A DNA stretch of 22,154 bases. Source: a virus. Its lineage: Duplodnaviria; Heunggongvirae; Uroviricota; Caudoviricetes. Position numbers and translations under genes: made by a program. The notes beneath the pieces were generated by a model. That model had not been told where the DNA came from. It saw only the letters and a program-made list of their open reading frames with translations, and ran no database searches. Location of the stretch: the IMG/VR virus record IMGVR_UViG_2540341091_000004. One strand, written 5' to 3'. This document shows positions 1 through 22,154 of the stretch, one piece after another (position 1 is the stretch's first letter; the number at the start of each line of letters is the position of its first letter).

Positions 1-1164
1 TTACGCCTTCTTTATATCCTCCATAATTCCACAGTGGGACATATTTGGGACATTATCACCAAAAATGTCGTCTATTTTCCTTGCATGCTCTGTCAAATGA
101 TTAGGCGCAAGGTGAGCATACCTACGAACCATTTCTATGGACTCCCATCCGCCCATTTCCTGAAGCACAGATAATGGGACGCCTGACTGGATCAGCCAGC
201 TTGCCCAGGTGTGTCTGAGGTCATGGAAACGGAAATCTTCAATTCCTGCACGACGACAAGCTGATAGCCATGATGTCTTGCTGTCGATGCGCATCTTCCT
301 GACCGCAGGCGTTGATGTTCCATCTGCTCGCTTAGCCGCCTTGGTATGTACAAACACCCATTTGTGATGCTTGCCTATTTGATCACGCAACACTTTACAG
401 GCGGTATCGTTCAGCGCCACACCAATGGCGCGGTTTGATTTGCTCTCTTCTGGATTCACCCAGGCAACTCGTCGCTGCATGTCGATTTGTTGCCATTCCA
501 GATTTATGATGTTCGACTTTCTCAGACCAGTTGCCAGCGCAAACTTGACGACAGATTTCAGTGGTTCGGGGCACTCATCAATAAGGCGTTTTGCTTCCTC
601 CTTTTCCAGCCATCTGACTCGCTTGTTTCTGACCGCTGGTATCTTGATGACAGGCGCTTTTTCCAGCCACTTCCAGTCGCGTTCTGCAGCACGGAGAATG
701 GCCTTTATCATGGCAAGATGCTTTGCCTTTGTCTGAGTTGATACTGGCTTTGGTTCATAAACAGGCGGTTCTTTACCTTTCCTGATGGCGGCCTGAACTT
801 TCTGTTTCCATATTTCTTTCGTCTTTCTGTTATGCATTCTGCTTACAGCAGAGTAAATCTTTGCCTCCGAGATATCTTTAAGCCTTATACCCTCAAAATG
901 TTCAAGCCAGAACTCAATCCGGCTTTTATCTGAATCGAGAGATTTTTTATCAGCTTTTTCCTCAAGCCATCTTAGGCAGGCCTCTTCAAAAGTGACATCA
1001 GGTAAATCCCCTAGCTTTTCTACTCGCCAGAGTTCTGCTTTTCGCTTGTCGTGCAACTCCTGAGCTTGCCGCTTGTCCTTTGTGCCAAGAGATTCCTTAA
1101 TTCGTTTCCCGCCCGGGAGCGAATACGAGGCATACCATATTTCATTTCTGCGGAAGAGTGACAT
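1..1164 (-). CDS. int: Tyrosine site-specific integrase (phage integrase family)
   Basis: 387-aa ORF; C-terminal catalytic region [39 protein letters not shown] is the classic tyrosine-recombinase signature. ATG at 1164, stop codon at 1-3, so attL/att core lies outside the window. Confidence 0.9.
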
Positions 1165-1391
1165 TTTCTTTCCTCTGTTATGCCATCACCCGCGCTCACC
1201 TGGACAGTATGCAGCGGAGACTGAAGCGCCGCAATGCAAGCTTGCCGTGTTGTGAGGTAAGGAGATTTTGGCTTGGTTGGATCTTTACGTGTTGCCTGTA
1301 GGCGGCCTGTTCGTATCCAGTTGGTGGCGGTTGGTCTGGATATCTTAAGAAAATGACAGGCCTCATCGAGTGTGAGGCTGTATGGCTCCAT
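1020..1391 (-). CDS. xis: Excisionase / AlpA-like helix-turn-helix protein
   Basis: Start [31 protein letters not shown] resembles AlpA/Xis HTH. Its ATG (1391-1389) overlaps the upstream stop by 1 nt (TAATG). The frame stays open to 1020, overlapping int by about 145 nt, so the true 3' end is uncertain. Confidence 0.6.
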
Positions 1392-1696
1392 TATTTCACC
1401 TCTTGCTGTGACATTGTTGAAAAATGGATACCAGCTCGTTGCTGCCAGACGATCCAACCGAGAGTCATATCCCATGCCATGTATTCGTTATCGCCGTTTT
1501 TTACTCTCCGACGATCTACTAAGTCACCGAAACGCTTTTCCATGAATAATTCATAAGCTTCGCGTTCATCTGGTTCTACTTCCAGAGATAGGAGTGCGAT
1601 TTCATAAGCACGGCGCTCAATATCGTCTCGCACGTCAAGGCTGCTGATACGCTCTTTAATTTCTTTAATCAGTTCTTTGTCGGTAAAAGTGGTCAT
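1391..1696 (-). CDS. Hypothetical phage early protein (101 aa; size and synteny as YfdT of CPS-53)
   Basis: Complete ORF with ATG at 1696 overlapping the upstream stop by 1 nt; acidic protein with no recognisable motif. Assignment by size and position only. Confidence 0.5.
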   Translation of the reverse strand: MTTFTDKELIKEIKERISSLDVRDDIERRAYEIALLSLEVEPDEREAYELFMEKRFGDLVDRRRVKNGDNEYMAWDMTLGWIVWQQRAGIHFSTMSQQEVK

Positions 1697-2058
1697 TATG
1701 CTCCAGCCTCCGGTGCTTTTGGCATTACTGCCCAGTGAGTGATATTGACGTTTTCAAGGTCCCCGACCTGAAATGTCCACTGCCATTCTCCGGTTTCTTT
1801 TTGTCCCCAGGTGTACCAGAGAGAACGCCAGCCAATTAGCCAGCCTTCTCCTTTAGCATCGAATAACAAAACACTTTCATTTGCTGGTGGCAGTTCAGTT
1901 GACACTGGTATTACTTTGTTTTCCTGTGCTGCACATTTAGCTTCAAGCGCATCGAATTTACGCACCAGGTATTCAGCATCTGTTTCATTTACTTTCAGAT
2001 CTCGCGGTACACATCTCCCACGAAGAAACCCTTCCATTTCGAAAACATTCATGCGCAT
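1696..2058 (-). CDS. DUF551-like phage protein (120 aa; YfdS-like)
   Basis: Trp-rich C-terminus (GWLIGWRSLWYTWGQKETGEWQW) typical of DUF551 as I recall it; size and position match YfdS. Overlaps the upstream gene by 10 nt. Confidence 0.5.
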   Translation of the reverse strand: MRMNVFEMEGFLRGRCVPRDLKVNETDAEYLVRKFDALEAKCAAQENKVIPVSTELPPANESVLLFDAKGEGWLIGWRSLWYTWGQKETGEWQWTFQVGDLENVNITHWAVMPKAPEAGA

Positions 2059-2585
2059 TTGCGTAACTCCGATAACTCGTTAAAGCGTTCCATAAACATC
2101 CCGTAGGCATGGCCCGGTGCCAGTGGAATCACGTTGAACATCTCTGTTGCCGGGATACCTTCCAGTACAGGCCAGAAAGAGCCATCATCAAGCCCGAGAT
2201 CGCGGCGTTCGGTTGCCAGCATGATGAGATCGGCATATTTCACGGGCGTACTCATAACTGGGGGTAACCCGTATTTCTCACGGATTACGGCGTCTATTTT
2301 TTCTTCCATTTGTTTATAGTCAGGAAGAAGGCGTTTCAGTGGTGCGGGAATGTCCTGGCAATACGCTTCTGTTGCATCATGCATTAACGCTTCAAAAGCA
2401 AATTCCTGCGGCACCAGCTGGCTGCAAAGAACCGCATGTTGGGCGACGCTGTAGAAGTGCGAAAGATGACCGGCAAAGCGACAGATATTTGAAAGGGAAA
2501 CCGCGATATCGTTAATATCGATGTCGTCTTTATTTATCCTGTCATAATAAAAATGCTTCCCGGAAAAAGTTTTAATAAATGACAT
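2049..2585 (-). CDS. yfdR: HD-domain phosphohydrolase (YfdR-like, 178 aa)
   Basis: H...HD metal-binding motif (FAGHLSHFYSVAQHAV ... ALMHDATEAY). Start taken at ATG 2585 (MSFIKTF) with GGAG 6 nt upstream, rather than the ORF-track start at 2612. Symbol is from memory of CPS-53. Confidence 0.7.
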   Translation of the reverse strand: MSFIKTFSGKHFYYDRINKDDIDINDIAVSLSNICRFAGHLSHFYSVAQHAVLCSQLVPQEFAFEALMHDATEAYCQDIPAPLKRLLPDYKQMEEKIDAVIREKYGLPPVMSTPVKYADLIMLATERRDLGLDDGSFWPVLEGIPATEMFNVIPLAPGHAYGMFMERFNELSELRKCA

Positions 2586-2712
2586 TTTGTTCTCCACGTA
2601 TATGCGCTGCACCGCGCTGAATTCTGGTAAAAAGAATCCCTCACCATCCTGCGATTATTGAGTAAATTACGTTTCCATAAATGCCCCCGCAGGGGCATTT
2701 GCAGTAATGAAA

Positions 2713-3537
2713 TCAGGCGGTGAAAGTACCAATAAAGGTTTCTACTTTGCTGTCCTTGAATTTCTCAACAAGCAGATCACGAAATTCGTTAGCCATTTCT
2801 TCCTGCACCGCCTCCAGCTGAATAATGCGCAGAACCAGTACAGGACGATCGCCAGTGATAATACTGAGGCGTAATTTAAACGGACGTTCTTTCAGACCTT
2901 CAAACGGAACGCATTTAAATTCAAATGCCACTGGCATAATGTCTTTGGTCTTCGCTTCGACAGACTCCATCAGGGAGCGTTTGCCGCTGAAGTCATTATC
3001 TTCAAAATCAGCGGTCTGGTTTGCTTCAATCGTGATTTTACGGACAGCCGCAGCCGCTTTTGTTGCCTGAATGGCGTCACCATTAGCATCAAAGCCCACA
3101 AGGTAGTCGGCCCAGTCTTCAATCCATTCTGCCAGTGACTTCTGGGAGTTACGCTCGCCGTTAACAGACAACAGAGCAGAGAACGGTGCTGTCTTTTTCA
3201 GTTTGAGAGTGGCGGTGTTATCTGCGTGACCTGGTTCATCAATAGTACCCAGGTTAAGCACACTGACGGCACGCATATTATCGGCATCGATAAAGCAGCG
3301 GGTGCCTTCATCTGCAAGAACTTTAGAATAACGGGTAAAGTCATCGATGCTGGCAGTGGAAAGCGCACCACGGAAACGGAAGCGATTTAAATTAAATTTT
3401 TCCAGATCATGAATGCGGAAATTCTCAGGCAATGCCACAGCATCGGCACCAATCTTACTGATAATTTCATTAACACCCTGAGCAGAAATAAGGGCATGGA
3501 TTTGATTAATTGCGGTTGCGTCTAAGTTCTGAGACAT
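2713..3537 (-). CDS. yfdQ: DUF2303-family phage protein (YfdQ-like, 274 aa)
   Basis: Complete ORF, ATG 3537 with GAGGA RBS; length and position match YfdQ of CPS-53. Domain assignment is from memory, not a search. Confidence 0.6.
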
Positions 3538-3601
3538 AATAAGTCCTCACTATATAAAGATATTCAGTGATGAGATAAATAATCAGTTTATTAGAACGAT
3601 A

Positions 3602-3964
3602 TTAACGACCTGCTGCGCGGAGTTTTCCGTCAGGTTCACCGGCAAGAGTCAGTAATTGTCCCTGGTCTTCCTGCAGAATAGTCAGGCGACCACCGCGATT
3701 GACATACATCGGCGTTTCGGTGGTGTCTTCTTCGGAAATTTTCCCGCGGTTAGTTGGGCGAACATATGAGAGTTTGTGTTTGATTTTCACACGGTTCTCA
3801 TCAAACGGTTCGATTTCCAGATTGAGTGAGACCTTCCCTTTGGTTTTCGTGTTCATCACACCGGAAGCGACCTCACTGAGAACTGCGCCGATTTTGGTTT
3901 CAAATACGCCGCCGTCCAGCTCCCCGATAAATGCCTGCACATCAGTACTGCGTTCGCTAGCCAT
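3602..3964 (-). CDS. Hypothetical phage protein (120 aa; YfdP-like by size and synteny)
   Basis: True start is ATG 3964 with a GAGGAG RBS 7 nt upstream. The ORF-track start at 4087 is the lambda A start codon fused to 41 junk codons. Confidence 0.5.
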   Translation of the reverse strand: MASERSTDVQAFIGELDGGVFETKIGAVLSEVASGVMNTKTKGKVSLNLEIEPFDENRVKIKHKLSYVRPTNRGKISEEDTTETPMYVNRGGRLTILQEDQGQLLTLAGEPDGKLRAAGR

Positions 3965-4060
3965 TTTGCTGCTCCTCATCATATCGACCCTGCAAGGTCG
4001 GTTGGTTTCTCCACAAAACAGAGAAGAACACCTGCGGTGGCAGCCGCCCGGATGGATTGG

Positions 4061-4087
4061 GTTAACCTGACTGTTCGATATATTCAC
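4061..4087 (-). pseudogene. Terminase large subunit (lambda A) 5' remnant - start codon plus first 9 codons only
   Basis: Translation MNISNSQVN matches the lambda gpA N-terminus; homology to lambda stops immediately after GGTTAAC at about 4061. Confidence 0.7.
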
Positions 4088-4607
4088 TCAGCAACCCCGG
4101 TATCAGTTCATCCAGCGCGGCTGCTTTGTTCATGGCTTTGATGATATCCCGTTTCAGGAAATCAACATGTCGGTTTTCCAGTTCCGGAAAACGCCGCTGC
4201 ACCGACAGGGGGATCCCGTCGAGAATACTGGCAATTTCACCTGCGATCCGCGACAGCACGAAAGTACAGAATGCGGTTTCCACCACTTCAGCGGAGTCTC
4301 TGGCATTTTTCAGCTCCTGTGCGTCGGCCTGCGCACGCGTAAGTCGATGGCGTTCGTACTCAATAGTCCCTGGCTGGAGATCTGTCTCGCTGGCCTGCCG
4401 CAGTTCTTCAACTTCCCGGCGCAGCTTTTCGTTCTCAATTTCAGCATCCCTTTCGGCATACCATTTTATGACGGCGGCAGAGTCATAAAGCACCTCATTA
4501 CCCTTGCCACCGCCTCGCAGAACGGGCATTCCCTGTTCCTGCCAGTTCTGAATGGTACGGATACTCGCACCGAAAATGTCAGCCAGCTGCTTTTTGTTGA
4601 CTTCCAT
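4062..4607 (-). CDS. nu1: Terminase small subunit Nu1 (lambda-type TerS)
   Basis: 181-aa protein MEVNKKQLADIFGASIRTIQNWQEQGMPVLRGGGKGNEVLYDSAAVIKWYAERD... is essentially identical to lambda Nu1 as I recall it; complete ORF. Confidence 0.9.
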   Translation of the reverse strand: MEVNKKQLADIFGASIRTIQNWQEQGMPVLRGGGKGNEVLYDSAAVIKWYAERDAEIENEKLRREVEELRQASETDLQPGTIEYERHRLTRAQADAQELKNARDSAEVVETAFCTFVLSRIAGEIASILDGIPLSVQRRFPELENRHVDFLKRDIIKAMNKAAALDELIPGLLSEYIEQSG

Positions 4608-4830
4608 TGTTCATTCCACGGACAAAAACAGAGAAAGGAAACGACAGAGGCCAAAAAGCTCGCTTTCAGCACCTGTCGTTTCCTTTCTTTTCAGAGGGTA
4701 TTTTAAATAAAAACATTAAGTTATGACGAAGAAGAACGGAAACGCCTTAAACCGGAAAATTTTCATAAATAGCGAAAACCCGCGAGGTCGCCGCCCCGTA
4801 GCCTGTTGGATCGCCGGAAAGGACCCGAAA
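4608..4830 (-). other. cos site (cosB - cosN - cosQ); 12-nt cohesive-end sequence at 4785-4796
   Basis: Reverse complement of 4785-4796 is GGGCGGCGACCT. Minus-strand sequence from there to the Nu1 start matches the lambda left end, and 4797-4830 matches the lambda right end (...CGGCGATCCAACAGGCTACG). Confidence 0.85.
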
Positions 4831-4945
4831 AACGAGAATAATTATCACTTACAGCAAGAATCGAATCTGATCTATTATGGTGCTTGCTATTATGTGCCGG
4901 CACAAGTGCGTCGTTTACCGTCATTTCACACAGAGGCATCATCAA

Positions 4946-5197
4946 ATGAAAATCAGAAATATTCTCGCTATCTCCCTTGCAACATCATCCTTCAGTTGCC
5001 TGGCATTTAAATCCTCGCCCAATGTGCTACCAGGACCAACGAATCAACTAACTGCGGTAGAAAGTAAAATTATCGGACATTTTTATGCCCCACACAGTGC
5101 ATTACCCGGAACAACCATCACAGGGACATGTGACGCCTCCCCCGTCCCGGGATGCACCTGTCCGTTTTGTACTATGCTGCGTAGCCAAAACCGATAA
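4946..5197 (+). CDS. Small secreted protein (83 aa) with N-terminal signal peptide and Cys-containing C-terminus
   Basis: ATG 4946 preceded by AGAGG; MKIRNILAISLATSSFSCLA looks like a Sec signal peptide; mature part contains TGTCDASPVPGCTCPFC. No family recognised. Confidence 0.4.
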   Translation: MKIRNILAISLATSSFSCLAFKSSPNVLPGPTNQLTAVESKIIGHFYAPHSALPGTTITGTCDASPVPGCTCPFCTMLRSQNR

Positions 5198-5258
5198 CAT
5201 CCGCATTTACCTGGTATTCCATGATGAGTTCACGCAGCGACTGATAGAGGAAGGAAAG

Positions 5259-5438
5259 ATGGTTAGCAAAAGCAAGGCGCATTGCCGCCGCATGCTGCAG
5301 GCATTGCAACAGACGAGAGCAGGTATTTTTGACCAGTTGGAAAACTGCCAGCATACTTTGCCCGAGTATATCGCCATCTCATCGGAAACCAGTGCAACTC
5401 TTATTCATCGGGTTCCACTAGAGAAAAAGAAGAAATGA
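5259..5438 (+). CDS. Small hypothetical protein (59 aa)
   Basis: ATG 5259 with strong RBS AGGAAGGAAAG immediately upstream; followed by a hairpin at 5445-5469. No homology recognised. Confidence 0.35.
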   Translation: MVSKSKAHCRRMLQALQQTRAGIFDQLENCQHTLPEYIAISSETSATLIHRVPLEKKKK

Positions 5439-5444
5439 ACAGTG

Positions 5445-5470
5445 AGGCGTTGTGTGGCATACAACGCCTT
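5445..5470 (+). terminator. Stem-loop downstream of the 4946-5438 cassette (possible terminator)
   Basis: Perfect 9-bp stem AGGCGTTGT/ACAACGCCT with 7-nt loop; only a weak T tract follows. Confidence 0.3.
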
Positions 5471-5560
5471 CTTCCATCATTCCTCGTCAGCCATGACAAA
5501 AATATAACCGCTGGCTCTTTCATTTTTCTCCTGCTTCCAGCCCCTCTCTACCTGGAAGCA

Positions 5561-5887
5561 TCAGGGACGTGACGGCGTAAAGATAAATTGTCTCTTCACT
5601 CCCTGACAGGGACGATTCTTTTCAAATCGCCATTTCGCCATGGCCTTCACCACTTCATCACGAAACAAATTATGAGGCTCTGAGCGGAGAAAAACGATCC
5701 GTGTCACAGTCCCATCAGCACCAATATCGAACTTAACCTCAACCAGCCCCTTGATATAATTTGCTGCAGCATATTCCGGATATCGTGGATACACCGTCAC
5801 TAATTGCCGGGGCTCATCAGCTTTTTGCTGCGAGCATCCCACTGCTAGGACAGATAACAGAAAAAGTAGTAAAAGGCGTCTTTTCAT
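5561..5887 (-). CDS. Lipoprotein with TonB C-terminal-like domain (108 aa)
   Basis: MKRRLLLLFLLSVLAVGC is a lipobox signal. PRYPEYAAANYIKGLVEVKFDIGADGTVTRIVFLRSEPHNLFRDEVVKAMAKWRFE aligns by eye to E. coli TonB C-terminal domain (P.YP..A.A..IEG.V.VKFDV..DG.V....L.A.P.N.FE.EV.NAM.RWR.EP). AGGA RBS before ATG 5887. Confidence 0.6.
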   Translation of the reverse strand: MKRRLLLLFLLSVLAVGCSQQKADEPRQLVTVYPRYPEYAAANYIKGLVEVKFDIGADGTVTRIVFLRSEPHNLFRDEVVKAMAKWRFEKNRPCQGVKRQFIFTPSRP

Positions 5888-6367
5888 TTTTATTCCTACG
5901 GGTCTTATTCTGACAATATATCCTGTGTTCCAGACTGCCACATCACCACATCCTGTGCCATTATCTGACTCACATTACATACATCGCATCGGGATACAGT
6001 AGTAGCACTTTCTGTAATACAGCTTCCGGTTTCTTCCACCATCGCACCGGGATAAATCCGCGAATCATTAACGCGGTAAAAACCCGGTGTGCATCGTTTT
6101 TAATTATTCCCGCACACTCACGCAGAAGGAATTCCCCGTCGGGCTACGGTCATGGTTAATGCGGGAATACGGCGACGATACAGCGCAGCTAAAAGGGTAA
6201 TGGACGGATAGACCGGTTTATTTCATTCTACAGGATTCTGAGTGTCCCCAACTCCCTCCAATCGTCTGAGCTCACCTGTGTAGTTTTAATTTTCATCAAT
6301 CCATTTAACTATCGTTTAATTGTTGTCACATAGGATTCTGCCGTTTTTAACAATGCAGGATAATAAG

Positions 6368-6661
6368 ATGAAAAAAATGTTGTTTTCTGCCGCTCTGGCA
6401 ATGCTTATTACAGGATGTGCTCAACAGACGTTTACTGTTGGAAACAAACCGACAGCAGTAACACCAAAGGAAACCATCACCCATCATTTCTTCGTTTCGG
6501 GAATTGGGCAGAAGAAAACTGTCGATGCAGCAAAAATTTGTGGTGGTGCAGAAAATGTGGTTAAAACAGAAACCCAGCAAACATTCGTAAATGGATTGCT
6601 CGGTTTCATCACTTTTGGCATTTATACTCCGCTGGAAGCGCGGGTGTATTGCTCAAAATAA
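6368..6661 (+). CDS. bor: Bor lipoprotein (serum-resistance, Iss family)
   Basis: 97-aa protein MKKMLFSAALAMLITGCAQQTFTV...EARVYCSK, near-identical to lambda Bor as recalled; AGGA RBS. Confidence 0.9.
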   Translation: MKKMLFSAALAMLITGCAQQTFTVGNKPTAVTPKETITHHFFVSGIGQKKTVDAAKICGGAENVVKTETQQTFVNGLLGFITFGIYTPLEARVYCSK

Positions 6662-6692
6662 TTGCATGAGTTGCCCATCGATATGAGCAACT

Positions 6693-7154
6693 CTATCTGC
6701 ACTGCTCATTAATATACTTCTGGGTTCCTTCCAGTTGTTTTTGCATAGTGATCAGCCTCTCTCTGAGGGTGAAATAATCCCGTTCAGCGGTGTCTGCCAG
6801 TCGGGGGGAGGCTGCATTATCCACGCCGGAGGCGGTGGTGGCTTCACGCACTGACTGACAGACTGCTTTGATGTGCAACCGACGACGACCAGCGGCAACA
6901 TCATCACGCAGAGCATCATTTTCAGCTTTCGCATCAGCTAACTCCTTCGTGTATTTTGCATCGAGCGCAGCAACATCACGCTGACGCATCTGCATGTCAG
7001 TAATTGCCGCGTTCGCCAGCTTCAGTTCTCTGGCATTTTTGTCGCGCAGGGCTTTGTAGGCGATTGCGTTATCACGGTAATGATTAACAGCCCATGACAG
7101 GCAGACGATGATGCAGATAACCAGAGCATAAATAATCGCGGCGACTCTGCTCAC
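6693..7154 (-). CDS. Rz: Rz i-spanin (inner-membrane spanin)
   Basis: 153 aa, matches lambda Rz almost throughout (…[26 protein letters not shown]…QKYINEQCR). Starts at GTG 7154, overlapping the endolysin stop. Confidence 0.9.
6752..6934 (-). CDS. Rz1: Rz1 o-spanin (outer-membrane lipoprotein) embedded in Rz in the +1 frame
   Basis: 60-aa [60 protein letters not shown], lambda Rz1-like proline-rich lipoprotein. Confidence 0.85.
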
Positions 7155-7684
7155 TGATCTATCCCCCAACAGGCTAATGCGCTTTCCTGGTCACGACGAA
7201 TAACCTGTCCATAGCAGTTATTTGAACGTATGCGGCAATCGCGCCCACCATCTTTTATCCACCAGCGAATCGCCTCGCATGCACCTTTACGATCACCGGC
7301 ATTCAGCCGCTTATAAAACGTCGACGGGAAACACTTACCGGGGCCAATGTTATAGGGACAAAATGACGCGATACCCGCTTTCTGTGGTTCGGTCAGTGGC
7401 ACTTTAATATTGCGCTCCACCCATGCCAGCGCCTTATCCCGTTCAATGGCGTTAACCTGGTCGCATTTTTCCTTCGACAGTTTCATACCGGGAACAACGG
7501 GTTTTCCATCCACCACCGTGGCACCCCGACAGATGGTCCAGATGCCGGAACCATCGCGGTATGCCGTTGTGTGGTTACCTTCTTTTTCATCCAGAAACTG
7601 GTCGAGAATATCAGGCGCAGGCGCACCGACGGCAATCAGTGCCAGAACGGCAGCCGACAGGCCGTATCTGATTTTTGCGTTCAT
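7151..7684 (-). CDS. SAR endolysin (GH24 lysozyme, phage-21 type)
   Basis: T4-lysozyme-type catalytic triad spacing in [23 protein letters not shown] (E-9-D-6-T); N-terminal Gly/Ala-rich weakly hydrophobic segment [18 protein letters not shown] typical of a signal-anchor-release domain. Confidence 0.85.
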
Positions 7685-7789
7685 GGATATTTATCAGGAT
7701 TTATCGGTTTCTGAACCCTGGATATGTTTATCTGTCCCGGCCTGTTGAATCAGGCAAGGAATAGTTAAATACAATAGAGAGGATTGTTT

Positions 7790-8062
7790 ATGGACAATAG
7801 CACCATTTCTCTACAGGAGTTGCTCGACTGCATTTCCAGGCTTCGGGATGATGTAAATGCCCTTACTGTCGCATTTTCATATCTGGCATTCTCAATTCCC
7901 AAGGAACAAATGCAACCAACACTGGCATCGCTCCAGCTTGAATCAATCAATCCCAAATGGTCCCAGCAACAACAAAATTCTTTCAAGTGGCTGGCGGTAT
8001 TACTGGAGGAAAAATATGCTGGTGAAATTACCATTTCGGCGGAGTCTTCAGTGAACCAGTAA
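7790..8062 (+). CDS. Hypothetical 90-aa acidic protein, antisense within the lysis cassette
   Basis: ATG 7790 with GAGAGGA RBS 7 nt upstream; occupies the 343-bp gap between endolysin and the upstream gene and overlaps the 3' end of 8028-8372 convergently. No family recognised. Confidence 0.3.
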   Translation: MDNSTISLQELLDCISRLRDDVNALTVAFSYLAFSIPKEQMQPTLASLQLESINPKWSQQQQNSFKWLAVLLEEKYAGEITISAESSVNQ

Positions 8063-8372
8063 TTCTTCCCGGCAGTTTTCCTTTGTAGGTTATCCACACA
8101 CTCTGCGCCTCTAAAATTATGGGGCGCTTTTCCGGCGACTGCTCATCCCCTCCACATAACCCGGCAGCAACATCCAGGAAGACCTGTCTGATGCTCCTTC
8201 TGGCTGCTGCCTCATAAAACTCCAGCGCGGCACCTTCAACACGGTCCAGCGAGATGTCCAGGTCAAAAATTTCACCGTCAAAGCGTTCTTTGTCCTGTAA
8301 TGCTAAAGTTACCGTAACTTTATTCTCAAAATTGCGGATCCCTTTCACAATCATTTCATAGTTTTGGACCAT
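8028..8372 (-). CDS. Hypothetical protein between holin and endolysin (possibly DUF1327 / YdfR-like)
   Basis: 114-aa ORF, ATG 8372 with GGAG RBS, directly after the holin stop. Position matches ydfR in the Qin lysis cassette; family assignment is from memory only. Confidence 0.45.
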   Translation of the reverse strand: MVQNYEMIVKGIRNFENKVTVTLALQDKERFDGEIFDLDISLDRVEGAALEFYEAAARRSIRQVFLDVAAGLCGGDEQSPEKRPIILEAQSVWITYKGKLPGRITGSLKTPPKW

Positions 8373-8376
8373 TATA

Positions 8377-8592
8377 TTACTCTCCTCTCGCAGCCTTTCT
8401 TCTGTCTTCTCTGATTTTGAAGTACAGATTCGTCAGATAAGTCAGAAAGCCCAGAACCAGACTTCCCAGTACACCAATCGCAGCCCACTGAGACGGACTA
8501 ACCTGATCAAGCCATTGTAAAAACCAGTAGCCAGCACTGCCTGCGGAGGTGCCGTAGGCAATGCCTGTTGATATTTTTTCCATCTGATACAT
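8377..8592 (-). CDS. Pinholin (phage-21 S-type class II holin) with dual-start motif
   Basis: [71 protein letters not shown] matches S21 pinholin; Met1/Met4 give the antiholin/holin dual start. The ORF-track start at 8664 is an upstream extension. Confidence 0.85.
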
Positions 8593-8621
8593 ATCCCGCC
8601 CCAACAGACCTGTGCTACCGG

Positions 8622-8657
8622 AAAGAAAAAAGGCCATCAGCAAAACTCTGATGGCCT
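8622..8657 (-). terminator. Intrinsic terminator just upstream of the holin (tR'-like position)
   Basis: 10-bp stem AGGCCATCAG/CTGATGGCCT (8631-8640/8648-8657) with 7-nt loop, followed on the minus strand by TTTTTCTTTC. Confidence 0.45.
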
Positions 8658-8701
8658 GAATCACCTTTACCAGTCATGTATGAAAAAATACGCACAACCA
8701 A

Positions 8702-8731
8702 TTGACAATAATTATCATTTTCATTAAAAAT
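8702..8731 (+). promoter_or_regulatory. Candidate sigma70 promoter (TTGACA, 17 bp spacer, TAAAAA)
   Basis: Consensus -35 TTGACA at 8702-8707, A/T-rich -10-like hexamer at 8725-8730. The -10 is imperfect and the -35 is near-palindromic, so strand is uncertain. Confidence 0.25.
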
Positions 8732-8764
8732 ACCGCGTAACATTCTTATTTCATGAAGAACCAT

Positions 8765-8831
8765 ACCCGCCAGCAACCTGAGTAGCAAAAGCTGTTCATC
8801 CCCCATATTTTTGCTGGCGGGTTCTTTTTTC
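8765..8831 (+). terminator. Plus-strand intrinsic terminator (12-bp stem, long loop, T-run)
   Basis: ACCCGCCAGCAA (8765-8776) pairs perfectly with TTGCTGGCGGGT (8811-8822), followed by TCTTTTTTC. Confidence 0.45.
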
Positions 8832-9057
8832 TACTGCCCTCCTCCCCAGGAAAAGCATTTCATTCTTTTCTCATTAATCGTTACTGGAGAGAAGGCGGGA
8901 AAAAGCCAGCTCTTTGGCCCTAAATAACAGCATGGCTTCAGTCCATACAGAATCTGATTTTCCAGCTCACATAATAACCAGATGATGCAGTTGCAAAATC
9001 TGGCAACATCGGATTATTATGCGCCTGTGAAAATTTCTTCACGTTTTATTCCTTGCC

Positions 9058-9085
9058 GCCCGTGCCTCCCAGCGCGGGCTTTTTT
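9058..9085 (+). terminator. Plus-strand intrinsic terminator
   Basis: 8-bp stem GCCCGTGC/GCGCGGGC (one G-U pair), 6-nt loop, then TTTTTT. A second perfect hairpin TACCCCTC-cgga-GAGGGGTA follows at 9097-9116. Confidence 0.45.
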
Positions 9086-9404
9086 ATCCAAAAAATACCC
9101 CTCCGGAGAGGGGTATCATACAAGGGGATGACCATGATGCATGGTGCCGGGTGCCTCCCGGTGAGTCCGGCATCAGCATACGAACCCGCGATTATCCCAG
9201 AACTGACTGCTGATTCGCCCCGCCGCTTAGGGGGATTCACCATGCGTTTTTTTATTTACAAACTCTTCGCCAGACAAACAACCATTAACTGGCTGAATTG
9301 TGAGGTATTTCAATTTTTAGAAAACTGACCAACCTCCGCTTATACGCCGGGCATGGAGCGGATACAAAAAAGCCCCGCAAAAGCAGATCAGAAGGATTCG
9401 TTGT

Positions 9405-9443
9405 AAAAAAAAAGCTGTCAGATTATCGCGCTAATCTGACAGC
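9405..9443 (-). terminator. Strong minus-strand intrinsic terminator downstream of the methyltransferase gene
   Basis: Perfect 12-bp stem GCTGTCAGATTA/TAATCTGACAGC with 6-nt loop; on the minus strand it is followed by nine T. Confidence 0.6.
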
Positions 9444-9685
9444 TACAGCAGGTATCCAAAAACATGGGTGGAAACAATAAGTGAGTTAAGAAGACACGGT
9501 GTCGGATTTTTACCGATGAGCCGTTGGCGTGGTCAACCGTGACTCGCTTGTATCAACGATGAATTAATGAAGCCAATCCTTTGCAGGCTATGTACAACCC
9601 ACCACATCAGCCCTGCTGCATTGCAGGATACACTGTATCTGTAATCATTATACGGCACAGACATCCCACCAATAATTGAATTAAT

Positions 9686-10777
9686 TCACAAAATTGTATT
9701 TGCTGATAACATACTGATTTCCTGGATGGTCTGATTAAACCGCTCTGTCTCAAGCTCAACACCTAACGCCCGACGCCCCAGCGCCATTGCTGCTTTTATT
9801 GTGGAACCGGATCCCATAAAGAAATCAGCAACCAGATCGCCGGGTCGACTACTGGCATTGATTATTTGCCTGAGCATATCCGCCGGTTTCTCACACGGAT
9901 GTTTACCCGGGTAGAACTGAACGGGTTTATGCATCCAGACATCGGTATAAGGCACGGAGACTGATACGGAGAAATAGCGCCGGAGAGATTTAAACTCATC
10001 CAGCAATTCAGAATATTTGCGATTCAGTGAATCATAAGATGCCACCAACTGGTGGTGTGGTTGTTCCAGTTGTTGTTCCTGAAACTTCTCTGCCGCTATA
10101 CGGGAAAACAGTGCCTGTAACTTCCGGTAGTCAGCCTCATTCGGCAACTGCCACTGACTGGCACCAAACCAGTGGGAAACCATATTTTTCTTACCTGTGG
10201 CTTCGGCAATTTGTTTTGCCGTTATACCCAGTTCGGCACGAGCATCCCTGAAATACGATATCAGCGGTGCCATTATGTGCTGTTTGAGTTCCCTTTCTTT
10301 TGCCGCATAGCCGTCACTTTTGCCGCGATATGGCCCCTGGTAATGTTCAGCAAACAGAACGCGCTCTGTGGCAGGAAAATATGCGCGCAGACTTTCTTTA
10401 TTACACCCATTCCAACGTCCGGACGGCTTCGCCCAGATGATATGGTTAAGCACGTTGAAACGTTCACGCATCATGATCTCAATATCAGATGCCAGGCGAT
10501 GCCCACAGAACAGGTAAAGGCTTCCGGCTGGTTTCAGTACCCGCCAGAACTGGGCCAGACAGTGGTCCAGCCACTTCAGGTAATCTTCGTCCCCTTTCCA
10601 CTGATTGTCCCAGCCGTTGGGCTTCACTTTGAAGTACGGCGGATCGGTAACAATCAGATCAATGGAGTTATCAGGCAGGGACTGAATAAAATGCAGGCAA
10701 TCAGCGTTGATTAAATCAACACTGTTTATTTTTACAGTATTTTCATGGATCAGTAAGCGTAACTCTGGTAGGCTCAC
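9686..10777 (-). CDS. Orphan DNA methyltransferase, beta class (N6-adenine or N4-cytosine)
   Basis: Motif IV DPPY (IVTDPPYFKV) near the N-terminus and motif I FxGxG (FFMGSGST) near the C-terminus; architecture like YhdJ-type enzymes. GTG start at 10777 with weak RBS. No adjacent restriction endonuclease recognised. Confidence 0.85.
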   Translation of the reverse strand: MSLPELRLLIHENTVKINSVDLINADCLHFIQSLPDNSIDLIVTDPPYFKVKPNGWDNQWKGDEDYLKWLDHCLAQFWRVLKPAGSLYLFCGHRLASDIEIMMRERFNVLNHIIWAKPSGRWNGCNKESLRAYFPATERVLFAEHYQGPYRGKSDGYAAKERELKQHIMAPLISYFRDARAELGITAKQIAEATGKKNMVSHWFGASQWQLPNEADYRKLQALFSRIAAEKFQEQQLEQPHHQLVASYDSLNRKYSELLDEFKSLRRYFSVSVSVPYTDVWMHKPVQFYPGKHPCEKPADMLRQIINASSRPGDLVADFFMGSGSTIKAAMALGRRALGVELETERFNQTIQEISMLSANTIL

Positions 10778-10896
10778 TCTGCTTTTGCGCTAAAGCAGTG
10801 GGCCGTGGTTCGCTTGTGACAAGTAAGCATGAGCGAATGGCTGGCAGGTGCTACCAACACCCACCAGCCGCCCATTTTCACAGCAGGAAACCGCCA

Positions 10897-11100
10897 TTAC
10901 TGGCAGCGTCTGAATTTATTCCCGTACCCGCCGTTATCCTTCGCCAGACCCGCCAGAACTAACTGAGTCAGTATTAACTGGCACCGGGCTTCGCTTACTC
11001 CGGTAGTTCTCGTCATCATGCGTGGCGTTACCCACTTGTCAGCAGGTAAGAAATGAAGGACTGCGGCGGCGGTTTCTGTCATATCTTGCTGTTTTAGCAT
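10897..11100 (-). CDS. Small basic protein (67-75 aa), possible winged-helix DNA-binding protein
   Basis: ORF 10897-11124; start more likely ATG 11100 (AAGGG upstream) than 11124. TPRMMTRTTGVSEARCQLILTQLVLAGL resembles an HTH; no family recognised. Confidence 0.35.
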   Translation of the reverse strand: MLKQQDMTETAAAVLHFLPADKWVTPRMMTRTTGVSEARCQLILTQLVLAGLAKDNGGYGNKFRRCQ

Positions 11101-11419
11101 GTCTTTTTCCCTTCTGGTTAACATGACATACCAATAACTCTTGTCTAAAAAGCCAGCAAGATAAAAAGTCAGTATTCACGACCACCAGCGTGTTTACTGT
11201 GCTGCACCAAGTTTACAGGTACAAAAAAACCGCTCAGCGGCGGGTTTAAGTTGTGTGGCGAAGTAACCACTCTTAACACAGTAATCTAGAAAATGCGGAC
11301 CGCGTTAGTGATTTTTATCTGTTTTTCCATTATTTTTTTGCCACACAGCTTAAAACGAAAAATAAAGCAGGCGTTGCCAAACCTCACGGTGACAGTTGGC
11401 TTAGAATGAGGACATATTT

Positions 11420-12439
11420 TTGGATAAGTTTGATGAGATTCATGTAGACATTGAATCTGAGCAGCAAGCCTTCGATTTGCTTGAAAGCTATCTTGATGGT
11501 TATGGTTTACCTGACAGTTTAAGTTTCAACGGATGGCCAAACCTTACCATCAGATTAACCGGTGAAAAATTCAACAGATCGCTAACACCTTCAGTTATGA
11601 AGGGATTTGTTGAAATGCAAGCTCAAATCAACAAATCATATGCCCTTGCCAAGTACGGTGTCCCTGACGTCCGCAAACTGACCAAAGAAGAACTTGATGC
11701 CCTAGAAATAGAAGTTACGGTAGAACAGGGTTCTTCAATAGTAGAAATCAACATTGATGGCTTTTTAACCAAACTCACACAGGAACTTGTTGGTAAAATG
11801 AACGCAACTGAGATCATGTTTACTGTTCTCGGCGCAGCAGTCATCTGGGGCGGAGTAACAGTATTTAAACGGTTCTTGGACAACCGTAAAGATATTCGCC
11901 TTGCAGAAATTGCTAAGGATGGAGAGAAAGAACATCTCCGGACTATGCAGATCATGAGCGAGCAAGAAACTAAACGCCTGCGGGTTATTTCAGAAATGAT
12001 TGCGGAAAAACCACTTCTCGATAACATGGACCGTATGTCGTATGACGCTAAAACCCAAATGGTCAAATCCTTTGTGCGTTCAGATAACGCTCAAATTGAT
12101 GGCGTTACTATTGATTCTGAAATGGCGAAAGAGTTGGTTACGAATGCTCGTAGACGTTCATCAGAAATGAGGATTGATGGTATTTACCGAATTGAAGAAG
12201 TCAATAATACTGACCCAGAGAGTTTCAAAGTTAAGGTCCGACGCGTAGATACCGACCAACGTCTAACCTGCGTAGTTCAGGATGTTTTCCTTGATGAATC
12301 CGGAAACAAAGAAGCATTGCAGCGAGCTGAGTGGGAAAGAAAGCCTGTACATTTGAGCATTAACGCAAAACACGTCGATGGTGACATTAAGTCAGCAGTA
12401 ATTCTCTATGTTCGAGATGTGGAACAAAAGCCCGAGTAA
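11420..12439 (+). CDS. Membrane-anchored protein of unknown function (339 aa, single predicted TM helix); moron at the Q-lysis locus
   Basis: Only long plus-strand ORF in a minus-strand block; TTG start at 11420 with GAGGA 7 nt upstream; lower G+C than flanks by eye; hydrophobic segment IMFTVLGAAVIWGGVTVF at about aa 132-150; no recognisable catalytic motif. Confidence 0.6.
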   Translation: MDKFDEIHVDIESEQQAFDLLESYLDGYGLPDSLSFNGWPNLTIRLTGEKFNRSLTPSVMKGFVEMQAQINKSYALAKYGVPDVRKLTKEELDALEIEVTVEQGSSIVEINIDGFLTKLTQELVGKMNATEIMFTVLGAAVIWGGVTVFKRFLDNRKDIRLAEIAKDGEKEHLRTMQIMSEQETKRLRVISEMIAEKPLLDNMDRMSYDAKTQMVKSFVRSDNAQIDGVTIDSEMAKELVTNARRRSSEMRIDGIYRIEEVNNTDPESFKVKVRRVDTDQRLTCVVQDVFLDESGNKEALQRAEWERKPVHLSINAKHVDGDIKSAVILYVRDVEQKPE

Positions 12440-12448
12440 TCGGGCTTC
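12429..12448. terminator. Hairpin between convergent genes (339-aa ORF and Q)
   Basis: 8-bp stem AAGCCCGA/TCGGGCTT with GTAA loop, spanning the stop of the plus-strand ORF; A/T-rich flanks on both sides. Confidence 0.35.
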
Positions 12449-12453
12449 AATAA

Positions 12454-12831
12454 TCAATCTTTAATTTCGGGGTCCATCTCTAGACTAATTTCCAGCATCG
12501 ATAGGCAGCCATCAATAAACCCCTCAGCCATCTGTATCTCAATGCGTATTAGTTTCTCATCCTTTTTACGAGCCTTGGCGAGCTTTCTTTTAGAGATACC
12601 GTATAGGTAATGGGCAACAAGAAGCGAATGTTCGTCCGGCCTTTTTTGCCTTAGACGAGCAAGACAACCTTCAATAATTAATGCATCACTATCTGAACAT
12701 GCCTGACGTGTTTTGCTTGTATAGGGAAGAAGCCCTTTAAACCCAGCAGCTATAGGAGAATAGTCTACTCCTGAACTATCACTCGCCGCCCATGCTCCCC
12801 AACGATCCAGAACCATTTGAATATCACGCAT
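12454..12831 (-). CDS. Late-gene antiterminator Q (QuuD / phage-82-type Q family)
   Basis: MRDIQMVLDRWGAWAASDSSGVDYSPIAAGFKGLLP... closely follows the DLP12 QuuD pattern as I recall it (MRDIQMVLERWGAWAA...). Start taken at ATG 12831. Confidence 0.8.
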   Translation of the reverse strand: MRDIQMVLDRWGAWAASDSSGVDYSPIAAGFKGLLPYTSKTRQACSDSDALIIEGCLARLRQKRPDEHSLLVAHYLYGISKRKLAKARKKDEKLIRIEIQMAEGFIDGCLSMLEISLEMDPEIKD

Positions 12832-12848
12832 CAACTTTCTCCACAAAA

Positions 12849-13844
12849 TCAGGCCAGCACGCCAATTGCCAGCGCACGATCGATAAAACGAAATATCAGC
12901 TCCAGCTGGGAGCCATACTTCTCTTCAAATGCCACGGTATCCGCATGCAGCTCGTCGTGATGCTTTCTGCACAAAGGCAACACAAAGAGGTCATGCGCTT
13001 TTGTACCCATTCCCCCCTGACCGTGGCCTATCAGGTGGTGGGGATCATCAGCAGGCTTTCCACAACATGCACACGGCTGTGTCTTAACCCAGCGCGTGTA
13101 CTTTTCATTAACCCAGCGGCGACGTTTTGGGCGTAACATAAAAGACTCCGGCGACTCCGGATCCACTTTCAGCGCCAGCACCTTTTTCGCCTTATCCTGG
13201 ATGATGCTGGTGGCAGGAACCGAAGGCACAAGGTCACTTTCCCGGGTGACAGACGGCACAACAGGCTTCGGTAATCTCAGTGCCTTACGGGCTGCACTTT
13301 CCGGTAAGGCATCCGCCAGGTCATTACGAATCAGCCACCAGCACAGTTCCGGCATTGTCACAACGTGACTGTCATCAAAACCGAGATCCCGACGCACAAC
13401 AGACAACACCCAGCGGGCACAGTTATCCGTTGCCATTGATTCCAGCCGTTCCGTGAACTGATCGCGCAGCTGGTTATCGCAGTGCCAGCACAGACGGATT
13501 GCGCCCGGCGCGTGTCGCATTGTTGTCATGTTCTCGCTGTGCCAGTCGGAATGAGGCCACTGGCAGCCTTTTTCACGAAGTAACCAGCTTTCAAGACATT
13601 CCACGCCACCAGCACGACGGATCACTGCCTCATTGCGGAACACGGCCCGAACGACAGGATCATCCGCCAGCGGTTGTGATGCCGCCGGAACGGCACCACT
13701 GGCAAAAGATGAATAACGTTCCGGCTCAGGCTCCAGCAGGACACGCCCCTGCATAAACAGGGGCATCAGCTCTGAACCAGGTCTGAACAATACGATCCCC
13801 ATACGCGGGGCAATTTCAGGGGTCAGTAGTGCTCTCACAGTCAC
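12849..13844 (-). CDS. DUF968-like protein with HNH-like Cys/His motif (YdfU-like)
   Basis: C-terminal CACCGKPADDPHHLIGHGQGGMGTKAHDLFVLPLCRKHHDELH; GTG start at 13844 one nt after the upstream stop. Confidence 0.65.
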   Translation of the reverse strand: MTVRALLTPEIAPRMGIVLFRPGSELMPLFMQGRVLLEPEPERYSSFASGAVPAASQPLADDPVVRAVFRNEAVIRRAGGVECLESWLLREKGCQWPHSDWHSENMTTMRHAPGAIRLCWHCDNQLRDQFTERLESMATDNCARWVLSVVRRDLGFDDSHVVTMPELCWWLIRNDLADALPESAARKALRLPKPVVPSVTRESDLVPSVPATSIIQDKAKKVLALKVDPESPESFMLRPKRRRWVNEKYTRWVKTQPCACCGKPADDPHHLIGHGQGGMGTKAHDLFVLPLCRKHHDELHADTVAFEEKYGSQLELIFRFIDRALAIGVLA

Positions 13845-13845
13845 C

Positions 13846-14643
13846 TCAATGAACGGTATCGAGCAGCTTTAACAGCTCAGGGAATCGGGATTCGAAGAAA
13901 TGCGGCTGCGTCTCGCGCGGATTTGCAGGACTGGTGATGTTCTTGCCGAACATGCAGCCTTTCGCTGTCAGCGACCAGAATTTTTTGATGTTGTTAATCG
14001 CGGTACGGCTGTATCGTTCGCGCTGCTCGACGATCCCCAGCTTCACCATCTGGTGATATGCCTGATTAGCTGTCAGGCGGATACCATACTGCTTCAGCAG
14101 TGCACTCAGTGACAGTGTCGGGCGACTTGAGCCATCGTGTGCATCAGCAGGAGCATCAATGGCATAGCGCGGTGCCAGATTCGGTAAGCCAACAGCCTCC
14201 TGGAGTTTCTGACAGGCACCAAGCACTGAAGAGTTAGACAGGTTTAACTCCCGGCGCATAAAGTCCAGCAGGATCACGCCAGCCTGCATCTTGTCAGCAG
14301 CCTGTCCGGATAATTTTTCCGGTGCGCTGGTTACCATATCGAAAGTACGGATCACCTTCAGATGGAATGACGGGCTGATCCACATTGCATAGGCATACAC
14401 CAGTTCTTTGCAGACATACGTCCCCTGGTTATTTCCGCCACGAATAACGTTAACTGGCTCTATATTGACCGAGTTGCAAATCTGCAACTCGCTTATTAAA
14501 CGTTCAGTTTGCTCATTGCGGAGCCAGAATGCAGGCTTATGCTTATCCAGAGAACCGGCAGCCCTGTGCAGATCGTTCAGGCTGTAACGACCATAAGCAT
14601 CACGACGAACTTCAATACCATCAATGACCATCAGATTATTCAT
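13846..14643 (-). CDS. KilA-N domain protein (phage antirepressor-like)
   Basis: N-terminal MNNLMVIDGIEVRRDAYGRYSLNDLHRAAG...KPAFWLRNEQTERLISEL looks like KilA-N; strong AGGAG RBS before ATG 14643. Confidence 0.7.
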   Translation of the reverse strand: MNNLMVIDGIEVRRDAYGRYSLNDLHRAAGSLDKHKPAFWLRNEQTERLISELQICNSVNIEPVNVIRGGNNQGTYVCKELVYAYAMWISPSFHLKVIRTFDMVTSAPEKLSGQAADKMQAGVILLDFMRRELNLSNSSVLGACQKLQEAVGLPNLAPRYAIDAPADAHDGSSRPTLSLSALLKQYGIRLTANQAYHQMVKLGIVEQRERYSRTAINNIKKFWSLTAKGCMFGKNITSPANPRETQPHFFESRFPELLKLLDTVH

Positions 14644-14662
14644 ACTTCGTTTCTCCTCTTAA

Positions 14663-15052
14663 TCAGGCGGCTGCACCCGCCGGTTTCTCGTACTTACTGA
14701 TAGTGATCTCGACCTTCCCTTCCGGGATAACCGGTCCCCACTCCACCAGCATTCTTTTCACCTGACTGTCGTCTTCCCACACACCCGCATGGGTCAGGGC
14801 GTCAAACAGCGCCTTGTTATAGTTGTCCAGATCGCGGATCCGGTTATCCGGAGGAAACAACACGATCTCCACTGAAGCAGGTGCCGACGTTGGTTTCGGC
14901 AGACGACGTAACTGCTCAACTATTGCTGCGCACGCCGCGCTCTGGAATTTGCGCCCCGCTGCGCTTATCAGACTCTTACCAGCAAACGCCCCTTTGTTGG
15001 GGTGTCGCCTGTACGTGTTCACGCTGGGAGGGAAAGGCAAGATCAGCTTCAT
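14663..15052 (-). CDS. rusA: RusA-family Holliday-junction resolvase
   Basis: LPFPPSVNTYRR...RDLDNYNKALFDALTHAGVWEDDSQV matches the RusA signature (LPxPPSxNxYxR ... RDLDNxxKAxxDALTxAGxWxDDxQV). Confidence 0.8.
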   Translation of the reverse strand: MKLILPFPPSVNTYRRHPNKGAFAGKSLISAAGRKFQSAACAAIVEQLRRLPKPTSAPASVEIVLFPPDNRIRDLDNYNKALFDALTHAGVWEDDSQVKRMLVEWGPVIPEGKVEITISKYEKPAGAAA

Positions 15053-15375
15053 ACTTTCAGGCCCCTCTCATGTAACCAGTGGGCTGCACGCAGCCTGGCG
15101 TTTTCCTCACCGGCAAGCAGTGCGCGGATAATCCCGACCGCCTCGCTGTCGTCGTCCTTCACCGCGGTATGAAGAGTTATCCCCCGGGCCACGCCACGCT
15201 TTATCGTGATGACGCTTTTTTTCTCCAGTGCGCGAAGATGCTCCACCGCTGCATTCACCGAACGGTATCCCAGCATGGTTGCCACCTCCTGATTGGTTGG
15301 CGGAAAGCCACGTTCTTGCTGGTAAGAAATCAGCATATCCAGCACCTGCTGCTGGCATTGAGTTAACGTCGTCAT
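15049..15375 (-). CDS. LexA DNA-binding-domain-only protein (108 aa; no S24 peptidase domain)
   Basis: LTQCQQQVLDMLISYQQERGFPPTNQEVATMLGYRSVNAAVEHLRALEKKSVITIKRGVARGITL aligns by eye with the LexA N-terminus ([65 protein letters not shown]); the protein ends about 40 aa later. Confidence 0.7.
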   Translation of the reverse strand: MTTLTQCQQQVLDMLISYQQERGFPPTNQEVATMLGYRSVNAAVEHLRALEKKSVITIKRGVARGITLHTAVKDDDSEAVGIIRALLAGEENARLRAAHWLHERGLKV

Positions 15376-16025
15376 GCCGCCATCTCCCTGACCAGTTTTT
15401 CCGCCTGCTGGCGAACCTGCGCCAGAAAGGCCTCACCACATGCCTCAAGTTCATCGCGCCCGATGTAGCTGATTGCCGGTCCCTTCCAGGTCTTGTCGAA
15501 AACAGCAATAGCACCAGCGAAGAAAGCGCCTGTCGGCACCTGCTTCTCGTCCTTCGGGATAAACCAGGCTGGCAGTTCAAAACCAATACGCCCGCGAATA
15601 AAAGCAATATGGTCTGCATCTTCCGGCCACCACACTTCGCTGGTGGCAGCTTTGATCAGGAAAACATAGCGCCCGCCTTTATCACGCATGGCACTGGCAT
15701 GCTTCATGATGTAACGCATGCCGGTGATGTATTGCCCCTCATGCTGACTGGCGCGGCTGTACGGGGGATTACCAAAGGCAGCACCTTTAAGCTCCGCAAG
15801 ACGTTCTGACCAGTCATGCGCCAGCGCGTTGTCTTCCGCAGTGTAATACGCGGCGCATTTGGCGTTATCACCATCAGTAAACAGATCCAGAACAAACGGG
15901 CCAAACAGGGTGTTAATTCCCCAGAAAATGTTGTCCGGCGTGCGCCACTGATCGCCCACTTCCTTCAGTTCATGGGCTGGTTTGTTCCGCAGCTCCACCA
16001 GCGCCTGGCAATATTTATTACTCAT
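15372..16025 (-). CDS. Phage Dam-like N6-adenine DNA methyltransferase
   Basis: Catalytic NPPY motif (FGNPPYSRA); start ATG 16025 overlaps the upstream stop (TAATG). Position matches the yfdM methylase in CPS-53. Confidence 0.8.
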   Translation of the reverse strand: MSNKYCQALVELRNKPAHELKEVGDQWRTPDNIFWGINTLFGPFVLDLFTDGDNAKCAAYYTAEDNALAHDWSERLAELKGAAFGNPPYSRASQHEGQYITGMRYIMKHASAMRDKGGRYVFLIKAATSEVWWPEDADHIAFIRGRIGFELPAWFIPKDEKQVPTGAFFAGAIAVFDKTWKGPAISYIGRDELEACGEAFLAQVRQQAEKLVREMAA

Positions 16026-16513
16026 TAAGCCCCCACGTAATTCCCTGACAGATACCACTCTTCACCCGATGCAGCGCGCTTGCTGCTTTTCCGTAAACAC
16101 CGCTCACGACGCGCAAGAAAATTGTTTCGCTCTTGCTGGGAGTGGCTTTCACGGAATGCCGCCATCCACACCGTTGCAGCACGACGGTATAAGCCCCTGG
16201 ACTCCAGTTCTTCCGCCTGGCGGGTCAGGCACAAAATCACCCGGGGATCGTTAGTGCCGACATAGAAATTGCGCACAGGTCTGGATTCACGAACTGGTTG
16301 CGGTTCCGGCTCCTGCGGTATCTCAGTCAGCCGCGGGAAATGTCTGCGTGTATCCCCTTCACAACGGTGAGCCACACGCCCACTCTGACGTAACTTGCTT
16401 GCTGACTGCAGAACGCGCTGTCGTGAGTAACCTGCAAAAGCATCCGCAATGTCTCCGGAAGTACACCCCGGATGGGCTTCAATGAATTTCTGAACGTCAT
16501 TCAAAAGACTCAT
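16025..16513 (-). CDS. PerC-like putative regulator (YfdN-like)
   Basis: LESRGLYRRAATVWMAAF resembles the PerC-family core; ORF-track length of 164 aa matches YfdN. From memory only. Confidence 0.4.
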   Translation of the reverse strand: MSLLNDVQKFIEAHPGCTSGDIADAFAGYSRQRVLQSASKLRQSGRVAHRCEGDTRRHFPRLTEIPQEPEPQPVRESRPVRNFYVGTNDPRVILCLTRQAEELESRGLYRRAATVWMAAFRESHSQQERNNFLARRERCLRKSSKRAASGEEWYLSGNYVGA

Positions 16514-16515
16514 GA

Positions 16516-17289
16516 TCACCCCCTGAATCCTGCCGGGATCTGGCTGTAGTCCACGTTGTCGTAACTGGCTTTGAAGTACGGGTCTTCGCGTTTTTCGGTG
16601 TACGTGCTGACGGACGGCGATAAGCGCAGGGAAAGCTCATCCCATTTTTCCCGCAGCTTCGACGGGCTGAGCACGTTACGGCACCAGAACGGATCGCGAC
16701 TGACGCGGCTGTACATCTCGCAGATTTGTTTATGAGTACGACCATCCTGCACACACATCAGGCGAATTTCGTTTGCCCAGGCTGTCCAGTTCGGTTCTTT
16801 GGGACGAACCACCTCGCCGTCACATTCGGCGGCATGCTCGTACAGGGCGATGATTTTTTTCCAGAGCCACTGTGCGCAGGTCAAATCATCCTGCGTCCCC
16901 CACTGGCGCTTTTTAGGGCTGAATACAACCGCATCAGGATGGCGAGTTAAAAAATCCTGTTCAGCCGTCTGCGTGTCCGGTTGCGAAGAGTCCGGACGAG
17001 AAGGTTTTTTATCTGACGGATCATGTTTTGATTTTACTGACGGATCCCCGCCAGATTCTGACGGGTGAAAACCCGCTTTTTTGCCAGATTTCGACGCATC
17101 AAATTTTGACGGGTCAGATTTTGATGCGTCAGATTTTGACGGGTCAGAATCTGACAGTTGAGAAAATGCCGCTGCCTGAAGCTTCGCAACGTTAAGCTGA
17201 TAAACATTCGACGCATTGCGGTTACCCTGGCGACGCGCCTTACGCGTTAACCAGCCTTCTGCTTCCAGCCGTGCGATACCCGCTGGCAT
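16516..17289 (-). CDS. Replication initiator (O-like), 5' end replaced at a rearrangement junction; possibly non-functional
   Basis: Contains an in-gene iteron array encoding SDSDPSKSDASKSDPSKFDASKSG and a conserved-looking C-terminal domain. The first codons (MPAGI) are read from lom-derived sequence, so the native N-terminus and promoter are gone. Confidence 0.5.
   Translation of the reverse strand: MPAGIARLEAEGWLTRKARRQGNRNASNVYQLNVAKLQAAAFSQLSDSDPSKSDASKSDPSKFDASKSGKKAGFHPSESGGDPSVKSKHDPSDKKPSRPDSSQPDTQTAEQDFLTRHPDAVVFSPKKRQWGTQDDLTCAQWLWKKIIALYEHAAECDGEVVRPKEPNWTAWANEIRLMCVQDGRTHKQICEMYSRVSRDPFWCRNVLSPSKLREKWDELSLRLSPSVSTYTEKREDPYFKASYDNVDYSQIPAGFRG
17012..17160. repeat. Iteron-like direct repeats (about 8 copies of tYTGACGGRTCA) - candidate replication origin
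   Basis: Copies at about 17012, 17037, 17057, 17089, 17105, 17120, 17135 and 17149; the last four are spaced about 15 bp apart; each is a short palindrome (TGAC...GTCA). Confidence 0.55.
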
Positions 17290-17625
17290 GAAGATTCCGT
17301 GCGTAACCGCTGGTTCAGCGTGATGGCGGGGCCGTCTGTGCGCGTGAATGAATGGTTCAGCGCGTATGCGATGGCGGGTGTGGCTTACAGCCGTATTTCG
17401 ACTTTCTCCGGGGATTATCTCCGCGTAACTGACAACAAGGGGAAAACGCACGACGTGCTGACCGGAAGTGATGACGGTCGCCGCAGCAACACGTCTCTGG
17501 CGTGGGGGGCTGGCGTGCAGTTTAACCCGACCGAATCCGTGGCCATTGATATTGCTTATGAAGGCTCCGGCAGTGGCGACTGGCGCACTGACGGTTTCAT
17601 CGTGGGTGTCGGTTATAAATTCTGA
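17275..17625 (+). pseudogene. lom: lom 3' fragment (Lom/Ail/OmpX outer-membrane protein, N-terminal ~95 aa missing)
   Basis: DTRWHEDSVRNRWFSVMAGPSVRVNEWF...DGFIVGVGYKF matches the C-terminal half of lambda Lom; homology begins abruptly at about 17275 with no signal peptide. Confidence 0.85.
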
Positions 17626-17651
17626 TTAGCCAGGTAACACAGTGTTATGAC

Positions 17652-17678
17652 AGCCCGCCGGTTCAGGCGGGCTTTTTT
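17652..17678 (+). terminator. Intrinsic terminator between lom and stf
   Basis: Perfect 8-bp stem AGCCCGCC/GGCGGGCT with GGTTCA loop, then TTTTTT. Confidence 0.6.
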
Positions 17679-17689
17679 GTGGGGTGAAT

Positions 17690-20600
17690 ATGGCAGTAAA
17701 GATTTCAGGTGTACTGAAAGACGGTGCAGGTAAACCGGTACAGAACTGCACAATCCAGCTGAAAGCAAAACGTAACAGCACCACGGTGGTGGTGAACACG
17801 GTGGCATCTGAAAATCCGGATGAAGCCGGGCGTTACAGCATGGACGTTGAGTACGGTCAGTACCGCGTTATTCTGTTGGTGGAAGGATTCCCGCCGTCAC
17901 ATGCCGGGACCATCACCGTGTATGAAGATTCTCAACCCGGTACGCTGAATGATTTTCTCGGTGCCATGACGGAGGATGATGCCCGTCCGGAGGCACTGCG
18001 CCGTTTTGAACTGATGGTGGAAGAGGTGGCGCGTAACGCGTCCGCAGTGGCACAGAACACGGCAGCCGCAAAGAAGTCAGCCAGCGATGCCGGCACATCT
18101 GCCCGTGAGGCGGCAACCCATGCAACCGATGCTGCAGGCTCAGCACGTGCCGCCAGCACGTCAGCCGGACAGGCTGCATCATCTGCTCAGTCAGCATCTT
18201 CCAGCGCAGGAACGGCATCAACAAAGGCCACTGAAGCATTAAAAAGTGCTGCCGCTGCAGAGTCCTCAAAAAGCGCGGCAGCCACCAGTGCCGGTGCGGC
18301 GAAAACGTCAGAAACGAATGCCGCAGCATCACAACTATCAGCAGCCACTTCTGCATCCACCGCGACCACGAAGGCGTCAGAAGCTGCCACCTCAGCCCGG
18401 GATGCGGCGGCCTCAAAAGAGGCAGCGAAATCATCAGAAACGAACGCATCATCAAGTGCCAGTAGTGCAGCTTCCTCGGCAACGGCGGCAGGAAATTCCG
18501 CGAAGGCCGCAAAAACGTCTGAGACGAATGCGGATAACAGCGCACAGGCGGCAGCAGACTCACAAACTGCATCGGCAAACTCCGCGACAGCAGCCAAAAA
18601 ATCAGAAACCAACGCGAAAAATAGCGAGGCAGCAGCAAAGAGCAGCGAAACAAACGCTAAAGCCAGCGAAACTAATGCTAAATCCAGTGAAACAAACGCG
18701 GCGAAATCTGCGGCGGACGCACTTAATTATTGCAACCAGGCGCAAGTAATTGTTGGCGATAATATCGGTCTTGGCTCAGCCCCGCGTGATTGTCCTGATA
18801 TTTCCGGCAACCCATCAGGGTATATCGGATTTATGCGCATTATGAGTAATGCAAAAGGCTTTCCATCGATTGCATCCGGTGAAAGCAGTCTTACGGGGTT
18901 TATTAGTCAGGTAGATGGAACACCAGCGTATACAGGTGTATTTCAGGGATGGGCTACGCGCTCGCTTTATACTTATCGCTGGAATCCGACAACAGGCCCG
19001 CAATGGACACGCCACGCTCGCAAAAATGAAGTGGACCGTCTTGACCAATGGAATAGCGAAACATGGTTATATAACCATGATAAATCCATGCGCCTGGGTT
19101 TAACCGGATCAACATGGGGGTGTTACAGCGACACACAAAAAAAATGGATACCGCTTGATGTTTCTCATGGTGGCACTGGCGCAAATAGCCTTGATGACGC
19201 CAAAACTAATTTGCAAATCCCTGAGGGTGGATTAACAAAAGCGATGACCCTTAATGCCCCTGGTGGTGCAGTGGATGGCAAATACTACCCTGTCATAATA
19301 GACACATCTGCAATGAATGGGAGCGGTGCCATGTTATGTCCTGTTGAAATAAAAACAGCAGGAGGTCCGGCATCAAATCCGCTTAATAGTAACTCATTTT
19401 TTGGGTTCATTCGATGTGGTGGCTGGAGTGACGTTCGCGATGTGGCTTACGGGTCATTTGTTTGCTATGAAAAAAATGAACTCGGGATACTTTGCATTAA
19501 AGCGTCGCAAAGAGATTATGCGCAGCATGTAGCTTTCTACATCCATAAAAGCGCTTTTCCTGTCGTTGTGCAAACTGGCTACAAGGCGAAAGTTAAGGTT
19601 CCAACAGAAGACTACGTAATTGGTGACAACGGGGTTAGATATAAGTTTGGTGTATCAACGTCAACGGAGGATAACGACAAGAACTTTGTTAAAAATGTTC
19701 TTGACTTCACTGGCGGTGAACATGGCTTCTACAGCAACCTTCCGTTCAGACAAGGGGTGTCAGAAAGGATTGCATTAACAAATGGCCTGAGTTTTGACAA
19801 AAATTTTACCGTCACTATTCCTATATTTGTAAACAATGGTCAGATTAAAGCAACACAATCTTTCACCGCGTACGGTACAGACGCTTCAAACAGAACATTT
19901 GTTTCTCAAAGATTACAATCCGAAGGAGGTCCGGTTGTCGATCAAACTGAACTAAGGGCCGCTAACGCTTCTGGTGAAATTATTGTCAGGGACATAAATA
20001 ATTCAGGGAACAGTAAGTTCTTTAATTTTAACCTTGATGGTACCTTCAGTTCTTACCAGGGATTGGTTGTTCACACAGGGCAAAACTGGAGCACTCAACA
20101 TACAGATAATGTAAATAAGTTTAAGCCAATAGCAGGGAGCGCAGGCGGTCCTGACGGAACAATGGTTGTTGGCGGATTCCATGCTCAATTTAGCGGTAAT
20201 TACGTCACACAATTCGCCGGTCGCAACTCCAAATTTTGGGCAAGAAGCTTTGAGGCTGGGGTTGATAAGGGATGGAAACGACTATTAACAGTAGACGATC
20301 TCAATTCATCTACCGATCTTGCTGTCAGGTCATTAACCACATCTAACCCGGTAAAATCTGGCGGAGGGCGAATTGATGTCCTTGGAAGCACGTCAGACTA
20401 TAGCAAAATGGATTGCTTTGTACGTGGGTTTGATAGCACCGGTAATTCTCTCGCGTGGGCGTTGGGTTCGTCAGTCGGCGTAAGTAAGATGCTGTCGCTA
20501 AAAAATTTCTTTAGCGGAGCTGAGATACTGTTAAATGGTAATGACGGCGCGGTTCAACTCAAAACAGGTGCTGTTAACGGGGCTAAAGCGCAGGCGCTCA

Positions 20601-21292
20601 CTATCAACAAGGATGAGGTTAATTCAACTGTTGATTTAACTCTTACAAAACAAACAGGGACTGGCAATCGTTTTGTTTTACAGAACTTAGGTAATACAGA
20701 ACTATCATTTGCCGCAAAAGTATGGGGATCAAGTGATCGACAAAACGTTTTTGAGGTTGGAACGTCTGCTGCGTATCTGTTTTATGCGCAAAAAACGTCA
20801 GCAGGCCAGTTGTTTGATGTAAATGGCGCTATTAATTGCACAACGCTGAATCAGTCATCAGACCGCGACCTTAAAGACGATATTCTCGTTATCAGCGACG
20901 CGACGAAAGCAATCCGTAAAATGAACGGATACACCTACACGCTCAGGGAAAACGGGATGCCTTATGCTGGCGTTATTGCACAGGAAGTAATGGAGGCGAT
21001 ACCAGAAGCTGTGGGATCGTTTACTCATTACGGTGAAGAGTTGCAGGGACCAACGGTTGACGGCAATGAATTACGTGAAGAAACACGTTATCTGAATGTT
21101 GACTACGCCGCCGTGACGGGGTTACTTGTTCAGGTCGCCCGTGAAACAGATGGTCGCGTTACCGCGCTGGAAGAGGAAAACATAACGCTACGTAAAAATC
21201 TGGCAACAGCAGGCACCCGGATCAGCACTCTGGAAAATCAGGTAAGCGAACTGGTTGCACTTGTCCGGCAGTTAACAGGAAGCGAACATTGA
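17690..21292 (+). CDS. stf: Side tail fibre protein with C-terminal intramolecular chaperone (peptidase S74-like) domain
   Basis: N-terminal ~330 aa (MAVKISGVLKDG..., Ala/Ser-rich SETNA repeats) match lambda Stf; the rest diverges. The last ~144 aa (20858-21289, SDRDLKDDILVISDATKAIRKMNGYTYTL...) carry the Ser/Lys dyad of self-cleaving chaperone domains. Confidence 0.9.
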   Translation: MAVKISGVLKDGAGKPVQNCTIQLKAKRNSTTVVVNTVASENPDEAGRYSMDVEYGQYRVILLVEGFPPSHAGTITVYEDSQPGTLNDFLGAMTEDDARPEALRRFELMVEEVARNASAVAQNTAAAKKSASDAGTSAREAATHATDAAGSARAASTSAGQAASSAQSASSSAGTASTKATEALKSAAAAESSKSAAATSAGAAKTSETNAAASQLSAATSASTATTKASEAATSARDAAASKEAAKSSETNASSSASSAASSATAAGNSAKAAKTSETNADNSAQAAADSQTASANSATAAKKSETNAKNSEAAAKSSETNAKASETNAKSSETNAAKSAADALNYCNQAQVIVGDNIGLGSAPRDCPDISGNPSGYIGFMRIMSNAKGFPSIASGESSLTGFISQVDGTPAYTGVFQGWATRSLYTYRWNPTTGPQWTRHARKNEVDRLDQWNSETWLYNHDKSMRLGLTGSTWGCYSDTQKKWIPLDVSHGGTGANSLDDAKTNLQIPEGGLTKAMTLNAPGGAVDGKYYPVIIDTSAMNGSGAMLCPVEIKTAGGPASNPLNSNSFFGFIRCGGWSDVRDVAYGSFVCYEKNELGILCIKASQRDYAQHVAFYIHKSAFPVVVQTGYKAKVKVPTEDYVIGDNGVRYKFGVSTSTEDNDKNFVKNVLDFTGGEHGFYSNLPFRQGVSERIALTNGLSFDKNFTVTIPIFVNNGQIKATQSFTAYGTDASNRTFVSQRLQSEGGPVVDQTELRAANASGEIIVRDINNSGNSKFFNFNLDGTFSSYQGLVVHTGQNWSTQHTDNVNKFKPIAGSAGGPDGTMVVGGFHAQFSGNYVTQFAGRNSKFWARSFEAGVDKGWKRLLTVDDLNSSTDLAVRSLTTSNPVKSGGGRIDVLGSTSDYSKMDCFVRGFDSTGNSLAWALGSSVGVSKMLSLKNFFSGAEILLNGNDGAVQLKTGAVNGAKAQALTINKDEVNSTVDLTLTKQTGTGNRFVLQNLGNTELSFAAKVWGSSDRQNVFEVGTSAAYLFYAQKTSAGQLFDVNGAINCTTLNQSSDRDLKDDILVISDATKAIRKMNGYTYTLRENGMPYAGVIAQEVMEAIPEAVGSFTHYGEELQGPTVDGNELREETRYLNVDYAAVTGLLVQVARETDGRVTALEEENITLRKNLATAGTRISTLENQVSELVALVRQLTGSEH

Positions 21293-21319
21293 TATCCTTC
21301 AAGCTCTGAAGGAGGCTGT

Positions 21320-21466
21320 TCCTGGTACGTTCAGACTGTTGTTGAGCTGGAAATCGCAACGGAGGAAGAAATCCTGTTGCTGGAAGTCTGGAAAAAGTAT
21401 CGGGTATTGCTGAACCGTGTTGATACGTCAACTGCACAGGATATTGAATGGCCAGCACTGCCGTAG
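21320..21466 (+). pseudogene. tfa: Tail fibre assembly protein (tfa) C-terminal remnant
   Basis: Translation ...[40 protein letters not shown] matches the lambda Tfa C-terminus (…[40 protein letters not shown]…). No start codon; the frame is continuous with the stf stop. Confidence 0.6.
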
Positions 21467-21563
21467 GGTAAAACATATAAATTCTATAATTAGATGTATC
21501 TTTCCATTTACGGCAAGGAAGGGGGCTTGGAAGACGTAAAGCATCTCACACCGAGATTATTTT

Positions 21564-22154
21564 TTATATGTCAGGTGTCTGAAGTTTTGCTTTGGCTCTT
21601 AAAATGGTTTGCCGCGAGGTTTTGAATTCCCGGGCAATGGCACTTATACTTACACCTGACTTAATTCGTTCGAATACCACCTGTTTCTGTTCTTCATTTA
21701 ACACAGGTGGTCGACCAAAACGTTTCCCTGCGCCGCGGGCTCTTACTATCCCGGAATGAGTGCGTTCAAGTAAAAGGTCTCGTTCAAATTCAGCGACTGC
21801 TGAAATTACGTGCATCATCATTTTTCCTGTTGGACTGGTCAGGTCAATGCCCCCCAATGCTAAGCAATGCACTCTGATACCTGTTTCGGTCAGTTGTTCC
21901 ACTGTTTTCCTGATATCCATTGCATTACAACCAAGGCGATCCAGTTTTGTCACAATCAATTGATCACCACATTTCAGGCGAGCAAGCAACCGGTTAAAAC
22001 CAGGACGCTCACTGGTTGCTGCTGAGCCGCTAATGTGTTCTTCGATTATTTGCTGAGGTTTGATTTTAAAACCTGCACTTTCGATTTCCCGGCGTTGATT
22101 TTCGGTGGTCTGATCCAGCGTTGATATCCGACAGTAAGCAAAAATTCGAGACAT
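21564..22154 (-). CDS. pin: Serine recombinase / DNA invertase (Pin/Hin/Gin family)
   Basis: 196-aa [29 protein letters not shown]... with catalytic Ser in the N-terminal resolvase domain and a C-terminal HTH; resembles PinR/PinQ as I recall them. The start codon is the last three bases of the window. Confidence 0.9.

Follow-up and report, generated by a model that had tools for sequence, protein, structure and literature searches.

The argU tRNA gene of Escherichia coli is the attachment site of DLP12, the cryptic prophage of K-12, and DLP12 is the closest known system to the element described here. De Paepe et al. showed that cos and the nu1, R and Rz genes of DLP12 function once recombined into lambda, that the recombinants are viable, and that half of the junctions adjoin cos (PMC3945230). 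In O157 Sakai, the defective prophage Sp4 turned up in packaged form, and the terminase responsible was most likely that of Sp14, which has an identical cos (PMC2669165). Passive prophages in the chromosome are also packaged by helper phages, which start at one cos and stop at the next one downstream (PMC4669245). Gram-negative PICIs are equipped with a private cosB, with an Rpp protein that lacks the TerL-binding C-terminus and with regulation and replication modules of their own, and they block their helper (PMC9026076, PMC6739421). A cos of the lambda type is characterized by a 12-nt 5' cohesive end, a conserved left half and CG at both nicks, and the role and conservation of cosQ have likewise been described; initiation of packaging requires cosN and cosB, and termination requires a downstream cosQ and cosN (PMC4669245).

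The stretch of DNA analyzed here (the window) is the 22,154-nt IMG/VR record IMGVR_UViG_2540341091_000004, which sequence comparison identified as E. coli chromosome at the argU tRNA gene. It matches GPEC1054 at 99.96%, an extra IS2 in GPEC1054 aside. This IS2 (GPEC1054 L001 24262-25490) interrupts a yfdS-like gene and is absent from the window, where its site would be at ~1832-1837, so that the window belongs to a different member of this clone. The outer flanks of the element are normal and K-12-like: argU–fimZ–sfm–folD lie at one end and ompT–envY–ybcH–nfrA at the other, which confines the inversion described below to the interior of the prophage. A large chromosomal inversion between two prophages was also considered and was ruled out by these normal neighbors on both sides. 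When attR was searched for inside the prophage body it was not found; it was located only beyond ompT, as a 47-bp direct repeat of the 3' part of argU lying between envY and ompT (GPEC1054 L129 18481-18527). This position places ompT within the prophage-derived element, as in K-12 DLP12. From att to att the element measures ~27.7 kb, to which the IS2 adds in GPEC1054 (~29.0 kb).

The intD gene is intact (387 aa, PF00589) and its DNA is 99.4% identical to K-12 intD over 1259 nt. The excisionase-like HTH gene is truncated, the O-like, replication-initiator-like gene lacks its N-terminus, and the immunity (repressor/cro) region is gone; the RefSeq annotation of the identical element in GPEC1054 lists no repressor and no primase or replicase. 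The early-left genes of the element are CPS-53-like (yfdP–T).

With integration at argU, intD, an attR beyond ompT, and structural and immunity genes missing, the element has the make-up of a cryptic lambdoid prophage of the DLP12 site. It shares with DLP12 the argU attL site, the attR beyond ompT, a TerL stub and the loss of the head genes, and the cos–Nu1 regions of the two are 97.9% identical. However, the deletion in DLP12 is an independent one, in which about 280 nt of the terminase large subunit gene A (aaaD') follow cos–nohD in the normal orientation and are joined to tfaD, whereas in the window the break falls at the Nu1 stop codon, the partner is DNA upstream of yfdP, and the late block is inverted with cos toward argU.

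The ancestor type of the element, as judged by sequence comparison, is the prophage that occupies argU in IHE3034, APEC O18 and PMV-1. These prophages share the site and the gene order with the window element, and are 96–98% identical to it over the shared segments and 99.9% over cos–Nu1. Unlike the window element, they keep the immunity region, the full O-like gene and the genes from A through lom, and their late block is in the normal orientation. The IHE3034 prophage is lambda-like and apparently complete, and its gene order matches that of the window element. Its left part runs int, truncated HTH gene, yfdT to yfdP, ParA-family gene, XRE repressor, cro-like gene and ymfL; the middle part runs O-like HTH gene, yfdN, LexA-like gene, RusA, KilA-N, DUF968 and Q; and the late part runs methyltransferase, holin, lysozyme, Rz, iss, TonB-like gene, cos, Nu1, A, W, B and onward to J, lom and stf. 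Compared with IHE3034, the window is made up of three collinear pieces i.e. 501–4064 forward, 4061–17282 reversed, and 17273 onward forward. Absent from it are positions 3566–8262 of the IHE3034 locus (~4.7 kb), which hold the immunity region and the 5' part of the O-like gene, and positions 20771–39323 (18.5 kb), which extend from A codon ~10 to lom codon 83. The features of the rearrangement are:

4061..17282, no strand: inverted block, from BLAST orientation against IHE3034, 14EC001 and K-12, with annotation from GPEC1054
4061..4064, no strand: junction J1, a GTTA microhomology between DNA upstream of yfdP and the inverted Nu1–A boundary, from three-way comparison with IHE3034
16516–17277, minus strand: truncated O-like gene
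17273..17278, no strand: junction J2, a 6-nt microhomology (GCGATA) between the truncated O-like gene and the truncated lom
17275–17625, plus strand: truncated lom, keeping Lom residues 84–200 only

The first half of the inverted block holds A', Nu1, cos, a gene with a TonB_C domain, iss/bor, Rz, R, S and the methyltransferase gene; the second half holds Q, DUF968, KilA-N, RusA, yfdN and the truncated O-like gene. Junction J1 overlaps the Nu1 stop codon (4062–4064). The late region of the 14EC001 prophage is 99.95% identical to window positions 4061–10533, and there it runs on through Nu1-A-W-B to J, lom and stf.

Repeated lambdoid prophage DNA often causes misassembly, and the inversion and its junctions could in principle have been created in this way. 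We give virtually no credence to such an artefact, as the junction between Nu1 and yfdP is present in 8 independently sequenced RefSeq assemblies of 'complete genome' level, and J1 and J2 both lie in unique sequence with microhomology, not in repeats. These 8 carriers were found among 5426 complete genomes, cos–Nu1 is 100% identical in all 8, and the carriers with a recorded host come from poultry. From the sequences compared, this distribution looks like the product of one recent clonal event.

The element very probably arose by deletion–inversion–deletion from a complete IHE3034-type prophage, cos and Nu1 having survived through accident and recency rather than through selection. In the mechanism that we propose, one complex illegitimate event (a replication template switch or break-joining) would have removed the immunity region together with the 5' part of the replication-initiator-like gene (about 4.7 kb), removed the DNA from A codon ~10 through lom codon 83 (about 18.5 kb), and inverted the 13-kb block between them. 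One of the breakpoints would have landed on the Nu1 stop codon, leaving cos and Nu1 intact. We infer a single event solely from the two microhomology junctions, and sequential events are also possible. The sequence-only reading had held that the element keeps exactly what packaging needs. We do not share this view: because the breakpoint at the Nu1 stop codon lies in a microhomology, the apparently exact retention of cos and Nu1 reflects accident and not design, the boundary being a junction of one rearrangement, and because a helper supplies its own Nu1 the resident copy is not needed.

We compared cos and the terminase genes of the window with those of lambda. The features concerned, in the order in which they lie from cosQ to A, are:

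4820..4826, minus strand: cosQ (GGGTCCT), the packaging-termination subsite, identical to the lambda right end and at the lambda spacing
4780..4801, minus strand: cosN, the nicking site, whose extent we take to be 22 bp, with the cohesive end and both CG pairs as in lambda
4785–4796, minus strand: the 12-nt cohesive end GGGCGGCGACCT, an exact match to lambda, with G1 at 4796
4632..4749, minus strand: cosB, identical to lambda except for the loss of lambda G138
about 4731–4746: R3, a Nu1-binding repeat of cosB with a CGTTTCC core
between R3 and R2: the IHF I1 region, within cosB
about 4672–4687, inverted: R2, a Nu1-binding repeat of cosB with a CGTTTCC core
4632–4647: R1, a Nu1-binding repeat of cosB with a CGTTTCC core
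4062..4607, minus strand: Nu1, the terminase small subunit gene, nohD-type, complete, 181 aa
4061..4087, minus strand: remnant of the terminase large subunit gene A, a GTG start and 8 codons

The repeats of cosB were positioned by their CGTTTCC cores and by the published location of R3 (at about bp 48–65; PMC9026076). In the alignment, bp 1–737 of lambda (NC_001416) correspond to the minus strand of the window from 4796 to 4061, with 6 substitutions and one 1-bp deletion (~99% identity). The cohesive end, cosQ, cosB and full-length Nu1 are therefore near-identical to those of lambda, as stated in the sequence-only reading, whose coordinates and description are accurate. The earlier expectation that cosN nicking positions and cosB sites would be free of mutations also held: the CG pairs at both nicks, with their flanks ACG|…|CGC, are the same as in lambda, lambda 1–137 is unchanged in the window, and so are R3, R2 and R1 with their cores. 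The lost lambda G138 sits in the spacer between R2 and R1 only. It is also missing from phages PhiR68_2 and Kati and from 41 of the 41 IMG/VR cos loci with a matching flanking pattern, so this deletion is the form usually found in nature.

To the left of the nick there are three substitutions with respect to lambda, i.e. T48486C (4813), G48492A (4807) and T48498C (4801). The first of these is the majority allele among cos sites, and the last, at the outermost position of cosN, is the sole change in cosN; by inspection it would make this outermost base rotationally symmetric with its partner. A degenerate-pattern scan of IMG/VR gave the allele frequencies at 4813/4807/4801 for 122 sites on viral contigs: C/G/T at 104, the lambda-type T/G/T at 15, and the C/A/C of the window at 2. 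The search pattern itself required cosQ, which accounts for the invariance of cosQ across the matched phage and IMG/VR sites. No 28-mer covering the rare bases at 4801 and 4807 was found in any deposited phage record by megablast with a 61-nt query, a result that is partly an effect of word size. The C/A/C allele, or a variant differing from it by 1 base, does occur ahead of a complete A on one viral contig and in about 40 genomes; 14EC001, one of the carriers with a full A, has a prophage that is itself IS-disrupted. Everything expected of a lambda-type cos is present in the window, i.e. the cohesive end with CG at the nicks, cosQ, and cosB as R3-I1-R2-R1 beside cosN, followed by terS. No subsite shows damage, and this cos is probably cleavable, if perhaps not at full activity given the rare bases at 4801 and 4807.

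Nu1 is identical to lambda Nu1 at 179/181 positions over all 181 residues, the differences being A75T and L132I. It matches Pfam PF07471 with E = 3.9e-101 over model positions 1–164 of 164, including the N-terminal wHTH and the C-terminal TerL-binding region. Beyond Nu1, homology of A to lambda ends at 4061 after 9 codons, where the lambda alignment stops at lambda 737, in agreement with the earlier count of surviving codons. We used tblastn with Nu1, A and 17 head, tail and Lom proteins of a related prophage as queries against the window, and only Nu1 (100%) and Lom residues 84–200 gave matches. A, W, B, C, D, E, FI, FII, Z, U, G, H, M, L, K, I and J had no match in the window, which confirms the reported absence of TerL, head and tail-shaft genes for a query set that omitted tail-tube V (split by IS1 in that relative) and T. 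The window thus lacks the TerL, portal and capsid genes of a functional lambda terminase and packaging module. As a side observation, the A stub reads in frame into yfdP by way of a 32-codon linker, and the resulting ORF has 161 codons (3602–4087, minus strand); the translation-initiation region of A may drive expression of this chimeric YfdP.

Some other genes of the element are of interest:

5561–5941, minus strand: TonB_C-domain gene (PF03544), 126 aa, between iss and cos, annotated in RefSeq as 'TonB family protein'
6367–6660, plus strand: iss (increased serum survival), Pfam Lambda_Bor, in the bor position about 1.6 kb from cos
17684–21292, plus strand: the side tail fibre gene stf, 1202 aa, which survives intact

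The iss gene is a virulence-associated moron between stretches that are homologous to common lambdoid phages. The sequence-only reading had passed over stf. RefSeq annotates an S74 endopeptidase (intramolecular chaperone) domain in stf, and beyond stf there are tail-fibre-assembly fragments and then, just outside the window, a pin-type recombinase gene. An ORF of 339 aa (11420-12439, plus strand) has no Pfam match and lies in a patch of low GC content (about 42%, compared with about 50% in the adjoining DNA). The ORF follows Q immediately downstream and on the opposite strand, a position that toxin genes occupy in Stx phages, and it is missing from IHE3034 at the matching position. This ORF may be a moron or a defence gene.

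Since TerL is absent, the cos of the window cannot package anything alone. The sequence-only reading had suggested that a co-resident cos-type helper could mobilize the element or adjacent DNA, i.e. that upon induction of a lambda-type helper the remnant or the neighboring chromosome would be packaged from this cos and transferred. Part of this suggestion stands: a cos-compatible helper terminase could act on the window cos in trans, as cos appears complete and its cosB is of lambda specificity, and there are precedents in the published packaging of defective prophages in trans (PMC2669165) and of passive prophages from cos to cos by helpers (PMC4669245). Each of the 8 carriers of the junction has 1–2 more places resembling cos–Nu1, which are possible helpers; intD is intact and both att repeats are present. 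The case of O157 Sakai is similar in that a defective lambdoid prophage without a working terminase has a cos matching that of a co-resident phage (PMC2669165), a helper being only possible for the window. However, Sp4 is near full length, amplified and excised, whereas the remnant in the window is about 27.7 kb and has no replication or immunity functions.

Mobilization itself is unsupported, and we consider it very unlikely. Packaging by lambda is limited to roughly 75–105% of the genome length, and a second cos in the same orientation is needed at about 38–51 kb. The second cos that was to be looked for elsewhere in the genome did not turn up in the surroundings: a search of GPEC1054 with a 21-mer, allowing up to 4–5 mismatches, gave no other cosN within 65.3 kb upstream and 64.7 kb downstream. 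With no other cosN-like site within these distances, neither initiation nor termination at the window cos would yield a molecule with cos ends. The length from att to att (27.7–29.0 kb) and that of a dimer (about 55–58 kb) are not packageable sizes; the 27.7-kb form is about 57% of lambda and its dimer about 114%, both outside the packaging limits. Concatemers are not expected either, because the excisionase-like and O-like genes are truncated and the immunity region has been lost. The hallmarks of satellites, i.e. Rpp, a private cosB, a primase or replicase, and genes for capsid-size remodelling, are all absent.

Gram-negative cos PICIs e.g. EcCICFT073 do resemble the window in having a lambda-like cosQ and cosN followed by a gene for a winged-HTH DNA-recognition protein, in being chromosomal, and in needing the TerL and capsids of a helper. 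In contrast to them, the window has a cosB identical to that of lambda and a full-length Nu1 instead of the shortened Rpp, and it has no regulation or replication modules of its own. The comparison with cos-type satellites that had been drawn for this locus therefore fails, as cosB and TerS are those of lambda itself.

A further possibility is that the orphan Nu1 and cos have been kept for a selected function, either as a terminase decoy or for TerS titration against lambdoid phages, or as an intermediate on the way to the cos–rpp modules of PICIs. These modules are laid out like cos–terS, and the winged-HTH domain of Rpp resembles that of TerS (PMC9026076). Orphan cos–Nu1 blocks also recur independently, as nohD in K-12 and in other genomes. 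Lambda-type cos–Nu1 is present in 4452 of the 5426 complete E. coli genomes, at 8607 places, and among these genomes there are other orphan copies that abut J-like or tail-fibre genes. Of the cos loci on viral contigs with enough downstream sequence, about a quarter lack the standard Nu1–A junction, a count that includes divergent Nu1 alleles. Another orphan cos–Nu1 remnant is presumably nohA of the Qin prophage of K-12. The repeated survival of cos–Nu1 in independent remnants (DLP12, the window and, presumably, Qin) could hint at selection.

For the window, we regard a selected function as extremely unlikely. Its Nu1 and cos match, at 100% identity, those of prophages in which A and the head genes are retained (the Nu1 of the related 14EC001 prophage, which keeps head genes, is one example), and this identity leaves no time for a signature of selection to have formed. 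The breakpoint is explained by microhomology. Upstream of Nu1 a scan for consensus promoters gave no more sites than shuffled sequence, and although the Q gene is intact (12454–12834), the normal route to Q expression has been deleted. Moreover, the resident Nu1 shares lambda specificity, and would supplement a lambda-type phage rather than block it. The element in the window is ordinary prophage wreckage of an already documented kind, and not a helper-mobilized satellite.

What the surviving cos might do at the locus can be outlined as follows. A terminase of lambda specificity from a co-resident or infecting phage should bind cosB, nick cosN and translocate in the direction of Nu1. As a result of the inversion, translocation would head toward yfdP, int, argU, fimZ, sfm, folD and purEK. 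Without a downstream cosQ–cosN, translocation could not terminate, and no transducing particle would be formed. The realistic outcome would be a double-strand break made by terminase, stimulating homologous recombination with the incoming phage, for which Nu1 and the lysis genes, lying on either side of the break, would serve as homology arms. In this way incoming lambdoid phages could acquire iss, the TonB_C-domain gene or the Nu1/cos alleles, a kind of rescue that has been shown for K-12 DLP12 (PMC3945230). A search of the available papers on terminase lethality via chromosomal cos sites turned up nothing relevant.

It is also conceivable, but in our view very unlikely, that orphan cos–TerS blocks persist because they serve in recombination or as decoys (for exchange of cargo e.g. 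iss, or, at this locus, one-sided packaging of argU–fim–folD–pur) or as precursors of the cos–rpp modules of PICIs. If this were true, cutting of chromosomal cos sites by helper terminases would drive the exchange of cos-proximal cargo such as iss with incoming phages.

The importance of the remnant in itself is small. The very probable derivation from an IHE3034-type prophage makes it a clean example of the one-step decay of a complete lambda-like prophage, in which cos and the TerS gene are left without visible damage, and programs that search for prophages and satellites should not take cos and terS without terL as a signature of a satellite. Recombinational pick-up of iss by passing phages is a plausible route for the spread of iss in avian-pathogenic E. 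coli.

Follow-up and report, generated by a model that had tools for sequence, protein, structure and literature searches.

A probable microhomology inversion followed by deletions in a defective lambdoid prophage at argU of the APEC O78 / chi7122 lineage

The lambdoid phages PhiR29_1 (PV340556) and mEp460 are complete, inducible and canonical in gene order, and spontaneous inversions at short inverted repeats have been reviewed, as has the "grounding" of prophages through rearrangement (PMC6379469). The window analyzed here, a stretch of 22,154 nucleotides from virus record IMGVR_UViG_2540341091_000004, is 95–98% identical to PhiR29_1 over int-yfdP, O-Q, Nu1, and lom-stf N-terminus, and 98% identical to mEp460 over lom-stf and part of the early arm. 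In contrast to these two phages, it lacks the immunity region and A–J, and its O–Nu1 segment is reversed. The phage records that match the window differ from one part of it to another, and E. coli genomes contain a median of eight places that match it.

Gene content and chromosomal site

Lambdoid genes were recognized by Pfam and PHROG (Q, holin-endolysin-Rz, Nu1, an O-type initiator, and lom/stf), and a lambda-type cos and ori iterons are present as well. The IntD-type integrase lies beside the tRNA-Arg gene argU, with ompT-envY on the far side, as in the argU/DLP12-site family. These flanks were seen in GPEC1054, E3, ACN002, and MS20649; in GPEC1054, E3, and MS20649, argU is located 15 bp upstream of int, which places the attL side just beyond the window. 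The window is a lambdoid prophage of the PhiR29_1/mEp460/DLP12 type, defective ("grounded") and inserted at argU in the APEC O78 / chi7122 lineage. CP004009.1 (APEC O78) is 100% identical to the window over 6516–22154. The host lineage is one of poultry-pathogenic E. coli (APEC). The chromosomal flanks are in the normal K-12 order (sfm-fimZ-argU on one side, ompT-envY-nfrA on the other), indicating that the inversion described below is internal to the prophage.

Table 1. Features of the window. Strands are those of the window; "inverted" and "native" refer to the orientation in canonical relatives.
Feature	Position	Strand	Evidence or remark
IntD tyrosine integrase	1–1164	−	Pfam Phage_integrase E=5.5e-47; 99.4% to K-12 DLP12 intD over 1–1259
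Early-left arm: yfdT, DUF551 ORF, yfdR, yfdQ (DUF2303), yfdP	1391–3964	−, native	RefSeq annotation of near-identical GPEC1054
Left joint, yfdP/Nu1	4061–4064		GTTA common to the region lying 96 bp upstream from yfdP and to the stop codon of Nu1 / start of A; three-way alignment
Nu1, terminase small subunit, complete	4062–4607	−, inverted	Pfam Phage_Nu1 E=3.9e-101, full length
cosN, 12-nt cohesive-end sequence GGGCGGCGACCT	4785–4796	−	Exact match, 0.05 expected by chance; corresponds to lambda position 1
Lysis region	5561–8592	−, inverted	Pfam, RefSeq annotation, minus-strand matches to lambda and DLP12
TonB_C-domain ORF	5561–5887	−	Pfam; in lysis region
iss/bor	6368–6661	opposite to lysis genes	As in lambda
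Rz	6693–7154	−	Lysis region
Lysozyme	7151–7684	−	Lysis region
DUF1327/YdfR	8028–8372	−	Lysis region
P21-type holin	8377–8592	−	Lysis region
Moron region downstream of Q	9686–12439		Methyltransferase and 339-aa ORF
N6_N4 DNA methyltransferase	9686–10750	−	Pfam N6_N4_Mtase E=5e-42; PADLOC MTase_II
339-aa ORF	11420–12439	+	~42% GC; phrog_6191 (unknown function)
Q and nin-like: Q, DUF968, KilA-N, RusA, LexA-DBD protein, Dam, PerC/yfdN	12454–16519	−, inverted	Pfam
O', replication initiator	16516–17282	−	Lacks ~first 60 codons, including most of the HTH
Right joint, O'/lom'	17273–17282		GCGATA 6/6, and 9/10 over 17273–17282, common to reverse-complemented O and lom; three-way alignment
lom'	17275–17625	+, native	C-terminal 117 codons; Pfam Ail_Lom E=1.5e-64, profile positions 92–199 of 199
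Stf side tail fibre	17684–21292	+, native	Pfam phage_tail_N E=1.3e-71 (N-terminal) and Peptidase_S74 chaperone
tfa fragment	21341–21466	+
Pin-like serine invertase	21564–22154	−	Pfam Resolvase and HTH_7

The early-left arm is collinear (+) with MS20649, PhiR29_1, and DLP12 int; yfdR is annotated as 5'-deoxynucleotidase-like, and yfdQ matched DUF2303 with E=8e-92. The Nu1 region is 99% identical to lambda 1–737 on the minus strand. An intact homologue of O (313 aa) matched phrog_391, "replication initiation O-like" (E=4e-135), with HTH_36 at residues 23–70; the match to it stops at 17278/17282, and four 15-bp ori iterons lie inside O' at 17085–17159. The lom gene is broken at about codon 83 of PhiR29_1 lom, and the Stf protein is annotated identically (WP_000268784.1) in MS20649, E3, and GPEC1054.

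The reversed block and its two joints

Comparison with canonical relatives showed that positions 4061–17282, containing Nu1, cos, the lysis genes, iss, Q, the nin-like genes, and truncated O, lie on the opposite strand with respect to their flanks. When MS20649, which has the same site in canonical order, was compared with the window by BLAST, three pieces of 99.86–99.98% identity were obtained, 1–4064 (+), 4061–17282 (−), and 17273–22154 (+), and identical break points were found against APEC E19057, phage PhiR29_1, lambda, K-12 DLP12, and K-12 CPS-53. The earlier note had placed int and the early genes, together with the O-like-to-Nu1 block, on the minus strand and lom'/stf on the plus strand, with joints at about 4061 and 17272; gene content and strands agree with this description, these same BLAST comparisons put the joints within a few bases of those values, and in the comparison that it suggested with lambda, CPS-53, and DLP12 the block of the window is reversed relative to all three. 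The O'...Nu1 block is codirectional with int and opposite to lom'/stf, unlike the canonical lambdoid order, and around the TonB_C gene lysis-Nu1-A-W-portal were codirectional in all ten distinct neighbourhoods sampled. The departure from the canonical order is derived and not native.

The right joint was found in four and the left joint in eight of 5,426 complete E. coli genomes, and both occur together in GPEC1054. The public assembly collection has 80 blocks with an ORF that runs across the right joint, CP004009.1 (APEC O78) and HE962388.1 (chi7122) among them. In a metagenome scaffold this ORF recurs with a patchy divergence of 0.64%, which could reflect gene conversion or a chimeric assembly.

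At the right joint, O and lom are both truncated, and the crossover falls within a hexamer present in both parental sequences, GCGATA in lom and TATCGC in O. The parental sites have only GCGATA(G/C)CCG in common, with no similarity beyond these 10 bp. The alignment identifies this as a true inversion joint, at which O and lom were connected through an inverted microhomology of 6 bp. E3 carries the inversion without the left joint, which is a lineage-specific deletion joint later than the inversion. The inverted-repeat homology that the earlier note had proposed to seek at both joints was thus present at the right one, where it amounts to 6 bp only, and missing at the left one, where the 4 bp are a microhomology of the direct-deletion type. 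The remaining novel joints in the prophage family have 3–8 bp of microhomology each.

Inverted repeats in the window do not exceed 28 nt (71% complementary), and none lies at the joints; an inversion by homologous recombination would leave inverted homology of hundreds of bp there, and one between prophages would also invert the chromosomal flanks, which are in normal order. Nor was any IS found at 4061 or 17282, as an IS-mediated event would require. An IS2 is present in GPEC1054 at window position 1832–1837, distant from both joints. The predicted reciprocal joint (O N-terminus and reverse-complemented lom N-terminus) was found in none of the 5,426 complete genomes, its region being deleted in every known carrier.

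The right joint is common to E3, DSM 103263, and GPEC484-624. In E3, an inverted Nu1'-A'-W-B' segment (1,487 bp, 100% identical to E19057) adjoins the block and is fused to int'. As E3 has both the right joint and the inverted A'-W-B', the flipped segment reached at least from O into the portal gene B; given the lom' partner at the joint, it presumably extended to lom, over about 29–32 kb. SNPs at 4826 and 15010 set all inverted genomes apart from canonical ones, and orientation follows these clade SNPs. The presence of only two substitutions in 13.2 kb, together with the clade SNPs, indicates a recent, single origin.

Course of events and alternatives

An inversion by microhomology between O and lom, followed by independent deletions, is very probably the best explanation of this arrangement. 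In the first step, an illegitimate microhomology inversion joined O (at about codon 60) to lom (at about codon 83) at GCGATA/TATCGC, presumably flipping the whole O-nin-Q-lysis-cos-Nu1-A...J-lom' segment. Alternatively, the first event may have been non-reciprocal, with material lost as the segment inverted, for instance through template switching during replication. The undeleted intermediate is undocumented because the reciprocal joint is absent from the complete genomes. Separate microhomology deletions then trimmed the left side, sub-lineage by sub-lineage. In the lineage of the window, at least one deletion ending at GTTA took out all that lay between a point 96 bp upstream from yfdP and the first base past the Nu1 stop; gone with it are cI, cro, the cII-like gene, the rest of the early-left ORFs, the N-terminus of O, the reciprocal joint, and lom'-J...A. 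Another deletion fused int' to B' in E3, where a small one also took the Nu1/A boundary, and ACN001-type strains lost a further 6.1 kb (12440–18534).

The truncated O would be severed from pR, and Q and the lysis cassette would be without an upstream early promoter; with the terminase large subunit and every virion gene absent as well, replication, lysis, and packaging are not expected. The gene order suggests that the Q and lysis genes are silenced and that the element is unable to excise or replicate, remaining probably as a passenger with iss/bor, methyltransferases, and other morons.

The earlier note had taken the inversion to run between the joints at about 4061 and 17272, and the immunity region and A–J to have been deleted. 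Both the inversion and the losses were borne out, the element being a deleted derivative of a canonical lambdoid phage, but only the right joint is an inversion joint. A single inversion with both ends at the present joints, the immunity region and A–J being lost there, beforehand, or in one complex event, would agree with the microhomology at both joints, with a window devoid of any trace of A–J, and with the failure to find an undeleted intermediate. However, E3-type genomes share the right joint and the clade SNPs, lack the 4061 joint, and keep inverted A'-W-B' contiguous with Nu1, so in the common ancestor the inverted segment already reached B or beyond, and the 4061 joint is a later product. 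ACN-type genomes, with the left joint and without the right one, give this scenario no help because the later 12440–18534 deletion removed their right joint, and we consider it improbable. It is very unlikely that the locus is a chimera of two elements, in which a 13-kb late fragment from a co-resident prophage was inserted backwards by two illegitimate crossovers into a CPS-53-like/mEp460-like backbone, even though lambdoid prophages are mosaic, separate phage records match separate parts of the window, and the median E. coli genome offers eight matching places. Block and flanks occur together in the canonical-order prophages of E19057 and MS20649, at the same argU-ompT locus and 99.9% identical, and A'-W-B' in E3 suits an in-place inversion rather than insertion of a trimmed fragment. 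The related proposal of a CPS-53-like backbone with lambda/21-like late modules found no support, since CPS-53 matches both the flank (1329–3983, 96.5%) and the block (15759–17224, 97.8%), the canonical-order form of this prophage at the same locus matches the block with 99.98% identity, and the element sits at DLP12/argU with IntD and not at CPS-53/argW. The locus is a single phage lineage.

The right joint has a serine invertase gene 4.3 kb away, and inversions at secondary sites have been mentioned for invertases and Int (PMC6379469). Action of the Pin-like invertase or IntD on secondary (quasi) sites is nevertheless highly improbable: no gix/hix/pix-like core AAACCNNGGTTT (up to two mismatches) was found at or near the joints, and the seven loose matches in the window are fewer than the 11.6 expected by chance; the parental O and lom sites have no more than the short motif given above in common, and the joints lie away from attL/attR. 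A programmed switch would be bounded by inverted 26-bp sites with an AAACC-NN-GGTTT core, which are missing here, and the canonical and inverted forms, which differ by large deletions and by the truncation of O and lom, probably do not interconvert. The Pin-like invertase is, on this evidence, not implicated in the inversion. A contig mis-oriented between repeats can be given hardly any credence, for although CP004009.1, the probable source, is a 2013-era assembly and prophages are repeat-rich, the joints recur in complete genomes from various laboratories and countries, including both in GPEC1054, as well as in the 80 assembly blocks, and the 6 bp and 4 bp that flank the block are too short to mislead an assembler. 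It is equally hard to believe that the order is native to an undescribed viable phage family. Recurrence in several genomes is all that speaks for it, whereas O and lom are cut at the joint, there is no immunity region, no terminase large subunit, and no head or tail gene, none of 50,697 phage records extends across either joint (their matches stop at 4061 and 17282), and the closest intact phages are canonical.

Significance and comparison with known systems

The arrangement is an ordinary prophage-decay scar, with no new mechanism, element type, or phage genome. It explains the odd gene order of the reference APEC genome, which is real, and the lineage-specific yfdP/Nu1 and O'/lom' joints could be used in PCR or k-mer assays to mark the APEC O78 / chi7122 clade and the sub-lineages within it. 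It also provides a step-resolved example of decay, with one inversion and at least four independent microhomology deletions among near-identical strains, in which iss/bor, Nu1-cos, and the lysis cassette were kept throughout. There is some small chance that the inversion itself was the grounding step that made the prophage safe to keep, a domestication by inversion and not by deletion alone. If this were true, cutting O at about codon 60 would have uncoupled replication, Q, and lysis from pR in one event, after which the repressor/immunity region could be lost without host death and the iss and methylase island fixed in the APEC O78 lineage. As a weaker possibility, 18531/18532 could be a sequence-directed recombination hot spot: thousands of genomes have a mosaic boundary at this position, where the conserved N-terminal domain of Stf ends, and two independent deletions terminate no more than 3 bp away.

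DLP12 resembles the window in its argU site, intD (99.4%), Q, P21-type holin, Rz, bor, tfa fragment, and downstream ompT, and in a Nu1 homologue (nohD) that is complete while A is truncated or absent; both elements are deletion-riddled and immobile. They differ in early, replication, and moron content, and in DLP12 Q-lysis-nohD is codirectional with the tail-fibre remnants, as in the canonical order, whereas the block of the window is reversed. CPS-53 (KpLE1) shares yfdP-T (96.5%) and yfdM-N-O (97.8%) and, like the window, no longer has the immunity region or the N-terminus of O, but it occupies argW with IntS, and its arms are contiguous and divergent (canonical), while the CPS-53-like arms of the window are 11.8 kb apart and codirectional.

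The window resembles the programmed invertible tail-fibre segments (Mu G, P1 C, and e14 P, with Gin, Cin, and Pin) in having a Pin-like invertase gene beside stf and tfa. However, those switches are reversible and flip 2–4 kb between 26-bp crossover sites, whereas the inversion in the window is a one-off event of at least 13 kb, with truncated genes at its ends and no such sites. Schofield et al. are said to have described, in 1992, inversions in E. coli at 12–23 bp repeats. Although the microhomology in the window is just 6 bp (9/10) and its reciprocal product is not preserved, known short-repeat inversions and prophage grounding are like it in the use of short inverted microhomology without a recombinase site, in the inactivation of the prophage, and in the deletions that follow.

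Orientation and recurrence of the inverted block

E19057 (APEC, O78:H4) and MS20649, both complete genomes, have the same prophage at the locus of the window, with its genes in canonical order: int, yfdT-P, cI-like, cro-like, ymfL, DUF4222, O, PerC ... Q ... lysis, iss, Nu1, A... Alignment with MS20649 broke the window up into 1-4064 (+), 4061-17282 (-) and 17273-22154 (+), three pieces of 99.86-99.98% identity. The same split was obtained with E19057, and the break points and strand pattern seen against the intact, inducible phage PhiR29_1, lambda, K-12 DLP12 and K-12 CPS-53 agreed with those against MS20649. As these relatives split the window at the same break points with the middle piece reversed, the block from Nu1 to the truncated O gene (O') is truly inverted with respect to both flanks, at the positions that an earlier note had proposed from the sequence alone. 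The lysis, Nu1, A, W and portal genes were codirectional in 10/10 distinct neighbourhoods sampled from the public assembly collection. These ten came from a search for inverted but undeleted forms among the neighbourhoods of the TonB_C protein, which proved too common for the purpose (on record in 51,003 blocks); all of the sampled places were canonical.

The recurrence of the arrangement was analyzed with a 400-bp probe across each joint, counting full-length matches in 5,426 complete E. coli genomes. The right joint (O'/lom') was found in four of them (E3, DSM 103263, GPEC1054, and GPEC484-624) and the left joint (yfdP/Nu1) in eight (ACN001, ACN002, NC19, NC22, EM22-18-53, GZM7, XB2, and GPEC1054); the hosts, where recorded, were chicken, duck, and other poultry. 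Five nt past the right joint, an ATG at 17287-17289, antisense to lom, was brought in frame with the O fragment by the inversion and opens a 257-aa ORF over the joint (16516-17289, minus strand; MPAGIA/RLEAEG...), which gene callers annotate in many assemblies. In the public assembly collection, 80 blocks contain the exact protein, among them HE962388.1 (chi7122) and CP004009.1. The latter is APEC O78 by literature citation, matches window 6516-22154 at 100% identity without gaps, and is the probable source of the window. The protein provides a handy exact-match marker of the inversion. Exact-protein look-ups returned no record of a 311-aa ORF over the right joint or a 161-aa ORF over the left one, and an exact 40-mer of the right joint had no match in JGI metagenome contigs or in GTDB species representatives.

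An assembly error was rejected because the joints occur in several complete genomes, the joint ORF occurs in 80 blocks, and the inverted stretch is not bordered by any repeat of a length that could mislead an assembler. The arrangement is not a viable phage architecture either, since O and lom are each truncated at the right joint and none of 50,697 phage records crosses either joint, their matches ending at 4061 and 17282. It is therefore real and derived.

Formation of the joints

In three-way alignments of the window, intact O and lom, the right joint sits in GCGATA (17273-17278), with 9/10 positions matching over 17273-17282. The TATCGC in O lies at about codon 60, inside the HTH_36 domain (residues 23-70), the GCGATA in lom lies at about codon 83, and the two genes share no similarity past this point. 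The right joint thus formed illegitimately, at an inverted microhomology of 6 bp. For the left joint the motif is GTTA (4061-4064), found both in the stretch lying 96 bp upstream of yfdP and in the Nu1 stop codon/A overlap. A check for inverted-repeat homology, suggested in the earlier note, found no long inverted or direct repeat at the joints beyond these short motifs.

The mechanisms tested (ALTERNATIVES) were a Pin-type invertase, Int acting at secondary att sites, insertion sequences, homologous recombination between prophages, and a chimera. Inversion by a Pin-type enzyme was rejected after a scan for the AAACC-NN-GGTTT core, since gix/hix/pix-like cores were absent at the joints and loose matches were fewer than expected by chance. 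Recombination by Int does not fit joints that lie away from the prophage ends, nor does IS-mediated rearrangement fit joints that both lack an IS, the IS2 of GPEC1054 being located elsewhere. An exchange between prophages was rejected in view of the lack of long inverted homology and the normal order of the chromosomal flanks. The window had also been likened to a CPS-53-like backbone carrying a foreign late module; this reading is not supported, since CPS-53 homology spans both flank 1329-3983 and block 15759-17224, whose counterparts are contiguous and divergent in K-12 CPS-53, and since block and flanks co-occur canonically at the same locus at 99.9% identity.

The order of events was clarified by E3, whose right joint is identical to that of the window. 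To the left of its inverted Nu1', E3 keeps 1,487 bp of A'-W-B' in inverted orientation, 100% identical to E19057 and joined to the final 266 bp of int via a 5-8-bp microhomology; a separate 5-bp-microhomology deletion took out the Nu1/A boundary. From this inverted A'-W-B' and the identical right joint it follows that, in the common ancestor of the inverted genomes, the inverted segment reached at least into portal gene B. The inversion put forward in the earlier note is thus real, whereas its proposed end at 4061 is better read as a later deletion. Since the right side of the joint consists of the 3' part of lom in native orientation, the event is most simply reconstructed as an inversion running from O to lom, which would span 29.2 kb in PhiR29_1 coordinates, or ~32 kb with the larger moron content of this lineage. 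The yfdP/Nu1 joint results from a later deletion, or a series of deletions, with loss of ~3.2 kb of early/immunity/O-N-terminal DNA and of the inverted lom'-J...A. ACN-type strains have the left joint as well and subsequently lost 12440-18534, and the right joint with it. Derivation of the ACN type from the E19057 type, suggested by stf deletion end points that differ by 3 bp between the two, was rejected because ACN002 has the left joint and the 4826 SNP of the inverted group.

Two SNPs, at 4826 and 15010 (in rusA), set all inverted genomes apart from the canonical ones, and, these being the sole substitutions in 13.2 kb, the inversion is recent and probably of single origin. From the O and lom sequences of MS20649 a reciprocal joint (...GTCAGAACGGCTATCGCTGTAATGAGTCAGC...) was predicted, which had no full-length match in the 5,426 complete genomes. 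Given its absence there and that of the 40-mer from JGI metagenomes and GTDB species representatives, the first event may have been something other than a clean inversion, namely a non-reciprocal event such as template switching accompanied by simultaneous loss.

All other novel joints of this prophage family (A'/lom'' in MS20649; B'/U and V'/stf' in E19057) show 3-8 bp of microhomology too, and the locus is decaying through illegitimate recombination. Matches to PhiR29_1 and to stf genes in their thousands from E. coli stop at window 18528-18531, where the conserved N-terminal region of Stf ends within a repeat array with a 42-bp period (18065-18622). This boundary has the end points of two independent deletions in related prophages within 3 bp of it, V'/stf at 18532 in E19057 and 339-aa-ORF/stf at 18535 in ACN002, and it may be a recombination hot spot.

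Gene content, functional state and relation to known prophages

The defective lambdoid prophage of 22,154 bp is integrated at the DLP12 site, next to the tRNA-Arg gene argU, and is bounded by chromosomal sfm-fimZ at one end and ompT-envY-nfrA at the other in GPEC1054. The latter is 99.96% identical to the window, the main difference being an IS2 (GPEC1054 locus 13848-15076) that breaks a DUF551/yfdS-like ORF at window position 1832-1837, a 6-bp overlap presumed to be the target-site duplication. An independent IS2 insertion breaks envY in E19057 (locus positions 3722-4950), a related poultry strain. Gene identities were checked independently of the RefSeq annotation.

Features of the window and their coordinates
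Feature	Position	Strand	Remarks
Integrase; DUF2303/YfdQ; Nu1 full-length			Identities confirmed independently
Exact lambda cosN	4785-4796
TonB_C ORF	5561-5887	-	PHROGs label 'Rz-like spanin'
iss/bor chromosomal allele	6368-6661	+	Lambda_Bor; Bor/Iss
Rz; lysozyme; P21-type holin; DNA methyltransferase			Identities confirmed independently
339-aa ORF	11420-12439	+	~42% GC; phrog_6191 (unknown function), E=1.6e-152
Q; DUF968; KilA-N; RusA; LexA-DBD protein; Dam; PerC			Identities confirmed independently
O-like initiator O'	16516-17282		Four 15-bp iterons inside, 17085-17159
Lom			Profile positions 92-199 only
Stf			N-terminal domain + S74 chaperone
stf boundary site	18528-18535		E19057 locus 14572-14575; ACN002 locus 15438-15440
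Pin-like serine invertase	in 21341-22154		196 aa; Resolvase + HTH_7
tfa fragment	in 21341-22154		126 bp; beside Pin-like invertase
Differences from RefSeq relatives	1476, 1503, 3594, 21266-21810		Seven clustered in stf 3' end/tfa'/pin

The genes cI and cro, the promoters pL and pR, the terminase large subunit gene and all virion genes are lost. O' lacks its DNA-binding N-terminus (~60 residues, most of the HTH) and is severed from pR while keeping its iterons, and no early promoter is left upstream of Q and the lysis genes. Judging by gene order, the element is expected to be incapable of replication, cell lysis and DNA packaging. RNA-seq was carried out on chi7122 in PMC8487346. The presumed ori, with its CAGATTTTGACGGGT-like iterons, survives inside O' at a distance of ~120 bp from the point where the inversion broke the gene; the origin is apparently kept and the functional initiator gone.

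The element still carries iss/bor and two methyltransferases, and all deletion derivatives examined have kept iss/bor and the small TonB_C ORF next to it. Published listings for APEC O78 strains include a bor-like prophage associated with argU that has an iss allele on the chromosome, and in O78-9 the chromosomal argU-prophage iss was no substitute for plasmid iss in serum survival (PMC4313913). The 339-aa ORF, conserved in all relatives including the further-deleted ACN002, had no Pfam or PADLOC match, its PHROG being the sole match; it lies on the strand opposite to its neighbours, directly downstream of Q, the classic moron/stx/ompD position.

The 10 differences between the window and its RefSeq relatives were all in the flanks and none in the 13.2-kb block. 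Those inside 6516-22154 are common to CP004009.1, and the differences may be due to gene conversion from paralogous tfa/pin copies or to errors in an older assembly. The identical ORF over the joint also occurs in a metagenome scaffold from ENA (ERZ28597042), which, in its alignment to window 6516-20340, differs at 88 positions (86 mismatches plus gap positions), patchily over 10000-11500, 13000-16500, and 17000-18000. Either recombination with other prophages once the inversion had taken place or a chimeric consensus of the metagenome could account for this.

A limited literature search found no earlier description of this inversion. It can serve to mark the clade and neatly illustrates how a prophage decays step by step. 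On the left, the deletion ends within the Nu1 stop codon and leaves Nu1 and cosN exactly intact (4061-4796); likewise, K-12 DLP12 has a complete nohD and a truncated A (aaaD), and MS20649 keeps Nu1 and a partial A. No Pin crossover site was recognisable in the window, and the Pin-like invertase looks like an orphan, as in Rac and Qin. Inversions and deletions are known features of grounded prophages (PMC6379469), and the present case, specific to one lineage, is an ordinary rearrangement in a prophage undergoing decay, a well-known kind of event.

Follow-up and report, generated by a model that had tools for sequence, protein, structure and literature searches.

What is the TonB C-terminal domain doing on a lambdoid prophage, where it is joined to a lipoprotein signal and encoded among cargo genes next to the packaging genes? 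This question is raised by a small gene on a 22,154-nt stretch of viral DNA (IMG/VR record IMGVR_UViG_2540341091_000004), the whole of which is called the window in the following. The window represents a lambdoid prophage that is defective and rearranged and occupies the argU/intD (DLP12) site of an E. coli strain carrying iss; its closest matches were poultry isolates. A sequence-only reading of this DNA had located the gene in the bor-to-cos cargo region and had suggested that it is absent from lambda. Both points held: the gene is flanked by bor/iss (6368-6661, plus strand) on one side and by the small terminase gene (4062-4607, minus strand) on the other, and in HK630 and like lambda-type phages this interval is occupied by p78/p79 instead. 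The open reading frame and its similarity to TonB are already contained in public annotations, where the product is named "TonB family protein" (RefSeq) or, by the depositors of phage 21, "TonB C-terminal domain protein", and the observation itself is therefore known. In the full-text literature searched, whose coverage excluded most subscription journals, we found neither a functional study of the protein nor the decoy or exclusion proposal made below. The features discussed are compiled in Table 1.

Table 1. Features of the lipoprotein gene and its surroundings in the window.
Feature	Position	Strand	Basis
GC-rich hairpin (GGCGTTGT...ACAACGCC) with T-rich sequence on both sides	5446..5468	.	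read from sequence
Hairpin right after the stop codon (GCTTCCAG-11 nt-CTGGAAGC), no T-run	5533..5559	-	read from sequence
CDS, 108-aa lipoprotein with TonB C-terminal domain; WP_000830178.1; phage 21 CPT_21_73	5561..5887	-	ORF and annotation
TonB C-terminal domain, residues 26-103, corresponding to E. coli TonB 153-230	5579..5812	-	profiles, phmmer, AlphaFold2 model, Foldseek
Predicted lipoprotein signal peptide (residues 1-17) and Cys18; lipobox LAVGC; Ser at +2	5834..5887	-	translation
Gene-specific leader, ~130 nt, accompanying the gene in all contexts	5888..6019	-	upstream alignment
Shine-Dalgarno sequence AGGA, 6 nt 5' of ATG	5894..5897	-	read from sequence
Conserved, apparently structured RNA element, ~170 nt; 5' domain ~6091-6181, 3' hairpin ~6026-6050	6020..6189	-	alignment, covariation

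The reading frame runs from an ATG at 5887-5885 to a TGA at 5563-5561 on the minus strand and comprises 108 codons. In the phage 21 record, a ribosome-binding site is annotated at the place equivalent to the Shine-Dalgarno sequence read here. The N-terminus of the protein, MKRRLLLLFLLSVLAVGC followed by SQQ, consists of a basic n-region, a hydrophobic core and the lipobox L-A-V-G-C with Cys18, so that the lipobox signal claimed in the sequence-only reading was borne out by the translation, by Cys18 and by the Ser residue at +2. According to the Lol sorting rule, Asp at +2 causes retention in the inner membrane, while Ser at this position gives no retention. Because Ser and not Asp follows Cys18, sorting to the outer membrane is predicted. 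The sequence thus exhibits the lipobox, the Cys and the non-Asp residue at +2 of bacterial outer-membrane lipoproteins, lipidation and sorting being predictions from these features. The mature protein would probably reside at the outer membrane and face the periplasm on the side where the TonB boxes emerge. An exhaustive profile search retrieved 5311 TonB_C proteins, among the best of which was a set of 107-133 aa with identical architecture. The lipobox and a non-Asp residue at +2 were retained in both E. coli alleles of the gene (see below) and in nine proteins of this set (P0037, P0039, P0040, P0042, P0043, P0049, P0062, P0093 and P0103), and were conserved over relatives of 31-85% identity.

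The similarity of the remaining protein to the TonB C-terminal domain, which had been claimed from an alignment by eye, was confirmed by profile, sequence and structure comparisons. Pfam TonB_C (PF03544) matched residues 33-99 (E=7.3e-13, 49.2 bits against a cutoff of 24.6) and TIGR01352 gave 47.4 bits against a cutoff of 27.1. A phmmer search of the PDB returned the E. coli TonB C-terminal chains 1u07, 1xx3, 2gsk_B and 2grx_C (E~1e-14), with residues 23-103 of the query corresponding to TonB 150-230. Identity to E. coli TonB 150-235 amounted to 33 of 86 residues (38%). In the phmmer alignment, TonB core residues were kept at Y36/P37 (Y163/P164 of TonB), F53 (F180), G59 (G186) and F75 (F202), and further core matches were found at W86 (W213), F88 (Y215) and F103 (F230). 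Eight residues (P34, Y36, G47, V49, G59, P71, F75 and W86) were invariant in the lipoprotein family. The domain thereby includes the YP motif (Y36 P37) and a strand equivalent to beta3 of TonB (residues ~94-103). An AlphaFold2 model based on an alignment of 25 sequences reached a pLDDT of 87.9, with values >97 for residues 30-100; an earlier model from six close sequences (pLDDT 60.8) was left out of the fold search. By Foldseek, the model was superposed on TonB bound to BtuB (2gsk_B, TM 0.93, rmsd 1.0 Å) and on TonB bound to FhuA (2grx_C, TM 0.91, rmsd 0.9 Å), and in superposing on these solved domains it shows, as a predicted structure, the three-stranded sheet and two helices of the TonB_C family. 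All significant PDB matches were TonB domains, and TolA domains were matched at chance level only. The structure prediction, which had been suggested as a check on the original observation, therefore supported the TonB-C fold. The combination of a lipobox and a complete TonB C-terminal domain is far beyond chance, and the first observation was correct throughout.

The protein is nevertheless not a TonB energy transducer. The NCBIfam equivalog models of TonB gave at best 69.2 bits against a cutoff of 315 (their cutoffs range from 265 to 448), and residues 19-103 were aligned to TonB ~150-240, i.e., to the last ~85 positions of these models only. The N-terminal anchor of TonB for ExbB/ExbD is absent, since a cleavable lipoprotein signal with LAVGC at its end takes its place. 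Absent as well is the proline-rich spacer spanning the periplasm, only ~8 residues (SQQKADEP) being located between Cys18 and the domain. With neither the anchor nor the proline-rich rod, the protein can neither couple to ExbB/ExbD nor deliver energy, and together with the equivalog score below cutoff this led us to rule out a transducer. Compared with the homologous C-terminal domain of E. coli TonB (~150-239; 1u07, 1xx3, 2gsk, 2grx), the order of secondary structures, the YP motif and the aromatic core are the same, whereas the phage protein is predicted to be lipid-anchored at the opposite end of the periplasm and ends at the equivalent of TonB 235. Its last residues, TPSRP, lie past the beta3-equivalent strand. 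As the chain stops five residues after this edge strand and has no C-terminal extension, the strand is uncovered.

Of 5426 complete E. coli genomes, 1224 contained the allele of the window at a DNA identity of at least 95%, and the gene was intact at an identity of at least 99% in more than 1200 genomes. Seven phage records, including that of the classical phage 21, carry it. A second allele with about 70% protein identity occurs in Stx1a-converting phages and elsewhere. At all 80 IMG/VR loci analyzed, the order was Rz, an optional bor, the gene, a short conserved tail and the small terminase gene, all but bor being located on the late-gene strand. At these loci, the identity of the small terminase gene to that of the window ranged from 37% to 100%, which places the genes in several divergent terminase types, and a considerable fraction of the loci had the gene but no bor. 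All seven records of isolated phages with the gene fall among only 27 phage records carrying sitA. A functional link to sitABCD, a TonB-independent Fe/Mn importer, was considered and rejected, as a sitA probe was found in only one of the 80 IMG/VR contigs with the gene. The presence of sitA in all seven phage records but in one of 80 contigs rather looks like one clonal phage lineage.

More distant relatives occupy a corresponding place in other phages. P0037 (44% identity) follows an i-/o-spanin pair and precedes HNH and terminase genes in an HK97-like phage, and a 62% relative of P0037 resides in the same post-lysis slot of the Klebsiella phage ST13-OXA48phi12.4. The gene for P0042 (38%) comes after those for holin, endolysin and spanins and is followed by a terminase gene of another type. 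Thus, relatives at 38-62% identity hold the slot between lysis and terminase genes in unrelated Klebsiella and other enterobacterial phages. P0062 is located on a ParM plasmid beside a Qat defence system; PADLOC-DB yielded no match to a defence model for the protein or for three relatives. The prophage specificity that the sequence-only reading wanted to see examined was found in part: the gene is carried on phages and relatives on phages and a plasmid, but P0043 and P0049 lie among ordinary chromosomal genes, where the relatives share 37-42% identity. For P0043, a genome-wide scan with the single protein yielded one Pantoea locus, a 51% relative in Pantoea sp. IMH. Judged by sequence and gene order, the family is one of lipid-anchored, stand-alone TonB domains that have been repeatedly recruited into the lysis-packaging cargo slot of temperate phages.

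Comparison of the window's allele with the second one, the 72% type, gave a dN/dS of 0.13 (dN 0.18, dS ~1.4, the latter being saturated), a ratio which indicates that the gene is under purifying selection. Nineteen differences between the alleles reside in the domain. Nine of them fell on the 18 positions equivalent to TonB 158-165, the Q160 region, and TonB 222-231, against ten on the 65 positions elsewhere (Fisher p=0.004, for windows picked after seeing the data). The segment 222-231 is beta3, the strand of TonB that pairs with the TonB box of FhuA by beta augmentation (PMC11658791). This clustering could reflect a diversifying specificity, or the positions concerned could simply lie at the surface.

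Which function is conceivable for such a protein? Starting from the fold, the lipoprotein signal, the selection and the carriage by phages and a plasmid, we regard it as most likely, although with less than even confidence, that the protein acts as an outer-membrane decoy for TonB boxes and blocks TonB-dependent entry. The lipoprotein would display a free-standing TonB C-terminal domain on its short tether, and this domain would dock by edge-strand pairing, as TonB does, on the TonB boxes of outer-membrane transporters (FhuA, BtuB, FepA, Cir and others) or, alternatively, on those of incoming group-B colicins. Once docked, it would keep the real TonB away without delivering energy and thus act as a competitor. 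Irreversible adsorption of T1/phi80-type phages and the import of colicins B, D, Ia and M and of microcins might be damped in this way, at the cost of a reduced uptake of siderophores and B12. The decoy reading is favored by the outer-membrane type of the sorting signal, by the short tether and the uncovered beta3-equivalent edge, and by a TonB fold that is complete, with its core residues, yet has no energy-coupling part. It is also favored by the low dN/dS, by the abundance of the gene in E. coli genomes, by its cargo slot on mobile elements and the plasmid copy beside a Qat system, and by the clustering of allele differences at the equivalent of the strand that pairs with the TonB box. We consider it rather doubtful that the mimicry goes as far as a single 91-residue protein which, by occupying the shared TonB box as a docking domain, would confer broad protection against every TonB-dependent phage and bacteriocin, with the two alleles preferring different TonB boxes.

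A direct mechanistic precedent is provided by engineered periplasmic TonB fragments, which likewise contain the C-terminal domain without the energy-coupling part. When overexpressed, a periplasmic TonB domain inhibits iron import via TonB-dependent transporters (Howard et al. 2001, J Bacteriol 183:5885, PMID 11566987, to the extent that this work is cited in PMC9841981). Those fragments were soluble, overexpressed and identical to the host protein, whereas the phage protein is natural, diverged and predicted to be lipid-anchored. In the experiments of Howard and colleagues, the periplasmic TonB domain reportedly also lowered the sensitivity to colicin M and phi80.

With regard to the outcome, the protein would resemble known exclusion lipoproteins. 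Llp of T5 and Cor of phi80, N15, HK022 and mEp167 are small outer-membrane lipoproteins that act on FhuA from the periplasm and block phage entry (bioRxiv 10.64898/2026.03.26.714494). Like them, the protein studied here is a small phage-encoded lipoprotein with an outer-membrane-type signal, and the effect proposed for it is the same. The sequence-only reading had drawn this analogy, assuming a different mechanism; the assumed difference stands at the level of the fold, while the common outcome belongs to the proposal made here. Proteins with an Llp-like fold abound in the viral structure library (bioRxiv 10.64898/2026.03.26.714494), whereas our model had no match there at E<=0.001, and the FhuA:Llp structure 8A60 was not among the 50 PDB matches listed by Foldseek. 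Moreover, Llp acts allosterically on one receptor via its plug, while the phage TonB domain is proposed to compete at the TonB box common to all transporters.

Several findings weaken the decoy reading. One concerns the putative contact surface: the alignment revealed that TonB Q160 and R166, which are presumably involved in transporter contacts, are replaced by Tyr33 and Tyr39 in the phage lipoprotein. Furthermore, a general antagonist of TonB should impair the uptake of iron, but the gene is frequent among pathogenic, TonB-dependent backgrounds, and the window itself comes from an iss-carrying strain nearest to poultry isolates. The chromosomal relatives in non-phage contexts suggest that the domain may have a housekeeping partner. 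Finally, the tail-tip C-terminus of phage 21 shares 57% identity with lambda J and 55% with 434 J. With a tail tip of the lambda/434 type, the gene is not obviously tied to phages using TonB-dependent receptors, and self-exclusion via the phage's own TonB-dependent receptor was for this reason dropped as a general explanation.

Another difficulty arises from expression, since exclusion by a prophage requires that the gene is expressed in the lysogen. A promoter scan detected no sigma-70-like promoter on the strand of the gene between 5888 and 6320. The leader alignment took in bor-plus, bor-minus and second-allele loci. When the leaders of the two alleles were compared by eye, only short conserved islands, poor -35 elements and no convincing promoter were seen. 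A Fur box around a conserved GATAAT in the leader was also considered, but dropped as only ~10 of 19 positions matched by eye. The lack of a detectable promoter in the leader and the late-operon orientation thus speak against the decoy reading; by its position, the gene would be at least a late-operon gene. Downstream, neither of the two hairpins was called as a terminator by the scan, although the GC-rich one is a possible two-way terminator closing the cargo unit. A comparison with lambda Bor and E. coli Iss, the lambdoid 'moron' cargo, is instructive in this respect. They share with our protein the slot between Rz and cos and the outer-membrane type of lipoprotein, and the genes are often adjacent and divergent. 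However, there is no relation in sequence or fold, bor is located on the opposite strand, and the TonB-domain gene persists where bor is missing. Lambda bor is described as being expressed in lysogens from its own promoter, and in HK630 a promoter feature is annotated upstream of bor on the bor strand. Measured against the definition of a 'moron', the TonB-domain gene has the two downstream hairpins, one of them followed by T-rich sequence, but no promoter-like site was found in the scanned region.

These data would fit a protein that is transcribed only with the late operon and helps at the outer membrane during or after lysis, which we regard as unlikely. Such a helper might inactivate the TonB-dependent receptors of a dying cell and of the debris left by it, so that no progeny would be wasted, as has been proposed for T5 Llp, or it might aid envelope breakdown. 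In every context, across unrelated phages, the gene lies on the same strand right downstream of the lysis cassette; the scan detected no promoter of its own, and the PHROGs family that it matches (phrog_1267) is filed under lysis. On the other hand, all phages examined, comprising the window and L085 and L094, two phages with distant relatives of the protein, already possess Rz/Rz1 or equivalent spanin pairs, and the protein has a globular fold unlike that of spanins and no C-terminal membrane segment. The tail tip of phage 21 looks porin-directed, so that there is no obvious need to shield its progeny from TonB-dependent receptors. In addition, irreversible binding of TonB-dependent phages requires energised cells, in which case debris would be a weak sink.

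It is also improbable, in our estimate, that the TonB-like fold serves as a generic strand-capturing or envelope-binding module with another partner, be it a periplasmic protein, peptidoglycan or a different outer-membrane protein. The benefit would then be a lysogenic conversion, e.g., envelope robustness or serum survival, alongside bor/iss. The frequent location beside bor/iss is in line with this, as is the fact that relatives in Pantoea-like and other bacteria adjoin ordinary metabolic genes, which suggests a non-defence role of the family; the related fold of TolA domain III, to which Foldseek gave weak matches, binds varied partners. Yet the gene stays at the many loci without bor, its nearest matches in sequence and structure are receptor-bound TonB domains and not TolA, and no result obtained here points to an alternative partner.

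The structural logic of the decoy reading applies equally to a trap for colicins, in which the tethered domain would capture the TonB boxes of group-B colicins or pesticin-like toxins, so that their import stalls and the lysogen becomes tolerant in the gut. TonB-dependent colicins do possess TonB boxes of their own (PMC11658791), and E. coli from gut and poultry very often carries the gene. We nevertheless consider a trap of this kind quite improbable, as the TonB boxes of the transporters are far more abundant at the same location and no promoter for expression in the lysogen was found by the scan.

That the gene is merely a decaying, functionless fragment of a captured tonB, as implied by the names 'partial tonB-like membrane protein' and 'TonB fragment' in the records of the phages ev017 and Perceval, is very improbable. 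The protein does correspond to the C-terminal third of TonB only, with no more than 38% identity, but the gene has its own ribosome-binding site and a lipoprotein signal that TonB lacks. The dN/dS at saturated dS, the intact copies in more than 1200 genomes and the maintenance of the architecture in relatives down to 31% identity and in several genera likewise oppose this explanation. An outer-membrane or unimolecular spanin of the lysis cassette, suggested by a full-length match to phrog_1267 ('Rz-like spanin', E=5e-43), by the lipoprotein signal and by the vicinity to Rz, is hardly conceivable and was rejected, since the window has an intact Rz with an intact Rz1 embedded in it, the spanin gene of L085 contains the proline-rich C-terminal part of an embedded Rz1-like frame, L094 encodes two overlapping proteins of which one has an N-terminal membrane segment and the other a lipobox, and the compact TonB fold has neither a C-terminal membrane segment nor a proline-rich unstructured body.

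The allele of the window alone is present in more than a fifth of the complete E. coli genomes, and the gene or its relatives also occur in phage 21, in Stx1a-converting phages and in Klebsiella prophages, under labels that are generic or wrong. If the decoy reading is true, the protein would stand for a new mechanism of superinfection exclusion and colicin tolerance, in which a part of a host machine is mimicked instead of a single receptor being masked. It would be a new variant of the exclusion lipoproteins with a different fold and a shared target site. Lysogens might then be altered in their susceptibility to TonB-dependent therapeutic phages, siderophore-antibiotic conjugates and microcins, and the protein would constitute a natural, compact inhibitor of the interaction between TonB and its transporters, which is a pursued drug target. 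Even if the decoy reading is wrong, the family marks an unexplained use of the TonB fold on mobile elements and chromosomes.

Besides the gene itself, the region upstream of its leader attracted our attention. A block at 6020-6189 was more conserved between the contexts of the two alleles than the coding sequence. It was found in 432 phage records, including lambda-type phages, with or without the TonB-domain gene and always after Rz/bor; in records devoid of the gene, it was often followed within ~200-270 nt by a small-terminase-like reading frame. Rfam contained no credible family for the block and gave chance-level miRNA matches only, elsewhere in the searched stretch. For a proposed 37-pair structure, pairing over 57 distinct variants was 98.5%, compared with 29-61% when the partners were slid by one to three columns; neither this pairing nor the observed covariation score was attained in any of 500 shuffles. 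Changes on both sides occurred in only three pairs, the others mostly varying by C/U opposite G or A/G opposite U, which indicates that pairing is kept on the late-transcript strand only. The alifold energy was -32 for this strand and -18 for the other one. As part of the late transcript, the block may function as a stable RNA or in cis. Its counterpart in HK630 overlaps the promoter feature annotated upstream of bor on the bor strand.

Upstream of the TonB-like gene, a conserved RNA-like block of approximately 170-185 nt was detected after Rz/bor (coordinates are compiled in the table). It was retained in lambdoid phages both with and without the TonB-like gene downstream. Across 57 variants, a proposed fold with 37 base pairs was 98.5% paired, while slid controls reached 29-61% and none of 500 shuffles equalled this pairing. 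Only on the late-transcript strand were most of the changes compatible with G-U pairing. The block did not match any Rfam family. In HK630, a lambda-type phage lacking the TonB-like gene at this site, the bor strand carries an annotated promoter feature with which the homologue of the block overlaps.

Positions of the features in the window and, for sitABCD, in the phage 21 record
Feature	Position	Strand	Remark
Small ORF, 60 aa	5172-5354	minus	matches phrog_3744 (unknown function)
Small ORF, 59 aa	~5259-5438	plus	matches phrog_4843 (unknown function)
Conserved block	6020-6189	minus	homologues in loci L001-L212 and 432 phage records
Allele-variable segment 1 (residues 31-38)	~5774-5797		equivalent of TonB Q160 region
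Allele-variable segment 2 (residues 95-104)	~5576-5605		equivalent of TonB beta3 strand
sitABCD	21967-25416 (OL657228, locus L084)		phage 21

On its other side, the TonB-like gene was always accompanied by a tail of about 700 bp holding both small ORFs (region 5172-5438). These ORFs overlap on opposite strands and likely at most one of them is real; the plus-strand ORF stops shortly before the hairpin at 5446-5468. The prophage itself is rearranged and defective, as seen by comparison of the stretch 1-4607 with locus L003. The large terminase subunit is not located next to the small terminase gene (4062-4607), which is followed by early genes of the yfdP, yfdQ, yfdR and yfdT type and by intD adjoining tRNA-Arg. 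GPEC1054, the closest genome, harbors an additional IS2 within this stretch, which is missing in the window.

The two E. coli alleles of the TonB-like protein differ at 9 of 18 positions in the two variable segments and at 10 of the 65 others (p=0.004, the windows having been chosen post hoc). The differences cluster at the equivalents of the Q160 region and of beta3, a possible sign of diverging target preference between the alleles. In PHROGs, the protein belongs together with Klebsiella and enterobacterial relatives to phrog_1267, whose name 'Rz-like spanin' (lysis) is a mislabel that would be inherited by phage annotations from pipelines naming genes after PHROGs.

All seven isolated-phage records with the TonB-like gene also contained sitABCD, a TonB-independent Fe/Mn importer that is rare among phage records (27 out of 50,697). 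Among 80 IMG/VR contigs with the gene, the sitA probe was found in only one. The co-occurrence probably reflects a single clonal lineage and not a functional pairing.

Relatives were also identified outside phages. Stand-alone lipoprotein TonB_C proteins (37-42% identity) reside in non-phage chromosomal contexts (loci L088-L093 and L215), neighbored by ahpCF and a GST gene or by Usp and an acetyltransferase; one of them, P0043, has a relative at 51% identity in Pantoea sp. IMH. These proteins may point to the original function of the family. A further lipoprotein relative (P0062, 36% identity; locus L097, 5348-5737, Logan SRR10097270 contig) is carried by a ParM/StbA plasmid, one gene away from a Qat (QatA-D-like) defence system.

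Follow-up and report, generated by a model that had tools for sequence, protein, structure and literature searches.

The window analysed here, a 22,154-nucleotide stretch of phage DNA (IMG/VR record IMGVR_UViG_2540341091_000004), encodes a 108-aa protein, hereafter mini-LexA, in which a LexA-type winged helix-turn-helix (wHTH) is followed by a short tail, predicted to consist of two helices, in the place of the S24 domain of LexA. mini-LexA is a real gene under strong purifying selection and not a chance ORF. The best explanation for its function is that it acts as a RecA-blind surrogate of LexA that would re-close LexA operators, a proposal that is regarded as plausible, if still somewhat short of probable. 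A preliminary description of this DNA, made from the letters alone, had arrived at a related interpretation, that of an uncleavable SOS repressor or LexA mimic, which as a whole is partly supported by the data presented below.

Domain Organization and Fold of mini-LexA

The only Pfam match of mini-LexA is LexA_DNA_bind (PF01726), which covers residues 1–65 and the complete profile (positions 1–65 of 65) with a score of 63.8 bits versus a cut-off of 23.7 (E = 1.2e-17); no match to Peptidase_S24 is found in the protein. The lexA equivalog model of NCBIfam (TIGR00498) aligns only over positions 1–91 of its 203 and gives 66.1 bits, under the equivalog cut-off of 110.95. The best solved relatives detected by phmmer in the PDB are the N-terminal domain of E. 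coli LexA (1lea; E = 4.6e-15, gapless over residues 2–70) and also full-length LexA, and the BLASTP comparison with E. coli LexA shows 42% identity over residues 1–90 (E = 1e-20).

The fold was modelled as a monomer with AlphaFold on the basis of a 20-sequence family alignment (pLDDT 84). The model contains three helices (residues 6–22, 28–35, and 40–52, the last being the recognition helix) and a two-stranded wing (56–58 and 66–68), followed by two additional helices at residues 74–87 and 93–102 that form the tail and are predicted with a pLDDT of about 87–89. With Foldseek, the LexA–DNA complex 3jso superposes on the model with an rmsd of 1.1 Å over 68 residues, and the values for 1lea and 3jso lie between 1.1 and 1.3 Å with an identity of 48–50%. 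Assignment to another wHTH family was considered and rejected, since Pfam gives LexA_DNA_bind alone and the MarR, DtxR, and GntR folds match far more weakly in Foldseek. The preliminary description had read this ORF as a LexA winged helix deprived of the autocleavage domain, and both statements are borne out. The tail presumably serves for oligomerisation or for the binding of a partner.

mini-LexA stops at residue 108, and both the Ser119/Lys156 dyad and the S24 domain are absent; therefore, it is not open to inactivation by RecA* in the way that LexA is, as had been anticipated from the letters. The same description had also listed the Ala-Gly cleavage site among the missing elements, and this point needs correction: A88-G89 is present and is aligned with the scissile bond A84-G85 of LexA by both HMMER and BLASTP, which suggests that the captured lexA fragment reached through the hinge. 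The conclusion on non-cleavability is unchanged, because the catalytic domain is absent, G89 is variable among the relatives of mini-LexA, and the A88-G89 segment is predicted to be helical in the AlphaFold model.

DNA-Contacting Residues

In E. coli LexA, helix 3 touches DNA via Ser39, Asn41, Ala42, Glu44, and Glu45 (PMC3091678). At the same numbering mini-LexA has S39, N41, A42, V44, and E45, four of the five contact residues being kept, and it also retains the wing residues R64-G65, whose numbering is identical to that of E. coli LexA. S39, N41, R64, and G65 are invariant throughout the family that shares the tail, down to 39% identity. The substitutions with respect to E. coli LexA are E44 to V, P40 to V, and R28 to N; moreover, E or D occupies position 45 in the SfV, mEp390, and EPP-1 clades and in part of the P0135 clade, and others have L, T, or S. 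From these residues, the head looks like that of a CTGT-type LexA, not in every clade, and the specificity of mini-LexA may differ from that of LexA, given the changes at positions 44, 40, and 28 and the loss of E45 in some clades.

An Operon of Overlapping Genes in a Prophage Remnant

E. coli strain E3 carries an identical copy of the window next to tRNA-Arg (the argU site), between fimZ and ompT/envY, which is the position of DLP12 in K-12. The region is a defective lambdoid prophage, in which the integrase, portal, terminase, and replication protein O genes are all fragments, and the O fragment adjoins a lom fragment and a tail-fibre gene. The O::lom junction marks the deletion of pR, cro, and cI, and the operon that includes mini-LexA is therefore devoid of its natural promoter; in fact, the immunity region, N, and pR have been lost from the remnant, and the start of the late methylase is frameshifted. 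No promoter was found for the PerC-Dam-mini-LexA-RusA operon other than a weak one suggested for dam in the work on SfV. With pR and the immunity region lost, the window copy of mini-LexA may be poorly expressed or silent.

The early-right block, located on the minus strand, comprises in order the O remnant, PerC, Dam, mini-LexA, RusA, KilA-N, DUF968/HNH, and Q (PF06530), and Q is followed by a reverse-oriented 339-aa gene, a small ORF, the late N6_N4 methylase, and the lysis genes (Table 1). mini-LexA is thereby positioned between the replication genes and Q, as in a lambdoid early-right operon, and the order in phage SfV is identical. Dam is taken to start at the position given by RefSeq and by the SfV annotation, not at the GTG at 16058, so that from PerC through Dam and mini-LexA to RusA each gene overlaps the next. 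The ATGA overlaps of mini-LexA with both neighbours, from which translational coupling had been deduced in the preliminary description, are confirmed. In a search with PADLOC, mini-LexA matched no defence-system protein model.

Table 1. Coordinates in the window of mini-LexA, its parts, the neighbouring genes, and the strong LexA box.
Feature	Position	Strand	Basis or remark
mini-LexA ORF	15049..15375	minus	ATG start, 108 aa + stop; RefSeq WP_000210190.1 'LexA family protein'
LexA-type winged helix-turn-helix, codons 1–70	15166..15375	minus	Pfam, PDB match, AlphaFold secondary structure
mini-LexA C-terminal tail, codons 74–108, two predicted helices replacing the S24 domain	15052..15156	minus	AlphaFold
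ATGA overlap, Dam stop / mini-LexA start	15372..15375	minus	Sequence (plus-strand tcat)
ATGA overlap, mini-LexA stop / rusA start	15049..15052	minus	Sequence (plus-strand tcat)
Replication protein O remnant, 5'-truncated, fused to lom fragment	16516..17277	minus	RefSeq annotation, identical E3 locus
PerC-family protein (yfdN-like)	16025..16519	minus	Stop overlaps Dam start (TAATG)
Phage N6-adenine methyltransferase Dam, directly upstream of mini-LexA	15372..16025	minus	PF05869
RusA Holliday-junction resolvase, directly downstream of mini-LexA	14663..15052	minus	Adjacency in 80/80 SfV-type loci
KilA-N domain protein	13846..14643	minus	PHROG 129 'transcriptional regulator'; 19-nt gap after rusA
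LexA box CACTGTTTATTTTTACAGTA	10720..10739		22.3 bits; the one strong site of the window, 5' end of late methylase
Late N6_N4 DNA methyltransferase	9686..10777	minus	M.EcoGII family, SfV orf48 homologue

Distribution and Selective Constraint

mini-LexA belongs to the same family as orf42 of phage SfV, to which it is 94% identical and which is found in the order Dam, orf42, RusA, KilA-N, DUF968, and Q; the sole difference from the SfV orf42 relatives is that the window copy lies in a defective remnant. The family corresponds to PHROG 362 (E = 1e-58), whose profile is matched over positions 1–106 of 106 by residues 1–108, tail included. Copies that are 94–99% identical occur in SfV, SfII, SfIV, cdtI, mEp460, and Stx2a/Stx2c phages, and the protein is present in 61 phage records. 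Of 5426 complete E. coli genomes, 2672 have a match to a 1.5-kb module that surrounds the gene, and in 1660 at least 80% of the module is covered. Among 80 near-identical IMG/VR loci the gene is intact in all, the winged helix is almost invariant, and the segregating variants are 55 synonymous and 14 non-synonymous, with a pN/pS of 0.08.

When 1.8 billion representative proteins were searched exhaustively with HMMER, 3263 relatives were identified at E ≤ 0.001, and short proteins that consist of a LexA head without the peptidase form the majority of the best 150 of these 3263. The sub-family with the two-helix tail persists to about 40% identity in several genera. Other relatives differ in their C-terminal module, which is absent in the 72-aa type of Edwardsiella phage EPP-1, corresponds to a domain of about 90 aa in the 158-aa Klebsiella type, and is a NinF zinc ribbon in a Proteus phage; some relatives carry a second LexA head in tandem and others a complete RusA domain. 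A profile search of genome contigs with the alignment of the tail family returned almost only host lexA genes. No functional study of SfV orf42 or PHROG 362 was found in the literature searched, which contains annotation-level mentions only; the gene is common, and the label 'LexA family protein' or 'transcriptional repressor', under which it is already annotated, was assigned by homology.

LexA Boxes in the Window and in SfV-Type Phages

LexA boxes were scored with a position weight matrix (PWM) derived from known SOS boxes of E. coli, and the scores are approximate; known E. coli boxes reach from 12.9 to 27.0 bits on this matrix (median 20.6), and all the key sites described here also fit the plain CTGT-N8-ACAG or CTG-N10-CAG pattern. 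The occupation of such boxes by mini-LexA had been envisaged in the preliminary description. Over the entire window, SOS-like sites show no significant enrichment: sites with at most one mismatch to CTGT-N8-ACAG are 12 versus 7.4 expected, and 8 of 100 shuffled sequences reach 12. One strong site is present, at the start of the late methylase (Table 1), with no other box of 10 bits or more in the window, and the whole SfV genome has the same single strong site. No SOS box surrounds mini-LexA, rusA, or KilA-N in the window, and the idea that mini-LexA gates the KilA-N gene through such a box finds no support, the single strong box being 4.3 kb away at the late methylase. Likewise, none of the 80 SfV-type loci has a box within about 2.9 kb upstream of mini-LexA, and a box immediately after rusA occurs in one of 80.

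The methylase box occupies codons 3–10 of the gene. Its CTGT-N8-(A/C)CAG pattern is kept in seven of seven diverged phages of Escherichia, Shigella, Citrobacter, Hafnia, and Providencia, and in all seven there is no variation at the synonymous positions within the arms of the box, in contrast to the synonymous position in the spacer, which does vary. The M.EcoGII family, to which this enzyme belongs, consists of non-specific, toxic adenine methylases; phage 1720a-02 (H96), which is named in PMC5778455, appears in the hit lists of both the late methylase and mini-LexA. A strict co-occurrence of mini-LexA with the box-bearing methylase was considered and rejected, as about 27 phages share the two and many have one alone. 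No Rfam family matches the conserved leader that precedes the late methylase. The box is a candidate target of mini-LexA.

A second intragenic box, TACTGTTTTTATATACAGTA (26–27 bits), lies in the linker of a cI-like repressor gene in 21 of the 80 SfV-type loci, 2.9–5.3 kb upstream of mini-LexA, and this box-bearing repressor is that of SfII/mEp460-type phages. mini-LexA is found in all 10 distinct phages of the phage collection that have this cI and, by an exact 20-mer search of IMG/VR, in 14 of 14 cI-type loci that reach far enough, one of which is diverged (cI 73% and mini-LexA 51% identical). The DNA between cI and mini-LexA is mosaic, with at least three architectures or replication modules. 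The association of mini-LexA with cI or with the methylase could be due to linkage; for cI, linkage is not the whole story.

SOS Wiring in Related Clades

The strongest evidence for a connection with the SOS response comes from the context of the gene in other clades. The members of the P0135 clade are 45–97% identical to each other and share about 40% identity with the window protein; an upstream LexA box of 17.6–30.2 bits, at a fixed distance of about 440–690 nt, is present in 28 of the 34 loci. These boxes occur in at least seven sequence variants, all of which keep CTGT-N8-ACAG. In particular, two loci (L017 and L018) show sigma70-like -35 and -10 elements followed by a 21–26-bit box, a small phrog_1813 ORF, and mini-LexA, whereas in a Klebsiella sub-clade the unit is composed of the box, DinI (PF06183, E = 1e-23), phrog_1813, mini-LexA, and phrog_1212. 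The same sub-clade has a further consensus box ahead of a 109-aa ORF; its start, MGFPSPAKDY, appears UmuD'-like when judged by eye.

In the 72-aa clade that consists of the DNA-binding domain (DBD) only, 13 of 14 loci show the order box, Rha/Ant-like gene (PF09669; PHROG 'anti-repressor Ant'), and mini-LexA, and the recognition helix, RSPNAAE[E/D]H, is almost that of host LexA. In contrast, the clades with a methylase upstream of mini-LexA, SfV and the window included, have no such box. These loci show that in the box-carrying clades mini-LexA belongs to the LexA regulon, beside SOS modulators. The upstream boxes establish control by host LexA and not binding by mini-LexA itself; the context in the relatives makes an SOS-linked role of mini-LexA credible.

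Alternative Functions

A precedent for a truncated LexA homologue is gp6 of GIL01, a tectivirus of Bacillus thuringiensis (Fornelos et al. 2018); this 66-aa protein is made from a LexA-repressed promoter and activates the late promoter, at whose -35 it binds a palindrome of its own, GaCACA-nn-TGTGaC (PMC6182141). By analogy, mini-LexA could be a phage-specific regulator whose head has drifted to a site of the phage and which activates or represses particular phage genes, its only link to SOS being that in some phages host LexA times its synthesis. The specificity of such LexA heads can shift, as gp6 illustrates; the recognition helix departs from that of host LexA at positions 40 and 44 and, in some clades, also at 45, and the labels of the family in PHROG and RefSeq are only generic. 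This function is nevertheless rather unlikely, since the residues that define a CTGT-type recognition helix (S39, N41, A42, and mostly E45) are kept, the helix of one clade is nearly unchanged from host LexA, no conserved alternative palindrome was identified, and the late genes of these phages are already served by Q antitermination. The two proteins are alike in being phage-encoded LexA winged helices without the cleavage domain, and gp6 shares with several mini-LexA relatives transcription from a promoter repressed by host LexA, whereas the window gene has no upstream box. On the other hand, gp6 is tail-less while mini-LexA has a conserved two-helix tail, and gp6 activates a late promoter while lambdoid phages use Q for the late genes. 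No alignment between gp6 and mini-LexA is obtained by BLASTP at E ≤ 100, and they are therefore independent captures from different host lexA genes.

A second alternative is that mini-LexA is a DNA-binding accessory of the adjoining enzymes, above all of RusA, or of the upstream methylase; the winged helix would tether or regulate the resolvase, and the tail would bind RusA and not itself. mini-LexA directly precedes rusA, its stop codon overlapping the rusA start, in all 80 SfV-type loci, and the same adjacency recurs in mEp390, P0125, P0157, P0189, and the 158-aa Klebsiella types; furthermore, LexA_DNA_bind is fused in frame to RusA, with deletion of the tail, in L391, L398, and L409, three loci that represent two diverged sequences, a LexA-DBD::NinF protein stands ahead of NinG in a Proteus phage, and a methylase (Dam or a C5 type of about 650 aa) is often found directly upstream. 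However, at least 22 DinI-linked loci encode a tail-type protein but lack rusA in the 6 kb to either side of it, which rules out RusA as an obligate partner of the family, and in the DBD-only clade rusA lies upstream, as a separate unit before the SOS box. In addition, overlaps between genes abound in nin regions, which makes coupling weak evidence, and the fusions also fit a LexA mimic, as dimeric RusA could replace a dimerising tail. An accessory function is thus regarded as improbable. An even more modest role, that of an inert passenger, a decaying fragment of captured lexA that hitch-hikes in prophages, would accord with the degraded state of the window prophage, where the late methylase start is frameshifted and the operon shows no promoter except the weak dam promoter of the SfV authors. 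It is hardly credible in view of the pN/pS and of the intact copies with an almost invariant wHTH described above, of the conservation of the family, including the tail, to about 40% identity across several genera, and of the presence of the gene in functional phages such as SfV, SfII, mEp460, cdtI, and Stx2 phages.

Proposed Role as a RecA-Blind LexA Surrogate

According to the preferred explanation, in which mini-LexA takes the place of LexA at its operators, the winged-helix head would have been captured from a gammaproteobacterial lexA and the two-helix tail would stand in for the S24 domain. In an intact SfV-type phage, gene order suggests that mini-LexA would be made from the pR transcript as a delayed-early protein and that its translation would be coupled to that of Dam and RusA. 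The protein would pair through its tail and bind LexA-type operators (CTGT-N8-ACAG) and, once host LexA has been destroyed, it would re-impose repression on LexA-controlled promoters, the outcome being a RecA-blind reset or timer for SOS-driven expression. In SfV-type phages the candidate targets are the cI-internal box (in the SfII/mEp460 type) and the start of the toxic M.EcoGII-like late methylase, in the relatives they may be the promoters of dinI, of Ant, and of the operon of mini-LexA itself, and host SOS genes are probably targets too. In the window remnant, which has no pR, the gene is probably poorly expressed or silent cargo.

The proposed outcome, a damping of SOS by a mobile element, is the same as that of prophage DinI homologues and of plasmid PsiB. 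DinI and PsiB act on RecA*; mini-LexA, in contrast, would act at the operators, and there is no homology between it and these proteins. A comparison can also be made with the 1–84 fragment of E. coli LexA and with LexA(Ind-) mutants which, like mini-LexA, are not inactivated by RecA*-stimulated self-cleavage; E. coli LexA has the S24 dimerisation/peptidase domain, whereas mini-LexA is devoid of it. Cleaved LexA is removed by ClpXP and Lon (PMC3159453), and the C-terminus of mini-LexA is ...GLKV.

Biological Significance

A wider formulation is that mini-LexA constitutes an SOS reset switch in a considerable proportion of the prophages of E. coli, Shigella, and Klebsiella, which re-occupies operators, intragenic boxes included, and thereby sets the duration of SOS and silences rivals; in this extended form the proposal is doubtful. 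If it were true, mini-LexA would set SOS duration and make induction irreversible, the hypermethylation of phage DNA would be timed by it, the LexA-controlled antirepressors of rival prophages would be silenced and, in some phages, the protein would perhaps act as a complex or a fusion with the RusA dimer. Even if mini-LexA has a specificity of its own, the comparison defines SOS-wired nin-region operons, in which DinI, Rha/Ant, and phrog_1813 are found with mini-LexA; no description of these operons or of conserved intragenic LexA boxes was found in the literature searched.

The SOS response controls mutagenesis, persistence, the induction of Shiga-toxin phages, and the competition between prophages. 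mini-LexA is carried by Stx2a/Stx2c phages, serotype-converting Shigella phages, and cdt phages, and the surrounding module has a match in about half of the sequenced E. coli. If the surrogate function is true, a non-cleavable substitute of LexA would represent an unrecognised layer of SOS control, made by the SOS-induced elements themselves.

LexA Boxes in Related Prophages

A locus of a related prophage (L020) carries a LexA box within the gene of a cI-like, S24-containing repressor, in the stretch that encodes the linker. The same cI-internal box also occurs in two other related loci (L024 and L175) and in phages SfII, mEp460, and Stx2a_1447; its 20 positions are all conserved (20/20) despite diverged flanks (cI 73% identical), and it was accompanied by the mini-LexA, the LexA DNA-binding domain without the S24 domain, in every case found.

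In Klebsiella-type prophages, the nin region carries an "SOS island" in which a perfect consensus LexA box is followed by a 109-aa ORF, which opens with MGFPSPAKDY, a UmuD'-like start, and for which Pfam gave no match. A second LexA box precedes DinI, phrog_1813, the mini-LexA, and phrog_1212.

Table. Locations of the features described

Feature	Location	Strand	Remarks
Canonical LexA box	window 10720-10739; SfV L007:34170-34189		within first ten codons of M.EcoGII-family late methylase
Non-coding leader, ~135 nt	window ~10748-10885	-	directly upstream of late methylase
Near-consensus LexA box	L020:2444-2463		26-27 bits (approximate weight matrix); within cI-like ORF 1980-2672 (-)
SOS island, nin region	L321:4837-6527		Klebsiella-type prophages L304-L325
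In-frame LexA DNA-binding domain + RusA fusions, 202-208 aa	L391:3998-4624; L398; L409		
STnc100 sRNA	window 9086-9274	-	Rfam, 114.5 bits, E=9e-25
Terminator-like hairpin	window 11229-11241	-	
339-aa gene, PHROG 6191	window 11420-12439	+	function not known
Prophage deletion junctions	window ~17275-17300 and 2443-4607		

Fused and Tandem LexA Heads

In the natural LexA-RusA fusions both the DNA-binding domain of LexA and the RusA resolvase are complete, and the genetic context, consisting of methylase, X, Ant, DUF968, and Q, is the same across loci. Four family proteins (P0132, P0138, P0152, and P0155) contain two tandem LexA DNA-binding domains in a single chain; such tandem heads are an alternative route to a LexA head that is "dimeric" and lacks the S24 domain.

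Other Features of the Remnant

Only fragments are left of the genes for integrase, portal, terminase, and packaging, and a 5'-truncated replication gene O adjoins an oppositely oriented lom fragment. The PHROG 6191 gene looks like a moron; it is inserted in reverse orientation, with Q on one side and the putative late promoter/terminator region, where the terminator-like hairpin lies, on the other. STnc100 lies in the interval that separates the late methylase from the holin gene. The iss (serum survival) gene adjoins the lysis cassette.

The Late Methylase and Its Leader

The natural ATG of the late methylase (window 10740-10750) is out of frame because the A-run is one A short (ATGAAAATACTGTAA in the window versus ATGAAAAATACTGTA in SfV), and the enzyme of the remnant is probably N-terminally damaged or re-started. 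The leader is conserved across E. coli, Hafnia, and Providencia phages and is predicted by RNAalifold to form two hairpins with 43 pairs, 6 of which show compensatory changes; no family was found for it in Rfam, and the late transcript may carry it as a structured regulatory RNA.

The LexA box at the methylase start is kept in all seven diverged enterobacterial phages (7/7), and the synonymous sites of the box arms do not vary. Neither LexA nor SOS is mentioned in the M.EcoGII paper (PMC5778455); the box could serve as a further lock on a methylase that is toxic and non-specific.

Follow-up and report, generated by a model that had tools for sequence, protein, structure and literature searches.

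How does a lambda-type side tail fibre gene (stf) come to end in a domain for its own folding, followed in the same frame by the 3' end of the gene for a separate helper protein, Tfa, and what does this mean for the encoded fibre? The locus lies near one end of a virus record of 22,154 nucleotides (IMGVR_UViG_2540341091_000004; hereafter the window). An earlier note, made from the sequence alone, had read it as the scar of a module swap in which a self-chaperoning fibre tip replaced the original tip together with tfa. Our analysis makes it very probable that stf is a mosaic lambdoid gene that carries a T5-type module with its own intramolecular chaperone (IMC) domain and is followed by a tfa pseudogene, the cassette having moved by recombination. 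Both features are already known: the NCBI pipeline names them, and the arrangement is common in public genomes. The RefSeq product WP_000268784.1 is called 'prophage tail fiber N-terminal domain and S74 family endopeptidase-containing protein' by PGAP, with a tfa pseudogene after it. Literature searches found no paper describing a lambdoid Stf with an IMC and a tfa relic. Every element named in the earlier note was confirmed at the position it gave, with matches far beyond chance expectation. Coordinates are collected in Table 1.

Table 1. Features of the stf locus and its surroundings, in window positions.
Feature	Position	Strand	Evidence
lom relic, C-terminal 108 aa of Ail/Lom	17299..17625	+	Pfam Ail_Lom profile positions 92-199/199, E 1.5e-64
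Lambda-homologous left arm: lom 3' end and first ~283 stf codons	17498..18531	+	blastn, 87% nt to lambda
Terminator-like hairpin between lom and stf	17652..17673	+	consensus scan
stf, side tail fibre gene, intact	17684..21292	+	ORF list; PGAP annotation; mEp460 gp20 identity
Prophage tail fibre N-terminal (virion attachment) domain, aa 3-136	17690..18091	+	Pfam PF08400 phage_tail_N, E 1.3e-71
Ala/Ser-rich shaft repeats, AAKxSETNA-type, five copies of 33-nt unit	18065..18622	+	repeat search; translation
Lateral/L-shaped tail fibre module common to virulent siphoviruses	18763..21179	+	megablast; annotations; blastn/blastp
Last domain of predicted mature fibre, aa 1008-1058	20705..20857	+	PDB phmmer/profile matches 4UXE/5NXF, 6F45
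C-terminal IMC / Peptidase S74 domain, aa 1059-1202 (144 aa)	20858..21289	+	Pfam PF13884; homologue conservation; Foldseek
Long C-terminal IMC helix, aa 1141-1198, predicted trimerising coiled coil	21104..21277	+	AF2 DSSP
stf stop codon TGA	21290..21292	+	sequence
37-nt linker, stop to tfa homology	21293..21329	+	comparison with tfa genes
tfa relic, last ~45 codons of lambda-type tfa including TAG 21464-21466	21330..21466	+	blastn; Pfam; PGAP
Inferred homologous crossover interval within relic	21389..21405	+	site-by-site comparison, handful of diagnostic sites
pin-type serine DNA invertase, 196 aa	21564..22154	-	Pfam Resolvase and HTH_7

A mosaic fibre gene in a defective prophage

The window is a defective E. 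coli prophage, the rearranged remnant of a DLP12-type element, with neither J nor any other tail or head gene. Its truncated lom, marked 'missing N-terminus' by PGAP, abuts the inverted early region; homology to other lom-stf loci begins at 17273 (blastn), next to a truncated replication gene on the opposite strand. The hairpin between lom and stf corresponds to an annotated rho-independent terminator of phage mEp460. A promoter scan from 17200 onward gave no sigma-70-like match upstream of stf, and promoter-like matches did not exceed chance expectation. An antisense ORF at 21222-21476 (84 aa) was rejected as a real gene; it has no Pfam match and lies opposite conserved coding DNA. The pin gene belongs, with the 3' end of the relic, to the local context and lies outside the fibre cassette. 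As in Mu G/gin, P1 C/cin and e14 P/pin, a Pin-family invertase stands beside fibre and tfa sequences, but unlike those systems the window has no inverse tip or tfa copy and no long bracketing inverted repeats. The only inverted repeats bracketing the tip are an 18-nt pair of 89% complementarity, probably due to chance, a gix-type 26-mer had no match at up to 3 mismatches, and there is no second tip or tfa copy. A pin-mediated invertible segment was therefore rejected for want of bracketing inverted repeats and a gix-like site.

The stf product has 1202 aa when counted from GTG 17684, as residue numbers are here, and 1200 aa from ATG 17690, the start used in lambda and in the RefSeq protein. 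The lambda-like N-terminus described in the earlier note was confirmed by the PF08400 match and by 86% aa identity to lambda orf-401 over aa 3-286 (blastp); as expected for a lambda-type Stf, it is encoded directly after lom, here a relic. The Ala/Ser-rich repeats span the end of this homology. Beyond aa 286 there is no similarity to lambda orf-314 or Rac-type Stf, and the distal part is not a Tfa-dependent tip of the lambda/T-even gp37 kind. The Ur-lambda Stf-Tfa pair and the Rac/Qin-type stf-tfa-pin loci thus share with the window the N-terminal 286 aa (86%), the position after lom, the tfa 3' end (85-96% nt) and the pin-linked downstream DNA. Lambda and Rac fibres, however, have tips ending in '...NIAFNYIVRLA' and need a separate 194-aa Tfa, whereas the window has lost both this type of tip and Tfa aa 1-146.

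In place of that tip stands a module homologous, in shaft, tip and IMC, to T5-type L-shaped and siphovirus lateral fibres; it begins at codon ~320-360 and extends to codon ~1165-1175. The stretch 18763-21179 is 83% identical in nucleotides over 2.4 kb to the lateral tail fibre gene of the virulent Nonagvirus FritzHoffmann (Bas20, MZ501068), and Stf aa 320-1175 are 78.6% identical to its product, tip and IMC included; the N-terminal attachment domain of the Bas20 fibre is only distantly related to that of Stf (34%). The fibre of the T5-like phage slur09 is 70% identical in amino acids over aa 441-1183, and its gene adjoins one for a 'collar protein for L-shaped tail fibre attachment'. The match to the virulent-phage fibres stops at ~21172-21179, within the IMC coiled coil and not at the stop codon, and the last ~113 nt of stf (21180-21292) are absent from both. 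The Bas20 and slur09 genes have their own terminator at the end and no tfa relic, and the Bas20 fibre ends in a coiled-coil tail of its own. A PDB sequence search with the fibre middle (aa 287-1058) gave no match at E <= 0.1; aa 1008-1058 have homologues in a domain inside T4 gp34 and in the portion of S16 gp37 that precedes its cleavage site, with a Foldseek probability of 1.0 over 66 residues. The lateral fibres of T5-like phages and small siphoviruses bind O-antigen (PMC8594841), and because of its homology to the virulent-phage lateral fibres, Stf would most likely recognise a surface glycan such as O-antigen, as these relatives do (PMC8594841, PMC4690869). That receptor specificity changed with the tip swap, as the earlier note predicted, is a reasonable expectation.

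The chaperone domain and its predicted self-cleavage

The proposal that Stf ends in an S74-type chaperone domain held on Pfam search. Residues 1059-1110 match positions 1-57 of the 58 in the Peptidase_S74 profile (PF13884) with an E value of 1e-12 and 48.6 bits, the gathering score of the family being 22 bits, and the SDRDLKDDI motif has its serine and lysine five residues apart, as had been noticed (S1059-D-R-D-L-K1064-D-D-I). Codon 1059 (TCA, Ser) occupies 20858-20860 and Lys1064 lies at 20873-20875. The Ser, Asp and Lys of the motif are conserved without exception in 21 homologues, the most distant of them 26% identical, as well as in 50/50 IMG/VR viral contigs, and a profile alignment places Ser1059 and Lys1064 on the equivalent positions of 6F45 and 7DC3. 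Among solved chains that contain an IMC, the domain profile matches S16 gp37 (6F45, 3e-13), the MyRF ICA (7DC3, 1e-5) and GA-1 (3GUD, 4e-3). K1F endosialidase (3GW6), GA-1 gp12 (3GUD) and the MyRF ICA (7DC3) belong to the same family, PF13884, although sequence identity to the Stf domain is only 13-24% and their passengers are unrelated: a sialidase beta-helix, a neck appendage and a eukaryotic transcription factor. NCBIfam holds no family for either Stf or the relic protein.

The AF2 monomer model (mean pLDDT 75) has the layout of an IMC in the last 144 aa, with strands and then a long helix that spans model residues 142-199 (pLDDT 88-94). Its best Foldseek match in the PDB is 7DC3 (E 9e-4, probability 1.0), and the endoNF IMC 3GW6 is matched at E 4.5e-3 and probability 0.98. 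The domain has the sequence features looked for in an IMC, while the predicted fold reaches TM-scores to solved IMCs of only 0.25-0.39, a low range from a monomer model of an intertwined-trimer domain. The upstream Arg/Asp 'folding sensor' of T5 and K1F was not located in Stf. Across the viral copies the domain has 55 synonymous and 49 nonsynonymous polymorphic sites, and this excess of synonymous change indicates that the IMC is under constraint.

A well-studied counterpart is T5 pb1 (PDB 4UW7/4UW8). Like Stf, pb1 is a long siphovirus lateral fibre ending in an IMC of ~133-144 aa, with a scissile serine, a lysine five residues on and a terminal coiled-coil helix (PMC4690869). It cleaves at Thr1263/Ser1264, with Lys1269, and processes itself when expressed alone in E. 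coli; the K1F endosialidase also carries an IMC domain (PMC4690869). In PDB sequence searches pb1 itself did not match Stf, which differs from it in having a lambda-type N-terminus for a lambdoid tail and a tfa relic after the gene. By analogy with pb1 and the K1F endosialidase, three IMC domains would nucleate folding of the Stf trimer. Ser1059, activated by Lys1064, would then cut the Ser1058/Ser1059 bond, freeing a 144-aa chaperone and leaving a mature fibre of 1058 aa. Self-cleavage between Ser1058 and Ser1059 is thus predicted, and once the IMC was present a separate Tfa would no longer be needed. Folding of Stf independently of Tfa, the other prediction of the earlier note, can reasonably be inferred from the same analogy. 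Neither the window nor the complete genome of mEp460 contains another tfa. Since lambdoid phages such as lambda PaPa are able to make plaques with no side fibres, the lack of tfa in mEp460 is no proof that its Stf folds.

The tfa relic and the origin of the junction

In all 51 viral contigs with the junction, stf stops with TGA. After this codon in the window, the stf frame stays open for 57 sense codons and a TAG (21293-21466). The earlier note had counted these 58 codons as a remnant matching the C-terminus of lambda Tfa; codon count and frame were right, but tfa homology begins only at ~21330, the first 37 nt (21293-21329) being unmatched. From there, 21330-21456 aligns with the 3' end of lambda tfa at 85% nucleotide identity (127 nt, E 1e-36, blastn), and lambda Tfa aa 147-191 (of 194) are placed on 21329-21463 at 75.6% identity (E 4e-18, tblastn). 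The 57-aa continuation matches profile positions 87-130 of the 131 in Caudo_TAP (PF02413; E 5.4e-18), and PGAP annotates 21341-21466 as a tfa pseudogene 'missing N-terminus'. The linker matches neither any tfa compared nor the DNA downstream of the virulent-phage fibres. Only 6-7 of its 37 positions agree with intact tfa genes, against 36/37 with phages mEp460, Ayreon and PhiR70_1. The N-terminal domain of Tfa attaches to the fibre, and trimerisation falls to the conserved helical domain at its C-terminus (PMC9608196). The relic lacks both that N-terminal domain and a start codon; it is therefore not a complete Tfa and is not expected to be expressed or functional.

The junction of IMC, stop, 37-nt linker and relic is the same in mEp460, Ayreon and PhiR70_1, and it is present in 51 IMG/VR contigs and in 804 of 5426 complete E. 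coli genomes. These comparisons indicate that it arose once, in an ancestor, and was not made in this prophage. Phage mEp460 (NC_019716), a complete phage where the window is a defective prophage, has essentially the same gene (gp20, 98.9% aa identity over 1202 aa) with the same stop, linker and relic; only its relic tail differs, and dinI/int DNA follows instead of pin. Loci in the 'before' state, with intact stf-tfa-pin, exist, and their tfa-3'/pin DNA is 96% identical to the window. An intact tfa with the relic's own 5' allele (QTVVELE) was not among the exact IMG/VR matches, all 31 of which are relics behind an IMC. A search for members of this IMC subfamily that lack a relic added 12 contigs that break off at the stf stop and so give no information; in two contigs the IMC ends in '...GSEE' and a stop, and a terminator follows. 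The S74 tip, the start-less tfa 3' end and the known stf-tfa-pin loci support the reading of the locus as a swap scar, in which the lambda-type tip and the greater part of tfa gave way to a self-chaperoning tip and a 3' relic stayed behind. That part of the earlier reading stands, with the amendment that the scar was inherited and did not form locally.

The swap may have taken two steps, with an IMC tip first placed upstream of an intact tfa that, being redundant, later lost its 5' three quarters. The unmatched linker could be left over from such an intermediate, and defective prophages often contain leftover pieces of tfa, for example tfaD and tfaX of K-12 DLP12, although these are other truncations whose junction differs from that in the window. 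No locus with an IMC and a full-length tfa was recovered from the 51 viral contigs or the E. coli genomes sampled, and the deletion end point is the same in all of them; we consider this route unlikely, and outcome and present function are unchanged either way. Much less credible still is a relic that works, whether read-through of the TGA adds a Tfa helix to the IMC or the relic is translated separately from a Shine-Dalgarno-like AAGGAGG in the linker (21309-21315). A working relic would explain the kept frame, which is that of stf and stays open in 48 of the 49 viral contigs long enough to include the stop codon of the relic, and what is retained is the conserved trimerising part of Tfa. But every copy goes back to one junction, and the shared frame therefore carries no weight: a single event keeps the frame by accident one time in three. 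No ATG, GTG or TTG follows the AAGGAGG at a usable distance, and one contig has a frameshifted relic. Synonymous and nonsynonymous polymorphic sites in the viral contigs number 15 and 31 in the relic and 0 and 3 in the linker, which looks close to neutral when set against the IMC. A read-through extension would in any case be lost with the cleaved IMC, and the related virulent-phage fibres work without any relic. On the single junction, the missing start codon and the near-neutral polymorphism, we reject both forms of this reading.

A different doubt concerns stf itself, which might be dead cargo, a pseudogene that has not yet decayed and whose S74 domain has no remaining role in this prophage. 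The loss of J and of the tail and head genes, the truncated lom against the inverted early region and a promoter scan with no sigma-70-like match and no excess over chance all fit such a state. Against it, the 3.6-kb ORF is intact and close to identical to that of an isolated phage, the catalytic residues are conserved and the IMC shows its synonymous excess across copies. The stf and tfa genes of defective prophages are, moreover, experimentally proven donors for infecting lambdoid phages (PMC3945230). We regard dead cargo as possible but rather doubtful, and it concerns the role in this host only, leaving the encoded product unaffected. With no tail genes in the prophage, stf can here serve only as a recombination reservoir or act in trans.

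Probable crossovers within the relic

At least 8 different Tfa C-terminal endings are found on the same relic 5' part, and the ending tracks the downstream context: …EWPALP goes with pin in 12 of 12 cases and the other endings in 0 of 31. In the window, 21330-21392 is closer to mEp460 (59/63 identical) than to ev081 (52/63), whereas 21393-21452 is identical to ev081 at 60/60 sites and to mEp460 at 55/60. Variants of the S74 cassette thus lie upstream of the crossover interval and the pin-linked tfa type downstream of it, and by this comparison later right-hand homologous crossovers appear to resolve within the relic. Homologous recombination has probably carried the whole cassette between lambdoid phages and prophages of E. 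coli, with the conserved stf 5' region as its left arm and the conserved core of the relic, a stretch of 14 residues, as its right arm; the right crossover at ~21389-21405 would have joined it to the resident tfa-pin context. Crossovers between lambda and Rac have been mapped experimentally in stf and in a 95%-identical region of tfa (PMC3945230).

One could go further and suppose that the relic and the final ~110 nt of the coiled-coil part of the IMC are kept as a universal right-hand adaptor and are not debris, the most conserved ~60-130 nt of tfa being preserved directly after a self-chaperoning tip. We think this improbable. If true, a Tfa-dependent lambdoid phage could capture an IMC-type prophage tip in one double crossover, including modules 83% identical in nucleotides to virulent Nonagvirus/T5-like ones. 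Second-order selection for host-range evolvability would then favour keeping the relic, which would serve as a route by which genes pass between virulent and temperate siphoviruses.

Current understanding is unchanged by this locus: intramolecular chaperones, the modularity of Tfa and the recombination of stf/tfa with defective prophages all belong to established knowledge. Its practical value is modest. A fusion of the lambda Stf N-terminus to the K1F tailspike (gene 17) has given working particles (PMC11338833), and stf would be a convenient single-gene module for engineering lambda-based particles, for which the stf 5' end and the tfa relic suggest natural splice points in fibre swaps. The fibre, present in ~15% of complete E. 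coli genomes, should fold without a helper protein. The locus offers a natural example of homologous crossovers that resolve inside a pseudogene fragment, and of a tip module circulating between virulent (Nonagvirus, T5-like) and temperate lambdoid phages.

The stf product and its C-terminal domain

The stf product, with residues counted from 17684, has an N-terminus of the lambda Stf type and a distal part of the T5/lateral-fibre type, and the region 17498-18531 is 87% identical to the lom-3'/stf-5' region of lambda at the nucleotide level. A 33-nt Ala/Ser-rich repeat (AAKxSETNA) occurs five times at 18065-18622, straddling the end of the lambda homology (18531), and shaft repeats of this type could promote out-of-register exchange in the shaft.

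Features of the window prophage around stf, the tfa relic and the rearranged block
Feature	Position	Strand	Remark
intD	1-1164		prophage lies at tRNA-Arg
Inverted block	~4060-17272		inverted relative to other strains
iss/bor	6368-6661	+	intact; 97-aa serum-survival lipoprotein
Truncated replication gene	16516-17451	-	
stf ORF	17684-21292	+	one long ORF, 1202 aa from GTG; stop TGA 21290-21292
Lambda-like start MAVKISG	ATG 17690	+	yields the 1200-aa RefSeq protein WP_000268784.1
Prophage tail fibre N-terminal domain	aa 3-136	+	Pfam, E 1.3e-71
Peptidase_S74 domain	aa 1059-1110	+	Pfam, 48.6 bits (cutoff 22), E 1e-12
tfa relic	21330-21466	+	ends at TAG 21464-21466
pin	21564-22154	-	intact; resolvase-type, Pin-family serine invertase

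By sequence-level tests, the C-terminal domain belongs to the Peptidase_S74 family of intramolecular chaperones (IMC), and the Pfam match bears out the earlier note, which had recognized it from a Ser and a Lys five residues apart. The motif is S1059-D-R-D-L-K1064, its Ser codon opening the studied feature at 20858, and Ser1059, Asp1060 and Lys1064 are invariant among 21 homologues aligned down to 26% identity. A profile built from this alignment matched three chains that contain IMC domains of known structure: Salmonella phage S16 gp37 (6F45, 3e-13), the autoprocessing domain of MyRF (7DC3, 1e-5) and the IMC of the GA-1 neck appendage (3GUD, 4e-3). The Ser and Lys columns line up. In an AlphaFold2 model of aa 1000-1202 (mean pLDDT 75), a small alpha/beta part leads into a terminal helix of 58 residues. 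The best Foldseek matches of the model in the PDB were 7DC3 and the K1F endosialidase IMC (3GW6), with low TM-scores, as expected because a monomer model stands for an intertwined trimer; the 66 residues preceding Ser1059 matched T4 gp34. In T5 pb1, which undergoes self-processing when produced on its own in E. coli, the cut falls between Thr1263 and Ser1264, and Lys1269 acts as the base (PMC4690869). By analogy, cleavage of the stf product is predicted between Ser1058 and Ser1059, which would free 144 residues.

The IMC coiled coil closes with ∼38 codons (21180-21292; …ENQVSELVALVRQLTGSEH) that are not shared with the fibres of phages Bas20 and slur09. This end recurs almost unchanged on IMC domains elsewhere that are only 26-35% identical (P0100-P0102, P0109), a pattern suggesting that stf terminates in a second short conserved linker.

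The tfa relic and its junction with stf

Beyond the TGA the frame of stf continues for 57 codons, and these residues match positions 87-130 of 131 in the Caudo_TAP (Tfa) profile (Pfam, E 5.4e-18). Lambda Tfa aa 147-191 were placed on 21329-21463 by tblastn, which found no other tfa-like sequence in the window. In DNA, 21330-21456 aligns with the lambda tfa 3' end at 85% identity (E 1e-36). The earlier note had assigned the whole in-frame continuation to the Tfa C-terminus; this holds from 21330 onwards, while the 37-nt linker 21293-21329 is not tfa-like, and its reading of the stf/tfa arrangement was otherwise sound. In Tfa, the variable N-terminal domain is the fibre-binding part, and the conserved C-terminal helical domain forms trimers (PMC9608196). 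The relic, annotated by NCBI's pipeline as a pseudogene 'missing N-terminus', retains only ∼45 residues of the conserved end, lacks a start codon, and is not an intact Tfa. K-12 tfaD and tfaX (3535-4098 and 4876-5061 in the DLP12 sequence) are also truncated tfa genes, broken at other points, and the right end of DLP12-type prophages appears to be a common place for leftover 3' tfa fragments.

mEp460, an isolated lambdoid phage, carries the same stf (98.9% amino acid identity) and the same relic, and no intact tfa was found anywhere in its 44.5-kb genome. This fits Tfa independence of stf but falls short of proof, because lambdoid phages such as lambda PaPa can form plaques without side fibres.

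The stop, the linker and the start of the tfa homology are common to mEp460, Ayreon and PhiR70_1 in a junction alignment; the linker matches all three at 36/37 positions and is unrelated to intact tfa genes (6-7/37). Of 5426 complete E. coli genomes, 804 carry the 171-nt junction (21230-21400), and 51 IMG/VR contigs contain a 21-nt junction word. The junction is of single origin and widespread, and the scar is inherited, not local to the window prophage. Since one junction is common to all, the in-frame relation of relic to stf counts as one event with a one-in-three prior. Across viral contigs the stf stop is always TGA, and the IMC holds 55 synonymous and 49 nonsynonymous polymorphic sites, the linker 0 and 3, and the relic 15 and 31; one contig has a frameshifted relic. 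Judged from these counts, the IMC is constrained and the relic looks close to neutral.

Crossovers within the relic and the prophage context

At least eight Tfa C-terminal endings (for example …EWPALP, …PAVPVME, …PTNPVRE, …PEEPDTV, …PVAPIG and …VNPVWPPPSKR) occur behind the same 5' part of the relic, and ∼15 different sequences follow the relic stop. With the …EWPALP ending, pin lies within 600 nt downstream in 12/12 informative contigs, against 0/31 for other endings. Crossovers resolve inside the relic, and its ending tracks the downstream context. In the window, the variants at 21330-21392 are those specific to the cassette (59/63 positions match mEp460 and 52/63 a pin-linked intact tfa) and 21393-21452 is of the pin-linked type (60/60, and 55/60 to mEp460), a switch that would place the crossover at about 21389-21405. 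mEp460_ev081 and PhiR42_1, with intact stf-tfa-pin, are 96% identical to 21330-21620 and represent the 'before' state of the window's tfa-pin context. Crossovers between lambda and the Rac prophage have been mapped experimentally in stf and in a 95%-identical part of tfa (PMC3945230). Literature searches found no paper describing the relic or its crossover-site role, a role that follows directly from established principles. mEp460_ev081 (977-5311) is an mEp460 derivative in which the S74-type stf and relic were exchanged for a Rac-type stf, intact tfa and pin, the reverse of the swap inferred in the window.

The window is a defective prophage of the DLP12 type, rearranged and located at tRNA-Arg. 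It lacks head and tail genes. Its stf can serve only as a recombination donor or in trans. The window ends exactly at the pin start codon, and no invertible segment or recognisable crossover site was found near pin. The inverted block runs from a DNA-packaging gene (nohD-like) through lysis, Q and early-right genes to the truncated replication gene, which meets the lom relic at 17272/17273; the ends of the block showed no long inverted repeats. Inside the truncated replication gene, a repeat with 15-nt spacing (CAGATTTTGACGGGT-like) occurs at 17085-17159 in four overlapping copies, flanked by inverted ones; they resemble the origin iterons inside lambda O-type replication genes. The presence of iss/bor fits the avian pathogenic E. 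coli strains that are the best whole-window matches.

Origin of the fibre tip

The fibre is a finer mosaic than the earlier note assumed: aa 1-286 are lambda-like, aa 1-512 are common to PhiR70_1, aa 878-1202 to Ayreon (83%), and aa 1048-1202 (the IMC) to all these phages. Over 18763-21179, DNA identity to the lateral tail fibre gene of the virulent Nonagvirus FritzHoffmann (Bas20, 3501-5908) is 83%, with 78.6% amino acid identity over aa 320-1175. The fibre of T5-like slur09 (4578-6576), whose gene adjoins that of a collar protein for L-shaped fibre attachment, shows 70% protein and 74% DNA identity. Unlike the window gene, the Bas20 and slur09 genes end in a different coiled-coil tail and their own terminator without a tfa relic; two viral contigs with a related IMC likewise have their own ending and terminator and no relic. 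The 2.4-kb stretch thus shared with Bas20 indicates that genes have passed between virulent and temperate coliphages fairly recently. According to one study, these groups show no recent mosaics, stf genes being regarded as an ancient, invertase-driven exception (PMC3945230).

For the lateral fibres of T5-like phages and small siphoviruses, O-antigen serves as the primary receptor, one that is not essential (PMC8594841; PMC4690869), so a glycan is the best guess for the receptor of the window fibre. Working particles were obtained with engineered fusions of the lambda Stf N-terminus to K1F tailspike sequence (gene 17) (PMC11338833), and the K1F endosialidase has an IMC domain (PMC4690869); a lambda Stf N-terminus with an IMC tip is therefore compatible with lambda tails.

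RefSeq already has a name for exactly this architecture, and the relic is annotated as a pseudogene. The finding is correct and ordinary. The present analysis makes small additions: a single-origin, widespread junction, crossovers inside the relic, and a tip module that shares 83% DNA identity with its counterpart in a virulent phage.
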